IMG/VR virus record: IMGVR_UViG_3300013005_000037
Coordinates: 8,546 to 72,545 of that record
Direction: 5' to 3' (one strand)
DNA length: 64,000 nucleotides
Source: a virus
Lineage: Duplodnaviria > Caudoviricetes
Positions 1 to 64,000 of this stretch are shown here, piece by piece. The notes below the pieces were generated by a model. That model searched no databases. It saw only the letters and a list, made by a program, of their open reading frames with translations, and was not told where the DNA came from. A program made the position numbers and the translations under genes. The number at the start of each line of letters is the position of its first letter. Within the stretch, counting starts at the first letter, position 1.

Positions 1-2
1 TT

Positions 3-146
3 GAATCTGGAGTAGAAGTTAAAGTATTGCCGAAAGTTTCATTAGGTATTAGAGGGTCGTATGATTTTAGGGGCGATGCAAAATTTTATGAAGGAAAAGA
101 TTGGGTTTACAACAGTCAAGGATACATTAAATTTATAATAAATTAA
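3..146 (+). CDS. 3' end of a gene running into the window; beta-strand-like C-terminus, possibly an outer-membrane beta-barrel
   Basis: Manual translation: ESGVEVKVLPKVSLGIRGSYDFRGDAKFYEGKDWVYNSQGYIKFIIK*; alternating hydrophobic pattern; TAA at 144-146. Confidence 0.45.
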   Translation, partial: ESGVEVKVLPKVSLGIRGSYDFRGDAKFYEGKDWVYNSQGYIKFIIN

Positions 147-148
147 TT

Positions 149-409
149 ATGACACTAAAAGAAAAGTTTCAACAATGGTTTATCAATGATGAAGAAGATG
201 AACACTATGAAGGTATGGTAGAACTTGTATCTATTGAACACGAAAAAGTAGCAGATGAATTTGCTATTGGATTTGCGGAGTGGAGTTCTTTTTATAGAGA
301 TAAAAATAGAAATTCAAAACTAGATATGTTACATTCAAAAAGTAAGTATGATGAAAGTTATACTACAAAAGAACTATTAGAAATCTATAAAAAAGAAAAA
401 GGATTATGA
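149..409 (+). CDS. hypothetical protein
   Basis: 86-aa ORF whose stop overlaps the next start (ATGA). Confidence 0.6.
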   Translation: MTLKEKFQQWFINDEEDEHYEGMVELVSIEHEKVADEFAIGFAEWSSFYRDKNRNSKLDMLHSKSKYDESYTTKELLEIYKKEKGL

Positions 410-1032
410 GATTAACATTATCAATGGCTTCTTTTGGCAGACCACAAAGAACCATAAGAGCAATAAACTGTATTGCAAATCAAAACATAAATGGATGGGA
501 AGCCTATGTTGTAGGAGATGGTTGTCCAATAATGCAAGATTTTATAGATAGCGAATACTTTAACGAATTAATTGAACAATGTTCATATAATGGAAATGAT
601 TTGATGATTTGTAATAATCCAATTAATCAAGGTGGAAATGGATTTGCAGTTATTAATAACAACATTCAATTAGCACAAGGTAAATACTTTGTATTTTTTG
701 CCAACGATGATATTATTCTACCAAACCATTTTGAAAATTATCTTTCTCAAATAGAAGATACTGATTTGGATTTTGTTTACTTCAACTCGGAAGTTAAACC
801 AGTAAACGCATTAAGGATTTCTCGTCTTGAATATGGTATGATAGGTCATAGCGAACTAATTGTAAGAACTGACTTTTTAAAACAAATGCCTTTGCACAAC
901 GAACACTACGGACACGATTGGGCGTTAATACAAAGTATGATGCAAAATGGTAAACACAAAAAAGCAGAAAATTGTCCAGCTACCTACCACGTTATGAGTT
1001 TGTCGGATAGGAGAGAACGAGGAATTGATTAA
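406..1032 (+). CDS. glycosyltransferase family 2 (GT-A)
   Basis: N-terminal SFGRP..VVGDG; NGFAVINNNI..AQGKYFVFFANDD (DxD-like); GHDW. Confidence 0.8.
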   Translation: MRLTLSMASFGRPQRTIRAINCIANQNINGWEAYVVGDGCPIMQDFIDSEYFNELIEQCSYNGNDLMICNNPINQGGNGFAVINNNIQLAQGKYFVFFANDDIILPNHFENYLSQIEDTDLDFVYFNSEVKPVNALRISRLEYGMIGHSELIVRTDFLKQMPLHNEHYGHDWALIQSMMQNGKHKKAENCPATYHVMSLSDRRERGID

Positions 1033-1037
1033 TTTAT

Positions 1038-1045
1038 TATATTTG
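1038..1045 (+). promoter_or_regulatory. Bacteroidota-type -7 promoter element (TATATTTG)
   Basis: Matches TAnnTTTG, 27 nt upstream of the GT4 start. Confidence 0.65.
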
Positions 1046-1071
1046 TAACAAGAAACTTAAAACAACAAATT

Positions 1072-2346
1072 ATGAAAGTCGTACACCGCAAAAAAGAAAT
1101 ACAAAAATCATTATTAGTATATGCTGATTGGAATTGCACAACTGGATTCGGAGCAGTAGCCAAAGAGCTAGTTGATGAATGGTCAAAAGACAAAAATTTA
1201 AGTATTGTTATTTTTGCTATTAATGATAAGAGTAAAGCAGTTTACGATTACCTACCAAACGTAAAAGTGATACCAGCTTTGCAAACTGGAGATAAAGACA
1301 CCAGAGGAGATATTTACAGACGAATTGAATTGCTTCAAATAATTTATCAAAACGATTTTGATGCTTTGTTTTTTTTACAAGATGTAGAAGTTATTAATGC
1401 AATGGCTGACAATCTAAAAGAAGTCAAAAATAAAAAGAGAGAGGAAAACCGACCTAACTTTAAGTCGATGATTTATTTTCCAATTGATAGTGAGCCAAGA
1501 ATGGCTGATTTAAAAGTATTGTCATTTTTTGACGAAGTAGTTACTTATACGCAATATGCTAAAGGAGTAATGAAACCTTTGCTTTCTGACACGCAATTCA
1601 AAAAGATTAAGATTATACCACACGGAACTAATACAACCGATTTCCATCCTTATTCTCCACTTGCCAAAGCAAAAGCAAAAAGCGATATTTTTGGTACGGA
1701 AGATGTGTTTGTATTTGGAAGCGTAAACAGAAACCAAGTTAGAAAAGATTTTGGAAGTCTTATTATGGGATTTGCTATGTTCAAACATACAACTGGTGCA
1801 AACGCCTTGTTATATCTTCATTGTAATCCAGTTGACCCAATGGGAATAAACATTTTTAGATTATGTGATAGAGTAGGATTAGAAGTAGGTAAAGATGTAA
1901 TAATTCCAAAAGACTATTCAGAAAATAAAGGTTGTTCCCTAGAGGAATTGAATAAGATATATAATTCATTTGATTGTTTTATTACAACAACTACTGCGGA
2001 AGGTTGGGGATTGACAATTACCGAAGCTATGGCAACAAAATGTCTGGTAATATGTCCAAAACACACTTCTTTGACCGAAATAACAGACAACGGAGAAAAT
2101 TCTTTGAACTTTATGTTTAGTCAACAAGCAGTTTTTGTAAATGACTTTGAGAAAATAAGAATCACAACAAACCCAATGGAAGTTAAAACTCTATGCGAGG
2201 TAGCTTATGGATTAAAAGATGAAGTACCAGAACTACAAGAACAAGTCAAGCAAAAAATTGAAAATGCCTACAACAAAGTTTCAGCTATGAAGTGGGATGG
2301 TATTGCAAAGCAGTTTAAAGTGATTATTGATAGATTAGTAAAATAA
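1072..2346 (+). CDS. glycosyltransferase family 4 (GT-B)
   Basis: TTGFGAV; IIPHG; VNRNQVRKD; YNSFDCFITTTTAEGWGLTITEAMA (EX7E motif). Confidence 0.9.
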   Translation: MKVVHRKKEIQKSLLVYADWNCTTGFGAVAKELVDEWSKDKNLSIVIFAINDKSKAVYDYLPNVKVIPALQTGDKDTRGDIYRRIELLQIIYQNDFDALFFLQDVEVINAMADNLKEVKNKKREENRPNFKSMIYFPIDSEPRMADLKVLSFFDEVVTYTQYAKGVMKPLLSDTQFKKIKIIPHGTNTTDFHPYSPLAKAKAKSDIFGTEDVFVFGSVNRNQVRKDFGSLIMGFAMFKHTTGANALLYLHCNPVDPMGINIFRLCDRVGLEVGKDVIIPKDYSENKGCSLEELNKIYNSFDCFITTTTAEGWGLTITEAMATKCLVICPKHTSLTEITDNGENSLNFMFSQQAVFVNDFEKIRITTNPMEVKTLCEVAYGLKDEVPELQEQVKQKIENAYNKVSAMKWDGIAKQFKVIIDRLVK

Positions 2347-2380
2347 AAAAAGCCACCATAATAGGTGGCTATTTTTTTTT
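2345..2380. terminator. bidirectional intrinsic terminator
   Basis: A-tract, stem AGCCACC/GGTGGCT (2351-2370), T-tract; lies between convergent genes. Confidence 0.85.
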
Positions 2381-2398
2381 CTTTAAAAAATAATATGA

Positions 2399-2518
2399 TT
2401 ACTTTCTAAACGCTCCAACTTTGTAAGCGATTAATACCAATAATACAATTTGAATTGTGTTATGGACATTAGTTCCGCCTAACCATTCTGGACTTTTGAT
2501 GTCTAAAATTCCTCCCAT
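2399..2518 (-). CDS. 39-aa single-TM peptide absent from the ORF track
   Basis: MGGILDIKSPEWLGGTNVHNTIQIVLLVLIAYKVGAFRK*; has its own promoter and ends just before the bidirectional terminator. Confidence 0.65.
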   Translation of the reverse strand: MGGILDIKSPEWLGGTNVHNTIQIVLLVLIAYKVGAFRK

Positions 2519-2547
2519 TTTAAATTTATTTTATTAATTAATAAATA

Positions 2548-2555
2548 CAAATGTA
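2548..2555 (-). promoter_or_regulatory. Bacteroidota-type -7 element (TACATTTG) for the antisense peptide
   Basis: TAnnTTTG on the - strand, about 30 nt upstream of the ATG at 2518. Confidence 0.5.
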
Positions 2556-2687
2556 TATAATTATAAAATATTATTTTAAATAATATTAAAAATAACTGAA
2601 ATTTTTTTTGTTGTAAGTAATTCAGTTTAAAACAAATGACAAATACTTATTATTTAAAATATAAGTAAATCATTCAATTTAATTAAT

Positions 2688-2695
2688 TATATTTG
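2688..2695 (+). promoter_or_regulatory. Bacteroidota-type -7 element (TATATTTG)
   Basis: Consensus match in an AT-rich gap upstream of the HNH/polyvalent operon. Confidence 0.6.
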
Positions 2696-2718
2696 CTTTT
2701 TATAATACTAAAATCGTT

Positions 2719-3258
2719 ATGGATAATTTAGAAATCTGGAAAGATATAAACGGTTACGAAGGATACTATCAAGTTTCAAATATTGGTAGAGTTAAGTCTT
2801 TAGCAAGGGTAATTGAATACAGAAAAGGTATTTATGGAAATAAAAAAGAAATTATTTTAAAAACATTTAAAGATGGAAAAGGGTATTTAAAATATAAACT
2901 TTGTAAAAATGGAAAAGAAAAATCAGTTATATCACATAGATTAGTTGCTATTGCTTTTTTACATAATTTAAATCAAAAGCCAGAAGTTAATCATATAAAC
3001 GGAATAAAAGATGATAACAGACTTGAAAATTTAGAATGGTGTACAAGTTCAGAAAACACAATACACGCTTTAAACCAAAAACTTAAAATACCACAAAAAG
3101 GTTCAGAACACGGAATGTCAAAATTAACGGAAGAAAAAGTTTTAGAAATAAGATTAATAGGAAGAACAAAAACTACAAAAGAACTTGGCGAAATATATAA
3201 TGTACATAGGACTTTAATTAGTCAAGTGTTATTAAATAAAATTTGGAATCACGTTTAA
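2719..3258 (+). mobile_element. NUMOD4-HNH homing endonuclease with a C-terminal HTH-like region
   Basis: EIWKDINGYEGYYQVSNIGRVKS (NUMOD4); HRLVA..VNHINGIKDDNRLENLEW (HNH). Confidence 0.9.
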
Positions 3259-3267
3259 GATAAAAAA

Positions 3268-6200
3268 ATGGCAAAAGGAAAAGTAAAATTAACCCAAAAA
3301 GGTGCTGAAAATTCTCCAGCTGGAGGTGTTGTTGTGGGAGAAAGAAATGGTCAAACTATGATTTATGACGATGCTTCTGTTGGCGGTTATTTTGTGGGGA
3401 AAACACATAGTAAAGGCGGAATTAAAATGGTTAACAAATCTAGTGGGCAACAACTAGAAGTTCAAGGCTCGGAGGTTATTATTACTGCTCCAGCGGTTGC
3501 AGACCAAACCAAAAACGAGTTTAATGGTAAAATGATGACTAACAGAGAAGTGTTATCTGCAATAAATGAAAAAGGTGGTGGCGTATCATTTGCTAAAGGT
3601 GGAGATATTCCTAAAAACATAAAACGTACTGGAGCAAGTTATAAGTATGGTGGTAAAACAATGACCGACCACGAAATATATAAAAAAATTACTGGAGGAC
3701 ATTTAGCCGAAGGAATGACACTTTCTAAAATTGCAAAAAAACATAATGTTTCTTTAAAGGATTTACAAAGACAAGTTGATATGGGTATGAAAGCTGAAAG
3801 CGAACATACTTCAAGCAAACGTGAGCAAATGAAAATTGTAAAAGACCATTTGTTTGAAAATCCAAAGTATTATTCTTTGCTAAAAAGAGCTGGATTAAAA
3901 CACGGTGGCGCAGTTCGTAGAAGTAGTCTTGTTAGAGATTCAAAAAAAGGAAACACACCAGCAAGGGATTTAAACAATTACAACGATGTTCTTGATATGG
4001 ATGCCGATGGTGTATATGGTGCTGAAACTGGATTGTATGCTGGTGGAGGGGTAACACCATACGATGCAAATATGGAAGGAGATAGTGCTGATATGATGTT
4101 TGCAAAAGGGGGTGCTACTGATGTTGTTGTAGATAACTGGAGTGATATACCAGATGAATTTAAAAACATAAGATTGCCAAAGCAAATTGATTGGAACGCA
4201 AACCCTAGCGATGATGGGTTAAATGAAATTGTAAAACCATTTTTAAGCAAAGAACCATTAAGACCAGCGATGGAAGGTATAAACTTTGATGATAATGGAA
4301 TAACAGTTACAAACGCACATATTTTATTAACTATACCTACGGTTGACCACGAGTTTCAAGGAATTTATAAAAAAGAAAAATTATCATCTAAATCTTTACA
4401 AGAAGTATTTCCAGATGGGGTTATAAAAATTGATGCAAAATTTCCAAATTACGAGCCAATAATTCCTAAACAATCAGAAATTAAAAAAGTTTTTTATGTT
4501 GATGTCTTAAAACTACTAACGTATTTTAAGGTAGCTAAAAACTATTCGGACAACACGCAAATTATATTTAAAATTGATGGTTCAGAAATGTCTGTTGCTC
4601 CAGATTTAATGATTAATTTTTTAACCTCCTTAATCAAGCTTGGTGGTAATCAATTTATGTATGTTAGCTTTCAAACAGATAAAAGAGCTTTAATTTTTAG
4701 CTACTATTCAACTTTTTCGTTAGGCAAAGATGTTATTGGATTAATAATGCCTTATGTTTTTGATAAAGGAGAAACTTACGGTGCAGTAAATGAAGAAAAA
4801 AAAGCAGAGTTAAATGTTTACTTTGACTTTGATTACAATGTAATTCGTAATGCTGATGATAGTATTGTTGATTTAACTCCAAAGCCTACAAAAACAAGAG
4901 CTAAAAGAACGCCAAAGACAACTCAAAGTCAAACCAGTACACAAAAAAGTAAAACCATTACCGATGAAGATGTTGAAATTAAAAAACTAATTTTAGAATT
5001 TATAAATCAAGCTGGTTGGATTTTAAAAAAAGAGATTAAGAAAAAAATAGGAGAAAGTTTTTATAAAGATTTTTATAAATCAGACCCGCCTACTATTTAT
5101 CGATTAACCGCTATTACCGCAGAAGGATTATATCCTACTGACGAAAAAACATTAAAGTTTTTAGAGAAAATTGGAATGTATGATGACTATGAAGAACCAG
5201 TAAAAGAAACTTCGTCTGAAAAATTTACTGCTGGAGAAATTGATATGTTTAACCAAATAGATGCAATTGTTAATAGTTACGGTATAACAGTTGTAAGCAC
5301 AATGTCTTGGAGTAAAGGCACATCAAAAACAACAGATTTTGATATAGTAAATACATTAACTGGAGATGTTTTTGAATTAAGAAAATATAATCTCTCTTTA
5401 GGTGTTCAAGACGATGATATTGAAAAAGAAAAGTCAAGAGAATTAATTAAAGATTATAATGAATGGAAAACATTAACGCCTACTAAAGATGTAGAAAAAC
5501 AAGAAAAAGTAGAAGTTTTTAAATTAATTGGTTTATCAAGTGATGGAACTGAATCCGTTGTTGGGATTTATAGTGCTACTGAATTATTGAAAAATATAAA
5601 ACGTTTAGAAAACACATTCCCATTTAGAGAAACATTCCCATTTCGTATTTACGATAATAATGGTAAAGAATATGGTTCAATAACTTTTGGTAAAGGAATT
5701 ACAACACTACCAGAACTTGAAATATCTATTATTGATAGTCCTATATTTGATGATTATAATTGGACAGAATTTGTAAATTATGATAAAGAAATTACTCCAT
5801 TTGAACAACCAAAACCGAGTAAAACCGAAAAACCAAAACGTAATTTTGAGTTAGAACGTAAATACTTGTCGCAAAGGATTTCAGATTTGGCAAAAGAGTT
5901 GGATTTAAAAAAACCAATACTATCAAATGAAGAAGTTGCTTTTTACCAAAGAGAGATTAATTCATTTATTTTAAAGTTAAGAAAACTTAACGATGCTGAA
6001 ATGAGTTTAAAATCTATTGAGGAAAGAGTAAGGGGTGTATATGAATTAAAGATTTCAAGTTTTGACAATCAGTACACGGAAACAGATATGACCTCTATAA
6101 ACGCCTTAAAATCGCAATTAACAGAAAAGGAATATTTTAATGTTAGAACGCCAGAGTTTAAATCGTTTTTTGGAGATTGGGAAACTGCGTATTTGAATGA

Positions 6201-6846
6201 TAGTTATGCTGGAGTATCGAAAGTTATAAATCCAGTTACAAAAGAACCTCAACCAGTATTTCACGGAACAAACGTTTTATTTGTAAATTGGAAAACATAC
6301 GACACTAACAACGCACATTATTTTGCAGTTAAAAGAGAGATGTCGGAGTTTTTTGCTACATCGTGGGAAACAAGAGCAGATAAAGCTGGGGTAGATTCTG
6401 AAATTCTTAAAAAGTTAAATCCAAATAGAGGTACTTTTTTATTAAGATGTTTTATTGATGTAAAGAACCCAATTGATTTTTCAAGATTTGGTGTTGAAAA
6501 ATATCCTATTAGAGAGTTTCTTACTTTTTTAAGGGTAAACTATAATATTGGAGATTTTGATTTCTGGACTAACATAACTTCTCATAGCGGATTCACACAA
6601 GATACAGAAGTGTATGCTTGGCAGATAATTAGATTGTGGCAGTCTTTTACAAAATATGTAAAAGTGTTCACAACTTATGATGGTTATATTTTTTACGAAT
6701 ACATACCAACAAAACCTTATGGTGGATTAGAAAACGCATCGCTTTCTTATTGTGCTTTTGATAGCAACCAGATTAAGTTTACAGATGCCTACGAGTTTAA
6801 CGCATTGTCTAATGATTCAAGATTTGATTTAGGAGGAATTTTATAA
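3268..6846 (+). CDS. polyvalent protein 1 (DUF5661-like, beta-clamp-like and ART-PolyVal-like domains, separated by GG motifs)
   Basis: EHT..KDHLFENPKYY; RPAMEGI..TNAHIL..KFPNYEPIIP; VRTPEFKSFFGDW..PVFHGT..KNP..YDG..AFDSNQIK; FAKGG, YKYGG, LKHGG, YAGGG, FAKGG, FDLGG. Confidence 0.75.
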   Translation: MAKGKVKLTQKGAENSPAGGVVVGERNGQTMIYDDASVGGYFVGKTHSKGGIKMVNKSSGQQLEVQGSEVIITAPAVADQTKNEFNGKMMTNREVLSAINEKGGGVSFAKGGDIPKNIKRTGASYKYGGKTMTDHEIYKKITGGHLAEGMTLSKIAKKHNVSLKDLQRQVDMGMKAESEHTSSKREQMKIVKDHLFENPKYYSLLKRAGLKHGGAVRRSSLVRDSKKGNTPARDLNNYNDVLDMDADGVYGAETGLYAGGGVTPYDANMEGDSADMMFAKGGATDVVVDNWSDIPDEFKNIRLPKQIDWNANPSDDGLNEIVKPFLSKEPLRPAMEGINFDDNGITVTNAHILLTIPTVDHEFQGIYKKEKLSSKSLQEVFPDGVIKIDAKFPNYEPIIPKQSEIKKVFYVDVLKLLTYFKVAKNYSDNTQIIFKIDGSEMSVAPDLMINFLTSLIKLGGNQFMYVSFQTDKRALIFSYYSTFSLGKDVIGLIMPYVFDKGETYGAVNEEKKAELNVYFDFDYNVIRNADDSIVDLTPKPTKTRAKRTPKTTQSQTSTQKSKTITDEDVEIKKLILEFINQAGWILKKEIKKKIGESFYKDFYKSDPPTIYRLTAITAEGLYPTDEKTLKFLEKIGMYDDYEEPVKETSSEKFTAGEIDMFNQIDAIVNSYGITVVSTMSWSKGTSKTTDFDIVNTLTGDVFELRKYNLSLGVQDDDIEKEKSRELIKDYNEWKTLTPTKDVEKQEKVEVFKLIGLSSDGTESVVGIYSATELLKNIKRLENTFPFRETFPFRIYDNNGKEYGSITFGKGITTLPELEISIIDSPIFDDYNWTEFVNYDKEITPFEQPKPSKTEKPKRNFELERKYLSQRISDLAKELDLKKPILSNEEVAFYQREINSFILKLRKLNDAEMSLKSIEERVRGVYELKISSFDNQYTETDMTSINALKSQLTEKEYFNVRTPEFKSFFGDWETAYLNDSYAGVSKVINPVTKEPQPVFHGTNVLFVNWKTYDTNNAHYFAVKREMSEFFATSWETRADKAGVDSEILKKLNPNRGTFLLRCFIDVKNPIDFSRFGVEKYPIREFLTFLRVNYNIGDFDFWTNITSHSGFTQDTEVYAWQIIRLWQSFTKYVKVFTTYDGYIFYEYIPTKPYGGLENASLSYCAFDSNQIKFTDAYEFNALSNDSRFDLGGIL

Positions 6847-6848
6847 AT

Positions 6849-7946
6849 ATGAATATTCAAGAAAAAATAAAAGAGTTAGGATTAGTTCCTTTGTTTCCAG
6901 ATTACTATTATTTTGATAGTAGTAAGTCAAGTGAAAATGATACTTTGAAAATAAAGTCTGATGAAGTTGATTTTCTTCAAAGAATGGTTTTTAAAAGAGA
7001 ATTAATTGGATGTACTTTATACACAAAACTGGAAATTTTTAACGATACTTTTGAAAGTGAAATGAACTTCATTATAAGGCAAAAAGGCGAAAAAGTAGAA
7101 GAAATATACAGAGAAGAATATGAAAATTTAAAATTTGACAATTTGCCAGATGTTTTGAATTTTTTTAATGAAAAATATGAAATTGTTGCCAAAGTTTTTA
7201 ATGAAATGCTACTTGAAAAATTGAAAGAGGAATTAGAGGAAGAAAAAAAGAAGCAAGAGGAAAAAGAACAACAAGAGCAAGAAAAGTCTGAACAAGAGCA
7301 AGGCGAAGAAGAAGGCGAAGAAGAAGGCGAAGGAGAAGGAGAAGGAGAAGGAGAAGGAGAAGGAGAAGGAGAAGGAGAAGGAGAAGGAGAAGGAGAAGGA
7401 GAAGGAGAAGGAGAAGGAGAGCCAAAGGAAATGTCGGCAAAAGATATTGAAAAATTATTAGAGGAATTAAGCAAAGACCAAAAAGGGAAATCCAAACAAG
7501 GTCAAAACGATAATTCTGGAGATGAAATTGATTTAGAAGATTTTTTAGATAAGGTTGAACAAGGAGAAGCGGAAAACGATTTTACTAAAGGCTACAAAGA
7601 CAAAGACCTTAAAGAAAAAATTGATGATGAAAAAGGTGGAGGGCAAGGAGAAGGAGAACCAGATGATATGGATTTTGATTTACCAGATTTTCCAGAGCCA
7701 CCAGCCAATTCTGATAAAAGGATTGAAGGAGTTTTAGATGCTATTGTAGATATGCTAGATACTGACAAAGAAGATATTAAAAGACAATTCCCAACGCAAA
7801 AATCGGCAAAATCTTTTGTAAGTTTGTTGTCGCCAAATGAATTAGATTTTATAACTACGCAAGTTGGCTTATCCGAAACTTTAAGTAGATTTGAAAAACA
7901 AAAATTAATAACAAGTAATTTCATAACAGAATTAGAAAACATATAA
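6849..7946 (+). CDS. acidic protein with a Gly-Glu linker (resembles the N-terminal half of CobT-like MoxR partners)
   Basis: Long E/G low-complexity tract; immediately upstream of the MoxR ATPase. Confidence 0.6.
   Translation: MNIQEKIKELGLVPLFPDYYYFDSSKSSENDTLKIKSDEVDFLQRMVFKRELIGCTLYTKLEIFNDTFESEMNFIIRQKGEKVEEIYREEYENLKFDNLPDVLNFFNEKYEIVAKVFNEMLLEKLKEELEEEKKKQEEKEQQEQEKSEQEQGEEEGEEEGEGEGEGEGEGEGEGEGEGEGEGEGEGEGEGEPKEMSAKDIEKLLEELSKDQKGKSKQGQNDNSGDEIDLEDFLDKVEQGEAENDFTKGYKDKDLKEKIDDEKGGGQGEGEPDDMDFDLPDFPEPPANSDKRIEGVLDAIVDMLDTDKEDIKRQFPTQKSAKSFVSLLSPNELDFITTQVGLSETLSRFEKQKLITSNFITELENI
7329..7418 (+). repeat. perfect (GAAGGA)15 in-frame microsatellite encoding poly(EG)
   Basis: 90-nt uninterrupted hexamer repeat. 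Confidence 0.9.
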
Positions 7947-7949
7947 ATT

Positions 7950-9317
7950 ATGACAAGAGAAGAATTAGAACTAGTAATTAGCGACACTACATTATCACAA
8001 GAAACAAGAGATGATGCTAAAGGTCAACTAGCAAAATTGGATGCCTTGCAAACTTCGTCTGGAGTACAAGGTATAAACAATGATATTTTATTTGCGGTAC
8101 GAGAGTTTAATCAATCAATCGACAAATTGGCAAAAGCTGGTGTTGATAAGAAGCAAGTTGAAGATATTGTAGATGATAAATTCAGAGATACTAAAATTGG
8201 TAAAAATAATTTAGATTCTACTGTTTTAGAACTTATCGGAAAAACACAAACTGTTCAAATTATTAACTGGCAGAATGTTGTTGTTAAAACTGGAGATGGC
8301 AAGAAAAGAAAGATTTTTGATTTAATGCTTTCTGATTTTGAAGCTGGTAACAATATTTACCTATACGGTGGTGCTGGAACTGGAAAAACCTTTATAGCAA
8401 AAGAAGTAGCAAACGCCTTAAACTACAAATTGATAACCTTGAACTGTAATCAATTTACTTCGCCTTTGGATATAGTTGGAGGGCAAACGATTGAGGGTTA
8501 TCAAGAGGGTAGATTAATTGATGCCTTTGGATATACTGATGCAAGGAAAGAAATGAATAAAAGAACTGGAAAATATTTTTCTGGTGCAGTTTTATTATTA
8601 GATGAATTACCAAAACTTGACCCGAATACTGCTGGGGTATTAAATGATGGTTTATCAAAAATTAAAGACCCTTCTGAAAGAACGCAAGATGGTTTAGAAA
8701 TACGACCAGAAATTACGAATGGTAGAGGAGAAATTATTACAAAAGGAAATGTGTTTGTTATAGCAACTGGAAACTCTTTGTTAAATGAAGCTGATGTAAA
8801 CTATGAAGCCAACTTTAAACAAGATTTATCGTTACAAGATAGGTTTGCTGGAAGCACATACGAATTGATTATTGACCCACAATACGAATTAGATAATTTG
8901 ATGTCTAATATTAAGATTGAAGATGAATTAGCAAATTTCACTTTTATTTTTAATTTCTTATTCAAATTAAGAACCGCAGTAGAGGACAATAATTTTTCAA
9001 GTAGAGCTTTTGTTTCTCAAAGGTTAATGATTTCTATGAGAGATACCTATATCGCTTTTAGACTTAACGAAAGACAAGGCGAAAAAAGAATAAAAAGTCC
9101 AAAAACTTTGCAAATTGCAGTTAAAACATTTTTAGATTTGTTTACAGAGCAACAAAGAAGTGTGTTGGAAGCTGATGTAAGAGTAGATGAATTTTTTGAT
9201 TTAGTAAATAATAAAAATTTAAAACCGTTAGATTCTTTAGATTCTCCAGAGGACAAAACGGAAGCAAATTTATTGATTAAAGCATTTGATTTAAAAAACG
9301 CAAACAAAATTAAATAA
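7950..9317 (+). CDS. MoxR/CobS-like AAA+ ATPase
   Basis: Walker A GGAGTGKT; Walker B LLLDE; IATGN; QDLSLQDRF. Confidence 0.88.
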   Translation: MTREELELVISDTTLSQETRDDAKGQLAKLDALQTSSGVQGINNDILFAVREFNQSIDKLAKAGVDKKQVEDIVDDKFRDTKIGKNNLDSTVLELIGKTQTVQIINWQNVVVKTGDGKKRKIFDLMLSDFEAGNNIYLYGGAGTGKTFIAKEVANALNYKLITLNCNQFTSPLDIVGGQTIEGYQEGRLIDAFGYTDARKEMNKRTGKYFSGAVLLLDELPKLDPNTAGVLNDGLSKIKDPSERTQDGLEIRPEITNGRGEIITKGNVFVIATGNSLLNEADVNYEANFKQDLSLQDRFAGSTYELIIDPQYELDNLMSNIKIEDELANFTFIFNFLFKLRTAVEDNNFSSRAFVSQRLMISMRDTYIAFRLNERQGEKRIKSPKTLQIAVKTFLDLFTEQQRSVLEADVRVDEFFDLVNNKNLKPLDSLDSPEDKTEANLLIKAFDLKNANKIK

Positions 9318-10891
9318 TGCCAAAAGCAAAAGATAATTATATAGTATTTGGATTTGACCCCTATAAGTTTATAGAGGAAGGATTGGATATTGTAAAAAAA
9401 GATGGTTTAAGGACAATTTATAGCGAAAGTTCAGTTACAAGCGGTATGAGTGTCAGTGGTAAAGATTACAATTGGCACGGATATAAAAGCGGTTCGTCAA
9501 AATCTTTTGCAGAGCAATTTGATGTTAATTCTGGATTAGGAAGTTTTTTAGACCAAGATTTATTAACAAAGGTAGAGCAAGTTTATTCCAATATAAATGC
9601 CAAGTTAGATTTAGGTGGAGATTTTAAAGCATCGAGAATTAGATTTACTGAAAAACCATTAGGAATATTTTCATTTGCACAAGCTAGTAAAGGTTTGATT
9701 AGACCAGTAGAATATTATTCAAAAGAGGAAAATAAAATAATACCTCCAGATGATGTTTTTAAGGGCGAATTTAAGGAGCTAGATTATTTTTATTATAAAC
9801 ACGATGGCAGAGAAGTTATTGTGGAAAGAAGGCAAGAAGGCACTACAAAGATAGCCGAGAGTTGCACCGATGTACTTTTAAAAGAAGATGAACAAAGCAA
9901 ATTGTTTTTGCCATACAATGCAGAAGGTAAAATTGTAAACGAGTGTAAAGGAAATAAATTGAGATATGCTACAACCACAAAAAAGGTTTATGCTTATCGA
10001 GAAAAAAAAGGTGGAGGTATTGCTCCTTATGTAGATTTATACATTTCTACTGGCGGTATAGGTAGTGTTAATCCAGAACAAATGATTATACGTTCATTGC
10101 CAAATATTCTATTATCAAGGATATTGGAAAAAGCTGGTGTAAGGGTTAGAATATTTGCTTATTGGTCAAATAGAGATTACAATAAAGACAGAGATTTTAA
10201 CACTATGTTTATGTTAAAAAACTATGGAGAAACTATTGATTTAAACAAGATTGCAGTATTTTCTTCTGATACACGTTTTTATAGATATTGGTTAGCAAAC
10301 TCAACTGTTGGTTGGTATAAATTTATGTGTGGAGATGCTAAAAGTGGTTTTGACACAACTGGTACGCTTGACCCAACAACGTTTATGAGAGATATTTTAC
10401 CAATGGTTAGAAACTATGTAAGCTATAAAATCAATGTAGGAGAATTTCCATCGCAAGTTGTAAATAAGAAATTGATGTTATTTGCAAATATGGATGTTGA
10501 TGGTAGCGACAAAATAGAAACTCCAGAAATTGAGAAAAAAGTAATTGAAAAGTTTTATTCTATTTTAGATTATATTCAAATGCAGTTATCCAATACTCCA
10601 AGAAAGGTGTTGCAAGACATTATTAAAAGAGAAAAGGATAATGGAAAGTCTGAAAGTGAAATTAAAAGATATATTAGAAGCTCAATTACCAATGTATTGT
10701 CGCCAACCAAAGAATTTCAAAAACAAAGTCCAGCAGAATTGAAAAAGATGTTGGATAGCGGAAGTTTGACTAAAAAGGAATACGAAGAAAAATTAAGAGT
10801 GGAGATTATGTTAGACACACCGAAAGATGCAGATGATATAATCGAGGAGAGAGAAAAATTATTAAATATATTAAATACTTTAATACTATAA
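9317..10891 (+). CDS. divergent vWA-like partner of the MoxR ATPase
   Basis: Coupled to the AAA gene; VDLYISTGG..ILEKAGVRVRIFAY pattern typical of phage AAA partners; no canonical DxSxS. Confidence 0.5.
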   Translation: MPKAKDNYIVFGFDPYKFIEEGLDIVKKDGLRTIYSESSVTSGMSVSGKDYNWHGYKSGSSKSFAEQFDVNSGLGSFLDQDLLTKVEQVYSNINAKLDLGGDFKASRIRFTEKPLGIFSFAQASKGLIRPVEYYSKEENKIIPPDDVFKGEFKELDYFYYKHDGREVIVERRQEGTTKIAESCTDVLLKEDEQSKLFLPYNAEGKIVNECKGNKLRYATTTKKVYAYREKKGGGIAPYVDLYISTGGIGSVNPEQMIIRSLPNILLSRILEKAGVRVRIFAYWSNRDYNKDRDFNTMFMLKNYGETIDLNKIAVFSSDTRFYRYWLANSTVGWYKFMCGDAKSGFDTTGTLDPTTFMRDILPMVRNYVSYKINVGEFPSQVVNKKLMLFANMDVDGSDKIETPEIEKKVIEKFYSILDYIQMQLSNTPRKVLQDIIKREKDNGKSESEIKRYIRSSITNVLSPTKEFQKQSPAELKKMLDSGSLTKKEYEEKLRVEIMLDTPKDADDIIEEREKLLNILNTLIL

Positions 10892-10894
10892 AAA

Positions 10895-12604
10895 ATGAAT
10901 TTAGATAGAATTAGTATAAAAATGGGTGGTGCAAATACATCGTATATGTCTTTAGCTAAAATTTCTGATTTTAGTAAGTTATATACAACTATCTTATTTA
11001 TAGAAAAATCAAGTCCTCAAAAAATAAATACTGGAGATAGTATTCAAGCGTTTAATTTTAAAAATATTGAACAATTTAAAGGATTAAGACCATTTAATGC
11101 TTATACGCAAGAACAATTGCTTTTTTTGTATAATCAATATGGTTCAGATTTTCTATATCAAACAAAGCTTCATTCTGGGGATTTAGTTAGGTATAATGGA
11201 TTGAAGTATGTAGTATTAGGTATTGTGGTAAACACATACGCACAATGGAATATGCCAACACCTTTGTTGTTTAATCCAACTAACGTAAATAACGATTACA
11301 AATCTTTATACGGAAGCAGATTAACCGAAGAACAAATTAACAATAAAATCAATGATAATTTCCAAGCTGGAAAATATGATGCTGATATGGTTATTCCTTT
11401 GGTAGATGCAAATGATTTTTCAGAATACATAACTGTAATAGAGCCAAGACCAACAAAGGAAGAAGTAGAATTAATGTTTGATTCAGTTAAAGCAGAAAAA
11501 GACCTTACAATTAAATCTCAAAAGGATGTTTTTATTGATACTATGTTGCGTTTGAGAGGTAATGAAATAAATAAAATCAAAGAGGTTAATGAAGATTTAT
11601 TTAAAGGTGTTCAAACTTTGTTATTGTCGGTAAATAAAGCGGTAAACGAGCAAATAGAAATGCTACCAGAACCAGCAGTTGAAAAACCAGCAAGAAAACC
11701 AAGAGAGAAAAAAGTTGTTGAAGAAGTAGAGCCAGTTGTGGAAATAGATTCAGATGAATTGCCAGATTTTATTGCTGAATTTACAATTGTAAAAGATTTG
11801 CCAGAGCCAATTATCAAATTAGCTCGTTTTAGAAGAAAAAAGCAAGGTAAAAGGGGAGATATTGATTTAGGACTTACATTAACAAGTGCTTTTAATTGGG
11901 ATGATAGTTCAGAAGGTTTAAATTTTTGGATGAAAATATCAAATAAAGGCGATTTAAGAGAGTTCAAAAAACTTTATGGTAACAAAGGAGAAAAGGTTGA
12001 TACATTAATTGCAAAAGAACCAAAAGTTACAACGCAAGAAGTTAAACGTGTAGATATAATTTTATATCCACCAGAGGGAGGGGTTTTAGAAATTAAAACA
12101 GATTGTTTGTATGAATTATTTGAGGTTAGTAGATTTGTTTTAACTAAATATAAAAGCACTACAAGAAAGTTTAATTTTCAAGTAATTACAGATTCTGGAA
12201 GTCATACAACAGAACTTTATTTTAGCGGAGATGATTCACAAGATGAATTTTTAAAATCATTAGTTGAACGGTATTATACTTTTGTAAAGCCAGAATTAAA
12301 CTGGAAAAATTTTGATGAAAGACAAGCTGATATTGATAAGATTAAATTAAACGAAGAAATTATAAATGATGCTTATCCAGAACCAAAACCAAAACCAGTT
12401 GAAAAACCAAAACCAGTAGCGGTAGAAAAACCAAAACCAGTTAAAATAGAAAAGCCAAAGCCAGTTAAGGTAGAGAAGCCAAAACCAGTTGTAGTTGAAA
12501 AGCCAAAACCAGTCAAGGTAGAAAAACCAAAACCAGTTAAAGTAACAAAACCAAAAGTGGAAGATGACCTTTCCTTTTTAGATGATTTAGACAATATATT
12601 TTAA
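10895..12604 (+). CDS. hypothetical protein with C-terminal KPKPV repeats
   Basis: 569 aa; about 8 (V/I)EKPKPV units at 12380-12555. Confidence 0.7.
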   Translation: MNLDRISIKMGGANTSYMSLAKISDFSKLYTTILFIEKSSPQKINTGDSIQAFNFKNIEQFKGLRPFNAYTQEQLLFLYNQYGSDFLYQTKLHSGDLVRYNGLKYVVLGIVVNTYAQWNMPTPLLFNPTNVNNDYKSLYGSRLTEEQINNKINDNFQAGKYDADMVIPLVDANDFSEYITVIEPRPTKEEVELMFDSVKAEKDLTIKSQKDVFIDTMLRLRGNEINKIKEVNEDLFKGVQTLLLSVNKAVNEQIEMLPEPAVEKPARKPREKKVVEEVEPVVEIDSDELPDFIAEFTIVKDLPEPIIKLARFRRKKQGKRGDIDLGLTLTSAFNWDDSSEGLNFWMKISNKGDLREFKKLYGNKGEKVDTLIAKEPKVTTQEVKRVDIILYPPEGGVLEIKTDCLYELFEVSRFVLTKYKSTTRKFNFQVITDSGSHTTELYFSGDDSQDEFLKSLVERYYTFVKPELNWKNFDERQADIDKIKLNEEIINDAYPEPKPKPVEKPKPVAVEKPKPVKIEKPKPVKVEKPKPVVVEKPKPVKVEKPKPVKVTKPKVEDDLSFLDDLDNIF

Positions 12605-12615
12605 AAACAAAGATT

Positions 12616-15381
12616 ATGACTATTAAACAAAAATTCAGTTCAATTGACCAAAGCAAATTAACTGCCGACCAAAAATCATTTTTAGATAAAATTAAAAATG
12701 TAACAAAAAACTTTTCCGATGCTGAAATGAATAAAAAGGTGGAACAACCTTTGGATAACTTTATTTCAAAAGCAAAAGAAAAAATGCCAGAAGCAATTAA
12801 GTCTGCTCCAGTAAAAAAAACTGCTAGTGCTAAACCAAGTCAAACCAGAAAACCAAAACGTACTGCAATGTCTTTGGCTAAAGAAATTCGTAAAGAAGGC
12901 GAAAGTTGGTCGGATGCAAGAGCAAGAGCAAGTAAAATGATGAAAGAAGATAGTAAGGATTTAAGCAAAACTGTTGAAACCGAACTTGACAAATTAAGTA
13001 AACTTGTAAAAAGTGCAAAAACAAGAGCTAAACTTGCTGGTATTTCTGGTACTGATATTAAAAGAGATGCGGTAAGAAGGGCAAAACCAAGAGGTGCAAG
13101 AAAGGTAACTCACTCTGGAGAAACTTCTAATCAATATGGAACGTTTAGTAATAAGCTAGGTAGAAAATACTACGAGAGTAGAGATAGGCACTCTGATAGA
13201 CTTGCTCCAAATTATCCAAAAAATGCTCCTTTGTTAGAAAATGGTGCGTATTTGACAGACCCTACATTTGGTAGTTTTCAAAATCAAGTTTTAGCCGAAG
13301 GTGGAGATATTAATGCCTTTACTTTAAGAATGGTAAAAAGCAATGGTATGCAACCAGCGGAAGTTTTGAAAGAAGATACAAATGTAAAATATGCTGGTGG
13401 TGGAATATTTGGAAGTAGCAGACCAAAGTCAGCTTTAATGAGAGATAGAAAAAATGTAAATCATTCAGAAGATTATGAAGTAAGATATTCTAAACCAAGA
13501 CCAAGTAGAAGTGGTTATAGCGGTAATAGAAAATTTGCTGGAGGAGGTAGAGTAGAATCTTTAACTAAAGAATTGCATAAACTTCAAAGAGAGCTTAATA
13601 GCAGTCGTTTAAGTACTTATATAGAAGGAGATGTTTCACAAGAAGCTATTAATAGAGAAAATGAAAGAGCAGTAAAACTTGCTCGTTTTAATGAAGTTTT
13701 GAAAGAATTAAGAGAATCAGATGCAAAATTTGCATTAGGTGGAACTGTTGTTTCAGATTTAGCTGGACACACTGCTGGTGGCGATGGAGGTTTAAATGCT
13801 GGTATGCCTTTAGATGGTTTTAGCAATACTTCTTATACTGGATTAGTTGGAGAAACTGGTGCGATGTCAAGTGGAGAAATGTTTATGGCTGGTGGTTCTG
13901 TTAATCCAAAATTTGATTTAACTGGTTTTAAAATGTTGAGAATGTTTAAAACTTTAATTGAAGCAAAAAATTATGCCGATGAATCAAGAAAAAAATTTCC
14001 TAATGAAAAAACAATAGTAATTGATACTGGTAAAGACACCTATCCTTATGAAGTTTACGGAACTGAATCTTTTAATAAAGGCAAATTTGGTAACAGAGTT
14101 TATGCAAATGGTGGTGGACTTCCAGAATTTTCACAACAATCTTATATGATTACAGAAGCATTAGGAAACCCAGCACAACATTTTAAAGTTGGAGGTACAA
14201 TAAAAAATCAATATGATGGAAGAACGCCAGAAGATATTTGGGATAGTTTAAGTATTCAACAAAGAAAGCATTTTTTATTAGACCATTACTATATTAATGA
14301 AGAAGAATTTGAGCAACTTCAATATAAGCGTTTAGAATCAGAAGATAAAGAAATTATTGATTATTACGCTAATAGAACTTGGAAAAAATTATCTGGAGAT
14401 GTTAGAAAAGCATTTACTTCTCACGTTAAAGAAGGTCAATATAATAAAGGCGGTGCATTAACAAACGAAAGATTACACGTTAACCACGATGAAGATTACG
14501 AAGTAAGATACGCTAAACCAAGACCAAGTAGAAAAGGTTACAAAGGAGTAAGAAAATTTATGGCTGGAGGAATGAACGAAAACACACCAAGAATTTACGT
14601 TGCTGATTTAGAAGCCTACAATAGCGGAAGATTAGTTGGAGAATGGTTGGATTTAGCTGACTATAACGATGCTGATGAATTAATGGATGCTATTCAAAAT
14701 TTATTAGATGGTTGGGGAGTTGAGGAATATGCTATTCACGATGTTGAGTATGTACCAAGCAGTATGTATTCAGAATATATGGGCGAAAGAGATTTTAAAC
14801 AATTATATGAAATGATGGATTTAGCAAAAGATAACAATTTGCCATTAGAAGTAGTTCAAGAAATTGTTAGTCAATATAGCGAAAGTGCAGTTGATGAATT
14901 TCAAGGGAAATACGATAGCGCAACTGATTTTGCTGAACAATTAGTAGATGATTTAGGTGGTATTCAAAACTTTAATGATTTTGAGTATTATTTAGATATT
15001 TATGAAACTGATAGAAGATTATTAGCGCAAGAAATGGCTGATAGCTATGTAGATGATATTGTAGGCGAAGATGGCGGAAATAGAATAATTGAGGAAGCTG
15101 GTTTAAATGTTGACGAGTACGAAGATGCAAGTGAGGAAACTAAAGAAGAATTGATTGATTTGGCAAGAAGTATGGTTTATGATGAATATTACGATACTTG
15201 GTACGAAGGATTAAATGACCCTTATAACTTTTTAGTAGAAGAACAAGGAATGTATGATGCTGAAAGTTTTGCCAACGCAAGTTTTGTAAGAGTTGATTAT
15301 GATAAATTAGCAGAAGCATTAGAGCAAGATTATACTATGATTAGCTACGATGGAGATGTTTATGTGTTTAATATTAGATAA
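12616..15381 (+). CDS. polyvalent protein 2 with about 10 GG motifs and a C-terminal ArdA-like antirestriction domain
   Basis: LAEGG, YAGGG, FAGGG, FALGG, FMAGG x2, YANGG, FKVGG, YNKGG; RIYVADLEAYNSGRLVGEW..EEYAIHD plus a strongly acidic tail. Confidence 0.78.
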   Translation: MTIKQKFSSIDQSKLTADQKSFLDKIKNVTKNFSDAEMNKKVEQPLDNFISKAKEKMPEAIKSAPVKKTASAKPSQTRKPKRTAMSLAKEIRKEGESWSDARARASKMMKEDSKDLSKTVETELDKLSKLVKSAKTRAKLAGISGTDIKRDAVRRAKPRGARKVTHSGETSNQYGTFSNKLGRKYYESRDRHSDRLAPNYPKNAPLLENGAYLTDPTFGSFQNQVLAEGGDINAFTLRMVKSNGMQPAEVLKEDTNVKYAGGGIFGSSRPKSALMRDRKNVNHSEDYEVRYSKPRPSRSGYSGNRKFAGGGRVESLTKELHKLQRELNSSRLSTYIEGDVSQEAINRENERAVKLARFNEVLKELRESDAKFALGGTVVSDLAGHTAGGDGGLNAGMPLDGFSNTSYTGLVGETGAMSSGEMFMAGGSVNPKFDLTGFKMLRMFKTLIEAKNYADESRKKFPNEKTIVIDTGKDTYPYEVYGTESFNKGKFGNRVYANGGGLPEFSQQSYMITEALGNPAQHFKVGGTIKNQYDGRTPEDIWDSLSIQQRKHFLLDHYYINEEEFEQLQYKRLESEDKEIIDYYANRTWKKLSGDVRKAFTSHVKEGQYNKGGALTNERLHVNHDEDYEVRYAKPRPSRKGYKGVRKFMAGGMNENTPRIYVADLEAYNSGRLVGEWLDLADYNDADELMDAIQNLLDGWGVEEYAIHDVEYVPSSMYSEYMGERDFKQLYEMMDLAKDNNLPLEVVQEIVSQYSESAVDEFQGKYDSATDFAEQLVDDLGGIQNFNDFEYYLDIYETDRRLLAQEMADSYVDDIVGEDGGNRIIEEAGLNVDEYEDASEETKEELIDLARSMVYDEYYDTWYEGLNDPYNFLVEEQGMYDAESFANASFVRVDYDKLAEALEQDYTMISYDGDVYVFNIR
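14572..15381 (+). other. ardA: ArdA-like DNA-mimic domain within polyvalent protein 2
   Basis: ArdA N-terminal signature (RIYVADL.AYN.G.L.G.W); very high D/E content; begins directly after FMAGG. Confidence 0.75.
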
Positions 15382-15389
15382 TTAAAAGT

Positions 15390-16592
15390 ATGAAAGAGAT
15401 TAAAAAAAGTGCCAGTTTTACAAGTAAGCAAAAAGGTAAAGATGTAAAATTCAATATTGATTTGAATTATAGTCCAGAATACGATAGTTTTATTATTAAA
15501 ATAAAAGAGGGCGAAGGATTTATGGCTTATAGTTCAAATATTGAACGTATGCCTTTAAAGGTAATTCAAAAGCTAAATGAAATGCTGGAAGAAGTTTTGA
15601 TTAAAGCTGGTTCTGAAACAGAAATGGAAAAACAAAAAATGTCAAATGGTGGCGATTTCCAAGCTGGGGTTTATGCTAAAGGCGGTTCGCTTCAAGCACA
15701 CGGAATTGAAATAGGAGATACATTTGTAAAAACTATTTCTGGAAACATTCAGAAAATAAAAGATAAAAACGGAAAAATTGTTTACGTTGATTTATCTACT
15801 GGAGAAAGAGATTCACAACCACCACTACCTTTTGAAAATGGTGGTGGAATTGGTATGGAAGAAGATAAAGATACTTGGCAAAATTTATTAGAGCAATTTG
15901 GATTCAAAAAGGGTCGAAGTAGGTATGGTTTAGATATGTATTATAAGAATGGTTATACTGCTTCTGTTGATAAAAATTTAAGAAACGTTGATTTAATGTT
16001 TGAAGATAATGTTCTTTACAAAGGATATAGTATTCAAGGTTTATTATATACGTTAGAAAATCAATTTGGAAAAACCAAAATGGCTACTGGAGGTGCGTTA
16101 GTAGGAAACCAAAAGCGTATTGATATGAACAAAAATGGTAAAATTGATGCAGAGGATTTTAAACTTTTGCGTTCTAGTATGAATGGTGCGTGGAGAAACG
16201 AAAGGAAACACGTTAATCATAATGAAGATTACGAAGTACGTTATGCCAGAAAAAAACCAAGCCGAACTGGTTACAAAGGTAAAAGGAAATTTGAAGGTGG
16301 CGGTGGAATATCAAACTTTGAAAGATTTTCAAACGTAGTAGCCAAGAATTACGAAGGAAAGTCAGTTAAACCAAAGTACCAAAAAGAGTATGGCAAAACG
16401 TATAGTAAGTCAGAAGCTAAACAAGTTGGTAATAGGGTAGCTGGAAAAGTTAAAATGATGAAAAAAGCTGAATCTGGTGCAGAAGTAAAAAAAGGCAATA
16501 GAGGTGGAGTTATGGTTTTAGCTAAAAAAATTCGTAAGGATGGAGAGAGCTGGAAGGATGCTTTGAAAAGAGCTGGACAACAACTGAAATAA
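15390..16592 (+). CDS. polyvalent/core protein 3, basic, with GG motifs
   Basis: MSNGG, YAKGG, FENGG, MATGG, FEGGG; shares the HVNH-EDYEVRY and AKxIRKxGESW modules with 12616..15381. Confidence 0.7.
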   Translation: MKEIKKSASFTSKQKGKDVKFNIDLNYSPEYDSFIIKIKEGEGFMAYSSNIERMPLKVIQKLNEMLEEVLIKAGSETEMEKQKMSNGGDFQAGVYAKGGSLQAHGIEIGDTFVKTISGNIQKIKDKNGKIVYVDLSTGERDSQPPLPFENGGGIGMEEDKDTWQNLLEQFGFKKGRSRYGLDMYYKNGYTASVDKNLRNVDLMFEDNVLYKGYSIQGLLYTLENQFGKTKMATGGALVGNQKRIDMNKNGKIDAEDFKLLRSSMNGAWRNERKHVNHNEDYEVRYARKKPSRTGYKGKRKFEGGGGISNFERFSNVVAKNYEGKSVKPKYQKEYGKTYSKSEAKQVGNRVAGKVKMMKKAESGAEVKKGNRGGVMVLAKKIRKDGESWKDALKRAGQQLK

Positions 16593-16635
16593 TTAAAAAC
16601 TAGGCATTTATTTAATATTACTAATAATAATTTTT

Positions 16636-16643
16636 TATATTTG
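16636..16643 (+). promoter_or_regulatory. Bacteroidota-type -7 element (TATATTTG)
   Basis: Consensus match upstream of the membrane-protein operon. Confidence 0.6.
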
Positions 16644-16675
16644 TGCAGTAAATCAAACTTAATAATATAAACACT

Positions 16676-17089
16676 ATGGGAAAAATTGAAATTTTATTAG
16701 AAAAATTAGACAACACAATAACATCTTCTTTGGCTAAAAGATTAGATACATTAGATGATTTAAGTGAAAAACTTGAAGCTTCTGGAGAGGATTATGAAAA
16801 AAATCCATCGGATGAAAACAGAGATAGTTACAATGAAGTAATTGACTATGTTGAAAAAATGGAGAATGGTATTATACGAGATTTAGAAGCGTTATTAGAC
16901 AAAAGAAAAGCGGAGGAATTAGCTAAACAAACACCAGCAACACCACCAGCACCAGAAACACCACCAGTAAACCCAACCCCACCAAGTAGTGAGGAGAAAA
17001 AAGAAGGTTCTGGAATTTTGACTTTGGTTGTGGGTAGTGTTTTATTAGTTGCAAGTTTGGGGGCAATTAATTACTTCCGAAAACAATAG
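16676..17089 (+). CDS. C-terminally anchored membrane protein (coiled coil, Pro linker, TM)
   Basis: ILTLVVGSVLLVASLGAINYFRKQ. Confidence 0.75.
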   Translation: MGKIEILLEKLDNTITSSLAKRLDTLDDLSEKLEASGEDYEKNPSDENRDSYNEVIDYVEKMENGIIRDLEALLDKRKAEELAKQTPATPPAPETPPVNPTPPSSEEKKEGSGILTLVVGSVLLVASLGAINYFRKQ

Positions 17090-17123
17090 TAAACAATAAT
17101 TAATAAGTTAAAAATTAAAAAAA

Positions 17124-17462
17124 ATGGTAAACAAAAAAGTAATTTACGGAGTTGGAGCAGTAGTTGTATTAGGCGTAGCTTATTATGCAATGAAAAAAAA
17201 GAAAGGATTACCTAGTTCTTCAAGTAATGTTCCAGCAGTTTTGGCAAAAAACAATTATCCAGTTAGTTTGAGTGGAGATACACAAGGTAGTGTTTGGATA
17301 GTTATTGATGGAAAAAAATATGCGGTTGGAGGTACACAAGCTCTAATTGATTATGGTCTTGACCCAGCAAAATATCCATACACAGTACTAACACAAGCCG
17401 AGTTAGATGCAATACCAACTGACGGACAAATTAATCTAAAAGGCGTAATTCAAAAATATTAA
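17124..17462 (+). CDS. N-terminally anchored membrane protein
   Basis: VIYGVGAVVVLGVAYYAMKKKK. Confidence 0.75.
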   Translation: MVNKKVIYGVGAVVVLGVAYYAMKKKKGLPSSSSNVPAVLAKNNYPVSLSGDTQGSVWIVIDGKKYAVGGTQALIDYGLDPAKYPYTVLTQAELDAIPTDGQINLKGVIQKY

Positions 17463-17474
17463 ATTATTTTATAA

Positions 17475-17768
17475 TTGGCTTATAAAATTTTACCATATAG
17501 CTTTAGAAAGGCAAAGGACTTGGGGGTGGAAATAAAACCATCCTCAAATGTCCTTAAAAAAATTGATGTCTATAAAAAGGGTAAAAAAGTTGCTTCAATA
17601 GGTGCAAAAGGTATGAATGATTACCCAACTTATCTAGCAAAAGAAAAAAAAGGGTACTATGAAAAAGGGTACGCTAATAAAAGAAGAAAATTGTATAAAG
17701 ACCGACACGAAAAAGACAGACACGTTTTAGGTAGTGCTGGTTATTATGCGGATAAAATTTTATGGTAA
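17475..17768 (+). CDS. small basic protein, DUF5754-like
   Basis: TTG start; KKVASIGAKGMNDY..RRKLYKDRH..SAGYYADKILW resembles a family I recall from giant/polinton-like viruses. Confidence 0.6.
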   Translation: MAYKILPYSFRKAKDLGVEIKPSSNVLKKIDVYKKGKKVASIGAKGMNDYPTYLAKEKKGYYEKGYANKRRKLYKDRHEKDRHVLGSAGYYADKILW

Positions 17769-17936
17769 ATGGCAAATAAAAAGAAAATAATATTAATATC
17801 AACCGCTATTATATTAGCAGTAGGTGGGTTTGCAATTACGCAATGGTGGATAAAAAGAGTAACAAGGATTAGAGGTGGTATTGTTGTTAAACAAGAATAT
17901 ACAGAGCCTACTAATACAGAACCTTTAACAGAATAA
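17769..17936 (+). CDS. 55-aa membrane peptide absent from the ORF track
   Basis: MANKKKIILISTAIILAVGGFAITQWWIKR...; fills the gap between flanking genes exactly. Confidence 0.7.
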   Translation: MANKKKIILISTAIILAVGGFAITQWWIKRVTRIRGGIVVKQEYTEPTNTEPLTE

Positions 17937-17938
17937 TT

Positions 17939-18652
17939 ATGTTTAGTAAAGTTATAATTACATATCCAGATTTGAATAGAAGTTACGCTGAAAGTAAAAG
18001 CGTAAACTACTCTCAACCAAATATTATAAGAGGAAACACCGCTTTATTAAAATCTATTTTTTTAACAAATAAAACTTCTATAAAAAAATGGGGTACTATT
18101 TTTGAAATAGATGATTCTATTATAGCTAATTTTATAACTGCTGAAAGTGGTGGTAAAGATTTAGCTCCTAGAGGTTCTGCTCAAATTACTGGCTTAATGC
18201 AAGTTTCAACAGACACAGTTTGGGAAGTTTTAGCTAAATGGAAGTCAATGACTGGTTCTGATTTACCTTTGGAAGCAAAGGCTTATTTTGAAAAAGTATT
18301 ACCAGAAATTAAAAATTTCAATCCAAATGTTTTACCTAATTCTACTTTGAAAAATAAAATAGCAAATCTTTTGTTTAAAAATAGAGAGTTTAGTATTGCT
18401 ATTGGTACTGCAAATATTAGATGGTTGCTTGAAGCTTACTCTAACGGTGTTACTTCTCCTATCAACAAGGTTATGGTTGGGTATAATGCTGGATATTATG
18501 GAACAAAAGCAAAAATGAAAGGCAGTCCTACTACTTTAACTTTAGTAAGCAACAAATCATTGCCTTTAGAAAGTAGAAATTATCTTTTGAAGATGCTAGG
18601 GAAAGATGGATTTATTCAATTGTTTTTTGATAATAAAATGAACCTTTTGTAA
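17939..18652 (+). CDS. SLT-like lytic transglycosylase
   Basis: ITAESGG (catalytic Glu), GLMQV, YNAG. Confidence 0.82.
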   Translation: MFSKVIITYPDLNRSYAESKSVNYSQPNIIRGNTALLKSIFLTNKTSIKKWGTIFEIDDSIIANFITAESGGKDLAPRGSAQITGLMQVSTDTVWEVLAKWKSMTGSDLPLEAKAYFEKVLPEIKNFNPNVLPNSTLKNKIANLLFKNREFSIAIGTANIRWLLEAYSNGVTSPINKVMVGYNAGYYGTKAKMKGSPTTLTLVSNKSLPLESRNYLLKMLGKDGFIQLFFDNKMNLL

Positions 18653-18653
18653 T

Positions 18654-19340
18654 ATGGCAAAATATACTAATATAATTAGTTTTATTAAAGACAAAGAGGG
18701 TGGATTAAGTTCCGCAACTACCGATACTGCAAGTAGAAATCCTTCTAATTGTGGCAATGGTTCAAATGGAAAACCCTATCATACTAACAAAGGCGTTACT
18801 TGGACTACATTTAAAGGATTATCAAACAAATTAGGGTATTCAGCAAGTTGTGAAAACTTTATAAAAATGCCAAACGATATTTGGGGTAAAATTTACAAGG
18901 AAGGATATTGGAATCCAATTCAAGGCGATAGAATAAAAAATCAAGCTATTGCAAACACATTTGTAGAAATGGCGTATATGAGTGGAGTTGGAAGTAATAC
19001 TTCAACAAGGGGCGCAATACCTTATCTAAAAAACTTTTTTAAATCAAAATACAACAAAAGTTTTGACAACATTACTCAAATTGTAGATTACGTTAATGAA
19101 TTAGATGATAAAGGACAAACACCAGAATTATTTGAAAAACTTATTGACTTTAGAAAAAGCTTATATACTTCATTTAATCAACCATCTAATATAAAAGGAT
19201 GGATTAATCGTTTGGATGCTTTTTATGTTTTTAACAAGCCTTACGCATTATCAACTGCTACAAAATCAAGTATTGCGGTTGGAATTTTATTAATTGTTGC
19301 TGGAGCAACATTATATTATAAATATGGTAGAACTAAATAG
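18654..19340 (+). CDS. GH108-like lysozyme with a C-terminal TM anchor
   Basis: EGG..D, HTNKGVT, YWNPI, GWINRL; TM IAVGILLIVAGATLYYKY. Confidence 0.75.
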   Translation: MAKYTNIISFIKDKEGGLSSATTDTASRNPSNCGNGSNGKPYHTNKGVTWTTFKGLSNKLGYSASCENFIKMPNDIWGKIYKEGYWNPIQGDRIKNQAIANTFVEMAYMSGVGSNTSTRGAIPYLKNFFKSKYNKSFDNITQIVDYVNELDDKGQTPELFEKLIDFRKSLYTSFNQPSNIKGWINRLDAFYVFNKPYALSTATKSSIAVGILLIVAGATLYYKYGRTK

Positions 19341-19488
19341 TGCGGAAAAACAAGAAGTAAAACAAGAGGTAAATTCTCAATTACATAAACACCTATCTAC
19401 AATTTTTGTTGTGGTAGGCATTGTGTCTTTTACTTTAGGAGCAATAGTAAATTACTATACAATTAGAAGATTAAACGGTAAAGCATAA
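19324..19488 (+). CDS. small membrane protein
   Basis: ATG at 19324; TM IFVVVGIVSFTLGAIVNYY. Confidence 0.6.
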   Translation: MVELNSAEKQEVKQEVNSQLHKHLSTIFVVVGIVSFTLGAIVNYYTIRRLNGKA

Positions 19489-19907
19489 TGGAAATAAGTG
19501 GCAAAATATTAGACAGTACAAACGAACCGTTATATTTGGCTAACATTACTATTATAACTGGAAGTCAAACCAATAAATTTGGAACAGTTGCAAATGAAAA
19601 TGGAGAATTTAAGTTAGATGGAGATATTATAAACGCAGATTCACAATTTAAAATTAGCTATCAAGGTTTTAGACCTCAATTTTTTAGAGCAAGTGAATTA
19701 CAAGGTAGAACAATAAAACTAGAGGAAGATATAGTTGGACTAGGGGAAGTAATTATACGACCAAAAGAAAAACCAAAAAATATAATTGCATTAAAGCAAG
19801 ACAACAACATAAAACAACATTTACAAAAGCATAAAATTGCTTACGCTGGATTAGGAAGTATAGTAGCAGTAGCACTAATAGCAATATCAATTAAAAAATT
19901 AAAATAA
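19488..19907 (+). CDS. CarboxypepD_reg-like domain protein with a C-terminal TM
   Basis: ISGKILDSTNEPLYLANI..GTVANENGEFKL..ISYQGF..LGEVII, as at the N-termini of Bacteroidota TonB receptors. Confidence 0.72.
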   Translation: MEISGKILDSTNEPLYLANITIITGSQTNKFGTVANENGEFKLDGDIINADSQFKISYQGFRPQFFRASELQGRTIKLEEDIVGLGEVIIRPKEKPKNIIALKQDNNIKQHLQKHKIAYAGLGSIVAVALIAISIKKLK

Positions 19908-19908
19908 A

Positions 19909-20517
19909 ATGGCAAACGAATTTGACGATTGGAGAAGTAAGTACGATACTATGACTAGTAGTGAGCAAGTGGAATATTATAATGAAATAGAAGAATTATA
20001 TCCAGAACAAGCGCATTATAACTATGAAAATGTAAAAATAGTATTAGAATTAGGTAAAAAAAATGCAGATGTTTTAGAGTTCGGAACGTGGAAAGCAGAT
20101 TTATGTGAAACCGCTTTGAAAGAATATGAAATTAATAGTTGGACTGGAATAGAAATATGCAAGTCAGCTATTGATAAAACAAGATGCAAAGACCCAAAAT
20201 TAAAATATATTTTTCCATCAAAATTTGATTGGTTCAATGATAATGATAGACCAAAATGTGATATTGTAATTGCTACTCACTTTATAGAGCATTTAAGCAA
20301 CGAGCATTTTAACGCATTAGCAAAATATTGTGAAGGAGTAGAATACATTTACTTTGAAGCACCATTAAGCGATAATGGAGAAGATTGGAGTGGTTACTTT
20401 GGTACACATAAATTATTTTATGGTTGGAATCAAGTAGTCGAAGTTATGGCTCAAAATAATTTTGAGGTAGTTCATAACTTAAATCAAGGTAAAATTTTTA
20501 AAACAATTAAAAAATAA
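19909..20517 (+). CDS. class I SAM-dependent methyltransferase-like protein
   Basis: VLEFGTW; WTGIEI; DIVIATHFIEHL. Confidence 0.65.
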   Translation: MANEFDDWRSKYDTMTSSEQVEYYNEIEELYPEQAHYNYENVKIVLELGKKNADVLEFGTWKADLCETALKEYEINSWTGIEICKSAIDKTRCKDPKLKYIFPSKFDWFNDNDRPKCDIVIATHFIEHLSNEHFNALAKYCEGVEYIYFEAPLSDNGEDWSGYFGTHKLFYGWNQVVEVMAQNNFEVVHNLNQGKIFKTIKK

Positions 20518-20521
20518 AATT

Positions 20522-20845
20522 ATGGAAGCACCAGCAGTAGCAACACCAGATGTAGCACCAGCACCAGCACAAGCAGTAGCACCACCAGCAGTAGCACCAG
20601 CACCTCAAATGGCAGATGGTGGAGCAATGGATTCAGTTGCAAAACCAAAAATGAATACAAAAGATATTATCATTAGCTTATTGCTAATTACTGTATCTAT
20701 TTACGGAATTGTTTATTACAGAAAAGCAATCAAAACTCTTGACGAACAAATAACGCCAGAAGAATTTGATAACATTGCTGGAATGGTAGATGAACACGAT
20801 GTGAACTTGAAAAAAGCTTTGGGTGGTAAATATAAAAAAATGTAG
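20522..20845 (+). CDS. membrane protein with a Pro/Ala-rich leader ending in MADGG
   Basis: APAVAP repeats; MADGG; TM IIISLLLITVSIYGIVYY. Confidence 0.72.
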   Translation: MEAPAVATPDVAPAPAQAVAPPAVAPAPQMADGGAMDSVAKPKMNTKDIIISLLLITVSIYGIVYYRKAIKTLDEQITPEEFDNIAGMVDEHDVNLKKALGGKYKKM

Positions 20846-20847
20846 TT

Positions 20848-21264
20848 ATGGGAACGTTTGGAATAACAGATTTTGATAGTAGTAATGCTCTTTGTAAAGA
20901 TGGAACAATAGATAAAAATAACCCATCAAATCCTTGTGTTAATAATGGAGGCGTTAATTTATTTGGTGGAACAAATAAAATTCATTCTCCATTTGGCGGT
21001 AAAAAACCAATAGGGTATATTGTTCCAAAACTTAATACAAATCAACCAGAAACATTTACAAAAGTGCTTTGTAATGATGGAAGTACACAAATGGTAGGAA
21101 GTAATCCACTTGGTGGTAGAGTAGATGTACCTTGTAGAAGTAATGGTGGAGTTTCAGAAAATCAATCACTACCCGAAACATTTCTACAAAAATACAAAAC
21201 CAACTTACTAATTGCTGGAATAATAGTATTAAGTTACTTCGCATACAAAAAATTTAAAAAATAA
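20848..21264 (+). CDS. C-anchored membrane protein with a duplicated Cys motif
   Basis: LCKDG..PCVNNGGV and LCNDG..PCRSNGGV; C-terminal TM. Confidence 0.7.
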   Translation: MGTFGITDFDSSNALCKDGTIDKNNPSNPCVNNGGVNLFGGTNKIHSPFGGKKPIGYIVPKLNTNQPETFTKVLCNDGSTQMVGSNPLGGRVDVPCRSNGGVSENQSLPETFLQKYKTNLLIAGIIVLSYFAYKKFKK

Positions 21265-21267
21265 ATT

Positions 21268-21849
21268 ATGGGAACTTACAAATTAAAAGAAGATATTGTA
21301 TGGGGTTTTTTACCAGATACTAATGGTAAGCCAAACATAATCTTTAAAAAAGGAGATATTATACAAGGGGATGAAAAAGAAGTATTCGTTTACAACCAAA
21401 TGATGAAAGGAGTTTCAGCAAAACCTACTGTTGAAGGAGCTAGGGTAGAAACCGCAGATGGATTGGCTTTTTCACCACTTACAAATCTTGAAAAAATATC
21501 AGAAAGTCAAACAGTAGCAGTGCAATATAAAACCCCAACACAAGCAGAGCCAGTTTCGGATTTAAAATATTATACAAGTGCTAATTTTTTAAAAAGAGCA
21601 AGTGTTTCAATTATTCCAGTTGGTTTAATTGGTGTATATTGTTACAAGAAAAAATTTAGTTTATTAAAAAGTGCATTATTAGTTTCTATACCTATTATTG
21701 CTATAACTGGAATACAATATGCAGTTATGGGTGGAGGTAAAAATTCTTATTGGGGTATTTTTACACCACCTAGCACAAAAGCAAATTATAATGCACAATT
21801 AAGAGAAATAGAATTGAGTACTGGTATGCCACAAAAAGGCTATAAATAA
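21268..21849 (+). CDS. two-TM membrane protein
   Basis: Two hydrophobic segments in the C-terminal half. Confidence 0.68.
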   Translation: MGTYKLKEDIVWGFLPDTNGKPNIIFKKGDIIQGDEKEVFVYNQMMKGVSAKPTVEGARVETADGLAFSPLTNLEKISESQTVAVQYKTPTQAEPVSDLKYYTSANFLKRASVSIIPVGLIGVYCYKKKFSLLKSALLVSIPIIAITGIQYAVMGGGKNSYWGIFTPPSTKANYNAQLREIELSTGMPQKGYK

Positions 21850-21857
21850 ATACAATT

Positions 21858-22202
21858 ATGGCAACTATAAAAGATAAATGCTACAAAACCGCAAAAGCTA
21901 CTTATGATGTTTTTCCTTCGGCAAGAGCATCACAGTCTATTGCAAAATGCAGAAAAAAATCTGGAGTAGTAAATAAGTCAAAAGAAGGTTTAAGTTTAAA
22001 AAGGTGGAACGCAGAAAAATGGATTGATACATTAACTGGAAAACCTTGCGGTGCTGGTGGTAAAAAAGAATATTGCAGACCAACAAAAAAAGTTTCATCT
22101 CAAACGCCTAAAACTGTTCAAGAAATTAGCAAGTCAAAATTAAAAGCTAAACAGAATGAAAAGTTAAAAGTAGGAATGGGTAAAAAAGTTAAGAAAATTT
22201 AA
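21858..22202 (+). CDS. small basic Cys-containing protein (DUF5872-like)
   Basis: LKRWNAEKWID..TGKPCG..YCRPTKKVSSQTPKT. Confidence 0.6.
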   Translation: MATIKDKCYKTAKATYDVFPSARASQSIAKCRKKSGVVNKSKEGLSLKRWNAEKWIDTLTGKPCGAGGKKEYCRPTKKVSSQTPKTVQEISKSKLKAKQNEKLKVGMGKKVKKI

Positions 22203-22212
22203 AAATAATATT

Positions 22213-22515
22213 ATGTCACAAATAAGTAGCACACAAGAACTTATTCGCAGAGATACGAATGGTAATCCATTAGTAAGAGAATTACAAAGTAAAGAGGAAA
22301 TTGCTAAAAGAAAGAATGAAGAAAATTCTAAAATTAAATTTCCTTTAAAATCAACAATATTATTGTCAGCAATTCCTTTATCACTTGCTTATTACTCATA
22401 TTACAATAAATATAGTTTAGCAAAAGGTATAGCAGTATTAGTAATAGGAACTCCAGTAATTATATACGGTACATTAATTTTATACGCTACTATTGGCAAT
22501 AAAAAATTTGTTTAA
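22213..22515 (+). CDS. two-TM membrane protein
   Basis: Hydrophobic C-terminal half. Confidence 0.65.
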   Translation: MSQISSTQELIRRDTNGNPLVRELQSKEEIAKRKNEENSKIKFPLKSTILLSAIPLSLAYYSYYNKYSLAKGIAVLVIGTPVIIYGTLILYATIGNKKFV

Positions 22516-22526
22516 AAATAATAATT

Positions 22527-22619
22527 ATGAAAGATAAAAGAATATTATATATTGGATATGCAATTGTAGGTTTATATTTTTATTTTAAATATAGACAAAT
22601 TGAAAAAATGAAAAGTTAA
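22527..22619 (+). CDS. 30-aa TM peptide absent from the ORF track
   Basis: MKDKRILYIGYAIVGLYFYFKYRQIEKMKS*. Confidence 0.55.
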   Translation: MKDKRILYIGYAIVGLYFYFKYRQIEKMKS

Positions 22620-22642
22620 AAAAAAATTAAAAAAATAAAATT

Positions 22643-22780
22643 ATGGCAAAAGCGGTAAATGGGTATTTCAAAGCAATGTTGGAAGCCAAAAAGAAAAAAT
22701 CATCATCGTTTGTTTATAACGGTAAAACTTATGTAGCTTCAAAAACAAAGACTGGAGTTATGGTATATAAAGCTAAATAA
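22643..22780 (+). CDS. 45-aa basic peptide absent from the ORF track
   Basis: MAKAVNGYFKAMLEAKKKKSSSFVYNGKTYVASKTKTGVMVYKAK*. Confidence 0.6.
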   Translation: MAKAVNGYFKAMLEAKKKKSSSFVYNGKTYVASKTKTGVMVYKAK

Positions 22781-22791
22781 AACCAATACAA

Positions 22792-23154
22792 ATGGATTTT
22801 TATAAATTAACAAAAGACACGGTAGTTTCAAAATACAATCCAGAAAAGAAAAATGTTTATGGAGGTGTAGGTGTAGAATTTGTTAAATATTTAAAAAAAG
22901 GAGATATTGTTTTAGTAAACAGAGTTGAACCAAACGACATTGAGAAAGATTTAATAAAAGCGGAAAACTATTTTATTAGTAGAAATAATTTTATTTCAGT
23001 TAGTCAATATACTAATCAATTAACCGACAGTATAAATACAAAAGATATTATTACATTTGCTTATGAAAAAGCAAAAGAACCAAAAAGCATAGTTATAATA
23101 GGGGTCTTAATTGCAATTATTATTGGAACAAAGGCATTAATAAAAAATAATTAA
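22792..23154 (+). CDS. C-anchored membrane protein
   Basis: TM IVIIGVLIAIIIGTKALI. Confidence 0.7.
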   Translation: MDFYKLTKDTVVSKYNPEKKNVYGGVGVEFVKYLKKGDIVLVNRVEPNDIEKDLIKAENYFISRNNFISVSQYTNQLTDSINTKDIITFAYEKAKEPKSIVIIGVLIAIIIGTKALIKNN

Positions 23155-23418
23155 ATGATACAGAAAAATAAATTACTGGTATATGGAGTAGTGGCATTAT
23201 TAGCCTATTACCTATACGATAGAAACAGAAAAATGAGATTAGTTTCAGACTTAAAAGATGGAGCTAATACTGATTTTGTAGAAGAAGTTGCGGATATAAA
23301 ACCAAACTGTCGTCAAGAATGGGTACAAAAAATAGGTAGCAAAACAAAATTTCGTAGTGCAGAAGCTTTAGCAAAATCTCAAAATGATTACATTTCATCT
23401 TGTCTAAAAAATAAATAA
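23155..23418 (+). CDS. N-anchored membrane protein
   Basis: TM LLVYGVVALLAYYLY. Confidence 0.68.
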   Translation: MIQKNKLLVYGVVALLAYYLYDRNRKMRLVSDLKDGANTDFVEEVADIKPNCRQEWVQKIGSKTKFRSAEALAKSQNDYISSCLKNK

Positions 23419-24063
23419 ATGAATTTAAACCAAGTAACTTACGGAAACCCAACACGAGAAAATAAAAAGTTTATTGAGGAAAAAGGTTTTATGGATAGCC
23501 TTTTTGTTCAGTTTGACGAGGATTCATTTCCTCTTAATGATTCAGAATTAGTTAAAGATGAACTAAATGAAATTGTTGATTATGTAAATTCAATAAGCGA
23601 TGAAGAAAACAAATCTTTTTTAACTAGGTATAAATCATACGATAGAAGTTTAATTCAGACCATTGCTACTACTTTTAAACAGAAAGGTATTGATGTTGAA
23701 AGTATATGTGAAGATATTATTGATGATACCAAAAATTTAATTTACAAATTAAAGTATTTTTACCAACGACCAAGACCTTTTCAATTAGCACAATACTACA
23801 AATTAAAATTATTTCCTTACAATAGTTTTAGTTCTAATACACCATCCTATCCTTCTGGACACACCTTACAAGCTTATGTTATTTTAAATGTAATAGCTAG
23901 TAAGCACCCTAATCAATTTCAATTTTGCAAAGAGATGATTGACGATATTGCGTACAGTAGATTGTATTTAGGATTACACTACCCAAGTGATAATGATTTT
24001 TCAATAGAAATAGCCAAGAAAATTTTACAACACCCAGATTTCACTAAAAAATATGAAATATAA
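23419..24063 (+). CDS. PAP2-superfamily phosphatase
   Basis: KYFYQRPRP (C1), PSYPSGH (C2), SRLYLGLHYPSD (C3). Confidence 0.88.
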   Translation: MNLNQVTYGNPTRENKKFIEEKGFMDSLFVQFDEDSFPLNDSELVKDELNEIVDYVNSISDEENKSFLTRYKSYDRSLIQTIATTFKQKGIDVESICEDIIDDTKNLIYKLKYFYQRPRPFQLAQYYKLKLFPYNSFSSNTPSYPSGHTLQAYVILNVIASKHPNQFQFCKEMIDDIAYSRLYLGLHYPSDNDFSIEIAKKILQHPDFTKKYEI

Positions 24064-24077
24064 CAATATGGATAATT

Positions 24078-24464
24078 ATGAAACACCACGAATACGACCT
24101 ACAAGTTGCGGTTTGTAGATATTTGAACTACCAATACCCAGATGTAAATTATATGTCTGATACTATTGCTAATTTAAAATTAACAAAGACACAAGCCATT
24201 AGGAATAAAAAAATTCAAAAAGATGGATTTAAAACGCCAGATTTAATTATTTTTGAGCCAAATAATACATTCATAGGATTATTTATTGAACTAAAGATTG
24301 ACACACCTTTTAAAAAAGATGGTACAATTAAAGCTTCAACTAACGACCATTTAAAATTACAATTAGAAACTATTGAAAAACTTAATAAAAAAGGTTATTC
24401 AGCACATTTTAGTTGGGGATTTGATATGACAAAAGAAATTATTGATAATTATTTAAACCAATAA
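24078..24464 (+). CDS. VRR-NUC-like PD-(D/E)xK nuclease
   Basis: EYDLQ..PDLII..FIELK..Q....L...GY. Confidence 0.75.
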   Translation: MKHHEYDLQVAVCRYLNYQYPDVNYMSDTIANLKLTKTQAIRNKKIQKDGFKTPDLIIFEPNNTFIGLFIELKIDTPFKKDGTIKASTNDHLKLQLETIEKLNKKGYSAHFSWGFDMTKEIIDNYLNQ

Positions 24465-24465
24465 T

Positions 24466-24906
24466 ATGAACCAAGAAACAAACAACATCTCCAGCTTACT
24501 GTTGGAAATTAACAAAACGATTCAAGTAATAGGAACAGAAAAGCTTTTGGACTTATTGAAAATTTCAAGAGAAAACAATAGTGATTTAGGCGATGAAGTA
24601 AAGTCAAAATCTCAAATGGTTATCAAAATAGTCTGCGATGAATTTAACATTGAAATTGATGACTTTTATTCCAGAACGAGAAAGAACAATAGAAGATATG
24701 CAATAGGCATTACTGCAATGATTTTGAAAGATTATCTAAAACTTGATGTAGCGGATATTTCGTATTTAATTAAAAAACCTAATAATCTTGTTTCAATATA
24801 TTGTAGTGAAGTTCACGAATTAAATCCCAATCATAAATCAGATATTTACATAATTGAAAAAATTAACAACATAAACATAAAACTTAATAACTTAAAAAAT
24901 GACTAA
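24466..24906 (+). CDS. protein with a DnaA C-terminal-like HTH
   Basis: IKIVCDEFNIEIDDFYSRTRK..RYAIGITAMIL..DISYLI. Confidence 0.5.
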   Translation: MNQETNNISSLLLEINKTIQVIGTEKLLDLLKISRENNSDLGDEVKSKSQMVIKIVCDEFNIEIDDFYSRTRKNNRRYAIGITAMILKDYLKLDVADISYLIKKPNNLVSIYCSEVHELNPNHKSDIYIIEKINNINIKLNNLKND

Positions 24907-25948
24907 TCAAGAAACAATTGTAGAAGCACAAATAATGGATGATTTTTCGCCTTTAGATGCTCCAGTAAAACAGAGGTCTTATACCCAGCACAAAGTATAT
25001 TCAGATTCAGAAGTAGTGGCAGATTTAGAAGAACCAACTTTTCAAGCACCTAACTTTAATGATTTTGACGACCCAAGTGCGGAAGAAGAAAAAGAACCAG
25101 CAAAACCTTTTAATGAAGCTTATAGCGAGTTAGATGGTAAAGAAAAGACAATGGGTGCGGAAATGATGGCAGAAATGACATTAGACATCTATGAAAAGGG
25201 TTGTGGATTTTTAGGTAAGCTACCAGAGATAAGCGAAAGCAAACTTGACCAATTAATTGCAGAAGGAGAAATAGACCCAGATATTCAGTTACCAACTGAA
25301 AGTGGAAATATAGGCGTTAAAGATTTTGCAGTTGAGTATAACAGTAGTATTAAAGATGCTTTTGAAGTAAGTGAAGATTTTAAAAATAATGTAAGACCAC
25401 CGCTTATTCGTGTTTTCAAAAAACGTGGAATAGGAATGACTGACGAGCAATTGTTAGCGTATTACTTTGTTACGGATTTAGGAACTAAAACCGCACAAGC
25501 ATTAATGTTGCGTAAGACATCAAAAAACATTTTAGATTCTTTAAAAGAAAATACAATGGCTATTAGAGAAAGTCAAAGACCTACTGCAAAAGCTCCAACA
25601 CCAACTGCTCCAGCACCACAAAAAGAAGAAAGCATTGATTATTATGAAGAAGTTTCGGAAGTAGAGGAAAGAGTAATTAGACAACCAAGAGCAAAAGCTA
25701 AAACTAATTTGGAAGAACAACTTCAATATTTTGAACCAGAAGAAGATGGTGTTTTTTCTAATTTAAACGATAGAGGTGGGTTTAAAGAAGAATTTATTGA
25801 GCCAAGTGGTATGCCACAATTCGGAGATAAAGATATGTTGTCTAAACTTGAAAAATTAAGTCAAGAACCTACAAAACCAGTTAGAGCAAGAAGAAAATCA
25901 GCAACAACAACAACTAGAAAACCAAGAACACCAAGAACCAAAAAATAA
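24899..25948 (+). CDS. hypothetical acidic protein with a basic C-terminal tail, coupled to the packaging ATPase
   Basis: 349-aa ORF whose stop overlaps the ATPase start. Confidence 0.65.
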   Translation: MTNQETIVEAQIMDDFSPLDAPVKQRSYTQHKVYSDSEVVADLEEPTFQAPNFNDFDDPSAEEEKEPAKPFNEAYSELDGKEKTMGAEMMAEMTLDIYEKGCGFLGKLPEISESKLDQLIAEGEIDPDIQLPTESGNIGVKDFAVEYNSSIKDAFEVSEDFKNNVRPPLIRVFKKRGIGMTDEQLLAYYFVTDLGTKTAQALMLRKTSKNILDSLKENTMAIRESQRPTAKAPTPTAPAPQKEESIDYYEEVSEVEERVIRQPRAKAKTNLEEQLQYFEPEEDGVFSNLNDRGGFKEEFIEPSGMPQFGDKDMLSKLEKLSQEPTKPVRARRKSATTTTRKPRTPRTKK

Positions 25949-26769
25949 TGGAAGAAAGAGAGCCAAAATTAGGTGTTGCGGTAGGAAGAAAAGGTTGTGG
26001 TAAAACATATCAAACAACAAAAATGATTCAGAGCTACATAGTGGGCAACCCAGCAAAAGGGGTTGCTCCTCGTAGAGCTTTAATTTTAGATGTTAATGAT
26101 GAATTTGAAGATTTTAAGGCATTAAAACTTTCAGATGTAATGCGATTTTCAGCACACCCCAGAATTGAAGCGAGAAGGATAAGACCTTTTCACGACAACG
26201 GACAAAGAATGACAATTAATGAAATACAAGATACTTTATTTAAAATTTTAAATGACTTTAGAGGTGGACTATTACTTATTGAGGATGTTAACAGATATAT
26301 TTCGGATTATTTACCAAACGACCTTGTTGGTGCTATATGTACAAATCGTCATACCGACACAGATATTATATTGCACTTTCAATCAGTGGGTAGGGTATCT
26401 CCGAAGATATGGCAAAATTTGAGTTGGATTAGGTTTCATAAAAATACAGATAGTGTTGACAAGCACCGAACCAAATTTGAAGATAAGTATGAAATGCTTA
26501 AACTTGTAGAAAATTATGTAAATAATGAGTATCATAACTTTAACAATCAAAGGTATTTCTGTTATGTGGATATTGAAGATGAAAAAATTAAAGGAGTAGA
26601 TAGAAAAAGATTTGAAAGTATTGTTGAACAGTATATTGGGGAAAATTATAAAAAGCTAATTTCTCCAATGTTACAAAGGAGGGATTTGGGCAAAGGCTCT
26701 AAAGTACATACGCCAGAATCAGCAGTAAAATTTCAAAAGCAAAGAATTATAAGTTATTATTTAGATTAG
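25948..26769 (+). CDS. A32/FtsK-HerA-family genome packaging ATPase
   Basis: N-terminal Walker A GRKGCGKT; Walker B LLLIED; TNRH..IILHFQ (Arg finger and Gln sensor); 273 aa with no nuclease domain. Confidence 0.78.
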   Translation: MEEREPKLGVAVGRKGCGKTYQTTKMIQSYIVGNPAKGVAPRRALILDVNDEFEDFKALKLSDVMRFSAHPRIEARRIRPFHDNGQRMTINEIQDTLFKILNDFRGGLLLIEDVNRYISDYLPNDLVGAICTNRHTDTDIILHFQSVGRVSPKIWQNLSWIRFHKNTDSVDKHRTKFEDKYEMLKLVENYVNNEYHNFNNQRYFCYVDIEDEKIKGVDRKRFESIVEQYIGENYKKLISPMLQRRDLGKGSKVHTPESAVKFQKQRIISYYLD

Positions 26770-26770
26770 T

Positions 26771-26971
26771 ATGAGCAGACAAGAATATATTGACAAATAT
26801 TTATCAAAATGGGTTAGTAGAAAACTAATAGTTTTTTTAGTAGCATCAACTGGACTTTTTATTAAATCAATTGAAAGTGGCGATTGGGTAATAATTGCAG
26901 TAACTTATATGTCAGTAGAGGGAGCAATAAACGTAGTAGAGAAAATTTATAAAGCAAAAAATCAATTATGA
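26771..26971 (+). CDS. putative holin
   Basis: 66 aa with two short hydrophobic helices (SRKLIVFLVAS..; WVIIAVTYM), directly upstream of the endolysin. Confidence 0.55.
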   Translation: MSRQEYIDKYLSKWVSRKLIVFLVASTGLFIKSIESGDWVIIAVTYMSVEGAINVVEKIYKAKNQL

Positions 26972-27435
26972 GAATATCGACACATTTAGACTTGGTTGAA
27001 GTAACCAGAAGTGAAACTGCAAAAAGAAATAACATAAGCAATCAACCAACCGCAGAGCATCTAGCAAATTTTAAAAAATTAGCTGAAAACATTTTTGAAC
27101 CTATTAGAAAACATTTTGGAGTTCCAATTCATATTTCTAGTGGATATAGAAGCGTTGCTCTTAATAAATTTATAAAAGGTAGTACTACTAGTCAACATCT
27201 TTTAGGTCAAGCATTAGATATTGATATGGATGGAAGTTCAAGCGATGTTACCAATAAAATGGTTTTTGATTTTATAAAAGATAATTTAAACTTTGACCAA
27301 TTGATTTTTGAGTTTGGCACAAAAGACAAACCAGATTGGGTACACGTTTCGTTTGAATGTAATGGAAAACAAAGAAAGCAAATTTTAAGAGCTATAAAAA
27401 AAGGAAGTAAAACTACTTATCAAACTTATGCGTAA
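26968..27435 (+). CDS. peptidase M15 endolysin
   Basis: ISSGYRS; SQHLLGQALDI (HX6D); WVHVS. Confidence 0.88.
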   Translation: MRISTHLDLVEVTRSETAKRNNISNQPTAEHLANFKKLAENIFEPIRKHFGVPIHISSGYRSVALNKFIKGSTTSQHLLGQALDIDMDGSSSDVTNKMVFDFIKDNLNFDQLIFEFGTKDKPDWVHVSFECNGKQRKQILRAIKKGSKTTYQTYA

Positions 27436-27447
27436 CAATTAAAAATT

Positions 27448-28098
27448 ATGATTACAACAATTAACAAAAATAGAATATACATATCGGTATTGCTTACGGT
27501 ATGCTTAATACTAGTTTCACAATTATTTTCAAAGTGCGAAAGCGAGAAATTACAATTGGCTAACGTAAAAGCCTTAAATAGTAAGGTTATAGTTTATAAA
27601 CTTAAAAATGGAGATTTAGTAACTAGCGTTGAAAATTTATCATACACCAATAGTCAGTTGAAAAGCTCTATTATGATGAAGGATAAAAAAGTAAAGGAAT
27701 TGACTAGTAAATTTTCTAAAGTCAAAGGGATTACTAAATATGTTACAAACACAAAATTTGATACAATTAAATTAACATACAAAGATTCTATTCCGTGTAA
27801 TTTTGAAAGAAATGGAAGTGTACTTGAAGAATGGTATCATATAGCATATAATTCAAATCAAAAAGGTGTTGATATTTATGAATTAAGTATTCCAGATAGT
27901 GTTATAGTTGTAACTGGAGAAAAGCGTAAATGGTTTTGGGGAAAACGAACAAGCGTAACCGATATTACACACGCAAATCCATTTGTAGAAACAGAGAGTA
28001 TCCAGCATATAGAGGTAAAGGAAAAAACCAAATGGTACGATACTACAATTTTTAAAGTTGGGGTTGGTTTTCTTGGTGGAGCATTATTGTTAAAATAA
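27448..28098 (+). CDS. putative spanin-like membrane protein
   Basis: N-terminal TM (possible lipobox Cys), coiled coil and C-terminal hydrophobic tail; follows the endolysin. Confidence 0.45.
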   Translation: MITTINKNRIYISVLLTVCLILVSQLFSKCESEKLQLANVKALNSKVIVYKLKNGDLVTSVENLSYTNSQLKSSIMMKDKKVKELTSKFSKVKGITKYVTNTKFDTIKLTYKDSIPCNFERNGSVLEEWYHIAYNSNQKGVDIYELSIPDSVIVVTGEKRKWFWGKRTSVTDITHANPFVETESIQHIEVKEKTKWYDTTIFKVGVGFLGGALLLK

Positions 28099-28250
28099 AT
28101 AAAACTTTTTAAGTAGGCGTTTATTCAGTTTATTTTTTAAAAAAGTTGTTTTAATAATATTTATTTGTTATACTTTTGAAAAATGATATTGTATCTGCAT
28201 ATAAATATCATTTAAAATTGTTTTCATAATTTCTAATTATTCATTCTGTA

Positions 28251-28385
28251 ATGAAAAACGAGTTAATAACATTATTAAAAGCTATCGGAGTTGTAGTTGT
28301 AGGCGTTCTACTTGCAAACACACTAGAAAGAAAACTTTTATCAAGCAAAGTAGATGCGCCAATGGTAGCACCGACAAAAGAGTAA
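28251..28385 (+). CDS. 44-aa TM peptide absent from the ORF track, co-transcribed with the capsid candidate
   Basis: MKNELITLLKAIGVVVVGVLLANTLERKLLSSKVDAPMVAPTKE*. Confidence 0.65.
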   Translation: MKNELITLLKAIGVVVVGVLLANTLERKLLSSKVDAPMVAPTKE

Positions 28386-28419
28386 AAAAATCAAATTAAA
28401 AATTCTAAAAATAGAAAAA

Positions 28420-29115
28420 ATGTCAAATGTTCGTAAATATTTAGCCAATGCACAAAGAAATGCAATGGAATCTTTCTCAAACGCTGATGGTTTTATCGAT
28501 AACGATTTATCGTTCACTGGAGAGGACTTTTTCAACGCTGGAGGAATGGGGGGCGGAAACGTTCAAACTTCACAACCATACATATTAGATATTACATCTA
28601 CTAGTGGTTCAGCAGTTACAAATTTTGAAGTATTAGGTTCTTACCAATACATCAACAACGCTGGTTTCCAAGCAAATGGAGATTTAGTAATTGGTTCAAT
28701 CACAATTAGCTCTGGTATTTCAGATGTTAACTATCGTGAAATGTTATACCAATTTATGAATAATCCTTATTCAGTTGGTTTAACTTACATTCAGTCTGCA
28801 ACTGCAAACCAAGTGTTAGAAACTCTTTCTGTTAACACAAGAGATTCAAATGGTAATTTAGCGCAAAAAACACTTGTGCCTACAATTGACCCATACCAAC
28901 AACAAACTAACATTATCGCTATGAAGTATGCGTATAGAATTGATGGTTTCACTAAAATTATCATTCGTCAAGTATTGGCAAATGCTACTGTGAAATTATA
29001 CTTCTACCCAGCAGACAACATAAACCTTGCAAGAGCTTTAGGTGGTAATTCAGTAAGCAGACAATTCGGTACACCTCCAGTTACTAATGGTCAAACTATT
29101 AGAATTAAAGGATAA
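28420..29115 (+). CDS. candidate major capsid protein (single jelly-roll-like)
   Basis: Beta-rich core of about 150 aa; visibly rich in TTC/AAC/ATC/TAC codons; own AT-rich upstream region and strong terminator; near the A32 ATPase; paralogue at 51164. Confidence 0.55.
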   Translation: MSNVRKYLANAQRNAMESFSNADGFIDNDLSFTGEDFFNAGGMGGGNVQTSQPYILDITSTSGSAVTNFEVLGSYQYINNAGFQANGDLVIGSITISSGISDVNYREMLYQFMNNPYSVGLTYIQSATANQVLETLSVNTRDSNGNLAQKTLVPTIDPYQQQTNIIAMKYAYRIDGFTKIIIRQVLANATVKLYFYPADNINLARALGGNSVSRQFGTPPVTNGQTIRIKG

Positions 29116-29152
29116 TATCTTTATGAGATAAAATCGAATTATTGTATAATTG

Positions 29153-29196
29153 AAAAAAGGGCAAGTATGATTCAATTCTACTTGCCTTTTTTTTTT
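29153..29196 (+). terminator. intrinsic terminator after the capsid candidate
   Basis: Stem GGCAAGTA/TACTTGCC followed by a long T-run. Confidence 0.85.
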
Positions 29197-29208
29197 AAAT
29201 AACAAAAT

Positions 29209-29595
29209 ATGTCAGTATATCAATATGTTGCGGATAACGACCCAAAAGGTGCGGAGCTTATAATCAATTCATTTGGTTATGAAGTTACTAATAGAAGGGA
29301 TTTAGGTCAAAGTTTAAGTGAATTAGTTTCAGAGGTTGGAGAACCAGCTTTGAGAAAAGTTATGGAATATCATCCAGACAGAGAAATTATTTTAGAGTTA
29401 AACGGAGATGATAAAAAGTCTGAATGTGGTTGTGGTAATTGTAAACAAACAAGAACGCAAGAACGTTATATGAACGCTAGTGGTGCTGAAACACCAAAAG
29501 AAGCGAAGCCAGATACTTTGGCACATCAAACTAATGTAATATTAGTTGTAGCTACATTATTTATTGTAACCGCTTTAATCTATAAAAATAAATAA
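29209..29595 (+). CDS. C-anchored membrane protein with CxCxxC and YMNASG motifs
   Basis: N-domain resembles those of 29597 and 49919; C-terminal TM. Confidence 0.75.
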   Translation: MSVYQYVADNDPKGAELIINSFGYEVTNRRDLGQSLSELVSEVGEPALRKVMEYHPDREIILELNGDDKKSECGCGNCKQTRTQERYMNASGAETPKEAKPDTLAHQTNVILVVATLFIVTALIYKNK

Positions 29596-29596
29596 A

Positions 29597-30193
29597 ATGA
29601 CTTCAAACTCAAATTTAGGAGCATACGGAATTATGTATGTAATTAAAACTAAAAAAAACGAAGTAATATCTTTATTGCTTAAAAATGGCGTTACTGTTCC
29701 TAGTAATGCAAATGATATGCAAATAGGTATAATAGTAACAAAATTACTAAAATCTTCAAAATCATTCTATAAAGAATTTTCAAAATTATTATTAAGTCAA
29801 GATGTAGTTGTTGGTATGTCATCTAATATGAGTGGTTCTTATGCAAATGCAAATGGAATGTTTGACTTTAGTAAATATCAAATTGACCCTTCTCCATTTT
29901 CTGATTCTACTACAACACCTAGCACAACTAGTAAGCCTACAACAACAAGTTCAAATACTAATTGGCTTAATCAAGGTTTAAATATTTTACAAACTGGTTT
30001 TCAAGGGTATTTGCAGTTAGACGACAATAAAACCAAAAGAGCGTTGGCTGATGCGAGTGTAATAATTTCTGAAAATCCAACTATTGCACCTCCTCCTCCA
30101 ACTGGTTTGAGTACTGGTGCTATTATCGGATTAAGTCTTTTAGGAATTGCGGTTGTTGGAGCGATAGCTTATGTAATAATTAAAAAACAATAA
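29597..30193 (+). CDS. C-anchored membrane protein (YANANG motif, amphipathic helix)
   Basis: NWLNQGLNILQTGFQGYL; TM AIIGLSLLGIAVVGAIAYVII. Confidence 0.75.
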   Translation: MTSNSNLGAYGIMYVIKTKKNEVISLLLKNGVTVPSNANDMQIGIIVTKLLKSSKSFYKEFSKLLLSQDVVVGMSSNMSGSYANANGMFDFSKYQIDPSPFSDSTTTPSTTSKPTTTSSNTNWLNQGLNILQTGFQGYLQLDDNKTKRALADASVIISENPTIAPPPPTGLSTGAIIGLSLLGIAVVGAIAYVIIKKQ

Positions 30194-30194
30194 G

Positions 30195-30518
30195 ATGGAA
30201 TCATATAATAATTTAACTGGTTCAGAATATACTCAAATTGGAACTTCTTTATTTGGCGGTGTATCTGGATGGCTTAACAGTAAAGAACAAGCAAAAGCAT
30301 CAAAAGCACAAGCAGACGCATTAATTGCACAAGGATTATCGCAAGTAGAAGTTGCTAAAATTATGCAAGAAACTGAAAGGTTGAAGCTAGAAGCATTAAA
30401 ATCTGGTGCTGGAGCTGGTACTAAAGCTGGAAGTACAGTATTGTATGTAGCGGTAGGCGTTGGCGCAGTAGTCATTTTAGGGGTTGTAATTTTTGCAGTA
30501 ACTAGAAAAAAAGCATAA
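30195..30518 (+). CDS. C-anchored membrane protein (YNNLTG motif)
   Basis: Gly-rich amphipathic N-terminus, coil, TM. Confidence 0.75.
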   Translation: MESYNNLTGSEYTQIGTSLFGGVSGWLNSKEQAKASKAQADALIAQGLSQVEVAKIMQETERLKLEALKSGAGAGTKAGSTVLYVAVGVGAVVILGVVIFAVTRKKA

Positions 30519-30522
30519 TCCA

Positions 30523-30750
30523 ATGGAAGAAGAAAAAACAAATTATTTACAAGAGGTAAAAGACATAGTTAGCAAAGACAAACGAGATGTTCTTATGCTT
30601 ACTACAAAAGCATCTGTAAATGGTGCGGTAACTGGTCTTGTATTAGGTTTAATGGTTGGATACTACAAAGGCAAAAATGTTTATGTAAGTGGTCTAATTG
30701 GCGCAGTAATAGGCGGAGTTGCAACCGCAATGATTGTTAATAAAAAGTAA
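30523..30750 (+). CDS. two-TM glycine-zipper membrane protein
   Basis: GAVTGLVLGLMVG; GLIGAVIGGVATA. Confidence 0.7.
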   Translation: MEEEKTNYLQEVKDIVSKDKRDVLMLTTKASVNGAVTGLVLGLMVGYYKGKNVYVSGLIGAVIGGVATAMIVNKK

Positions 30751-30767
30751 TTTTAAAAAATAGAAAA

Positions 30768-30878
30768 ATGAAAACACCAAATTTAGTAGGGGCAGTTTTA
30801 GGACTTGCATTGTCATTCGCAGTAGTTTACGGTTATTCGTGGGTTATTGGAAAAGGATGGAAAAAATCACAAGAGTAA
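30768..30878 (+). CDS. 36-aa TM peptide absent from the ORF track
   Basis: MKTPNLVGAVLGLALSFAVVYGYSWVIGKGWKKSQE*. Confidence 0.7.
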   Translation: MKTPNLVGAVLGLALSFAVVYGYSWVIGKGWKKSQE

Positions 30879-30912
30879 AAAATAATTAGTAAATTTATAA
30901 AAAAATTAAAAG

Positions 30913-31068
30913 ATGGAATTAGCAGAAAAAGCAACAGAAGTAAAAAAAGATTTAAAATCAACGTTAACTACTCAATATTTAGTAGGCGTAGGAGTTGGAT
31001 TAGCAGTATTGTTCGCAACCGTTTGGGTTGTAGGTAAAGCTTGGAAAAAAAGTCAAAAAATGGCTTAA
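30913..31068 (+). CDS. 51-aa TM peptide absent from the ORF track, paralogue of 30768
   Basis: ...LVGVGVGLAVLFATVWVVGKAWKKSQKMA*. Confidence 0.7.
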   Translation: MELAEKATEVKKDLKSTLTTQYLVGVGVGLAVLFATVWVVGKAWKKSQKMA

Positions 31069-31100
31069 TTAAATTATTCAGATAACTTTATTAAAAGAAT

Positions 31101-31241
31101 ATGAGCAAAAAAGAAATTATTGGAGTTATCTTAATAGCTGGTGGAGTAACCGCACTGTCTTATTTGTACAGTGCGTATTACAAAGCTTACGCAGAAATTA
31201 GGAAAGAAAAAGCACAAGAAACCAAAACAACAACAAAATAA
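31101..31241 (+). CDS. 46-aa TM peptide absent from the ORF track
   Basis: MSKKEIIGVILIAGGVTALSYLYSAYYK... Confidence 0.65.
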   Translation: MSKKEIIGVILIAGGVTALSYLYSAYYKAYAEIRKEKAQETKTTTK

Positions 31242-31244
31242 AAT

Positions 31245-31607
31245 ATGGATAATTTTAAAAAAAGTGCAAATCAGCTTTGGAAGGAAAGTAATACTACTTT
31301 GACTTTTAAAACTTGGCTTGAAAGAGAAAAGGAAAAAGGTCAATTTATACCCAATAAAAAGTTTATTGGTGTAAATGGTGTAGATACTAGTGAATTAGAT
31401 AAGGTTCTTGAAGAAGCTAACGCAAAAGCAATTGATACTCTTGGTTTAGATTCAGATAAATTTGAAAAGAAAATAGGGATAAAAAATAACATAGGTATAT
31501 ATCGAAATGAAAATAAATTTATTGGTCTTAACAAATGGTTATTGATTGGTAGTTTAGTTTTAATTAGCGGTGCGGTAGTTTATAAAATTTATTACAAAAA
31601 AAAATAA
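31245..31607 (+). CDS. C-anchored membrane protein
   Basis: FIGVNG variant motif; TM WLLIGSLVLISGAVVYKIYY. Confidence 0.72.
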   Translation: MDNFKKSANQLWKESNTTLTFKTWLEREKEKGQFIPNKKFIGVNGVDTSELDKVLEEANAKAIDTLGLDSDKFEKKIGIKNNIGIYRNENKFIGLNKWLLIGSLVLISGAVVYKIYYKKK

Positions 31608-31608
31608 T

Positions 31609-32394
31609 ATGAATTTTAGAATACAGACTAGATACGATGAAATGTGTTTGTGCGTAAAAATATCGTGTTCAACCCCAACGGTTGTAAGGATTAAAATTTA
31701 CGATGAAGAAAAGCCTAAAATTGTATTTACCGATAGGTATAAAACAGTTTCAAGTGCAGAAACATTTTACATTAGATTACCTATAACATCAAAATCGGTT
31801 ATTCTTTCCGTATATGACGATAAAAAAGGTAATACACCAAAAGAGCAAGAGAAAAACATAAGCGTAGTGTCTATTGATAAAACGCCTTTAGAAAAAAGAA
31901 TGGATGTCGTAGATATTCAAAACAAAAGCGTAAAGCATTTTGTAGATTTTGCACAAAGATTTTGTTTTAATGCGCCATATTTGGAAACTGGAAAAACATA
32001 TCAGTCAGACAACGGAGAGTTTATGATTGAGTATTTGCCACAAATAATAAATCAAGATGGTAGAGTTTTGACGACACCAGCAAGGATTTCAAGAGTTACT
32101 GGCAGAATACAAGTTTCTAAAAAACAATTTGACGATTATACAGTTCCTATGCGTTTTGCTATTCTTTGCCACGAGTTTAGTCATTTTTACGTTAATGATA
32201 ATATGGATGATGAATCAGAAGCCGACATCAATGGTTTGTTGATTTATTTAGGATTAGGATACCCACGAATTGAAGGATACCAAGCGTTTCTGGAAGTATT
32301 TAAAGATGCTCCTAACCAAAACAATAAAAAGCGTTTTGATAGAATTGATAATTTTATTAAAAACTTTGAGAAAAATAAAATGGTAATAAGATAA
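31609..32394 (+). CDS. zincin-like metallopeptidase
   Basis: ILCHEFSH (HExxH) followed by ESEAD. Confidence 0.68.
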   Translation: MNFRIQTRYDEMCLCVKISCSTPTVVRIKIYDEEKPKIVFTDRYKTVSSAETFYIRLPITSKSVILSVYDDKKGNTPKEQEKNISVVSIDKTPLEKRMDVVDIQNKSVKHFVDFAQRFCFNAPYLETGKTYQSDNGEFMIEYLPQIINQDGRVLTTPARISRVTGRIQVSKKQFDDYTVPMRFAILCHEFSHFYVNDNMDDESEADINGLLIYLGLGYPRIEGYQAFLEVFKDAPNQNNKKRFDRIDNFIKNFEKNKMVIR

Positions 32395-32396
32395 TT

Positions 32397-33320
32397 ATGA
32401 AAAATATGAATCTCTTAATAGGTGCTGGAGTTGTAATTGCTTTTATATGGGCAATCAATAAATGGATAAAGAGTAATTTCATACCCAAACTATATTTTGG
32501 TTTTTTAGAATATGGACAATCTCTAAATAACTATATATCTGAAAATAAATTGGAGAAAATAGTTATGATAAATGATGCTCAATTTTTAGGAAAAGACCAT
32601 TATACTTATGACCCACAATTACTTATAAAAGAAATAGAGCGAGTATTACCAAACGCAAATGATAAAGGAATTTGTTTTATTGATTTAGAAGGAGAAAATC
32701 TGGAAAACATTATGAATCTGGATATACAAAGTGAATCCTTTAAAAAAAGCTTAACACTATTTTTAGATGTAATTAAATTTTGCAAAAAATTTAGACCGAA
32801 TGTTAAGTGGGGTTATTATGCTATTCCTTACACTACGTATTGGAATCGTAATGCTGAATTTTATAATAAAATTCAAAAAATAAAACCACTTCTTTACGAG
32901 TGTGATATATTTTTTCCATCATTATATACTTTCTATGAAGATAAAGAATTGGCTTTAGAAAACGAGAAATATGTAATTGAGAATACAATAGAGATGATTA
33001 AATTAGGTCAACTTTATAATAAACCAGTTCTGGTGTTTGTCTGGCATAGATACCATTCTAGTAACGAAAAACTTTCAGAAGAATCTTTACCAGAAAATGT
33101 TTTTTTAACCCAGATAGATAGAATAGTTAATACTACTTATAAGGGTAAAAAAGTAGATGGACTTATTTGGTGGGGAGCAGATGATTATGCTTTTAGACAA
33201 AAAACAAAAGGAGTTTTAAAAGAATTTGATGGCAATGACAAAGATTTTAAAATTTTTAATGATAAAGTTTTAGTGGATAAATCTATAAAAATAAAAACTC
33301 TTTTGGAGAGTAAAAAATAA
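32397..33320 (+). CDS. membrane-anchored GH56 (hyaluronidase)-like glycoside hydrolase
   Basis: N-terminal TM; GICFIDLE (DxE); RPNVKWGYYAIP; IFFPSLY; PVLVF; DGLIWWG in GH56 order. Confidence 0.6.
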   Translation: MKNMNLLIGAGVVIAFIWAINKWIKSNFIPKLYFGFLEYGQSLNNYISENKLEKIVMINDAQFLGKDHYTYDPQLLIKEIERVLPNANDKGICFIDLEGENLENIMNLDIQSESFKKSLTLFLDVIKFCKKFRPNVKWGYYAIPYTTYWNRNAEFYNKIQKIKPLLYECDIFFPSLYTFYEDKELALENEKYVIENTIEMIKLGQLYNKPVLVFVWHRYHSSNEKLSEESLPENVFLTQIDRIVNTTYKGKKVDGLIWWGADDYAFRQKTKGVLKEFDGNDKDFKIFNDKVLVDKSIKIKTLLESKK

Positions 33321-33327
33321 TTAACTT

Positions 33328-33663
33328 ATGAAAGACAAGACAAATAAATATTTACTTATAGGATTAGGAATAATTGTAGTTGTATGGGGAATTGACAAAT
33401 ACTTAAAAAGTAAGCCAAAACCAATTAATGCAGATGCTTATTCAGATTTAGATTTGAACACTATTTTATCTAAAGGTTCTAAAGGAGCAGAAGTTTCAGA
33501 ATTACAAAGAATACTTATTGACCAATATGAAGTTGATTTAGGATATTCTGGAGCAGAAAGAAATGGAATTGATGGAGATTTTGGTTCAATTACCGAAAAC
33601 GCTTTATTAAAAGCAAAAGGAGTGAAATCAATATCATTAAAACAAATTTTAACAAATAAATAA
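33328..33663 (+). CDS. N-anchored protein with a peptidoglycan-binding (PG_binding_1-like) domain
   Basis: LSKGSKGAEVSELQRIL..IDGDFGSITENAL. Confidence 0.8.
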   Translation: MKDKTNKYLLIGLGIIVVVWGIDKYLKSKPKPINADAYSDLDLNTILSKGSKGAEVSELQRILIDQYEVDLGYSGAERNGIDGDFGSITENALLKAKGVKSISLKQILTNK

Positions 33664-33664
33664 A

Positions 33665-33985
33665 ATGAACAATAAACGAAAAGCGTTAATAGTTTCAGCT
33701 ATATTAGTAGGATTAGGTGGTTTTTATATTTACAAAAATATGAAGATGAAATCGCCAGAAGTGGATAATATTGTGCCAGAAGGAACATTAGAAACAACAA
33801 AAGTTTTATCAAAAGGTTCAACTGGTTTAGAAGTAGAATCATTACAAAGAGCTTTAAAAGGCGGTCTTGTAGTTGATGGTAATTTCGGTGCTTTAACTGA
33901 AAAAAGATTAAAAGAAATTACTGGACAAACAAGTATTTCTTTGCGAGATTATAATTTACTAATGGCAAGTAGAAAAAATAAATAA
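33665..33985 (+). CDS. N-anchored protein with a peptidoglycan-binding domain (paralogue of 33328)
   Basis: LSKGSTGLEVESLQRAL..VDGNFGALTEKRL. Confidence 0.8.
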   Translation: MNNKRKALIVSAILVGLGGFYIYKNMKMKSPEVDNIVPEGTLETTKVLSKGSTGLEVESLQRALKGGLVVDGNFGALTEKRLKEITGQTSISLRDYNLLMASRKNK

Positions 33986-34031
33986 TCATTATAACATTTT
34001 AAGTCAATATTAACTGAAAAAAATTTAATTG

Positions 34032-34217
34032 ATGGAAAATAAAAATAAAATAGATGTTTATAAAATACGCATCGAAAAAGTAATGAACAGACGCTATATG
34101 AGATTTTTATTTACCGACCCTACTTTAGAGGAATGTAATGCTATTTTAAAAAAATTTAAAGCAGATGTACAAAAAACAATAAGGGAAAACCCTATTTATA
34201 ATGGATTAATAAATTAA
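34032..34217 (+). CDS. hypothetical protein
   Basis: Short ORF in the operon; ATG at 34032. Confidence 0.5.
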   Translation: MENKNKIDVYKIRIEKVMNRRYMRFLFTDPTLEECNAILKKFKADVQKTIRENPIYNGLIN

Positions 34218-34224
34218 AATAATT

Positions 34225-34464
34225 ATGAAAAAGCATACCACATATTATATTATTGGAGCAGTTTTAATTGGAACTGGAATTTATTTATATTCTTCAAAAA
34301 ATAAAAATAAATCAGTTGTTAATCTAACTCCACCAATGGTAGTTACAGAAGAAGAAGGTGGATTTGTTACTACAACTACAACTGAAACGACAATTTTTAC
34401 TGCGTTAGATAAATTAAAGGCTTTAATTGATTCAATAAAGGCAAAAAGAACATCAACAATATAA
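34225..34464 (+). CDS. N-anchored membrane protein
   Basis: TM YYIIGAVLIGTGIYLY. Confidence 0.7.
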   Translation: MKKHTTYYIIGAVLIGTGIYLYSSKNKNKSVVNLTPPMVVTEEEGGFVTTTTTETTIFTALDKLKALIDSIKAKRTSTI

Positions 34465-34474
34465 ATAAATAGTT

Positions 34475-34852
34475 ATGGGAAAGAGTGTATTATACATAGT
34501 TGGAGCAGTTGTACTACTTGGAGGTGGGGCATTTTTGTTTTTAAGAAATAAGAAATTTAAAGATGAATTGTTGTTAGCCGATTTAAGCCAAAAAAAGGCT
34601 TTAGAAGTTCAAAAAGTAGCACAAGAACAAGCAATACCCGAAGCTAAAAAAGAATTATTAAGTGCTGATGATTTGTTGGTAATTACTAAATTAGCGGAAG
34701 AAATAATTAGTTTAACTAAATTAAGAAATGGTTATAGAAAATCTAGTAGCAAGGCAAATGTTCAAGTTGTAATAGACGAAAAAATAGCATTGTTGAGAAA
34801 TTATGGTTTTGTTTTAGGAATGAATAACGAATTAGTAAGTTTAAAAAAATAA
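34475..34852 (+). CDS. N-anchored membrane protein
   Basis: TM VLYIVGAVVLLGGGAFLFL. Confidence 0.72.
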   Translation: MGKSVLYIVGAVVLLGGGAFLFLRNKKFKDELLLADLSQKKALEVQKVAQEQAIPEAKKELLSADDLLVITKLAEEIISLTKLRNGYRKSSSKANVQVVIDEKIALLRNYGFVLGMNNELVSLKK

Positions 34853-34853
34853 T

Positions 34854-35282
34854 ATGTCAGTAACAACTTGGAATACCGCACCAGATTATGACCAATGGGG
34901 TAGTGATACTTCTTGGAATTGTAACGATTGGATTTTATGGCATCAACAATTAGTCGCTAAATTTGGCAAAGCAAAAGCTAATTTTATGTGGGATTATGCT
35001 TTTGCTCAAAGTGGAAATTTAAGCAGTAATTTGAATTGTAGAACCCTTAATTCCAGCTTTAGAGATTACGTTAGAAAAAATGGATTGAATCCATACGCTA
35101 ACGCTGGTATTTTTGCTCCAGTATTACAAGGAGTGGGAACTATACAAGATGTTACTGGAGGAGTGCTTTCTGGTGTTTCGTCTGTTTTTACAAGCTCTAA
35201 TGTTAAAAGCATATTGAATATCGTTGCAGTTGGAGCAGTTCTTTTTGGTGGATTGTACGCATATAGAACTTTAAAAAAATAA
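34854..35282 (+). CDS. C-anchored Trp-rich membrane protein
   Basis: WGSDTSWNCNDWILWH; C-terminal TM. Confidence 0.72.
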   Translation: MSVTTWNTAPDYDQWGSDTSWNCNDWILWHQQLVAKFGKAKANFMWDYAFAQSGNLSSNLNCRTLNSSFRDYVRKNGLNPYANAGIFAPVLQGVGTIQDVTGGVLSGVSSVFTSSNVKSILNIVAVGAVLFGGLYAYRTLKK

Positions 35283-35284
35283 TT

Positions 35285-35446
35285 ATGAAAAATAAGAAAA
35301 CATTAATTATAGCTGGAACTTCAATTTTAGTATTAGGAGTTTTATACTTTGCGTATAAAAAAAATAAGTTTAATAAAGACAGTGATATTACAAATGATTT
35401 TGACTTTCAAAATTTATTAAAAAAAGTAGATGAAGCTAAAAAATAA
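35285..35446 (+). CDS. 53-aa N-anchored membrane peptide absent from the ORF track
   Basis: MKNKKTLIIAGTSILVLGVLYFAYKK... Confidence 0.68.
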   Translation: MKNKKTLIIAGTSILVLGVLYFAYKKNKFNKDSDITNDFDFQNLLKKVDEAKK

Positions 35447-35451
35447 ATAAT

Positions 35452-35994
35452 ATGAACAACGATAAAAAATTGTATTTATACTCTGCATTAGCAATTACCA
35501 TTTCGGTAGTTGCTTATGTTTTTATTACCAAAAAGGGAAAAGCAAGTGCTAAAGTAGGAGAAGTTGTTTTGCCAGATGTAGAAACTAAAACTGGAGATGT
35601 AATAAGTAACGAGCAACTAGTGATTGAAAAATCGCTTCAAGACATATTAAAATTACCGTTATCGCAAGTTAAATCGCAAATGTTAGGACTTAATATATAT
35701 ACAAAAGTAGAAAATGTTAACCCAAGACAATCCCCTTATGTAAATAATGGATGGTTTGTAAATAATAGTGTTGGAGGTAAAATTACTCAAAAAGGCACTT
35801 TAATCGGCAAGGTAACAGATGTAGTAAATGATATTGGTTTGTTGCGTAATAACAATGGTGCTATATACAAATGGTTTAAAGTACAACCATCGCCAGATGC
35901 AGTTAAGCAAATAAAAGAGGATTCAAACATTTTATTAGGTGTAACAAAAACAGATTCTTTTTATGTTAGAGAAGATGTTATAAAATTAAAATAA
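35452..35994 (+). CDS. N-anchored membrane protein with a possible SH3-like C-domain
   Basis: N-terminal TM; short beta-rich C-domain (WFKV..FYVREDVI). Confidence 0.65.
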   Translation: MNNDKKLYLYSALAITISVVAYVFITKKGKASAKVGEVVLPDVETKTGDVISNEQLVIEKSLQDILKLPLSQVKSQMLGLNIYTKVENVNPRQSPYVNNGWFVNNSVGGKITQKGTLIGKVTDVVNDIGLLRNNNGAIYKWFKVQPSPDAVKQIKEDSNILLGVTKTDSFYVREDVIKLK

Positions 35995-35995
35995 A

Positions 35996-36406
35996 ATGGA
36001 AACAAAAAATAAAATAGGTGCTTTGCTTGTGTTGGGTGGAATTGCTTTACTTGGGGTTTATTACTTTAAAAAAAATAAGCCAAATGTTGCTGAAAGTCAA
36101 GCAAAAGGATTACAAGCATTATCGAATTATTATTCAACTGGAGTTGGAGCGAATGAAGAAACTTACATCAAAGGAAGTGGATATGTAGCACCAAAAGTGG
36201 AAGGTATTAGTTTTGCTAATCTTGATTATAAGAACTTAACGACTAAACAAGAGGAGGATATAAAAAAAGCAGTAGGAACGATAAGTGACCCTACGCAAAA
36301 TATTTTAGACCAAATTGGCAAAAATTTAGAAAATAAAGATTTTGGAAATTTATTTCCAGTAGTAGATTGGAGTACAATTAAACTTGATAACATAAAATTA
36401 CCGTAA
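35996..36406 (+). CDS. N-anchored membrane protein
   Basis: TM IGALLVLGGIALLGVYYF. Confidence 0.7.
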   Translation: METKNKIGALLVLGGIALLGVYYFKKNKPNVAESQAKGLQALSNYYSTGVGANEETYIKGSGYVAPKVEGISFANLDYKNLTTKQEEDIKKAVGTISDPTQNILDQIGKNLENKDFGNLFPVVDWSTIKLDNIKLP

Positions 36407-36407
36407 T

Positions 36408-36839
36408 ATGTTCGATTTAGATTTTCAAACTCAAAGAAACGCAGTTATTGATAGAGTTCAAAATGAATATGCGTGGAACGGTGGCTCTTGTGTTCAGTTA
36501 GATAAACTGATAAAAGATGTTAGGGATAAGGCAGTTTCGGAAAGGATAAAACCTACACCATATAATTATGGTGTATCAAAAGGTCTTGTTATGTATCCAA
36601 GTTATTATATTCAAGCGTTAGTTGACCACAGAGCAGTTTTAGAAGTAATGTTTGCTTCAAATGATTGTTCAGATAAAATAGAAAAGTTAAGGCAAAACGA
36701 AAGTGCGGTATTAATTACCCAACAAGCTATTGAGCAAGAAAAAGCAGTTTTAAAACCAGCCAATACAGACCAAAGAATTTATATCGGAGCTGGAGCGTTA
36801 ATTTTATTAGTTGGATTAGTAATATTGGTAAAAAAATAA
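36408..36839 (+). CDS. C-anchored membrane protein (paralogue of 36842)
   Basis: FASNDCSDKIEKLRQ; QRIYIGAGALILLVG. Confidence 0.7.
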   Translation: MFDLDFQTQRNAVIDRVQNEYAWNGGSCVQLDKLIKDVRDKAVSERIKPTPYNYGVSKGLVMYPSYYIQALVDHRAVLEVMFASNDCSDKIEKLRQNESAVLITQQAIEQEKAVLKPANTDQRIYIGAGALILLVGLVILVKK

Positions 36840-36841
36840 TT

Positions 36842-37288
36842 ATGACAACTAAAAAAGAATGTTCAGATTATTGGGCAAATTGGGTAGGTGGTAAAAGTAA
36901 ATTAGGAATAGATGAAGCAAAAGCCGACTATGCTAAAAAATGCGGAATGTATGATGAAAAAGAATTAAATTGTATAAGAATAAATAGTCAATTGCAATCT
37001 GCAATACAATTAGAAGGAACAAAATCTTTATCTCCGTATGAAAGTGTAAACTTTTCGCCACCAATAACAAATATTTATAGAAAACAATTTGCGGACAATA
37101 ATTGCACTCAATTAATAGAGCAGTACAGACAAGCTGAATTGGGTAGTGTAGTTGATAAATTTACTAATTTAGATAAAGTTAGAATAGAATCTGAAAGTAT
37201 ATACGAGAGAAATCAAAGAATATTTTTTGGTGGACTAGTTTTAGTAGCTGGAATTGTAATATTAACAATGTTTAGTAAAAAGAAATAA
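36842..37288 (+). CDS. C-anchored membrane protein (paralogue of 36408)
   Basis: FADNNCTQLIEQYRQ; QRIFFGGLVLVAG. Confidence 0.7.
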   Translation: MTTKKECSDYWANWVGGKSKLGIDEAKADYAKKCGMYDEKELNCIRINSQLQSAIQLEGTKSLSPYESVNFSPPITNIYRKQFADNNCTQLIEQYRQAELGSVVDKFTNLDKVRIESESIYERNQRIFFGGLVLVAGIVILTMFSKKK

Positions 37289-37289
37289 T

Positions 37290-37499
37290 ATGGCAGTAAG
37301 TAACACTTCTGGAAAAACATACGATGTTGCAGAATTTGGAAGATTAGATATTTTCTTTAAGGAGCAAGAAGAAGAATTTAAAAAAATTGATTTAGAAAAA
37401 TCAATTCAAAATAAAAAAATATTACAATATGTCTTGGTGTTAACTGGGGTGGTTGTAAGTCTTTATGCTTTTAGCAGACTAGTAAACAAACAAAAATAA
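37290..37499 (+). CDS. small C-anchored membrane protein
   Basis: TM YVLVLTGVVVSLYAF. Confidence 0.65.
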   Translation: MAVSNTSGKTYDVAEFGRLDIFFKEQEEEFKKIDLEKSIQNKKILQYVLVLTGVVVSLYAFSRLVNKQK

Positions 37500-37500
37500 T

Positions 37501-38061
37501 ATGAAAAAAGGTTTATTATTTGGCGGTATAGCTTTAGCTGGTTTTGGATTTTATAGATACTTCAAATATCAAGTTGATATGGCTTTGAATTATGATTATA
37601 AAATAAAAAACTTTAAAATATTAGGCTATAATAATGATAAAATTACTGTTTCAATAGAAATTGAAATTAAAAATAATTCTAGCTTTGAAATATTAATCAA
37701 TGAGTACGATTTAAAAATATTTTTCAAAGGGAAAAATTTTGCAAGTGCGGTAACAAAAACTCCATTTCTAGTTTTGCCTAATAGTTCATTTATTTTAAAA
37801 ACTACTGGGGATATTAACGTTAAAGAAACCAAAGTTTCGGTTTTGCCTTTTGTGCAAGATGTTTTAGCAAAAAAACCAATAGATATAGAAGTAATTGGAT
37901 TTATTAAAGTTAAATTTTTAGGAATCAATTATACTTTAAAATTTGACAATGAAAAATTTCAATATTCAGCAGATTTATTAACGGAACTTGGATTAAGCAA
38001 ACAAGTCAGTCAGTTTAAATTAAAAAACCCAACATTAGCAAAATTTTTTGGAATAAAATAG
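37501..38061 (+). CDS. LEA_2/WHy-like domain protein with an N-terminal TM
   Basis: ITVSIEIEIKNNSSFEILINEYDLKIFFKGKNFA; beta-sandwich pattern. Confidence 0.68.
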   Translation: MKKGLLFGGIALAGFGFYRYFKYQVDMALNYDYKIKNFKILGYNNDKITVSIEIEIKNNSSFEILINEYDLKIFFKGKNFASAVTKTPFLVLPNSSFILKTTGDINVKETKVSVLPFVQDVLAKKPIDIEVIGFIKVKFLGINYTLKFDNEKFQYSADLLTELGLSKQVSQFKLKNPTLAKFFGIK

Positions 38062-38075
38062 TTAATTTTACCCTT

Positions 38076-38100
38076 GAAACTTTAAAATAACAACAAAATG
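38076..38100 (+). promoter_or_regulatory. conserved 25-nt leader, copy 1
   Basis: GAAACTTTAAAATAACAACAAAATG, identical to 48166-48190. Confidence 0.65.
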
Positions 38101-38499
38101 GTAGAAGGAATAGTTAAAAAAATTATGAATACTGGGATTAATAAGTATGCAAAAGCGTATGAAGTTCCATCAAATGAAGTTCAAATAAAAGTTACTAACG
38201 ACCCAAATGGTACGGTTTTATACACAATGTGTAAAAACTTTAAGGAAGTTGAAAGTGTTTCTTTTTTGCAAATAATGGATAAAAAAATGGATATTTTTCA
38301 ATACGAAGCTTTAGCAAATCCGTTTTTACAAAAATCATTACAATTGTTTGCAAAAGAAACTAATGACGACATAGAAAATGTTTGCGTATTTATTTTGCAA
38401 GTTAATATTAGCAACAATATTGGGTTGTCATTTTACAACAAATATAAAAATGGTAAAAACATTTCTTTAGGAAAACACTTGGGGGAATTAGGATTATAA
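38098..38499 (+). CDS. hypothetical protein
   Basis: 133-aa ORF preceded by the conserved leader. Confidence 0.65.
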   Translation: MVEGIVKKIMNTGINKYAKAYEVPSNEVQIKVTNDPNGTVLYTMCKNFKEVESVSFLQIMDKKMDIFQYEALANPFLQKSLQLFAKETNDDIENVCVFILQVNISNNIGLSFYNKYKNGKNISLGKHLGELGL

Positions 38500-38511
38500 A
38501 ATAAAAAAAAT

Positions 38512-38817
38512 ATGGCTTTAGCAAGAAAACCAGTAGTTAAAAAAAGTACAATAGAAGTTAGTGCATCAGATATAGAATGGATAAAACAAACTCTTTCTTC
38601 TGTAAGTTCAAAAATTCAAGATTTAGATATGAGTTTTACAAAACTAAATCAAACTGTAATTGGAGATAAAACGTATGGTCAAACTGGTTTAATTGAAAAA
38701 GTCGATGAACATACTGCATATATTGAAAAAGATAAAGAATTTAAGTCAAGACTAGTAGGCGGTGGATTAGTGCTTTCCTTTTTATGGGGATTGGTGCTAA
38801 AGTTTTGGAAAATCTAA
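38512..38817 (+). CDS. coiled-coil protein with a C-terminal TM
   Basis: TM LVGGGLVLSFLWGLVLKFW. Confidence 0.68.
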   Translation: MALARKPVVKKSTIEVSASDIEWIKQTLSSVSSKIQDLDMSFTKLNQTVIGDKTYGQTGLIEKVDEHTAYIEKDKEFKSRLVGGGLVLSFLWGLVLKFWKI

Positions 38818-38834
38818 AAATAAAATAATATAAA

Positions 38835-41800
38835 ATGGGAAATGTAACCAAATCACAACAAAATAATATTACAAGTCCAAACGGTAACAGTTTGGCAGTT
38901 TTTGTCGAGGGAACTACTGGAGTAATGAAAGTGAAAGATGTGATGGGGAACATTCAACCATTATCTGATTTTGTTAGTGGTGGTGGTGGTGGTTCTAGTC
39001 CTTTTAAATATGCTACTTGTAACCCTACTGGAATTGTGCCTTGTTTGGGTAATAATTCTGCTTTTGGTGGTTATTCAACGGTTGCTGGTGGTCAAGTTAA
39101 TTCTGCTACTGGTTACATTTCTTTTATTGGAGGGGGTCAAATTAATTCTGCTAGTGGTAATAGTTCAACAATTAGTGGTGGTTATTGTAATACTGCTTCT
39201 AATTGTGGCTCAACAATTGGAGGAGGAGGTGTCAACACTGCTTCTGGAATTAGTTCAACAGTCGGAGGTGGTATATTAAATACTGCTTCTGCTCTTTCTT
39301 CAACAATTAGCGGCGGTCAAGAGAATACCGCATCTGCTCCAACTTCAACAATAGGAGGTGGTTTTTATAATACTGCTTCTAATTATGGTGCGACTGTTGG
39401 TGGAGGTTATTGTAATACTGCTTCTGGAGCTTGTTCAACAGTTGGTGGCGGTCAAGGTAATAGTGCTTCTGATTGCTATTCAACAGTAGGTGGTGGTGGG
39501 TATAATACTGCTTCTAATGATTATTCAACAGTTAGTGGTGGTTTTTTAAATACTGCTTCTGGAGCTAGTGCAACAATTGGAGGGGGTAGTGATAATACCG
39601 TTTCTGGATTTTATTCAACAATTGGTGGTGGTCGATTTAATACTACTTCTGGGTGTGCTTCAACAATTGGAGGAGGTCTTTGTAATACTGCTTCTGCAAG
39701 TTATGCAACAGTTGGTGGTGGTCAAGGTAATAGTGCTAATTATAGTCATTCAACAGTTGGTGGTGGTCTTAATAATACTGCTTCTCAATATACTTCAACA
39801 ATTGGTGGCGGTTATTGTAATATTTCATCAAATTCGTATTCAGTAGTTGGTGGGGGTAGTTGTAATATTGCTTCTGGAAGTGGCTCAACAATTAGTGGTG
39901 GTTGTGCTAATATTTCATCAAATGCCTATTCATCGGTTGGGGGTGGTCGTCAAAATACTGCTAGTGGTACTCGTTCAACAATTGGAGGTGGATATATTAA
40001 CATTGCTTCTGGAAGTATTTCAACAGTTGGAGGGGGGTGTTGTAACAATGCTTCTGATTGCTATTCAACAGTAGGTGGTGGTGTTTTTAATACTGCTTCT
40101 TGTTATTTTTCAACAATAGGAGGAGGTGCTAATAATACTGCTTCTGGAGCTAGTGCAACAATTGGAGGGGGTCAAGATAATACCGTTTCTGGATTTTATT
40201 CAACAATTGGTGGTGGTCGATTTAATACTACTTCTGCAACATATTCAACAGTTGGAGCTGGTAATTGCAACATAACAAATTCAAGATATTCTTTTATTGG
40301 TGGAGGTCAAAGAAATGTAATTCAATCGCCAACAGACGAATGTTGCTCTTTTGGTGCTACAATTGGAGGAGGAATAGGAAATAATACTAATGGTGGTTAT
40401 TTTGATAATATTACTGGGAATTTAGGTGGTTCAATCACTTGTTGTAATGCTGGTAGATTATCTACAATTGGAGGTGGTTTGAGAAACTGCGCTACTGGTT
40501 ATCTTTCAACAGTTGGAGGTGGTCAATGTAATACTGCTTCTTGCACTTTTTCAACAATTGGTGGTGGTTTTACAAATATTGCTTCTAGTTTTTATTCAAC
40601 AATTAGCGGTGGTAAAATTAATATTGCTTCGGGAGATAATTCAGCAATTGGGGGTGGTTCAAATAATACTGCGGGTGGATTAGTAGCTACAATTGGAGGG
40701 GGTAATTTAAACACTGCTAGTGGTGTTAATTCATTTATTGGTGGTGGTAGCCAAAATACTACTTCTGGTAGTTATTCAACAACTACTGGCGGATACTGTA
40801 ATATTACTTCTGGAGATTATTCCATAATAGGAGGGGGTACTTATAATATTGTATCTGGGAATACATCTACAATAGGTGGAGGTAGTACTAATATTGCTTG
40901 TGGAATTTCTTCTACAATTGGGGGTGGAAACAGTAACACAACAAATTGCAACGCTTCTACAATTGGAGGAGGTTTTTGCAATACTGCTAACTGTGATTCA
41001 TCAACTATTGCTGGAGGAGCTTATAATTTATCTTGTAAAAACGCATCATTTGTTGGGGGTGGATGTTTTAATTCATCAACTGGCGACAGAACTGTTATTG
41101 GAGGAGGATTTTGCAATACTGCTAGTGGTAATTGTTCAACAATTGGTGGTGGTTGTAGTAACATTGCTTCTGGTTATCATACTGCTATTCTTGGAGGGTG
41201 TAATAATGATACTTGTGGTTTTGCAAACTCAATGATTATAGGTTCTAATTTATGTGCTACCCAAACGTGTACTACATTTATGAATTGTGCATCGGTAGAT
41301 AATTTGACACAAGGTTCTTTGGTTTGTGTAGGAGCTAATAAAGTTCTTGAAGATTCATTATTAAATGTAAGTACAATTAATAGTGGATTATTTGCTCAAA
41401 CAACAGATAGTGCGCCAGTAACCGCAACTGCGGTTGAAACTTCTATAATAGGCGTTGGAGTTGGTACATTAAGCGTTCCAGCAAATGCGTTTACTATCGG
41501 AAATAGTTTTGTTGCAAGATTAGATGGTGTTATTTCGGCAGTAGGAACTGCTACTTTAGATATAAAAATAAAAACATTATCTGGTGCGTTACTTGCTGAT
41601 ACTGGAGCAATTGCTATGGATGCAACAACCGCAAAATCTTGGACTTTAGATATAGAATTCACAGTAAGAACTTTAGGCGGAGTTGGAGTAGCTTCTATTT
41701 CTTCTGGTGGATTATTTTCGTATATTAAAAATTCTGGACTTAATTTTGAAGGATATGTATTAAGTACTGTTAACTCAACTACTTTTGATACTACAATCAA

Positions 41801-41891
41801 TAACACATTAGTTATAACCGCACAATGGAATACAAATAATGCTGGTAATTCAATATTGTCAAGAAATTTTGTCTTATTTAAAGTATATTAA
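38835..41891 (+). CDS. fibre/adhesin 1: 14-aa (STIGGGxxNTASxx) beta-roll repeats plus a distinct C-terminal beta-domain
   Basis: Dozens of 14-residue repeats, Cys-rich; unique C-domain of about 190 aa. Confidence 0.8.
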   Translation: MGNVTKSQQNNITSPNGNSLAVFVEGTTGVMKVKDVMGNIQPLSDFVSGGGGGSSPFKYATCNPTGIVPCLGNNSAFGGYSTVAGGQVNSATGYISFIGGGQINSASGNSSTISGGYCNTASNCGSTIGGGGVNTASGISSTVGGGILNTASALSSTISGGQENTASAPTSTIGGGFYNTASNYGATVGGGYCNTASGACSTVGGGQGNSASDCYSTVGGGGYNTASNDYSTVSGGFLNTASGASATIGGGSDNTVSGFYSTIGGGRFNTTSGCASTIGGGLCNTASASYATVGGGQGNSANYSHSTVGGGLNNTASQYTSTIGGGYCNISSNSYSVVGGGSCNIASGSGSTISGGCANISSNAYSSVGGGRQNTASGTRSTIGGGYINIASGSISTVGGGCCNNASDCYSTVGGGVFNTASCYFSTIGGGANNTASGASATIGGGQDNTVSGFYSTIGGGRFNTTSATYSTVGAGNCNITNSRYSFIGGGQRNVIQSPTDECCSFGATIGGGIGNNTNGGYFDNITGNLGGSITCCNAGRLSTIGGGLRNCATGYLSTVGGGQCNTASCTFSTIGGGFTNIASSFYSTISGGKINIASGDNSAIGGGSNNTAGGLVATIGGGNLNTASGVNSFIGGGSQNTTSGSYSTTTGGYCNITSGDYSIIGGGTYNIVSGNTSTIGGGSTNIACGISSTIGGGNSNTTNCNASTIGGGFCNTANCDSSTIAGGAYNLSCKNASFVGGGCFNSSTGDRTVIGGGFCNTASGNCSTIGGGCSNIASGYHTAILGGCNNDTCGFANSMIIGSNLCATQTCTTFMNCASVDNLTQGSLVCVGANKVLEDSLLNVSTINSGLFAQTTDSAPVTATAVETSIIGVGVGTLSVPANAFTIGNSFVARLDGVISAVGTATLDIKIKTLSGALLADTGAIAMDATTAKSWTLDIEFTVRTLGGVGVASISSGGLFSYIKNSGLNFEGYVLSTVNSTTFDTTINNTLVITAQWNTNNAGNSILSRNFVLFKVY

Positions 41892-41902
41892 AAAATAAAA
41901 TA

Positions 41903-44515
41903 ATGGGAAACGTAACTACATCTAGTCAAAATAATATTACAAGTCCAAACGGTAACAGTTTGGCAGTTTTTGTCGAAGGAACTACTGGCGTAATGAAGGT
42001 AAAAGATGTAATGGGTAATATACAACCTATTTCGGATTTTGTCGGAGGAGGTTCAACTAGTCCATTAGAGTATAATGCTAATGCAACTGGTATTCAACCA
42101 GTTTTAGGAACAAATGATGCTTCTGGAATTGCTTCAACAATTGGGGGTGGTAGTTTTAATACTGCTTCTGCTGTTTCTTCAACAATTAGCGGTGGTCAAA
42201 ATAATAATGCTTCTGCTTGTAATTCAACAATTGGAGGTGGTTATTGTAATACTGCTTCTTTATCTGATTCAACAGTTGGTGGTGGTAGGTTAAACACTGC
42301 TTCTGGATATAGTTCAACGGTTGGTGGTGGTGGTCAAAACACTGCTTCTGCAATATATTCAACGGTTGGTGGTGGTTATTGTAATACTGCATCTTCGGAA
42401 TGTTCAACAATTGGAGGTGGTACTAATAATACCGCTTCTAGTTTTAATTCAACAATTGGTGGTGGTTGTTGTAATACTGCTTCTGGTTGTTATGCAACAA
42501 TTGGAGGTGGGTTTTGTAACACTGCTTCTAATACTCGTTCAACAATTGGAGGTGGTGCTAATAATATTGCTTCAAATATTGCTTCAACAGTTGGAGGTGG
42601 TGTTACTAATACTGCTTCAAATATTAGCTCAACAGTTGGAGGTGGTTTTCAAAATATTGCTTCTGCTACTTATTCAACAATTAGTGGTGGTTGTTCAAAT
42701 ACCGCTTCTGCAACCAATTCAACCGTAGGAGCTGGTTGTTGCAATATAACAAATTCAAGGTTTTCAGTAATATCTGGAGGTCAAAGAAATATAATTCAAT
42801 CGCCTACAAACGAGTGTTGTTCTTTTGGAGTTACAATTGGAGGTGGTATAGGTCATAATACAACTGGTGGTACATTAAACGCTACTACTGGAGATTTAAC
42901 TGGTGCAATTACTTGTTGTAATGCTGGTAGATTATCTACAATTGGAGGTGGTTTGAGAAACTGCGCTACTGGCAATTGTTCAACAATTGGAGGTGGTAAT
43001 AATAATAATGCTTCTGGTAATTATTCAACAATTGGTGGTGGTCAATTTAATACCGCTTCTTGTATTCGTACAACAATAGGTGGTGGTTTTTCTAACACTG
43101 CTTTTGGTAATAGTTCAACAATTGGAGGTGGTTATTGTAACACTGCTTCATTGAATTTTTCAACCGTTGGTGGAGGACAATGTAATACTGCTTCTGGCGG
43201 TGTTTCAACAATAGGTGGTGGTTATAGAAATACTGCTTCTGGAGCTTGTTCAACAGTTGGAGGTGGTCAATGTAATACTGCTTCTAGTAATTATTCAACA
43301 ATTAGTGGTGGGCAACAAAATAATGCTGGTGGTAATTTGTCTTTTATTGGAGGTGGTTCTTCAAATGTAATTAATGGACAATATTCATCTGGTACAGTTA
43401 TTTCTGGCGGATGTGCTAATTCAATAGGGTCTTACAATTCAGTCGGCACAATTGGTGGTGGTAGAAATAATTGTTTAAATGGGTATATTGGTGGTTCAAC
43501 AATTAGCGGTGGTCAATACAATACTGTTTCTGCTTCTGGCTCAACAATTGGAGGAGGTGGCTCAAATATTGCTGGTTATTCCGCTGGTAACATTGCTTCT
43601 GGAATTGCTTCAACAATTGGCGGTGGTTATTTTAACGTTACTTCTGGCGGTGGTTCAACAATAGGTGGTGGAGCTATTAATTCTTCATCTTATATTTTTT
43701 CAACAATAAGTGGTGGGAAGTGTAACATTTCTTCTAATTCTTATTCAACAGTTAGCGGAGGTTATTGTAATACTGCTTCTGGAGATAAGTCAACAGTAGG
43801 AGGTGGTCAATCTAATACTGCTAATGGTAATTGTTCAACAATTGGAGGTGGTTGTTTAAATATTGCTTCTTTTAATTTTTCAACAATTGGCGGTGGTGCT
43901 TATAATAATGCTTCTAATTATCATTCAACTATTGGGGGTGGAGCGTTTAACGTATCTTCGAGTAAAACATCAACTATTGGGGGTGGTTCTTATAACACTG
44001 CGTCTGGACTTGTTTCAACAATTGGAGGGGGTGGTAAATATTTCAATAATGGTGGGTGGTATGGTTATGGTAATACTGCTTCAGGTTGTGCTTCTACAAT
44101 TGGAGGAGGTCAAGGTAACACTGCTTCTAATTATTTTTCAACAATTGGAGGAGGTTGTGCTAACATTGTATCTGGTAGTCGTTCAACAGTTGGGGGAGGT
44201 CAAGGTAACACTGCTTCTAATTATTTTTCAACAATTGGAGGAGGTTGTGGTAATACTGCTTCTGGTAGTCGTTCAACAGTTGGGGGTGGTAATGCTAATA
44301 CCGCTTCTGGTGCTTATTCTGGAATATTAGGAGGACAATATAACACCACAAATACTTGTGCTTGTGCAATGATTGTAGGTTCAAATATAACTGCTGATAG
44401 AGCTTGTACTACATTTGTAAATAATCTTTCGATTAAAAACATTCCAACTGCTAGTGCTGGTTTACCAAGTGGGTCAATATATAGAATTGGAAACGCAGTT
44501 TGTATAGTTATATAA
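41903..44515 (+). CDS. fibre/adhesin 2 (N-terminus of fibre 1, C-terminus of fibre 3)
   Basis: Same repeat; MGNVT..NITSPNGNSLAVFVEG; C-terminal NNLSIKNIPTASAGLPSG. Confidence 0.8.
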   Translation: MGNVTTSSQNNITSPNGNSLAVFVEGTTGVMKVKDVMGNIQPISDFVGGGSTSPLEYNANATGIQPVLGTNDASGIASTIGGGSFNTASAVSSTISGGQNNNASACNSTIGGGYCNTASLSDSTVGGGRLNTASGYSSTVGGGGQNTASAIYSTVGGGYCNTASSECSTIGGGTNNTASSFNSTIGGGCCNTASGCYATIGGGFCNTASNTRSTIGGGANNIASNIASTVGGGVTNTASNISSTVGGGFQNIASATYSTISGGCSNTASATNSTVGAGCCNITNSRFSVISGGQRNIIQSPTNECCSFGVTIGGGIGHNTTGGTLNATTGDLTGAITCCNAGRLSTIGGGLRNCATGNCSTIGGGNNNNASGNYSTIGGGQFNTASCIRTTIGGGFSNTAFGNSSTIGGGYCNTASLNFSTVGGGQCNTASGGVSTIGGGYRNTASGACSTVGGGQCNTASSNYSTISGGQQNNAGGNLSFIGGGSSNVINGQYSSGTVISGGCANSIGSYNSVGTIGGGRNNCLNGYIGGSTISGGQYNTVSASGSTIGGGGSNIAGYSAGNIASGIASTIGGGYFNVTSGGGSTIGGGAINSSSYIFSTISGGKCNISSNSYSTVSGGYCNTASGDKSTVGGGQSNTANGNCSTIGGGCLNIASFNFSTIGGGAYNNASNYHSTIGGGAFNVSSSKTSTIGGGSYNTASGLVSTIGGGGKYFNNGGWYGYGNTASGCASTIGGGQGNTASNYFSTIGGGCANIVSGSRSTVGGGQGNTASNYFSTIGGGCGNTASGSRSTVGGGNANTASGAYSGILGGQYNTTNTCACAMIVGSNITADRACTTFVNNLSIKNIPTASAGLPSGSIYRIGNAVCIVI

Positions 44516-44527
44516 AAATAAAATATT

Positions 44528-44788
44528 ATGAATAAATTAGAAATAGTTGTCGGAAGTTTACAAATATCAAAAGATGGTGTAATAATACTTGTTATACCAA
44601 AAGATGCGTGTGCTATTGATACATTAGCTTTAGCAAATGCAACGCCTACTGCTTTAATTTTTAATAAATATTTGGCTAACTTTACACCAGTATTTAATAC
44701 ACCTTTGTCAAGTTGTGTAGATTCAACTAATACTGTGTTTACACCAAGTACGTTTATAGCTTTTGCGGAAGCTAATTTAGGATTTTAA
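44528..44788 (+). CDS. stand-alone copy of the fibre 3 N-terminal domain
   Basis: MNKLEIVVGSLQISK..FAEANLGF vs MIKLEIVTGSLQISN..FAEANLGF. Confidence 0.75.
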   Translation: MNKLEIVVGSLQISKDGVIILVIPKDACAIDTLALANATPTALIFNKYLANFTPVFNTPLSSCVDSTNTVFTPSTFIAFAEANLGF

Positions 44789-44799
44789 AAAAAAAGATT

Positions 44800-46830
44800 A
44801 TGATAAAATTAGAAATAGTAACTGGGAGTTTGCAAATATCAAACGGAGGTTCTGTAATATTAGTAGCACCGAAAAATTCGTGTGCAATTGATGTTTTAGC
44901 TGTATATGATGCAATACCGTTTATAGTTATATACAATAAGTATTTAGGAAACTCAACAGTTGTTTTCAATCAGCCTTTAGCTAATTGTGAAGATAGCACT
45001 GGAACACCATTTACAGTAAATACATTTATTGACTTTGCGGAAGCAAATTTAGGATTTGATGCTGGTGGCGGTGGCGGAGGAAGTTCTCCATTTGAGTATA
45101 ATGCTAATGTAACTGGTATTCAACCAGTTTTAGGAACAAATGATGCTTCTGGAACTTATGCTACAATTGGAGGAGGTTATTGTAATATTGCATCTTCAAG
45201 TTGTTCAACAATTGGTGGTGGTAGAAGTAATAGTGCTTCTAATAGTGATTCAACTGTTGGTGGTGGTTTTGCTAATGTTGCTTCAAGTTATTGTTCAACA
45301 ATTGGTGGGGGCGTATCAAATACTGCTTCTGGTTATAGTTCAACAATTGGTGGTGGTGGTGGTAATACTTCTAGTGGTAATTGTTCAATAATTGGTGGGG
45401 GCGTATCAAATACTGCTTCTGGTTATAGTTCAACAATTAGTGGGGGTTATAGTAATAATGCTTCTGGAGCTAGGTCAACAATTGGCGGTGGTTATTCAAA
45501 TATTGCTTCTTGTCTTTCTTCAACAATTAGTGGTGGGGGTTGTAATACTGCTTCTGGTTGTTGTTCAACAGTTAGTGGCGGTCACAGTAACGTTGCTTCT
45601 GGTATTACTTCAATTATTGGTGGTGGAAATTGTAATACTGCTTCTAATATTTCTTCAACAATAGGTGGTGGTAGTTTTAATATTGCTTCAAATATTGGTT
45701 CAACAGTTGGTGGTGGTCAAAGTAACACTGCTTCTAATATTTTTTCAACAGTTGGGGGTGGTGGTGGTAATATTGCTTCAAATTATTTTTCAACAGTTAG
45801 TGGTGGTTATTGTAATTATGCTTCTGGAAGTAAAGCTATAATTGGCGGTGGTCAAAGTAACAGTGCTTCTAGTTTTTATTCAACAATTGGTGGGGGTCTT
45901 TGTAACACTGCTTCTAATGTTCATTCAATAATTGGTGGTGGTCTTTGTAACACTGCTTCTTCTTGCTATTCAACAGTTGGAGGTGGATGGTGTAATACAA
46001 CAAATGCAAGATTTTCTACAATCAATGGAGGTCAAAGAAATATAATTCAATCGCCTACAAACGAGTGTTGTTCTCTTGGAGTTACAATTGGAGGTGGTAT
46101 AGGTCATAATACAACTGGTGGTACATTAAACGCTACTACTGGAGATTTAACTGGTGCAATTACTTGTTGTAATGCTGGAAAACTATCTACTATTGGTGGT
46201 GGTTTTAGAAACTGTGCTACGGGTGTGACTTCAACAGTTGGGGGAGGTAATCTTAACTTTGCTTCTGGTGGTTTATCAACTATTGGTGGGGGTAATGGTA
46301 ACTTTGCTTCTGGTGGTTTTTCAACAATTGGGGGAGGTAATCAAAATATCGCTTCTAGTGCTATGTCAACTATTGGTGGAGGTAATTTAAATCAATCTTC
46401 TGGTTGTTATTCAACAATTGGAGGAGGTTATGTGAACATTTCATCTGGTGCTTATTCAACAGTTGGTGGTGGTTATAATAATACTGCTTCTGGTGCTTGT
46501 TCAATAGTTGCTGGTGGTAAAGTAAATGTTGCTTCTGGTATTTACTCAACAGTTGGAGGTGGTTATAGTAATATTGCTTCTGGTTCTACTTCAACAATTG
46601 GTGGTGGTTTTCAAAATACTGCTTCTGGTTATCGGTCTGCAATATTAGGTGGATTTAGCAACACAACAAATTCTTGTGCTTGTGCAATGATTGTCGGTAG
46701 TAATATAACTGCGGACAGAGTATGTGCTACATTTGTAAATAACTTATCAATTAAAAACATTCCAACTGCTAGTGCTGGTTTACCAAGTGGGTCAGTTTGG
46801 AAAAATGGAAATGTATTAAATATAGTTTAA
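44800..46830 (+). CDS. fibre/adhesin 3
   Basis: Same 14-aa repeat; shares the CC-containing insert with fibres 1 and 2 and the C-terminus with fibre 2. Confidence 0.8.
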   Translation: MIKLEIVTGSLQISNGGSVILVAPKNSCAIDVLAVYDAIPFIVIYNKYLGNSTVVFNQPLANCEDSTGTPFTVNTFIDFAEANLGFDAGGGGGGSSPFEYNANVTGIQPVLGTNDASGTYATIGGGYCNIASSSCSTIGGGRSNSASNSDSTVGGGFANVASSYCSTIGGGVSNTASGYSSTIGGGGGNTSSGNCSIIGGGVSNTASGYSSTISGGYSNNASGARSTIGGGYSNIASCLSSTISGGGCNTASGCCSTVSGGHSNVASGITSIIGGGNCNTASNISSTIGGGSFNIASNIGSTVGGGQSNTASNIFSTVGGGGGNIASNYFSTVSGGYCNYASGSKAIIGGGQSNSASSFYSTIGGGLCNTASNVHSIIGGGLCNTASSCYSTVGGGWCNTTNARFSTINGGQRNIIQSPTNECCSLGVTIGGGIGHNTTGGTLNATTGDLTGAITCCNAGKLSTIGGGFRNCATGVTSTVGGGNLNFASGGLSTIGGGNGNFASGGFSTIGGGNQNIASSAMSTIGGGNLNQSSGCYSTIGGGYVNISSGAYSTVGGGYNNTASGACSIVAGGKVNVASGIYSTVGGGYSNIASGSTSTIGGGFQNTASGYRSAILGGFSNTTNSCACAMIVGSNITADRVCATFVNNLSIKNIPTASAGLPSGSVWKNGNVLNIV

Positions 46831-46859
46831 TAATAAATAATAAAACCGAAATACTTTTT

Positions 46860-46867
46860 TATATTTG
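46860..46867 (+). promoter_or_regulatory. Bacteroidota-type -7 element (TATATTTG)
   Basis: Consensus match upstream of 46904. Confidence 0.6.
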
Positions 46868-46903
46868 TGTTTCAAAAAATAAATAATTTAAAAATAAAAT
46901 AAA

Positions 46904-47230
46904 ATGGAAAATTTCACAATTCACATCTTCGGTTATGGAGAAACACAAATCAACTCAAAAGATTTATCTGTAAAAGTTGCTACTGACACATTAACAACTG
47001 TAACGCCTTTAGTTGCTGGTATATTTGCTAAAAAACCAGCAGACAACCCAACACTAATTACAGAATTTCACGCAATTAACCTTTTTGGTTATAATGATGT
47101 TCGTTGGCAAGTAAAAGACAATAGTTTTAATGTTAAAGACGATGCAGACTTAAAACCTCTTATTGATGCTTTAATAGCCGAACTTCAAGTTGCAAAAGAC
47201 AATCAACCCCTAGTTGCTCCAACCGAATAA
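46904..47230 (+). CDS. hypothetical protein, possibly highly expressed
   Basis: 108 aa; visible TTC/ATC/AAC/CAC codon use. Confidence 0.7.
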   Translation: MENFTIHIFGYGETQINSKDLSVKVATDTLTTVTPLVAGIFAKKPADNPTLITEFHAINLFGYNDVRWQVKDNSFNVKDDADLKPLIDALIAELQVAKDNQPLVAPTE

Positions 47231-47324
47231 ACAGAAAAAAATTAGTCAATGCTCGGTAAATCCTCTTTGTTAATTCAAATGAAACCGAGTGAAAGGCTTT
47301 TTAACCAAGTAACAAAAAACAACT

Positions 47325-48143
47325 ATGAAAAAGATTTTTTTTAATTCTTCTTTGCCAAGAGCTGGTTCAACACTCTTGTCAAATTTAATTGCTCAAAACC
47401 CAGACTTTTATTGTACCCCTACCTCTGGATTAGGCGATTTAGTATTAAATGCTAAAAACACTTATGCTCATTCCCAAGCTATATTGTCGCAAGACAAAGA
47501 AGCTATGGAAAGAGCATTTTTAGGTTTTTGTAGAGCTGGTATGCAAGGTTTCTTTAATAACCTTACACCAAAACAATTTATTGTAGATAAAAGCAGAGAT
47601 TGGGGTATTCACTATAACTTATTGAATATGCTAAACGAAAATCCTAAAATCGTTTGTATGGTTAGAGATGTTAGGTCGGTTTATTCTTCAATGGAAAAAA
47701 ACTTTCGTAAAAACCCACATAGAGAAAGTCATATTCAAAACGCACCTCAATTAGTTGGTACTACATTAGACAAAAGAATAAATATTTGGGCAGATGGAGT
47801 TCCAGTAGGTGTTTCAATGGACAGATTAAAGGATTGTATTCAGCAAGGTATAGCAAAAAAAATGTTGTTTATACGTTATGAAGATTTAATGCAAAATCCA
47901 GAAAACGAAATGAAGCGTTTATACGAGTATTTTGAGTTGCCTTACTACGAAGCACACGATTTTCAAAATATAGCTCAATTAACCCACGAAAACGACCTTA
48001 TTCACGGAATTTATGGCGACCATACGTTAAGAGATAAGTTTGAAATGAAGCCAGATGATTATCAAGAAATATTAGGATATGAATTATCAAACAGTATAAA
48101 AAATACTTATAAATGGTTTTATGATTATTTTGGTTACGTTTAA
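47325..48143 (+). CDS. PAPS-dependent sulfotransferase
   Basis: 5'-PSB loop SLPRAGSTLL; 3'-PB RDVRSVYSS; IRYEDL. Confidence 0.88.
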   Translation: MKKIFFNSSLPRAGSTLLSNLIAQNPDFYCTPTSGLGDLVLNAKNTYAHSQAILSQDKEAMERAFLGFCRAGMQGFFNNLTPKQFIVDKSRDWGIHYNLLNMLNENPKIVCMVRDVRSVYSSMEKNFRKNPHRESHIQNAPQLVGTTLDKRINIWADGVPVGVSMDRLKDCIQQGIAKKMLFIRYEDLMQNPENEMKRLYEYFELPYYEAHDFQNIAQLTHENDLIHGIYGDHTLRDKFEMKPDDYQEILGYELSNSIKNTYKWFYDYFGYV

Positions 48144-48151
48144 AATTTTAT

Positions 48152-48190
48152 TATATTTGAACCGAGAAACTTTAAAATAACAACAAAATG
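48152..48190 (+). promoter_or_regulatory. -7 promoter element plus conserved 25-nt leader, copy 2
   Basis: TATATTTG at 48152-48159; leader at 48166-48190 identical to 38076-38100. Confidence 0.65.
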
Positions 48191-48670
48191 ATTTACAATT
48201 TAATCGGACAACCTCATTCTGGAAAAACTACTTTAGCAATACATTTAAAAACTGTTTTAGATTTAAACAATCCTAATCGAAAAGCATTTATAATTGATGG
48301 AGATTTTTTGCGTAAAATACTAAACAATAAAGACTATTCAGAAAATGGTCGTAGAGATAACGTTAGTAAAGCATACGCTATTGCAAAATATTTAGATTCA
48401 GATGATTCTCACGATGTAATCATAGCGGTAATTTCTCCTTTTTTAGATTTGAGAGAAGAATTTAAACTTACTGCCGATGTAATTGAAATTTATATCCATA
48501 CAAAAAATATTAGAGGTAGAGAAAAATTCCACGTTGAAAATTTTGAAAAACCAGAAATGGACTTTATTGAAATTGACACAACCGATATTGACGAATTAAG
48601 CTCATTAAACGAACTCATAGAAAAAATTCAATCAAAAAAACATATAGACAATGGAATTGATAAAGAATAG
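48188..48670 (+). CDS. cysC: adenylyl-sulfate (APS) kinase
   Basis: GQPHSGKTT; IDGDFLRK; YSENGRRDN; AVISPF; FEKP. Confidence 0.82.
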   Translation: MIYNLIGQPHSGKTTLAIHLKTVLDLNNPNRKAFIIDGDFLRKILNNKDYSENGRRDNVSKAYAIAKYLDSDDSHDVIIAVISPFLDLREEFKLTADVIEIYIHTKNIRGREKFHVENFEKPEMDFIEIDTTDIDELSSLNELIEKIQSKKHIDNGIDKE

Positions 48671-48965
48671 CTCGACCACAAGTATTTTACAAGATTTAAT
48701 TTTACAAGGGAGAAAAATATTAATGAAAAAGCCAGAAGGTAATTATTTCATTCAAATTAGATTTAATCACAATGATATTGATGGCACAAGAAGATGGAGG
48801 ATTATAATTGATGGGATAGAATTTCAAGTTTCAGAAATAATGATAAATATACCTTGCAAAACAGAAAGTGAATTGTACGAAGATTTTAATGGGTACAAAC
48901 ATAATATAGTTACAGATGCAACAAACGAAGTTATTTTTGAAAAATCAATAGCTTATTTAAACTAA
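48651..48965 (+). CDS. hypothetical phage protein
   Basis: WRIIIDG..VSEIMINIPCKT; the true start may lie further downstream. Confidence 0.55.
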   Translation: MELIKNSSTTSILQDLILQGRKILMKKPEGNYFIQIRFNHNDIDGTRRWRIIIDGIEFQVSEIMINIPCKTESELYEDFNGYKHNIVTDATNEVIFEKSIAYLN

Positions 48966-48982
48966 AAATAAAAAATTAAAAA

Positions 48983-49858
48983 ATGGTACAAAATGTGATA
49001 TTTCAAATAGATGGCGGACTTGGAAAGTCAATTATGGCTACTGCAATTCTAAAAGTAATTAAAAAAGAATACAAAAAATCAAATATAATTGTAGTAACTG
49101 GATACCCAGATGTGTTTGTTGGTAATCCAAACGCAAATAAAGTATTGCACCCATCACAAGCGGTTGGTTTCTATAAAAGTTACATACAAAATAAAGACAC
49201 AAAAGTTTTTATTTCAGACCCTTATATGACAAGCGACTTTGTAACAGAAAGCGGACACTTGTTGAAAATTTGGTGTGATATGTACGGATTAAAGTATAAT
49301 GGAGAATTGCCAGAGATATTTTTATCTAAAGCGGAAAAAGAATATTTTGCTCCTTTTTATAAGCTAGACAAACCAATTATGGCTATTCAGCCAAACGGAG
49401 GTGCGGTTGGGCAACCTTTAAAATATAGTTGGACAAGAGATTTACCAGCTTCTACTGTAAATGAAGTAATCAGTCAATTTAAAAATGATTATGCTATTTT
49501 GCATATTAAAAGAGATGACCAATTAACTTACGAAAATACAATTGGCGCACTAGATGGATGGAGGAGTATAGCTATTATGCTTACACTTTCTACTAAAAGA
49601 CTTATGATTGACAGTAGCTCAATGCACATTTGTACTGCTTTAAATTTACCAAGCGTAGTTGGGTGGATAGGAACTAATCCTAAAGTTTTTGGATATGATT
49701 TGCACAAGAACATTGAAGCAAACCAACCAACAAAAGAAATTAATGTAGAAAGCAATAGCTACCAAAAGCATTTGTTATATGAAGATATTTCTACATTTCC
49801 ATACGATAATTTTACGGAAGTTTTTGATACGCAGTCAATAATAAATGCCTTGAAATAA
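48983..49858 (+). CDS. GT9-like (heptosyltransferase-fold) glycosyltransferase
   Basis: IDGGLGKSIMAT..KKEY..IIVVT; MIDSSSMHICTALNLPSVVGW. Confidence 0.78.
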   Translation: MVQNVIFQIDGGLGKSIMATAILKVIKKEYKKSNIIVVTGYPDVFVGNPNANKVLHPSQAVGFYKSYIQNKDTKVFISDPYMTSDFVTESGHLLKIWCDMYGLKYNGELPEIFLSKAEKEYFAPFYKLDKPIMAIQPNGGAVGQPLKYSWTRDLPASTVNEVISQFKNDYAILHIKRDDQLTYENTIGALDGWRSIAIMLTLSTKRLMIDSSSMHICTALNLPSVVGWIGTNPKVFGYDLHKNIEANQPTKEINVESNSYQKHLLYEDISTFPYDNFTEVFDTQSIINALK

Positions 49859-49918
49859 TATTCTTAATAATAATTTTTGTAATATTGTGGTTAATTTCAT
49901 TTTAGATATTTTGTAAAT

Positions 49919-50461
49919 ATGGACAAGATAACCCCAGTAGATAAGCAAATAAACGATTTTATATACGATAAGCCAGATGTTGCAGTAGTCTTACTGCAAC
50001 AATTCGGCTATAATATAGAATTGAAAACTGCTACATTATCCCAAATAATTAAACTAGTATATACTGCTTTATATATAAATCAAGACAAACCTTTTGCCGA
50101 AGCATTAGATAGCGCAATAGCAAATGATGGAGAATTAAATGTTGTTGCTATAATAGCATCAATAATAAGTTCTGCTATTGGTGGAGTTGTTGCTATGAGT
50201 GAAGGCAATAAAAATAGAGCATTACAAAAAAAATTAGTATTGGCACAATTGTCAGTAGATGAAAAACTTTCCGAAGAAAAAATTAGAGCCGAACAAGAAA
50301 CTGCAAGACTAGGCATTTTGGTAAATAGTCTTTTAGAGTATCGTAAAACGTTACAAAAAGAAAGTACTATTAGATTAAGAGATACTTGGCTTTATGTAAC
50401 TGGTCTTGGAATAGGTCTTGGTATTTTATATGGTGTTTATTTAATTGGGTCAAAAGATTAA
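49919..50461 (+). CDS. C-anchored membrane protein related to 29209 and 29597
   Basis: PDVAVVLLQQFGY vs PKGAELIINSFGY; amphipathic IIASIISSAIGG; TM. Confidence 0.72.
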   Translation: MDKITPVDKQINDFIYDKPDVAVVLLQQFGYNIELKTATLSQIIKLVYTALYINQDKPFAEALDSAIANDGELNVVAIIASIISSAIGGVVAMSEGNKNRALQKKLVLAQLSVDEKLSEEKIRAEQETARLGILVNSLLEYRKTLQKESTIRLRDTWLYVTGLGIGLGILYGVYLIGSKD

Positions 50462-50463
50462 TT

Positions 50464-50814
50464 ATGGAAAATTATAATAATGTTGGTGGAGCAGATGCTT
50501 TAATAGGTGGGGGTGGTCAAATTATTTCTAGTGTAATAAATGGATATTTTGCCAAAGGAGAAGCTAAAAAGGCATTAAAACTACAAGCTGAAATATCACA
50601 ATTGACTTTAGCTCAACAAAAGACATTAGAGGAAAGACTGCAAGATGTTCAGTCTGAAACTGAAAGGCAAGGAATGATTTATCAATTTCTAGCGGTACAG
50701 AATAATAATGAAATGCTAAATAGAGCACAAGGTAAGAGATACACTTCTTATATAGTTTTGGGTGTAGGAGTTACAATTTTAGCATTGGTAGTATTAAAAT
50801 TAGCAAAAAAATAA
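50464..50814 (+). CDS. C-anchored membrane protein (YNNVGG motif), related to 30195
   Basis: Likely start ATG at 50464 (MENYNNVGG..); coil; TM. Confidence 0.72.
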   Translation: MENYNNVGGADALIGGGGQIISSVINGYFAKGEAKKALKLQAEISQLTLAQQKTLEERLQDVQSETERQGMIYQFLAVQNNNEMLNRAQGKRYTSYIVLGVGVTILALVVLKLAKK

Positions 50815-50816
50815 AA

Positions 50817-51164
50817 ATGGACAAAAACACGAAAACACTATTCATTACATTAGGAGGTGCGTTACTTCTTATTTATTTATTAAGACCAAAGAGTGATAAA
50901 AGCAAAAAAGGACTTTTGAATGTAAAATATGCTGAACCAAAGCAAGTTTCTGACAATGAAAAAAAATTGAAAGAAAATGCAGTTATTGGATTACAAGCTA
51001 TGCGTGAAGCTATTGATAGCAAAGAGAGTAAAAAGGAATTAGATAAATTAAGTTCAATGATTTTGCAAGATTATGGCGTAAAAGTTATGATTAACAAACA
51101 AACTGGATTGCTACGAGCTATGTCTAAAGATGGAAAAGTAATTTCACAAGAAACAAGAGATTAA
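50817..51164 (+). CDS. N-anchored membrane protein
   Basis: TM LFITLGGALLLIYLL. Confidence 0.7.
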   Translation: MDKNTKTLFITLGGALLLIYLLRPKSDKSKKGLLNVKYAEPKQVSDNEKKLKENAVIGLQAMREAIDSKESKKELDKLSSMILQDYGVKVMINKQTGLLRAMSKDGKVISQETRD

Positions 51165-51613
51165 TGCCTATATTCGCCCCAACCATAACCAATTATCCAA
51201 ATGGAGTTGTAACTGTCGCAAGTAACGATGCAACCCCTTATAGTTCTATTATTCAATCGATGGGTAGCTTTATATATGGAGTAAACGAAATGTATTTAAA
51301 AGCGAATGATAATAGTCAAATACTTCAAAGCTATCAATTTAAAAGGTATGATGTAAACGGTACATTAGAATCGTTTGTAGATGCTCCGACAATAGACCCT
51401 TATCAATTTCAATCTTCATTATTTTTTAAATTAACAAAAGACAATGTTGTACTTGATGGAAGAACAAGTTTAGATTTTAGTTTATTGCCTAGTGAATCTT
51501 TGTATATGATTATTTATACCACGCAACTAGCAAATAGAGATTTAGTTCCAAGAACAAATTTTTTTAATAACGATTTTTTCAATTTATTTAATGATTACAA
51601 AGACTGCATATAA
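51164..51613 (+). CDS. minor capsid-like paralogue of 28420
   Basis: Aligns with the core of 28420: Y..I/M....Y.V...Y....Q....L....D.NG....PTIDPYQ.Q......DG.T. Confidence 0.65.
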   Translation: MPIFAPTITNYPNGVVTVASNDATPYSSIIQSMGSFIYGVNEMYLKANDNSQILQSYQFKRYDVNGTLESFVDAPTIDPYQFQSSLFFKLTKDNVVLDGRTSLDFSLLPSESLYMIIYTTQLANRDLVPRTNFFNNDFFNLFNDYKDCI

Positions 51614-52067
51614 TAAAGCACCGATTAATAAAATAAAAACTGAAAATAGAAATTGTACTATTTCAAAACTTGTAACTGGAGATTTAATTAAAACAAAGGG
51701 TCAAAAATATCCTTTGATTTATCATTATGGAATAGTAGAGAAAAATTTAGATGGTCTTTTTATCATACACAACCACCCAGACAAAATAAACTCAAATGGT
51801 GGTAATACAGTAAGAGAACCTTTAGAGAAATGGATTAAAAATAGAGATGTAGTTTCGGTTGAACAAACTGATTTAAAACTAGAAGATATTGAAAAAATAT
51901 ATCAAACATTAAAAATGCACAAATACGATTTTATAAATTTCAATTGTGAGCATTTTGTAAATTTTGCAAAAGACAAAAGTTATGTAAGTCCGCAAGTGTT
52001 GAGGTGGACATCAGTAGCTTTAATAGGATTAGCTATTTATTTTTTATTAAAAAACAAAAGAATATGA
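51591..52067 (+). CDS. LRAT/PLAAT-like (permuted NlpC/P60, H-box/NC) enzyme with a C-terminal TM
   Basis: HYGI..IIH..YDFINFNCEHF; TM at the C-terminus. Confidence 0.8.
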   Translation: MITKTAYNKAPINKIKTENRNCTISKLVTGDLIKTKGQKYPLIYHYGIVEKNLDGLFIIHNHPDKINSNGGNTVREPLEKWIKNRDVVSVEQTDLKLEDIEKIYQTLKMHKYDFINFNCEHFVNFAKDKSYVSPQVLRWTSVALIGLAIYFLLKNKRI

Positions 52068-53251
52068 ACCCAATATCAAGTCAAATAAATTTAAAAGTTG
52101 TTAATAATACTGCACTGCCACAACCAGTTTCTATATTGCAAATTGTACCAAATAGTGATAGTGCAAATAATAGTAATTTCCTTTATGAATTTAATTTTAC
52201 TGGACAATCTTATGTTGGAGTAACTAGTGTAAATGCCTATATTTCTAACACATCAAATCCTAGCATAATTGCGTATAATGCACCAGTTTTATCTCAAAGT
52301 ATTATTGGAGTTGTTGATGCGTTAAATTCGCTTAATCAAGGTCTTTTTTCTTATTCTGGCACTACAATATACGTTTCATCTAATTTCTATATTTATTCAA
52401 ATTTAAGTATTTCTGGAAGCTCTATTTTTGGAACAACTGGAATAAATCCACAAAATATTGTAATAGATAGTGCTGGAAATATCTATACCGCCAATACATC
52501 TTCAAGTGATGTAAGTAAAATTACACCTTCGGGAGTATCAACTATTTTAGGGGCAACTGGAACAAGTCCTATTGGAATTACAATAGATGGAGCTGGAAAT
52601 ATTTATACTGCAAATAATGTTTCAAATAACGTTAGTAAAATTACACCATTAGGGGTTTCTACTATTTTAGGAACTACTGGAAATAACCCTATTGGAATAA
52701 CAATAGATGGAGCTGGAAATATTTACACTGCAAATAATACGAGTAATAATGTTAGTAAGATTACACCATTAGGCGTTTCTACTATTTTAGGCACAACTGG
52801 AAATAACCCTATTGGTATAACAATTGATAGTGCTGGAAATATTTATACTGCAAATAACGCTTCTGTCGATGTTAGTAAAATTACACCATTAGGGGTTTCT
52901 ACTATTTTAGGAACTACTGGAACAAATCCAAATGGAATAACCATTGATAGTGCTGGAAATATATATACTGCAAATAATGGAAGTGATGATGTTAGTAAAA
53001 TTACACCATTAGGCGTATCAACTATTTTAGGTAGTACTGGAAATAGTCCTCTTGGAATAACCATTGATAGTGCTGGAAATATATACACTGCAAATAACTC
53101 TAGTTTTAATGTTAGTAAAATTACGCCTTTAGGAGCATCAACTATTTTAGGTAGTACTGATTCGTTTCCAACTGGTATTACAATAGATAATTTTAATAAT
53201 ATTTACACTTCAAATTTTGGAGCAGATAATGTAACGGTAATAGTGCAATAA
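52064..53251 (+). CDS. spike/receptor-binding candidate: N-terminal beta-domain plus a 7-bladed NHL-like propeller
   Basis: Likely start ATG at 52064; seven 40-aa repeats P.GITID.AGNIYTAN....VSKITP.G.STILG. Confidence 0.8.
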   Translation: MNPISSQINLKVVNNTALPQPVSILQIVPNSDSANNSNFLYEFNFTGQSYVGVTSVNAYISNTSNPSIIAYNAPVLSQSIIGVVDALNSLNQGLFSYSGTTIYVSSNFYIYSNLSISGSSIFGTTGINPQNIVIDSAGNIYTANTSSSDVSKITPSGVSTILGATGTSPIGITIDGAGNIYTANNVSNNVSKITPLGVSTILGTTGNNPIGITIDGAGNIYTANNTSNNVSKITPLGVSTILGTTGNNPIGITIDSAGNIYTANNASVDVSKITPLGVSTILGTTGTNPNGITIDSAGNIYTANNGSDDVSKITPLGVSTILGSTGNSPLGITIDSAGNIYTANNSSFNVSKITPLGASTILGSTDSFPTGITIDNFNNIYTSNFGADNVTVIVQ

Positions 53252-53253
53252 AA

Positions 53254-53277
53254 AAGCGACTGGAATACCAATCGCTT
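53254..53277. terminator. hairpin at the convergence of the + and - gene blocks
   Basis: AAGCGA(C)TGG-AATA-CCA(A)TCGCTT; preceded by an A-run. Confidence 0.6.
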
Positions 53278-53345
53278 AATTAAATTAAATAACATTAACC
53301 TTTTTTCAGCAGAATTAACACACATTAATACTAGCACGAACATCT

Positions 53346-54194
53346 TTACAAAGCTACAATATTATTTTCCAATTCTATATGGTCAGTTCCGTTTTTTTCC
53401 ATTAATTTGGCATAAATGCTACTTTTTTTTCCAATAATATTGCCTTGAACAAATCTAACGGTATCATTATCATCCATAATAAGATACCCACCACCTTCGA
53501 TATTGTCATCCATTGAAACCGCTTTTTTCAATCGGTCATCATCTTTAGGCATTAGTTTAGCCAATTGCTTTAAAACAGTTTTCTTTGCCATCCATTGCTC
53601 TGGGTCTTTCTTATCATTAAAGAAAAGCTCGTTTGGTGTTTTAGACATATTTATAATGTTTTGAATTTCACTTTTAAACATTACTTTAAAAATTACTTCA
53701 TCATCTATTTTAGCACAAGCATAAATACATTTGATGTTTTTTGAGTTTCTAACAGAATTATGGTTAGGAATGTGAAATAATTTTGGCTCTAATCCCAATT
53801 CGTACTCAAAGTCATCATCTTCATAAACTACTTCGCTCCAAATCTTCTTAACTTTATTTGACCTCATAAGAAGCGTTAATAGACCTTTATATCCCAATAT
53901 AGGCATTATGGTATCCCTATAAGGAATAAAGAAAAACTCGCCCACCATTTGACTTGGATTTAACCCCATTTCAGCACAATGTAAAATACTAGCAAACAGT
54001 GAAGCTGGATTTTTTAAAAAAGCATCTTGTAGCTTTGGCGACTTTTTAAGTTCATTGATTACAATTTGCTTAAATTGTGCTGGTGTCATACTCGAACCTT
54101 CCAACAGTTCGGTAAGGTTTTTCTTTTCGTACTTTTCAATAGTAGTAGTAAAGTTTCCTATTAAATCTTTTGATGTTGTTACAGATGGTGTCAT
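53346..54194 (-). CDS. recT: RecT-family single-strand annealing protein
   Basis: SILHCAEMGLNP..FFIPY..ILGYKGL; WSEVVYEDDDF; WMAKKTVLKQLAK. Confidence 0.88.
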   Translation of the reverse strand: MTPSVTTSKDLIGNFTTTIEKYEKKNLTELLEGSSMTPAQFKQIVINELKKSPKLQDAFLKNPASLFASILHCAEMGLNPSQMVGEFFFIPYRDTIMPILGYKGLLTLLMRSNKVKKIWSEVVYEDDDFEYELGLEPKLFHIPNHNSVRNSKNIKCIYACAKIDDEVIFKVMFKSEIQNIINMSKTPNELFFNDKKDPEQWMAKKTVLKQLAKLMPKDDDRLKKAVSMDDNIEGGGYLIMDDNDTVRFVQGNIIGKKSSIYAKLMEKNGTDHIELENNIVAL

Positions 54195-54195
54195 A

Positions 54196-54411
54196 TTAAT
54201 TTAATTTTAAAATTTCTGATTTTTTATTTTCTAATTCGTGTATTTGGATTGCAATTCTTTCTAATTCTTCTAAAATTCTTCTATACTGTATGGGTAGTAA
54301 TTTATTTTTTTTTATTTCTATTAGAAAAAATTGTTTTAGATTTTTACGATATTTAGTTATCTCGTATAAATCTAGCTCTATATGTGCTATATGATATTCC
54401 TCTACGGTCAT
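54196..54411 (-). CDS. hypothetical coiled-coil protein
   Basis: 71-aa ORF within the operon. Confidence 0.55.
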   Translation of the reverse strand: MTVEEYHIAHIELDLYEITKYRKNLKQFFLIEIKKNKLLPIQYRRILEELERIAIQIHELENKKSEILKLN

Positions 54412-55197
54412 TTAATAGCTTATTTCATCTATGTGAGGTATTTCTATTTTAAAACTGCATTTGTCGTTAATAGGACATTCAAAACACAATTTAAGTGATG
54501 GTTTTGCCTTAAATAGCTTCTCAATAGGTTTTTGTAATTCATTTTTAACCCATTCAACCGTTGATAAATGACTTGCAATAGTAAGTTCGTCAACATTAAC
54601 TTTGATAAGCTTCACATCCATTACATCTTTTGAGGAAAAAACAAAAAAGTAAAAATCAATATCCTCTGGCTCACAACCTAATTCTTTTGATAAAAGTATC
54701 TTGTATTGTACTGGCTGGAGCAAAAGATTGTGCTTTTCTGGTAACATATCTAAATTCCAACCTAACTCATTCCATTTGTCATCAAGTAGTCCAGAATATT
54801 TTGTATCAATTATACAAACCCTATCATTCCACCTAGCAACTATATCCATAATACCAGTCATACCATCTTGGGTAACTACTCTACCAATATCTATTATTTC
54901 TATTTCGTAATGCTTAATGATTTTTTTAAATAGCTCGGCACTATCAATTGCTCTTTGATAATCGGTAGAAACAGATTGTTTTGCAGTTCCTTTATAAACT
55001 ATTTTAGCTTCTGGGAAGTGTCCATCTCTAGGTAAGCTACCAGTAGCCATAAACTCGAAGAAATTACCTAATTCCATTGCATCGCTTGAAGGGAATTTTA
55101 TCCCATCAATGTACTTTGCTTTTACTTGAAGTCCGCAAGTATCTCCAGACTTGTATTTTGCAAACTCTTTTAGGAAGGATTGACTAATATTTATCAT
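54412..55197 (-). CDS. PD-(D/E)xK exonuclease (RecE/Cas4-like partner of RecT)
   Basis: GNFFE; GIMDIV..IIDTKY; Q..Y; C-terminal CFEC. Confidence 0.75.
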   Translation of the reverse strand: MINISQSFLKEFAKYKSGDTCGLQVKAKYIDGIKFPSSDAMELGNFFEFMATGSLPRDGHFPEAKIVYKGTAKQSVSTDYQRAIDSAELFKKIIKHYEIEIIDIGRVVTQDGMTGIMDIVARWNDRVCIIDTKYSGLLDDKWNELGWNLDMLPEKHNLLLQPVQYKILLSKELGCEPEDIDFYFFVFSSKDVMDVKLIKVNVDELTIASHLSTVEWVKNELQKPIEKLFKAKPSLKLCFECPINDKCSFKIEIPHIDEISY

Positions 55198-55775
55198 AAG
55201 TATTTATTTTCTATGTTATTGGCTTTTTCGTAATCGCATCTAGCTTGGTATGCTTCTAATTCAGTTTGAAAAGAACCTAAATAAATATGTTTATTATTAA
55301 TTTGTATCTTACTGCGCCAATAATTAGATTTTTTTCCTTCATAAAAACAAACTCCTACATACTTACTTGTTTTTTTTCTATTAATATTTGCGTAACATTG
55401 ATTTTCCCTTTTACTTGCCCATTCTAAATTTTTTACATTATTATTTAATCTATTAGAATCTAAATGGTTTACTTCTGCTTTATTATTTGGATTATCAATA
55501 AAATGCAAAGCCACTAATCTATGAATCCTATATTGAATTGATTTATTGTTAAATTTTATACAAACTTCGGTATATCCACCTCTGTCAAATTTGGGTTTTC
55601 GTATTTTTTTTGTAGTGTTACGATTTCTAAAACCATTTAATACTAATCTACTAAATGATTTTACTCGACCAAAACTACTTATTTGATAATAACCTTCATA
55701 TCCTTCAATATCTTTCCAAATTTCTCCATCCATATCTTCAAGAGAAAAATTTTTATGGGGTAATAGTTCATCCAT
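55194..55775 (-). mobile_element. NUMOD4-HNH-AP2 homing endonuclease
   Basis: EIWKDIEGYEG; HRLVA..VNHLDSNRLNN; SKYVGV..IYLGSF..EA. Confidence 0.88.
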
Positions 55776-55947
55776 TTTGATAATTATTTAATACTTGTTG
55801 AACACTTTTTTTGTAACCCATCAACCAAACTTTTATATAATATTTTCCATCCGAAATCCTACCAGCTACAATACCAGACAGAGTATTCATACAAACATTA
55901 TATTGCCTTTGATTTACCTCAATAGGAGTGTTATAAATTATTTTCAT
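55768..55947 (-). CDS. hypothetical protein
   Basis: Likely start MKIIYNTP at 55947. Confidence 0.5.
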   Translation of the reverse strand: MKIIYNTPIEVNQRQYNVCMNTLSGIVAGRISDGKYYIKVWLMGYKKSVQQVLNNYQNG

Positions 55948-56254
55948 TGTTGTTATTTTTAAGTTTTTGTATTTCATCGTATTCAGATTGAAGCAACCAA
56001 CCATCGCTAGTAAATTCAGTTCCAACCCAAACGTAATCTTGGTTATGTCTTTTCCTTTTTGATATTCCCGTAATTGGTGTTTCTACTCTAATGTCAATTA
56101 AATCTTTTGCACTTAAATTAGCAGTAGTATTTTCCTTTAATTGTTGCATCATTTGGTCGGCACTTAATCTATCGATTGCTTCCATTATTACTGGTTTGTC
56201 AACATTACGAAAAAAATATTTGTAAAATCGTATTTTACTCATAAGTGAAAACAA
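55931..56254 (-). CDS. hypothetical protein
   Basis: 107-aa ORF within the operon. Confidence 0.6.
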   Translation of the reverse strand: MFSLMSKIRFYKYFFRNVDKPVIMEAIDRLSADQMMQQLKENTTANLSAKDLIDIRVETPITGISKRKRHNQDYVWVGTEFTSDGWLLQSEYDEIQKLKNNNNENNL

Positions 56255-56378
56255 TTAAGAGAGTAATGTTTTTGGATATTTATCTAATTATTAACTTTTT
56301 ATAGCTAATAATAATTAATTTTGTCTTTAAGTTAATAAACACTTTATCCATAGTGTTGTTATTAAGGTTTCTTGGTTT

Positions 56379-56412
56379 AGGGTTGGGAGTTGTTACCCAA
56401 CCCTTTTTTTTT
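56379..56412. terminator. strong hairpin with a T-tract on the + strand
   Basis: AGGGTTGGG/CCCAACCCT stem; T-run faces the + strand, antisense to the genes. Confidence 0.55.
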
Positions 56413-56953
56413 ATAAATATTTGTTACTTATGTTATTTGCAAATTCATAATCGCATCTTATCTTATAAGCATCTTCCTCTGTTTTAGAACAACCTAAATA
56501 AATATTTTTTCCATTTATACATATAACTACTCTAAAAACTTTATCTTTTTTACTATAACTAACACCAATATATTTACTTGAAGATTTTATATTTAATTTA
56601 CTATGACAAATATTTTCTAAAGGAGATACCCATTCTAAATTAGTAAAAATATTATTTGATTTATCTGAATCAATATGATTGACTAAATTTTTACCATCAA
56701 TTTTATTAATAAAAGCATCGGCAACTAATCTATGTATTTTAACAGTCTTTTTAATTCCATTTTGACATAAAACAGCCATTAAATAACCATCTTTATCTTT
56801 ACCTAAAGATAATAGTCTTTCATTTACAAATCTTTGACTACCATATATAGCATTTACCAATCTTTTACAAGACTTAACATTACCATAATTAGATATTTGA
56901 TACAATCCTTCAAAATCTAAAATATCTTTCCATATTTCAGTATTATTTTCCAT
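56411..56953 (-). mobile_element. NUMOD4-HNH-AP2 homing endonuclease (paralogue of 55194)
   Basis: EIWKDILDFEGLYQISN; HRLVA..VNHIDSDKSNN; SKYIGV..IYLG. Confidence 0.88.
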
Positions 56954-56959
56954 AAATTT

Positions 56960-57289
56960 TTATTCGTATGGCAACCCATCAAATTCATCTACATCATCTA
57001 CAAATAATACATCCCCAACAATACAATCACTTGGATATATTGAATGATTTTCGTGAGCAATTTCAGTTGCTATCTCGTTAATATCAAGATTTTTTAATTT
57101 TCCTTCTTCGTCAATCAGAATAAAAGTTCCATCCATCATTACAATAATCTCTGCTGGAGAGTTGTATTGAGAGTTGCAAACTAATTCTCTTGCTTCAACA
57201 AAAGTTTTAATATTAACTTTTGATTTTTTCCCATCGGTGGTAATTAGAGTTACGTTCATTTTATTTGTTTTAGTAGTTCGTTGGTACAA
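56960..57289 (-). CDS. DUF3846-like phage protein
   Basis: LIDEEGKLKNL.IN..AT..IVGDVLF; the true start is probably the second Met. Confidence 0.65.
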   Translation of the reverse strand: MYQRTTKTNKMNVTLITTDGKKSKVNIKTFVEARELVCNSQYNSPAEIIVMMDGTFILIDEEGKLKNLDINEIATEIAHENHSIYPSDCIVGDVLFVDDVDEFDGLPYE

Positions 57290-57294
57290 ATATA
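57281..57294 (-). promoter_or_regulatory. early promoter TATATTTGTACCAA
   Basis: 14-nt element also present at 60378-60391 and 63926-63939; contains TAnnTTTG. Confidence 0.7.
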
Positions 57295-57335
57295 ATAAAA
57301 AAAGCTATCGGTACAACAAAAATTAATTATTTTTT

Positions 57336-57656
57336 TTATTCTCTTAAAAATACTCTAAAAAATGGGTCAACTTTTTTCTTTCTGTTTTTATATTCAGAAC
57401 CTCGTAAACTTTCATCGTGTTGTTGTATCTGCATACGCAACCTTCTTATAGTTTCAAAGTTAGTCATCTTTGAGCTGGATATTTTATTAAGTAAGTCATA
57501 GGCGGTTAAAGTGTCTATTGCTTCTTTACCTATCTCGTGAAAATAATAAGTAGCAATTAACTTCATATCATTATCTCGTAAAGCTGGGTTTGTAAGCAAA
57601 AGGAAGTGTACTTTGTCCTTTACAGTTTTGAAATCTTTAAATTCACTTGGTTTCAT
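57336..57656 (-). CDS. hypothetical protein
   Basis: 106-aa ORF. Confidence 0.6.
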   Translation of the reverse strand: MKPSEFKDFKTVKDKVHFLLLTNPALRDNDMKLIATYYFHEIGKEAIDTLTAYDLLNKISSSKMTNFETIRRLRMQIQQHDESLRGSEYKNRKKKVDPFFRVFLRE

Positions 57657-57658
57657 AT

Positions 57659-58087
57659 CTACATAATTTTCATTAATTCTGGATATTTTTTTTCTAGTCT
57701 TTCATATTCATAAAAAGCATTTACAAATTGATTTAGCGCAAAATTTAATTTCGTGCTATTTGAACATTTATCTTCGTCAATGTGGCAAAACTCTTTTGAT
57801 AAGTCTGCATTAAAATCAAAATCTTCAATTGGTTCTTCTTTACCATAAGAATATACAGTTTGAAGTGCTGACATAATTGTAAACTTCATATCGTTTTCGT
57901 GTTTTTCAAATAAAGATGGTTTTGCTTTGGTAAGTAAAACTCCAGTAAAAACAGATTTGTCAACTTCATTATTAATAATATTTAACGAATCTTCATCAAA
58001 TTGAGTATTCATTAAATTAAATTTAGAAAAATTAATTAATGTGTCCATAACCATTTGGTCTGCTGAATCTTTTGCTATACGTATCAT
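57659..58087 (-). CDS. hypothetical protein
   Basis: 142-aa ORF. Confidence 0.6.
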   Translation of the reverse strand: MIRIAKDSADQMVMDTLINFSKFNLMNTQFDEDSLNIINNEVDKSVFTGVLLTKAKPSLFEKHENDMKFTIMSALQTVYSYGKEEPIEDFDFNADLSKEFCHIDEDKCSNSTKLNFALNQFVNAFYEYERLEKKYPELMKIM

Positions 58088-58404
58088 AATCTTTTGACTT
58101 TATAAATAAAAGGTTTGTTTTCTGTACCTAAATTTACTTGCAATATTGCACTATAAATTTCTCTCATTTTCTCCCTACTATCTGCAACCGAAACTCCATT
58201 GAAGTACCAGTTAAAATCATCATTGATAATAACTCCAAACTTATAAAAGTTTCCGCTTGGATTTTTTTGGTATTGGGTAGTTTCGTTAAGAATGTTAATC
58301 TCCATACCTAACTCTGTAAAGCTAGATATTTCATACGACTTTTTACTTTCGTAATCGGTAAACGGTGTTGTCTTTAAGTTCATTTTTCTTGGTTTATTAT
58401 ACAA
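58084..58404 (-). CDS. hypothetical protein
   Basis: Likely starts at the second Met; the -7 element overlaps the annotated start. Confidence 0.55.
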   Translation of the reverse strand: MYNKPRKMNLKTTPFTDYESKKSYEISSFTELGMEINILNETTQYQKNPSGNFYKFGVIINDDFNWYFNGVSVADSREKMREIYSAILQVNLGTENKPFIYKVKRL

Positions 58405-58409
58405 ATATA
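58402..58409 (-). promoter_or_regulatory. Bacteroidota-type -7 element (TATATTTG)
   Basis: Consensus match at the head of a gene group. Confidence 0.55.
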
Positions 58410-58477
58410 AATAAAAAATATTATATAAAATATAAATATTATATAAAATAACAAAATATTTTAATAAAAAGAAATAG

Positions 58478-59188
58478 TTAAATCAGTTGCTTGAACATCA
58501 TTTCCCTTTCCTCGAAGTAGTTATGCACAATTGTTCTGTTTTCTGGGGTATCTCGGTAATAAATGCAGTCTGTTTTCCAACTTTCAAAATCATCTTTAAG
58601 TATTTGCGATAACTCGTACATCATATAATAACAAGAGTATCTAATATCAACATATACTTTTTGCAAGGTAGCATCAGATTTTTTTGCTACAATTTGTTCT
58701 ACAAATTCTCCATTAACATACCTATCAAACTTTTTACCATTACCTAATTTTGAAAGCGAAGCAAGGCGTATGGCTTTGCCAGAAGTGGGCAAACCTTTAG
58801 TGTATGTTTTTTTGGTAATGTATCCTTTAACGTATGCTATTCTCCAAAATGCGTGGTCTAAATCAGTTGCAGTTATAGTGCCAATTTCATCATTATAATT
58901 ATAGTTAAATTCAATAGTATTTACTTTAGGCGGAATATCAATATATGGGTTAATTTTTAAAAAATTTTTAACATCAATCAACACCATATTAAATAGGCAA
59001 AGTAATTTATTGTCAAAGTTTTTGTTTTCAGTTGAAAACACATTATGCACGTTATCAAAAATAAGTTCATTACATTCACTTCCAAATCTAATTAAGAAAT
59101 TTCCTTTTCCTACAACTAGTTTTTTGTATAATCTATCGACCTTTGTTTTTGAGTAAATTCTTGTTGGTTTTTCTTCTTGGTTATCCAT
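58478..59188 (-). CDS. minimal family-B-polymerase-like palm protein
   Basis: Motif A-like ATDLDHAFW, motif B-like KAIRLASLSKLG and motif C-like WKTDCIYY in order; only 236 aa. Confidence 0.5.
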   Translation of the reverse strand: MDNQEEKPTRIYSKTKVDRLYKKLVVGKGNFLIRFGSECNELIFDNVHNVFSTENKNFDNKLLCLFNMVLIDVKNFLKINPYIDIPPKVNTIEFNYNYNDEIGTITATDLDHAFWRIAYVKGYITKKTYTKGLPTSGKAIRLASLSKLGNGKKFDRYVNGEFVEQIVAKKSDATLQKVYVDIRYSCYYMMYELSQILKDDFESWKTDCIYYRDTPENRTIVHNYFEEREMMFKQLI

Positions 59189-59190
59189 AA

Positions 59191-60057
59191 TTATATTTTA
59201 CCACCTAATTTTAGTTTAGCTTTTAATTCTTTCATATTAGCAGTGAACAATTCTTTGCTAATTAGTTTTTTCGCATATAGGTTTTGTAAATTTTTTAAAG
59301 TTTCTTCAATCTCTAATTTTTGTGCTTCGTCTTGCCCTTCTACTTTGCTTGGTCGAACTCTTTCTGCGGATTTCTTCTTGGCTACTCTTAAATCTATAAT
59401 TTCTTGCCTTTTTTGAACTTTTATCGCCCTATCCTTTCGCACATCTTCTGGCAAATCACTTTCGGTTACAACCTTTAAGACTTCATCCATTGAAGTTTCA
59501 CTATCTAAAGGAGAACCCATTAAAGTAGCCAACACATAATAAGAACAAGGTTTCCCATCGTCAGTTTTATTTGGCGCAACCAGAATTTTAAAAATAATGT
59601 TATCGTCAGAGCTAAAACCATTCCTACGCATATCTTCTACGGTATCATTTATGTTAAGCAATTCATACTTTTTTACTACTCCAGTATCTATAATACTTCC
59701 AATAGCTATTCTAATATTTAGATTACTATCAAAAAAACTAATTTGGTCGCCCAACATCCACCAGTTAATATCTTTCAAATCCTTTGTAGGAATATTAAAT
59801 GGGTCAAAACAAATTGTTGTCTTTGGTGTAGGTACGGTAGTAGGCGTTTGAGTTCCATCTAATATAGAAATAATAACAGAATCAACTTCGGTTACTTTAA
59901 TTTTTGATAACGGTTTACCTTTGTATAACTGAAACAAATTAGCGGATGTCCATTTTTGAGCATCTCTCCATTTCCAGCCTAACTTACGTTTTTTAGATAG
60001 CTTATAAACCCTTTTTGCTAAAATGGCAAATATGCGTAACGAATAATTTTTTTTCAT
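59191..60057 (-). CDS. hypothetical protein ending in LKLGGKI
   Basis: 288-aa ORF; basic N-terminus. Confidence 0.65.
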   Translation of the reverse strand: MKKNYSLRIFAILAKRVYKLSKKRKLGWKWRDAQKWTSANLFQLYKGKPLSKIKVTEVDSVIISILDGTQTPTTVPTPKTTICFDPFNIPTKDLKDINWWMLGDQISFFDSNLNIRIAIGSIIDTGVVKKYELLNINDTVEDMRRNGFSSDDNIIFKILVAPNKTDDGKPCSYYVLATLMGSPLDSETSMDEVLKVVTESDLPEDVRKDRAIKVQKRQEIIDLRVAKKKSAERVRPSKVEGQDEAQKLEIEETLKNLQNLYAKKLISKELFTANMKELKAKLKLGGKI

Positions 60058-60062
60058 CGGAT

Positions 60063-60344
60063 TTACCCTTGATATTTTCTATACTTTTTTATAGTCGATA
60101 AGCCTAATCCAAAATGTTCTGTTGCTTTTACACTAGTATTGCTTTGGCAAAATTCAGCAATTTGGATTTTAACTTCTTTAGATACTGGGTATATCTTCAT
60201 TCCAATATCGGTCATATCATTATCCTTACAATGATAGTTAACAGTTCCTCTGGAGCAATTTAGTTCTTTTTGAATAGCACGATAAGATTTTCCTTGCGCT
60301 CTTAATGTCAATACTTGATTTTTTAAATGTCTTGGCTTTGCCAT
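60063..60344 (-). CDS. tandem HTH DNA-binding protein
   Basis: GKSYRAIQKELNCSRGTVNYH; KATEHFGLGLSTIKKY. Confidence 0.7.
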   Translation of the reverse strand: MAKPRHLKNQVLTLRAQGKSYRAIQKELNCSRGTVNYHCKDNDMTDIGMKIYPVSKEVKIQIAEFCQSNTSVKATEHFGLGLSTIKKYRKYQG

Positions 60345-60377
60345 AATTAAATTTTATTTAAGTTGTTATATGGGTTG

Positions 60378-60391
60378 TTGGTACAAATATA
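60378..60391 (-). promoter_or_regulatory. early promoter TATATTTGTACCAA
   Basis: Second identical copy. Confidence 0.7.
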
Positions 60392-60403
60392 CAAATAAAT
60401 GGT

Positions 60404-60425
60404 AAAAAAAAGGACTTTCGCCCTT
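60404..60425 (-). terminator. intrinsic terminator with a GAAA tetraloop
   Basis: On the - strand: AGGGC-GAAA-GTCCT followed by T7. Confidence 0.75.
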
Positions 60426-60451
60426 AATTTTACAAAGTATTTATGTTTTTA

Positions 60452-60736
60452 TTAATTCATAAAAATATTATTACGTAACTCAAAAAAACCTTTAGGAGCA
60501 ATAGGTGGAGTTTGAAATGTATAATCAATTCCAGATGGTATTGTTGGATTGTCTAACATATCCCTAAAAATATTTGTGCCAGAAGTTGTTTCTGTTTCTG
60601 GTGTAACCGTATCCGTTTGGCTTTCTGCAACGTTTGAATTTTTATTTCTTAAAGTTGTATAAATAAAGTAACCTAGTGAGCCAACTAAAAAAGCTACTCC
60701 ACCGTAAACTAAATATTTCTTATTTTCTGCTTTCAT
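60452..60736 (-). CDS. N-anchored membrane protein
   Basis: TM YLVYGGVAFLVGSLGYFIY. Confidence 0.7.
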   Translation of the reverse strand: MKAENKKYLVYGGVAFLVGSLGYFIYTTLRNKNSNVAESQTDTVTPETETTSGTNIFRDMLDNPTIPSGIDYTFQTPPIAPKGFFELRNNIFMN

Positions 60737-60763
60737 TTTTTTTTTATATTTATAATAATTATT

Positions 60764-61609
60764 TTAAATTGAATATATGTCTTGATTCATATTGAAAAGT
60801 TCTCTGTCCACATTACTAAATTCTTGTTGATAAGAATTTTGAATTACTGGCATAACATAATTTGGTTCTTTTGTAAAAACACTTGGATTTGTAACTTCAA
60901 TTGAAATAGGGTCAATGTCATACAATCGTCTTGGCTCTATTATAGGTTCAACAATAACATCAACTGGTTGTGAATAGATTGGTTTACTCGGCATTACATA
61001 ATCATATATTTGCTCAAAAATGTTTGGCATTGCTGGTGCAATATAATTTGGTTCTTTTGTAAAAACACTTGGATTTGTAACTTCAATTGAAATAGGGTCT
61101 ATAATACTCGGCATTGGAAATCTTATAGGCTCAATAATGTCATCAATAGGTTGAGGTGGAGCTGGATATTGAGGAAATCCTCCTATTTGCCCTTTATATG
61201 GGTCATCGTTAATAGGTAATCTTGGCTCTTTAATAGGCTCAATAATGTCATTAATAGGTTGACTAGGTTGTGGACTTTCTTTAACTGGTTCTGGCGTTGT
61301 ACTTACACCACCTTGTTGTATAGCAACTTCTGTCGGTATTCCAGTTCCAGCAGTTAGTATTGGTAAATCCATTCCAGTAGGTAATCCTAATCCAAAAACT
61401 TGTTCTGGTTCGTTTGATTGTGGTGGCGTTGGAAAAGAAGTAACTTGACTTGTTCCAGCAGTTGCTCCTCCAGTTGTAGCACCTCCAGTAGTAGGTATTG
61501 TGCTTACATTAGGTTTAGCAATACTTATTGTTTTAACCTTTCTGTTTTTTAAAAAGTATAGTAATGCAATCGCACCTCCTCCGATTATGATAACGTTTGT
61601 AGCTTTCAT
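60764..61609 (-). CDS. N-anchored Pro/Thr-rich protein with internal repeats
   Basis: TM VIIIGGGAIALLYFL; IDPISIEVTNPSVFTKEPNY twice; QPI.DIIEPI twice. Confidence 0.72.
   Translation of the reverse strand: MKATNVIIIGGGAIALLYFLKNRKVKTISIAKPNVSTIPTTGGATTGGATAGTSQVTSFPTPPQSNEPEQVFGLGLPTGMDLPILTAGTGIPTEVAIQQGGVSTTPEPVKESPQPSQPINDIIEPIKEPRLPINDDPYKGQIGGFPQYPAPPQPIDDIIEPIRFPMPSIIDPISIEVTNPSVFTKEPNYIAPAMPNIFEQIYDYVMPSKPIYSQPVDVIVEPIIEPRRLYDIDPISIEVTNPSVFTKEPNYVMPVIQNSYQQEFSNVDRELFNMNQDIYSI
60857..61099. repeat. 57-bp direct repeat (60857-60913 and 61043-61099)
   Basis: ATAATTTGGTTCTTTTGTAAAAACACTTGGATTTGTAACTTCAATTGAAATAGGGTC occurs twice. Confidence 0.85.
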
Positions 61610-61737
61610 AGTGTTTTTGTTTAAAAAAAAATATCTGTAAATATACGTTTATATAATAAAAATATTTTTAAATAATATAAAATAAACTGAATAATGGTCA
61701 TAATAAGTATTTCAAATTACTATTTTCGTGATAATGG

Positions 61738-61950
61738 TTACTTCAAAAATATTAATTTTTCATTAATTCCTTGCCTAACAATTATAAATTTTTCATCGTA
61801 TATTTTTTTTAGAATTTTATTTATTTCTTCTGAATTTAGATTAAATTTTCTCATTAAATGTACAATAGAAGTACCGCACTTATTTTCGCTTAAATTTTGC
61901 CTTTGTAAAATTTCTTGCTTTAACGTTTCAATTAATTCAAATTCCTCCAT
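61738..61950 (-). CDS. small winged-helix-like protein
   Basis: IVHLMRKFNL.SEEINKILKKI....I.VRQGIN. Confidence 0.5.
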   Translation of the reverse strand: MEEFELIETLKQEILQRQNLSENKCGTSIVHLMRKFNLNSEEINKILKKIYDEKFIIVRQGINEKLIFLK

Positions 61951-62710
61951 TAGTTTCTAAATATCTTTGATTTTGCATTGGATTATTATTCCAACTCACT
62001 AGGTCAGCATCGCCAGTATATTTTTGCTTAATTTGTAATAACGCACTATGTTCACTATGGATTGTATTCTGCAACCAGTCTAAAACCTCACTTTCCTTTT
62101 TTTCTACAAAAAAATCGTGGTCACTAGGGAAGCATACTGACTGCACCTTAATACCAGCATCTTCATACTTTTTAAAAATGTTCTGTCTTTGGGTCATCGC
62201 ATCAGTAATAGGCATAGGCTCTACTTGTTCAAAAATTACATTAAATCTATTGAAGTCTATTTCTTGTTTAGGTTCTTCTTTTGGAATGATGATTTCATAA
62301 CCAAAGTATCTACCTTTAATAGCATTATATCCATCAAACGGAACTATATTGACAAACTCACAACTTGGATTATTCACAAACCATTCTAAAAAATCATCAT
62401 CAATACTTTGAACTCCATTTTTGATTAAATCTTGGTCTGTTGTTAGGATGATTTTTTTAAATCCTCTTTCTATCATCCAATTTTCTTCTCTGTTTTTACA
62501 TATTTCTAAAAGGTTAGGTAAATTAGGTTGATAACACCAATCTCCTTCTTTAATTTCTTCATCATTAGTGATGTAGATGTTTGTACTAACATTATTTCCA
62601 AAAAATGTATAGCTTTTTGGTATCTCTACTAATAATAACCCTTTTCCATTTTTTACTAACCTACTTGGTTTATCTGTTGATAATACGTGTATGTTTTTAC
62701 TTACTTTCAT
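61937..62710 (-). CDS. hypothetical Bacteroidota-phage protein
   Basis: KNIHVLSTDKPSRL; NIYITNDEEIKEGDW; KKIILTTDQDLI; likely start at 62710. Confidence 0.65.
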   Translation of the reverse strand: MKVSKNIHVLSTDKPSRLVKNGKGLLLVEIPKSYTFFGNNVSTNIYITNDEEIKEGDWCYQPNLPNLLEICKNREENWMIERGFKKIILTTDQDLIKNGVQSIDDDFLEWFVNNPSCEFVNIVPFDGYNAIKGRYFGYEIIIPKEEPKQEIDFNRFNVIFEQVEPMPITDAMTQRQNIFKKYEDAGIKVQSVCFPSDHDFFVEKKESEVLDWLQNTIHSEHSALLQIKQKYTGDADLVSWNNNPMQNQRYLETNGGI

Positions 62711-62981
62711 TTTCTTTATATTTTTCAATGATTAATAAACAACTATCTCCCACCTTCCATTTTCCTTCATATTCAAAAGGAATTTGCACTTGTCTAGTTG
62801 TAGTAGCAGTTTGTACCCAAATCATAGGATAATCACTTATACAACCTCTACAATGTCTTTCTACCCCACCTTTAATAGCAGAAACTTTACCATCAATTAT
62901 TTCTTGACCAATATGAGTGTATTTAGGAGTTTCACAAGAAATAAATATTAATAATAGTACTAATACGTGTATGTTTTTCAT
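62697..62981 (-). CDS. putative lipoprotein
   Basis: MKNIHVLVLLLIFISC (signal peptidase II-type lipobox) from the ATG at 62981. Confidence 0.6.
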   Translation of the reverse strand: MKNIHVLVLLLIFISCETPKYTHIGQEIIDGKVSAIKGGVERHCRGCISDYPMIWVQTATTTRQVQIPFEYEGKWKVGDSCLLIIEKYKENESK

Positions 62982-63072
62982 TTTTTCTGTCCTTTTTGAA
63001 TTAAATAATACCACAAGTCAATTACGTTTTTTCTTATAACTTCGTACAATAGCCAAAATAAAATATACTTCA

Positions 63073-63681
63073 TCATACGTTTTTTATTAAATCCTTATTT
63101 AATCTTAATTTATAATGCTCTATTGATATTGCACTACCTATATCGTAACCTCCATTTTGCCCAAAACCCCTATCAAACATTCCGTTTTCAAGCATAACAC
63201 AAGCAATTCCATTCTGACAAGATTTTACAACCATACCAGAAGGTTTTAATCCTTTTGCTACTTCAAGTTGTAATTGTCTTAATTCATATTCGTTTAATAT
63301 ACACCTACCTACTCTAAATTTAGGTGCTTTTATTCTTGTTATCATAACTTTTTCTTGTGTCATTTTAATTAACCCCTTATCAAATAATTCTTTTTTATAC
63401 TCTCGATGCTCTTTTGTTGTTATAGCGTGAGCTTCTTTGTTATAATATATCATAGACCCACCTCTTTTTTTTCTCCATTCCAACATTGTTATTAAAGTTT
63501 CTGGTTTGCAGATAAAAATTATAGTCCTTTTAGAAACGTTAAACCTATTGGCTAACTTTTGATATGAAATACCATCTTCTTCTCGTAAATAGGCAATTAA
63601 GTCTTTATCGTCTTTGGTTAACTTAACCCTCCTATCCAGCAATTCGTTGTTGATAGGTATGTTATCGGATTTTCTTGGCAT
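63073..63681 (-). CDS. HTH-containing protein, possibly a fusion of two genes
   Basis: GISYQKLANRFNVSKRTIIFI; internal Met at MTQEK. Confidence 0.6.
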   Translation of the reverse strand: MPRKSDNIPINNELLDRRVKLTKDDKDLIAYLREEDGISYQKLANRFNVSKRTIIFICKPETLITMLEWRKKRGGSMIYYNKEAHAITTKEHREYKKELFDKGLIKMTQEKVMITRIKAPKFRVGRCILNEYELRQLQLEVAKGLKPSGMVVKSCQNGIACVMLENGMFDRGFGQNGGYDIGSAISIEHYKLRLNKDLIKNV

Positions 63682-63685
63682 AATT

Positions 63686-63886
63686 TTATTTTTTACTTGG
63701 AAAGTAAACCACCAAATTATTTAAATCAAGTTTAAAAACATCTCTTAAAAGAGTACTATCTAAATAAGTAAGACTTGTAAAATCTTTATCCAAAACGTAA
63801 TTCATAACTCTTATTCTTAAAGGGTCAGTAAGTGCGTTAAATTTTTTCATTACTTCATCCGAAGCTAATTCTCGTAGTGTTCCCAT
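63686..63886 (-). CDS. hypothetical protein
   Basis: 66-aa ORF directly behind the early promoter. Confidence 0.55.
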   Translation of the reverse strand: MGTLRELASDEVMKKFNALTDPLRIRVMNYVLDKDFTSLTYLDSTLLRDVFKLDLNNLVVYFPSKK

Positions 63887-63925
63887 ACCCTTGTTTTTTT
63901 AATATTAATTAATATTAGCAGTTCA

Positions 63926-63939
63926 TTGGTACAAATATA
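63926..63939 (-). promoter_or_regulatory. early promoter TATATTTGTACCAA
   Basis: Third identical copy. Confidence 0.7.
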
Positions 63940-64000
63940 TTAAAGTGTTTTGGTTTGACAAAATATAATTGCATTTAATTTTAGTTAAAATTTAGTTAAA

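Follow-up and report, generated by a model that had tools for sequence, protein, structure and literature searches.

The genome of this uncultured lake virus is a complete, linear record of 72.5 kb (72,545 bp) that carries 123-bp inverted terminal repeats at its ends. Within the window (the whole 64,000-nucleotide stretch of DNA that was analysed), we focused on three ORFs that start at positions 3268, 12616 and 15390, on the four ORFs between the first two of them and on two candidate processing enzymes:

3268..6846, + strand: P0001, polyvalent protein 1, 1192 aa, with a Gly-Gly-rich N-terminal domain (residues 1-140), DUF5661 (residues 154-207), a beta-clamp-like domain (residues 285-537), other folds and, at the C-terminus, an ART-like domain (residues 860-1186; protein end ...SRFDLGGIL*)
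6849..12604, + strand: four ORFs between the polyvalent genes, with products of 365 aa (acidic, (GE)n), 455 aa (MoxR/AAA_5 ATPase), 524 aa and 569 aa (EKPKPV repeats)
12616..15381, + strand: P0002, polyvalent protein 2, 921 aa
15390..16592, + strand: P0003, polyvalent protein 3, 400 aa
31609..32394, + strand: P0274, zincin-like, 261 aa, candidate processing enzyme 1
51591..52067, + strand: P0273, permuted NlpC/P60-type thiol enzyme, 158 aa, candidate processing enzyme 2

The three proteins and their modules

The three ORFs are polyvalent effector proteins sensu Iyer et al. 2017 (PMC5512222). They combine several unrelated domains for effector or anti-restriction functions (ArdA, DUF5661, the beta-clamp-like domain and other folds), and highly variable architectures with signature domains were found among the 2640 relatives with mosaic matches. 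Relatives carry SNF2 domains and also ART-PolyVal, NUDIX, Zeta_toxin and Eco57I domains, the latter four of which place the three proteins in the polyvalent class. A first-pass annotation of the sequence had called all three giant, which is apt for the proteins of 1192 and 921 aa, but not for the third with its 400 aa.

P0002 consists of a basic N-terminal part made of small modules (net +29), followed by a very acidic ArdA domain (residues 659-921, net -55) in which the Pfam match covers residues 660-795. It shares with P0003 a 45-aa basic module, HVNHxEDYEVRY..RKFxGGG, and a LAKxIRKxGESWxDA module. Many modules in the three proteins are mini-domains of 30-90 aa or conserved peptides that are predicted to be disordered. 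A wide structural search with the AlphaFold2 (AF2) models of P0001 and P0002 returned a beta-clamp match and otherwise only generic helical hairpins, and no paper on DUF5661 turned up in a literature search. The C-terminal domain of P0001 had been annotated as an ART domain that ends before an FDLGG peptide. The domain indeed ends there, but Pfam did not confirm its identity: ART-PolyVal (PF18760) had no match anywhere in the genome, residues 860-1186 included, and clamp and coiled-coil matches filled the structure searches. By eye only, the stretches FHGT, HYFAV and YEYI in this domain look like an H-Y-E ART.

A conserved junction peptide at module borders

The three proteins are dotted with short peptides of the form [FYML]xxGG:

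3589..4113, + strand: motif-rich part of P0001, with FAKGG108, YKYGG125, LKHGG210, YAGGG257 and FAKGG278
6823-6837, + strand: sixth motif of P0001, FDLGG1186
13291..14571, + strand: nine motifs of P0002, at residues 226, 259, 307, 372, 423, 496, 523, 609 and 648
P0003: five motifs, at residues 84, 95, 148, 231 and 301

Every pentapeptide that had been reported for these ORFs was found, as were MADGG in ORF 20522 and LKLGG in ORF 59191. The suspected enrichment was also borne out, with 21 matches in the three ORFs versus 3.07±1.7 in composition-preserving shuffles (n=5000), none of which reached 21 (0/5000). The narrower pattern [FY]xxGG occurs 16 times versus 1.5 times in shuffles. The remainder of the window contains only scattered single matches when three Gly-rich fibre-like ORFs, which also match [FYML]xxGG, are set aside. 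These ORFs and the Gly-rich nature of the linkers are what one would expect if the motif were due to chance or a by-product of low-complexity sequence. As the motif is also enriched ~10-fold in 150 diverse relatives (cluster representatives; 4.9 per 1000 aa versus 0.53 expected) and shows position-specific conservation, the shuffle and conservation tests refute this explanation, to which we attach a negligible probability.

The extended junction comprises seven residues, [FY]-[AEK]-x-G-G-x-[IVLT], with sequence logo information at P5 ([FY]), P4 ([AEK]), P2 and P1 (G-G) and P2' ([IVLT]). At the protein level, purifying selection on the junction peptide is strong. In 45 homologues the motif columns are ~100% kept, whereas the flanks are only 33-78% identical. 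The motif recurs on non-homologous modules, as just 3/21 copies belong to one repeated module. The codons of the motif differ between copies, which means that selection acts on the peptide; a recombination hotspot was rejected on the same grounds, as DNA identity is not the conserved thing. Megablast and tblastn searches for cultured relatives among 50,697 phage records returned only isolated domains (ArdA in actinophages; DUF5661 in cyanophages and a Vibrio phage), all of which lacked the motif, and left the motif-rich regions unmatched.

Cassettes have been inserted, deleted and reordered at the junction in related viruses. In P0002, 88% of 820 homology-block borders fall <=10 aa from a motif versus 21% expected, and in P0001 29.5% do so versus 8.9% expected. 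Counted from the last Gly of the motif, homology blocks start at -6..-1 and end at 0..+5. Conservation of the motif at borders was seen in hundreds of homologues, so that the objection foreseen in the first-pass annotation, a lack of such conservation, does not apply.

The AF2 models agree with this placement at small modules. In P0002, motifs in linkers with pLDDT<50 flank each of the modules 311-373, 430-496 and 538-605 and also ArdA (659-921); in P0001 the same arrangement applies to DUF5661, the clamp-like domain and the C-terminal domain. Two such borders had been picked out correctly before: the ArdA fold starts at residue 659, right after FMAGG (648-652), and the beta-clamp-like domain (285-537) begins just past FAKGG (278-282). 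The motif clusters lie in the small-module regions, which span residues 1-290 of P0001, 226-652 of P0002 and 84-305 of P0003. In these regions, each swappable cassette closes with a junction that sits in an exposed, low-confidence linker right beside the folded modules. Among the cassettes are the ArdA DNA mimic, the beta-clamp-like domain, DUF5661 and the ART-like domain, along with a number of small folds and conserved basic peptides. The earlier claim that the motifs mark domain borders thus stands for small modules, but the large-domain borders of P0001 (~537, 650, 745, 850; stretch 537-860) have no motif, and FAKGG108 and YKYGG125 both lie inside one conserved N-terminal domain of ~140 aa, where one of the two copies is modelled as a beta-hairpin turn. 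Together, our results show that the motif is real and under selection, and that it punctuates the borders between modules in multi-effector proteins; they partly support the first-pass interpretation overall.

A punctuation mark need not have a reader. The junction could be a neutral universal joint, in which a flexible Gly-Gly hinge with hydrophobic caps allows in-frame recombination without misfolding and no factor acts in trans; it would be kept since lineages with such a joint gain new architectures more quickly. The breakpoints of cassette insertions, deletions and reorderings do fall inside the motif, and the motif travels with its upstream domain, as DIR[FY]xxGG closes the ART-like domain whether this domain is internal or terminal. 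The copy modelled as a hairpin turn would also suit a joint. However, with codons that differ between copies there is not much DNA homology by which recombination could be driven, selection acts only weakly on evolvability alone, and a simple hinge does not explain why the P5 aromatic and P2' hydrophobic residues are kept at ~100% across homologues that are 35-90% identical. We regard a reader-free joint as unlikely.

Candidate readers of the junction

The explanation that we prefer, tentatively and with a little less than even confidence, is that an endopeptidase recognises the junctions of these modular proteins and would cut at or beside Gly-Gly and so free the modules. The polyvalent proteins may plausibly be packaged into the virion, and their modules would be freed after synthesis or delivery. 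For example, the strongly acidic ArdA domain (net -55) might be released from its basic carrier (net +29). This cut-signal reading is reasonable and agrees with the processing that has been proposed for polyvalent proteins (PMC5512222). The enrichment and conservation of the motif, its place at fold borders and the presence of two conserved candidate hydrolases in the genome also speak for it.

Several observations run against cutting. In 69/150 relatives the ART-like domain keeps a motif just 2-4 residues before its C-terminus, where a cut would separate nothing. The two copies within the N-terminal domain of P0001, the inter-motif pieces of only 11-21 aa and the motif-free borders of the large domains are further cases.

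In a different role, the junction would stay uncut as a short linear recognition or docking motif, repeated for avidity, and the proteins would act at full length. It would dock onto one common partner, which might be a receptor for packaging or ejection, the MoxR-type AAA+ ATPase encoded nearby or the clamp-like domain of the same protein. C-terminal peptide motifs are often used by partners of clamps, and the full motif through P2' is kept at the extreme C-terminus with no module beyond it. Synteny with the AAA_5 ATPase is conserved, as the gene order polyvalent / ~370 aa / AAA_5 / ~540 aa is also present in a more distant relative. Docking is also favoured by the failure of HMM searches (C48, C5, MPTase) to identify a Gly-Gly-specific protease in the genome and by the precedent of polyvalent proteins that are delivered unprocessed, such as N4 vRNAP, ArdC and TraC1 (PMC5512222). 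However, these partners are only candidates, and the motif lies exactly at fold borders and not anywhere along the linkers. Moreover, if the basic carrier stayed fused to the acidic ArdA DNA mimic, it would probably hinder the latter in cis. We consider docking an alternative of rather low probability.

If the junction is cut, as we prefer, the enzyme might conceivably be virus-encoded, with two candidates, the zincin-like ORF 31609 and ORF 51591, a membrane-anchored thiol enzyme of PPPDE/LRAT type; a host protease is a possible alternative cutter. In P0274 (ORF 31609), all 121 homologues keep residues H188, E189, H192, E202, E204 and D206, and no Pfam family matched. The profiles of this ORF and of the P-loop ORF 25948 found nothing useful in the PDB. 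P0273 (ORF 51591) scores 30.3 bits against Pfam PPPDE/C97 (PF05903; cut-off 29.2) and has a permuted papain-like His...Cys core with invariant H45, H60 and C119, the last in the motif NCEHF. Because of the second invariant histidine (His60), NCEHF, a C-terminal membrane anchor (TM segment), a non-significant HRASLS2 match at NCEHF, which was the only one of its profile among PDB sequences, and LRAT as the nearest Atlas clusters, P0273 overall looks more LRAT/PLAAT-like than PPPDE. A complex prediction for P0273 residues 1-136 with P0002 residues 395-440 scored 0.00, gives no verdict and counts neither way. The conserved neighbouring ORFs of 365, 524 and 569 aa contain no HExxH, few Cys and no obvious protease signature.

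A search for a clan CE (Ulp1/adenain) protease had been suggested. The complete 72,545-bp genome contains no candidate at E<=10 for Pfam C48 (PF02902) or C5 (PF00770), although a homologue too remote for these HMMs is possible. The whole genome likewise gave nothing at E<=10 for MPTase-PolyVal (PF18818); its zincin-like protein belongs to another family and is encoded by a separate ORF (31609). The lack of C48/C5, MPTase and head protease matches, and the LRAT/PLAAT-like features of P0273, speak against the cut-signal reading.

Polyvalent proteins are seen as the weapons that an invading phage or plasmid uses first, and the question is how one chain gives many activities. To this, the conserved and easily recognised junction peptide, which thousands of such proteins contain, offers a concrete and testable answer. 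The junctions are also a map that divides unannotated giants into mini-domains, many of them 30-90 aa long, which helps to mine these proteins for anti-defence functions. Were a PPPDE/LRAT-type enzyme or a new zincin the reader, it would represent a new viral maturation protease family. A bolder and quite improbable scenario is that an abundant freshwater lineage, with inverted terminal repeats and without recognisable hallmark genes of tailed phages, processes polyproteins by a Gly-Gly code of its own. The reader would be either a new zincin or a PPPDE/DeSI-like thiol peptidase anchored in the membrane at the vertex of the virion, and mini-effectors, DNA-binding peptides and ArdA would be released, as an independently evolved bacterial counterpart of adenain/ASFV pS273R maturation.

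Comparison with known processing systems

Iyer, Burroughs, Anand, de Souza and Aravind (2017) proposed that polyvalent proteins are brought in at invasion and cut into units by a fused zincin peptidase, MPTase, which is their most common hub domain but not universal; a text search of their paper found no description of a punctuation motif (PMC5512222). The proteins described here resemble this class in their size, in their anti-restriction and effector domains (ArdA and an ART-like domain, with NUDIX, Zeta toxin and methylase in relatives) and in their extremely variable architecture. Unlike in the class at large, MPTase is missing in this virus and many modules are 30-90-aa mini-domains or conserved peptides with predicted disorder.

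The adenain consensus is (M/I/L)xGG-X, with a hydrophobic residue at P4. The clan CE systems (adenain, ASFV pS273R on pp220/pp62, Ulp1) share with the junction a Gly-Gly core after a hydrophobic residue, and share with this virus a linear genome with inverted terminal repeats; if the junction is cut, small basic peptides and larger domains would likewise come from one precursor. In contrast, the junction has an aromatic P5 instead of a hydrophobic P4 and an additional hydrophobic P2', and no C48/C5 homologue was found; the NCLDV/adenovirus-like strategy put forward in the first-pass annotation is not supported. PPPDE/DeSI (C97) enzymes cut after the Gly-Gly of ubiquitin or SUMO (PMC10318531). 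ORF 51591 resembles them in its permuted His...Cys core and its score above the Pfam C97 cut-off, but its second invariant His, NCEHF and C-terminal anchor are features of LRAT/PLAAT (H-box/NC).

Tailed-phage head proteases cut packaged cargo at motifs, namely L/I-x-E for T4 gp21 and S/A/G-x-E for phiKZ-like gp175. Our virus resembles these systems in having a short stereotyped motif where cargo precursors would be cut, and differs from them in the motif itself (aromatic-x-x-G-G) and in having no recognisable prohead protease, capsid, portal or terminase in Pfam and PHROG scans of ORFs >=80 aa, where divergent forms are possible. A further case of head-protease processing of internal or ejected proteins is P1 DarA/DdrB (PMC5512222). 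Our literature search found no phage precedent for cleavage of a polyprotein at Gly-Gly. As processing of packaged proteins at stereotyped motifs is known in phages (T4 gp21, phiKZ), the analogy with NCLDV and adenoviruses is not needed.

A Gly-Gly junction motif in three multi-module proteins

Seven plus-strand ORFs lie within 3268–16592, including those of three multi-module proteins:

3268–6846, + strand: P0001, 1192 aa
12616–15381, + strand: P0002, 921 aa
15390–16592, + strand: P0003, 400 aa

Every [FYML]xxGG pentapeptide listed by the first-pass annotation was found in the ORF named for it, and the motif is indeed enriched. The three proteins together contain 21 copies, compared with 3.07 ± 1.7 in composition-preserving shuffles (n = 5000), of which none (0/5000) reached 21. 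For [FY]xxGG, 16 copies were observed versus 1.5 in shuffles. A chance origin of the motif is excluded. The rest of the window contains single matches only, except in three very Gly-rich, presumably fibre proteins at 38835–46830 (71–93 GG dipeptides each; local G+C 35–37%). The codons of the motif vary between copies, and an internally repeated 45-aa module accounts for just three of them. This shows that the motif recurs on unrelated backgrounds and is kept as a peptide, not as DNA.

The motif is conserved among homologues. More than 480 relatives were found for the N-terminal 660 residues of P0002, and 2640 for P0001 among 50%-identity cluster representatives, with 10–21 motifs per relative. 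Across 150 diverse representatives, [FY]xxGG occurs 4.9 times per 1000 residues, against an expectation of 0.53. The logo spans seven positions, [FY]-[AEK]-x-G-G-x-[IVLT]. An alignment of 45 P0002 homologues (52–86% identical) keeps the aromatic residue and both Gly residues in essentially all rows; in the same alignment, identity to the P0002 query over the 20 positions flanking the motif is only 33–78%. Elsewhere, a 288-aa protein (59191–60057, minus strand) has the C-terminus KLKLGGKI, which resembles the FDLGGIL end of P0001, and a capsid candidate (28420–29115) carries FFNAGG-MGGG after a 40-residue N-terminal segment.

Position of the motif relative to module borders

The first-pass annotation placed the motifs at domain borders, which holds for the small-module regions of P0001–P0003, to which the motifs are restricted, but not for the borders between the larger domains of P0001. 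Of the 820 internal borders that phmmer homology blocks define in P0002, 88% lie ≤10 residues from a motif (21% expected); the value for P0001 is 29.5% versus 8.9% expected. Relative to the last Gly, block starts cluster at −6 to −1 and block ends at 0 to +5, so the blocks extend from motif to motif. An AlphaFold2 model of P0002, built on the 45-row alignment, contains confident folds at 311–373, 430–496, 538–605 and 659–921 (ArdA), each flanked by motifs in the directly adjoining linker of pLDDT < 50. In the P0001 model, LKHGG ends DUF5661 (150–210), the domain at 285–537 begins after FAKGG, and FDLGG ends the C-terminal domain (860–1186). One reading of the junction is a neutral universal joint for exchanging cassettes, which we consider improbable. 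We favour reading the junction, which is exposed, stereotyped, strictly conserved and located exactly at fold borders, as an element recognised by a factor that acts in trans.

Some pieces between motifs are predicted to be disordered but are highly conserved, such as GLVGETGAMSSGEMF and a basic module of 45–50 aa, HVNHxEDYEVRYxxxxPSRxGYxGxRKFxGGG. The latter occurs in three copies in two proteins (13417–13569, 14452–14592 and 16173–16325) and may be a nucleic-acid-binding peptide.

The exceptions are found in P0001, where the larger-domain borders (~537, 650, 745 and 850) lack the motif and two copies are intradomain. FAKGG108 and YKYGG125, the latter modelled as a hairpin turn, sit within one conserved N-terminal domain of ~140 aa (window 3268–3700) that behaves as one mobile unit across relatives. 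Most of its seven Gly-Gly dipeptides precede x-hydrophobic, and it is N- or C-terminal in hundreds of polyvalent proteins, the longest having 2495 aa. The domain matched no known family, its model confidence is low, and it may anchor or oligomerise. At the other end of the protein, DIR[FY]xxGG always closes the C-terminal ART-like domain, also when further modules follow; in 69 of the 150 relatives and in P0001 itself, just 2–4 residues separate this motif from the stop.

Genomic setting and candidate processing enzymes

The virus record is complete at 72,545 bp (window: bases 8546–72545), has a G+C content of ~30%, and ends in perfect 123-bp inverted terminal repeats (window 63878–64000 and genome bases 1–123). 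Near-identical DNA is present in lake-water metagenomes of 24 studies. Pfam and PHROG searches recognised no protein-primed DNA polymerase or other polymerase family. In essentially all ORFs ≥80 aa, the same searches gave no match to a major capsid, portal, terminase or tail family, so the virus may be tailed or tailless. A conserved block between the polyvalent genes includes a 365-aa protein with a long acidic (GE)n tract (6849–7946), a MoxR-type AAA_5 ATPase (7950–9317) and a 569-aa protein with EKPKPV repeats at its C-terminal end (10895–12604). The genome also carries three NUMOD4/HNH_3 homing-endonuclease-like genes (2719–3258 and two ORFs among 53346–63681 or elsewhere in the complete record).

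A clan CE protease, to which the polyprotein model had pointed, did not turn up: Pfam searches of the complete genome gave no C48 or C5 enzyme and no MPTase-PolyVal. Pfam and PHROG searches of essentially all ORFs matched a cell-wall M15 peptidase, SLT, GH108, RecT and nucleases, and no head protease. Three conserved ORFs neighbouring the polyvalent genes show no obvious protease signature. Two conserved candidate enzymes are left:

31609–32394: P0274, zincin-like candidate with a beta-rich N-terminal half and an invariant HEFxH...E.E.D pattern
51591–52067: P0273, predicted membrane-anchored H-box/NC thiol enzyme of LRAT/PLAAT or PPPDE type, adjoining an NHL/beta-propeller protein (52064–53251)

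P0274 has 944 relatives and matches no named family; its invariant H188, E189, H192, E202, E204 and D206 fit a zincin. P0273 has 226 close relatives and scores 30.3 bits against PPPDE/C97 (Pfam gathering score 29.2). C97 enzymes such as DeSI-1 cleave after the Gly-Gly of SUMO or ubiquitin (PMC10318531). P0273 also has a second invariant His, an NCEHF motif and a membrane anchor at its C-terminus, and its nearest neighbours are of LRAT type; at the sequence level, this is the pattern of LRAT/PLAAT lipid enzymes.

Reading of the junction and comparison with known systems

The most economical reader of the junction would be a protease, and we tentatively propose putative cleavage, giving it slightly less than an even chance. 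Freeing of the modules would account for the fusion of a net +29 carrier to the net −55 ArdA DNA mimic, and for the stringing together of mini-domains and peptides of 30–90 residues. Caution is called for by the conserved C-terminal copy, by the intradomain copies and by the fact that no clear Gly-Gly protease emerged from the genes searched; a docking motif that stays uncleaved is a rather unlikely alternative.

The proposed likeness to adenovirus and ASFV extends to the Gly-Gly core and a linear genome ending in terminal repeats, but the defining protease was absent from our searches and the motif geometry differs. Relative to the presumed cut after Gly-Gly, the aromatic is at P5 and a hydrophobic residue at P2', in contrast to a hydrophobic residue at P4 in that model. 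T4 and phiKZ-like phages process internal proteins at motifs, which the protease reading would match.

The closest known class for P0001–P0003 is that of the polyvalent proteins named by Iyer et al. 2017 (PMC5512222). P0002 contains ArdA and P0001 contains DUF5661 and a modelled beta-clamp-like domain (285–537; Foldseek E 1e-6; VIA Z 14.6, rmsd 3.2 Å, 173 residues aligned); distant relatives that share the gene order contain ART-PolyVal, NUDIX, Zeta-toxin, Eco57I-type methylase and SNF2 domains. Head-module proteins of tailed phages carry DUF5661 as well, without the motif: in Vibrio phage VPs20 the domain is joined to DUF2213, and in a cyanophage it lies between the terminase genes, which weakly hints at virion association. 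Polyvalent proteins were proposed to accompany the DNA into the host and to be cut into units, in most cases by a fused zincin MPTase (PMC5512222), and putative cleavage at the junction would agree with this. The terms 'GG motif', 'glycine' and 'linker' are absent from the text of that paper. Compared with the polyvalent class, the punctuation motif is new here, and possibly so is an unrecognised enzyme that reads it.

Follow-up and report, generated by a model that had tools for sequence, protein, structure and literature searches.

A large virus of lake Bacteroidota

We analyzed a 64-kb stretch of DNA (the window) that belongs to a complete linear virus genome of 72,545 bp. We find that it most likely represents an uncultured lytic or episomal freshwater Bacteroidota virus with a tailless icosahedral shell and a protein-rich lipid membrane lining, and we give this reading a probability of about 0.65. 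Both the absence of a tail and the internal membrane are deduced from gene content; the membrane is suggested by 29 to 35 single-pass proteins in the structural block and by a conserved PAP2 phosphatase. A previous sequence-only reading had proposed a large lipid-containing bacterial virus of more than 64 kb with a Bacteroidota host. The size is now fixed by the complete genome and its terminal repeats, the host is supported as described below, and the gene content favors the particle type.

The virus comes from lake water, and a near-identical stretch was recovered in 18 lake-water runs from 2018 to 2024. Related genomes of 64-132 kb are frequent in lake metagenomes and also present in the IMG/VR viral collections. 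We found no member of this group among GenBank phages and no description of it in the literature. The features outside the structural block are as follows.

63878..64000, no strand: right inverted terminal repeat (ITR), 123 bp, a perfect reverse-complement match to genome bases 1-123
53346..55197, minus strand: RecT annealase (E 8e-32) and PD-(D/E)XK exonuclease (weak) at the start of the right arm
within 3268..16592, plus strand: large polyvalent-type proteins of 1192 aa (DUF5661), 921 aa (ArdA) and 400 aa (Pfam, PHROGs)
within 3268..16592, plus strand: CobS-like ATPase of the MoxR-type AAA+ group and its 524-aa partner (Pfam, PHROGs)

The 123-bp ITRs are perfect and occupy both genome ends, from which transcription runs inward. 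The 3268..16592 region, which the sequence-only reading had not covered, encodes polyvalent-type proteins (for the concept, see PMC5512222) that are enriched in hydrophobic-x-x-GG motifs. Searching the 72.5-kb genome and three relatives, we obtained no match at E <= 1 to the protein-primed family-B polymerase PF03175. The ORF scans of the 72.5-kb genome revealed neither any DNA polymerase nor a recognizable terminal protein.

Host and integrated relative

Shine-Dalgarno-like cores precede 2 of the 117 genes, compared to 8 in random windows. A occupies positions -3, -6, -12 and -13 in 74, 66, 81 and 69% of the genes, respectively; the same positions drive initiation in Flavobacterium (PMC6847099). 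Relatives were binned in Bacteroidota MAGs. Moreover, a complete chromosome (G046) of the same phylum as the Sediminibacterium genome G001 harbors an integrated element of about 19 kb with an integrase. Start-codon context, MAG binning and this integrated relative together support a Bacteroidota host.

The 19-kb element carries the conserved core of the virus, with the jelly-roll gene directly 3' of the ATPase gene, and its size and layout match known small tailless phages. Even the most distant relative, G003, retains a common core. Among its members, all described below, are the ATPase with its 349-aa neighbor, the jelly-roll and zincin-like proteins and two of the anchored proteins.

Packaging ATPase and its coupled partner

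24078..24906, plus strand: VRR-NUC-like nuclease and DnaA-C-like HTH protein (weak Pfam), upstream of the packaging pair
24899..25948, plus strand: acidic protein of 349 aa whose C-terminal tail is basic, unmatched in Pfam and PHROGs
25948..26769, plus strand: 273-aa ATPase for genome packaging, of the A32/P9/B204 type within the FtsK-HerA superfamily (motifs, AF2 fold)

The ATPase carries a Walker A motif, GRKGCGKT, and a Walker B motif, LLLIED, in a single domain with a C-terminal helical extension, and has neither a nuclease domain nor a TM helix. Its AF2 model (pLDDT 89.4) is closest in fold to B204, a viral packaging NTPase. Thus, motifs and fold bear out the earlier assignment to nuclease-free A32/FtsK-HerA-type ATPases. 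Performing hhalign comparisons, we aligned it with the P23-77 packaging ATPase over 183 columns (85%, E 6e-6), while the alignment with PRD1 P9 was confined to the P-loop. Its closest sequence-level relative is of the P23-77 type (Helvetiavirae), not of the PRD1, PM2 or NCLDV types to which the sequence-only reading had likened it; the packaging type itself stands.

We also considered a conjugative VirB4 or VirD4/TraD ATPase. VirB4 scores lower than B204 in the fold comparison, and its N-terminal domain is absent here. Pfam and PHROG scans found no relaxase, T4SS or coupling-protein family in any ORF. With 273 aa, no TM helix and no such genes, we rejected the conjugative assignment.

The gene for the 349-aa protein is translationally coupled to the ATPase gene. 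Of 64 related loci, 63 keep the two genes side by side, and the 349-aa protein is conserved in the relatives C9, G006 and G003; it is a candidate packaging accessory or DNA-end protein. The position of the VRR-NUC-like nuclease and the DnaA-C-like protein upstream of this pair recurs in a related locus (L013).

A single jelly-roll protein is the capsid candidate

28420..29115, plus strand: single jelly-roll protein, 231 aa (AF2 model)
51164..51613, plus strand: 149-aa paralogue of the jelly-roll protein

We modeled the structures of two proteins, the ATPase and the 231-aa protein. The latter model (pLDDT 88.6) shows an N-terminal helix followed by one eight-stranded beta-sandwich, a jelly roll. 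The 149-aa product matches the profile of the 231-aa family in hhalign (97.7%, E 1.5e-12), and the pair of a major jelly-roll protein and a small paralogue, the latter seen as a second profile match, is present in 5 of 5 related genomes and in C9. The sequence-only reading had proposed a beta-rich capsid candidate with a paralogue, which agrees with these results; its jelly-roll fold stands, as a single barrel. The two genes are unequal in size and lie 22.7 kb apart. We found no double-jelly-roll gene, and the conserved core retains no other soluble protein of suitable size. As the 231-aa candidate has one barrel in the two-protein modeling, we set aside a Bamfordvirae-type double jelly roll.

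Two features of a Varidnaviria-type module, an FtsK-HerA packaging ATPase and a jelly-roll fold, are present, and we infer the capsid role of the latter. The 231-aa protein is our candidate major capsid protein, and the paralogue a candidate penton or second capsid protein. Comparing the 231-aa protein with P23-77 VP16 and VP17 by hhalign gave probabilities below 1%, the VP16/VP17 structures were absent from its fold-match lists, and it showed no sequence similarity to SSIP-1 or PRD1.

An unlikely alternative, though the best-placed one, keeps the same packaging ATPase but makes the jelly-roll protein a penton, spike, cement or membrane-bound nucleocapsid component; the coat would then be an unrecognized protein, or the particle pleomorphic or enveloped. 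Against this, the core is left with no second soluble and conserved protein in the 250-500 aa range. The 231-aa gene is also the most conserved large gene and the most sampled, as is usual for major capsid proteins, and the small provirus keeps it directly after the ATPase gene.

Membrane proteins, wall enzymes and fibres

16676..24063, plus strand: block of small membrane proteins (TM predictions), with a methyltransferase-like gene
17939, plus strand: SLT transglycosylase (Pfam SLT)
18654, plus strand: GH108 with a C-terminal membrane anchor (Pfam Glyco_hydro_108)
23419, plus strand: PAP2 lipid phosphatase (Pfam PAP2), in 57 of 64 related loci
26968..27435, plus strand: M15 peptidoglycan peptidase (Peptidase_M15_3, E 1.8e-16)
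29209..30750, plus strand: small tail-anchored membrane proteins of 128, 198, 107 and 75 aa (C-terminal TM), after the capsid candidate
31609..32394, plus strand: 261-aa protein with a beta-rich N-terminal part and a zincin-like HExxH...DExEAD domain
33328..38817, plus strand: about 17 more small proteins, most of which carry a single membrane helix at the N- or C-terminus
38835..46830, plus strand: genes for three fibre proteins (1018, 870 and 676 aa) that contain Gly-rich head-type repeats, and an 86-aa gene
51591..52067, plus strand: PPPDE/LRAT-type papain-like peptidase, 158 aa, with a C-terminal membrane anchor
52064..53251, plus strand: NHL-repeat beta-propeller protein (NHL, SBBP and Vgb_lyase repeats)

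Among the 66 plus-strand genes of 16676-53251, 35 have a Kyte-Doolittle 19-mer of >= 1.6. An uncharged 17-mer of >= 1.5 occurs in 29 of the 66, with one only in 27 of these, and about 7 further genes are borderline membrane proteins by eye. In comparison, membrane segments occur in 7 of 51 genes outside the block, and the value for shuffled proteins is 7.7. The sequence-only reading had counted more than 40 small single-pass membrane proteins. The enrichment holds, while its number is an upper bound given 29-35 clear and about 7 borderline genes; the count is nearer 30-40 of 66.

The wall enzymes and fibres of that reading were likewise recovered: Pfam confirmed SLT, the C-terminally anchored GH108 and M15, and the three fibre genes carry UspA1-type repeats (UspA1_rep E 1.6e-13 in the third). 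The first two fibre proteins have their N-terminal 45 residues in common, and the fibres are conserved in C9 and G006. The NHL propeller is a candidate spike or receptor-binding protein.

Of 36 full loci, 34 have the 128-aa and 33 the 75-aa anchored protein, and both also occur in the distant G003. The 261-aa protein retains 45-74% identity across the virus family, and its zincin-like domain recurs in the small provirus (hhalign 50%, E 1.6e-4). It had no Pfam, PHROG or PDB match, and Atlas gave weak metallopeptidase leads; we regard it as a candidate virion metallopeptidase. The 158-aa peptidase (Peptidase_C97 E 4.3e-7, LRAT 0.003) has the His and NCEHF Cys motifs and shows 51-54% identity in C9 and G006.

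Search for tailed-phage genes

Scanning all ORFs with Pfam and PHROGs, we found no TerL, portal, HK97 or tail family (for small ORFs, among the PHROG matches listed), and no ORF of more than 250 aa matched one. Six-frame searches of five genomes, the 72.5-kb genome and four relatives, gave no match at E <= 1 to PF03237, PF04860 and PF05065 (Terminase_6N, Phage_portal and Phage_capsid), while control genomes matched. The absence of terminase, portal, HK97 and tail genes that the sequence-only reading had noted thus extends, at the profile level, to the complete genome and its relatives, and we did not retain membership in Caudoviricetes. That reading had named three findings that would overturn it, namely tailed-phage genes elsewhere on the genome, a 231-aa protein lacking the jelly-roll fold and an ATPase of the conjugative kind; each was looked for here, and none was obtained.

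The automatic taxonomy, which labels the protein clusters Uroviricota, would fit a tailed phage so divergent that profiles miss its terminase, portal, HK97 capsid and tail genes, with an ATPase that serves another purpose. Tailed phages frequently have RecT, HNH endonucleases, ArdA polyvalent proteins and fibres, and most phage polyvalent proteins accompany portal-terminase systems (PMC5512222). We consider this improbable in view of the negative profile searches. The large left-arm genes of 365 and 569 aa, moreover, are not even conserved in C9. To our knowledge, no tailed phage has a B204-type packaging ATPase. Least probable of all is a linear plasmid or transfer element whose ATPase drives DNA transfer and whose jelly-roll protein and fibres are surface structures, given the lack of conjugation families in any ORF, an ATPase without the VirB4 N-terminal or TM domains, three wall hydrolases, a strictly conserved jelly-roll pair, the near-identical recovery from lake water over the years and the relatives in viral collections.

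Discussion

Comparison with known membrane-containing viruses

The present virus resembles P23-77 and the Halopanivirales (Matshushitaviridae, Sphaerolipoviridae, Simuloviridae; Helvetiavirae) in its small packaging ATPase, with profile-level homology; in two versions of a single jelly-roll capsid-type protein, here both candidates; and in a gene order of ATPase, capsid gene(s), then a series of small membrane proteins and lysins. The genome of sphaerolipoviruses is likewise linear and bounded by ITRs (ICTV profile, PMC12643093). However, Halopanivirales genomes measure 16-31 kb, compared to 72.5 kb here (64-132 kb in the family), and the host here is Bacteroidota. Their two capsid genes lie side by side, whereas the paralogue here is small and distant. 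The present virus has several-fold more membrane proteins and, unlike them, encodes polyvalent proteins, three long fibres and a RecT/exonuclease module.

STIV and STIV2 (Turriviridae), the source of B204, infect archaea and have genomes of about 17 kb and a double jelly-roll capsid protein; compared to B204, the present ATPase has an additional helical part of about 55 residues at its C-terminus. PRD1 and the Tectiviridae share linear dsDNA, ITRs, inward reading from both ends, a small packaging ATPase encoded next to the capsid gene, numerous small membrane proteins and, in the virion proposed here, a transglycosylase and vertex fibres. Their PF03175 polymerase, terminal protein and double jelly roll were not found here, and the PRD1 genome (14.9 kb) is five times smaller. 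ITRs are present, but with no such polymerase or terminal protein we rejected membership in Tectiviridae. The genome is about 10 kb in PM2 and 17 kb in P23-77. Salisaeta icosahedral phage 1 (SSIP-1, JN880423), whose host belongs to a related group, is membrane-containing and icosahedral with a comparatively large, circular genome of 43.8 kb; HMMER searches of SSIP-1 with the jelly-roll, ATPase and zincin-like profiles all gave E > 0.5.

Proposed virion and its implications

In the membrane-lined virion that we favor, the 231-aa jelly-roll protein would build the capsomers, and its 149-aa paralogue would form the vertices together with the NHL propeller and the three fibres. Small anchored proteins and the PAP2 phosphatase would populate or shape a host-derived inner membrane. 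The ATPase and its coupled 349-aa protein may pump linear DNA through one vertex into a preformed, membrane-containing procapsid. Virion-borne SLT, GH108 and M15 could open the wall at entry or exit, and the large polyvalent proteins (ArdA and others) may be packaged and delivered with the DNA. We know of no single-jelly-roll-protein shell that holds 72-132 kb of DNA, which counts against this explanation. We also count against it the Uroviricota labels, the ITRs without a recognizable polymerase or terminal protein, and the lack of sequence similarity to VP16, VP17, SSIP-1 and PRD1.

A single-jelly-roll state ancestral to two-gene and fused capsids has long been postulated. A bolder proposal, which we hold as possible but doubtful, is that one single jelly-roll protein forms true hexamers in large membrane-lined icosahedral capsids that hold 64-132 kb of DNA, the small paralogue occupying the vertices, and that this arrangement preceded the two-gene capsids of Helvetiavirae and the fused double jelly rolls of Bamfordvirae. 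Maturation would be adenovirus-like: packaged polyproteins would be cut by a Gly-Gly-specific cysteine peptidase, yielding basic core peptides as well as anti-defence effectors.

If the favored reading is true, the bacterial size limit of the membrane-lined jelly-roll virion type would rise about threefold over the 10-44 kb compared here. A bacterial, possibly one-gene single-jelly-roll system would become available to test the origin of double-jelly-roll capsids, and the lineage would be a further mortality agent for lake Bacteroidota. The clusters of two proteins are apparently filed under tailed phages; if this is general, such viruses are being miscounted. The integrated relative of about 19 kb suggests a single family that extends from small proviruses to large linear genomes.

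A complete genome without recognised tailed-phage hallmarks

The window covers most (bases 8546-72545) of the 72,545-bp record, which IMG/VR classes as having inverted terminal repeats (ITRs). We find that bases 1-123 of the record match the reverse complement of the final 123 exactly (right copy, window 63878-64000). This exact match shows that the genome is complete, and therefore the query of the sequence-only reading about the rest of the contig could be answered. The GC content is ~30% throughout. The + strand carries roughly 96 genes between the left end and window position 53251; about 20 more occupy the - strand, running inward from the right end. No tRNA genes were found in the genome.

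The sequence-only reading proposed a tailless virus with an internal membrane, having recognised no tailed-phage genes among the structural genes. Performing profile searches, we looked for such genes over the whole genome. Every ORF >250 aa was scanned against Pfam. Most of them were also searched one by one against PHROGs; a batch scan of the other 97 ORFs covered the rest, namely the NHL protein, the three fibre genes and a few genes of the arms. Among the matches listed for that batch were HNH endonucleases, RecT, endolysins, the replication initiator and glycosyltransferases, with 45 weaker families beyond these. In six-frame searches, neither the genome nor four relatives matched Terminase_6N, Phage_capsid (HK97) or Phage_portal at E <= 1; control genomes did match these profiles. 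By the Pfam scan, the PHROGs matches listed and the six-frame searches, no TerL, portal or HK97 gene is thus found on the rest of the genome either.

We also considered whether large left-arm genes were hidden tailed-phage hallmarks, and rejected this. A 132-kb relative has not conserved the 365-aa and 569-aa genes, the 455-aa product is a CobS-like ATPase with a 524-aa partner, and the 1192-aa and 921-aa products carry DUF5661 and ArdA. The ESM Atlas cluster taxonomy of the jelly-roll and zincin-like families described below reads 'Uroviricota'. If the present reading is true, public pipelines misfile the lineage as tailed phages.

The genome encodes a replication initiator of Phg_2220_C type. 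We recognised neither a protein-primed polymerase nor a terminal protein nor a protelomerase-like large recombinase. The Bacteroidota promoter consensus TTTG-N17-21-TAnnTTTG occurs 6 times genome-wide against 5.7 expected, and the motif gave no evidence. One match of this type (TTTG-N-TAnnTTTG) lies inside the ITR (window 63932-63962, -) and is mirrored in the left ITR; it reads inward, ~45 bases ahead of the first gene, and the motif is at chance level genome-wide.

A jelly-roll capsid candidate and a B204-like ATPase

The genes discussed here belong to a block of 66 + strand genes (16676-53251).

Packaging and capsid candidates and a conserved neighbour
24899-25948, +, 349-aa protein, coupled to the ATPase gene
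25948-26769, +, ATPase, 273 aa
28420-29115, +, jelly-roll protein, 231 aa, candidate major capsid protein
31609-32394, +, zincin-like protein
51164-51613, +, small paralogue of the jelly-roll protein, 149 aa

The jelly-roll protein has 1820 relatives among 90% clusters, mostly on contigs of 60-73 kb; at 50% identity these leave 537 representatives, nearly all 200-270 aa long. Using an alignment of 120 of the homologues as AF2 input, we obtained a model (pLDDT 88.6) in which an N-terminal helix and a disordered linker precede a single beta-sandwich (residues 50-215). Fold searches with this model returned jelly rolls only, both viral (coat proteins of nepovirus, comovirus and picornavirus) and non-viral (TNF/C1q, nucleoplasmin, carbohydrate-binding modules). 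The jelly-roll fold expected by the sequence-only reading is therefore borne out. A PDB sequence search with the profile gave chance-level matches only. The smaller 149-aa product, also suspected earlier, proved to be a genuine paralogue (hhalign 97.7%, E 1.5e-12). We searched five related IMG/VR genomes (64-101 kb) and the 132-kb relative, and each carries, besides the major copy, a smaller ORF that matches the profile more weakly. This ORF is 147-158 aa long in four IMG/VR genomes; in the fifth, a distant 64-kb genome, the match falls within a 349-aa ORF.

The ATPase has Walker A and Walker B motifs and belongs to no Pfam or PHROG family; a PDB sequence search gave P-loop matches or chance only. 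From IMG/VR we gathered 66 related loci and aligned 24 diverse ATPase homologues. The AF2 model (pLDDT 89.4) shows one ASCE domain with a helical C-terminal extension, without a membrane helix and without a VirB4 N-domain. Foldseek placed B204 chains first (E 4e-10 to 3e-8), the next family following at 3.9e-6, and the fold-score margin of B204 over HerA and VirB4 is modest (2-2.5 Z units). The single domain, the lack of a VirB4 N-domain and the best fold in B204 argue against a grouping with conjugative VirB4/TraD proteins, the alternative that the sequence-only reading had named. In hhalign, the homologue alignment matched the annotated packaging ATPase of Thermus phage P23-77 (85% probability, E 6e-6, 183 columns). 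The alignment with PRD1 P9 was limited to the 18-residue P-loop. P23-77 VP16 and VP17 had no detectable similarity to the jelly-roll protein. Reading the genes alone, we infer a capsid role for the jelly-roll protein, an internal membrane and the absence of a tail.

The module occurs in larger and smaller relatives

A contig of a Sediminibacterium MAG carries a zincin-like gene 74% identical to that of the genome. It is 132,486 bp long, has ~32% GC throughout, is syntenic with the 72,545-bp genome over some 100 kb, and has arrays of an 11-base repeat (GGGAATTTCGT), inverted relative to each other, at its ends. The uniform GC, the synteny and the terminal arrays show that it is a complete larger relative and not a chromosome piece. 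Its terminal arrays of GGGAATTTCGT (contig G001:C9, end loci L018/L024) are wholly different in sequence from the 123-bp ITR. Comparing the genome with this relative, a 100-kb genome and the distant 64-kb genome, we defined a deep core: the 349-aa protein, the ATPase, the jelly-roll protein and its small paralogue, together with two tail-anchored proteins, the zincin-like protein, RecT and parts of polyvalent proteins.

We searched 401 genomes of the phylum of the Sediminibacterium MAG with the jelly-roll profile. A complete 4.38-Mb chromosome (G046) encodes a 239-aa homologue (hhalign 94.5%) directly 3' of a 183-aa ATPase homologue (hhalign 98.3%, E 1e-14). The pair lies inside a ~19-kb integrated element (G046:C1, about 2,760,000-2,779,300; L103 11985 to L104 11264), which also encodes a replication initiator, a ParB-like gene, small membrane proteins, a GH108-like lysin, possible spike proteins, a protein with the same zincin-like domain as in the genome, and a tyrosine integrase. 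Thus, the module is also found in an element built on the scale and plan of classical small tailless phages, which is our strongest indirect reason to regard it as a virion module. The element resembles a small, temperate and tailless phage that has yet to be described. Its 305-aa protein, queried as a double jelly roll, had no PDB or family match; the N-terminus is repetitive and Gly-rich and looks more spike-like.

A 201,909-bp NCBI MAG contig (L013/L108) holds a distant relative with four jelly-roll paralogues near the ATPase, and genes for a 1209-aa Kinase-PolyVal protein and an ORF >2080 aa upstream. It may represent an even larger member of the lineage, or a member that is integrated.

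In GenBank phages (50,697 records, tblastn), neither core protein was matched at E 1e-3, with chance hits only at E 10. HMMs of the jelly-roll, ATPase and zincin-like proteins found nothing significant in SSIP-1, PRD1 and P23-77. The cluster names of NCBI-held homologues are all 'hypothetical protein', and full-text literature searches found no description of the lineage.

Membrane proteins and enzymes

By two hydropathy criteria, 35 and 29 of the 66 block genes encode a membrane segment, compared with 7 of 51 genes outside the block and 7.7 for shuffled proteins. Of the 29 block genes under the second criterion, 27 have only one segment; 13 segments are N-terminal and 13 C-terminal.

Further genes
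2719-3258, 55194-55775 and 56411-56953, NUMOD4/HNH(-AP2) homing-endonuclease-type genes, one directly preceding the 1192-aa gene
7950-10891, CobS-like (MoxR-type AAA+) ATPase and partner, conserved in relatives
23419-24063, +, soluble PAP2-superfamily phosphatase, just upstream of the packaging genes
51591-52067, +, membrane-anchored PPPDE (C97)/LRAT-type papain-like peptidase
In the block, +, SLT (Pfam), C-terminally anchored GH108 and M15 peptidase
In the block, +, three fibre genes with UspA1-type repeats, and further downstream an NHL propeller

The PAP2 phosphatase, retained in 57 of 64 related loci, ranks with the best-conserved genes; its substrates may be lipid or undecaprenyl phosphates, during membrane acquisition or passage through the wall. 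The zincin-like profile gave chance matches only against PDB sequences, and ESM Atlas offered no informative neighbours for the jelly-roll and zincin-like proteins apart from weak metallopeptidase leads. Directly 3' of the fibres, the genes at 47325-49858 resemble, by eye, a sulfotransferase, an APS kinase (P-loop GQPHSGKTT) and a GT9-like glycosyltransferase. They share 59-68% identity with the 132-kb relative; the sole match of the sulfotransferase-like gene is phrog_27463, a family that gives no function.

Three large left-arm proteins (3268-6846, 12616-15381, 15390-16592) together contain 21 hydrophobic-x-x-Gly-Gly motifs over 2,513 residues, against 31 in 17,885 residues of the remaining proteome; shuffling the three gave 4.8 motifs on average and at most 11. 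There are three copies of a basic module (..EDYEVRY.KPRPSR.GY.G.RKF.GGG), each ending with such a motif. The PPPDE (C97) family includes deSUMOylases that cleave after Gly-Gly. An adenain-like maturation system might free core peptides and ArdA.

Host and habitat

Of 117 genes, 2 have an SD-like core upstream, where random windows would give about 8, and adenine occupies positions -3, -6, -12 and -13 in 74, 66, 81 and 69% of genes, respectively. In Flavobacterium johnsoniae, whose phylum does without SD use, adenines at these positions promote initiation experimentally (PMC6847099). Start-codon context, the MAG associations and the integrated relative together make a Bacteroidota host well supported. 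The 3.2-kb ATPase-to-capsid stretch is nearly complete in 18 lake-water metagenome runs from 2018-2024.
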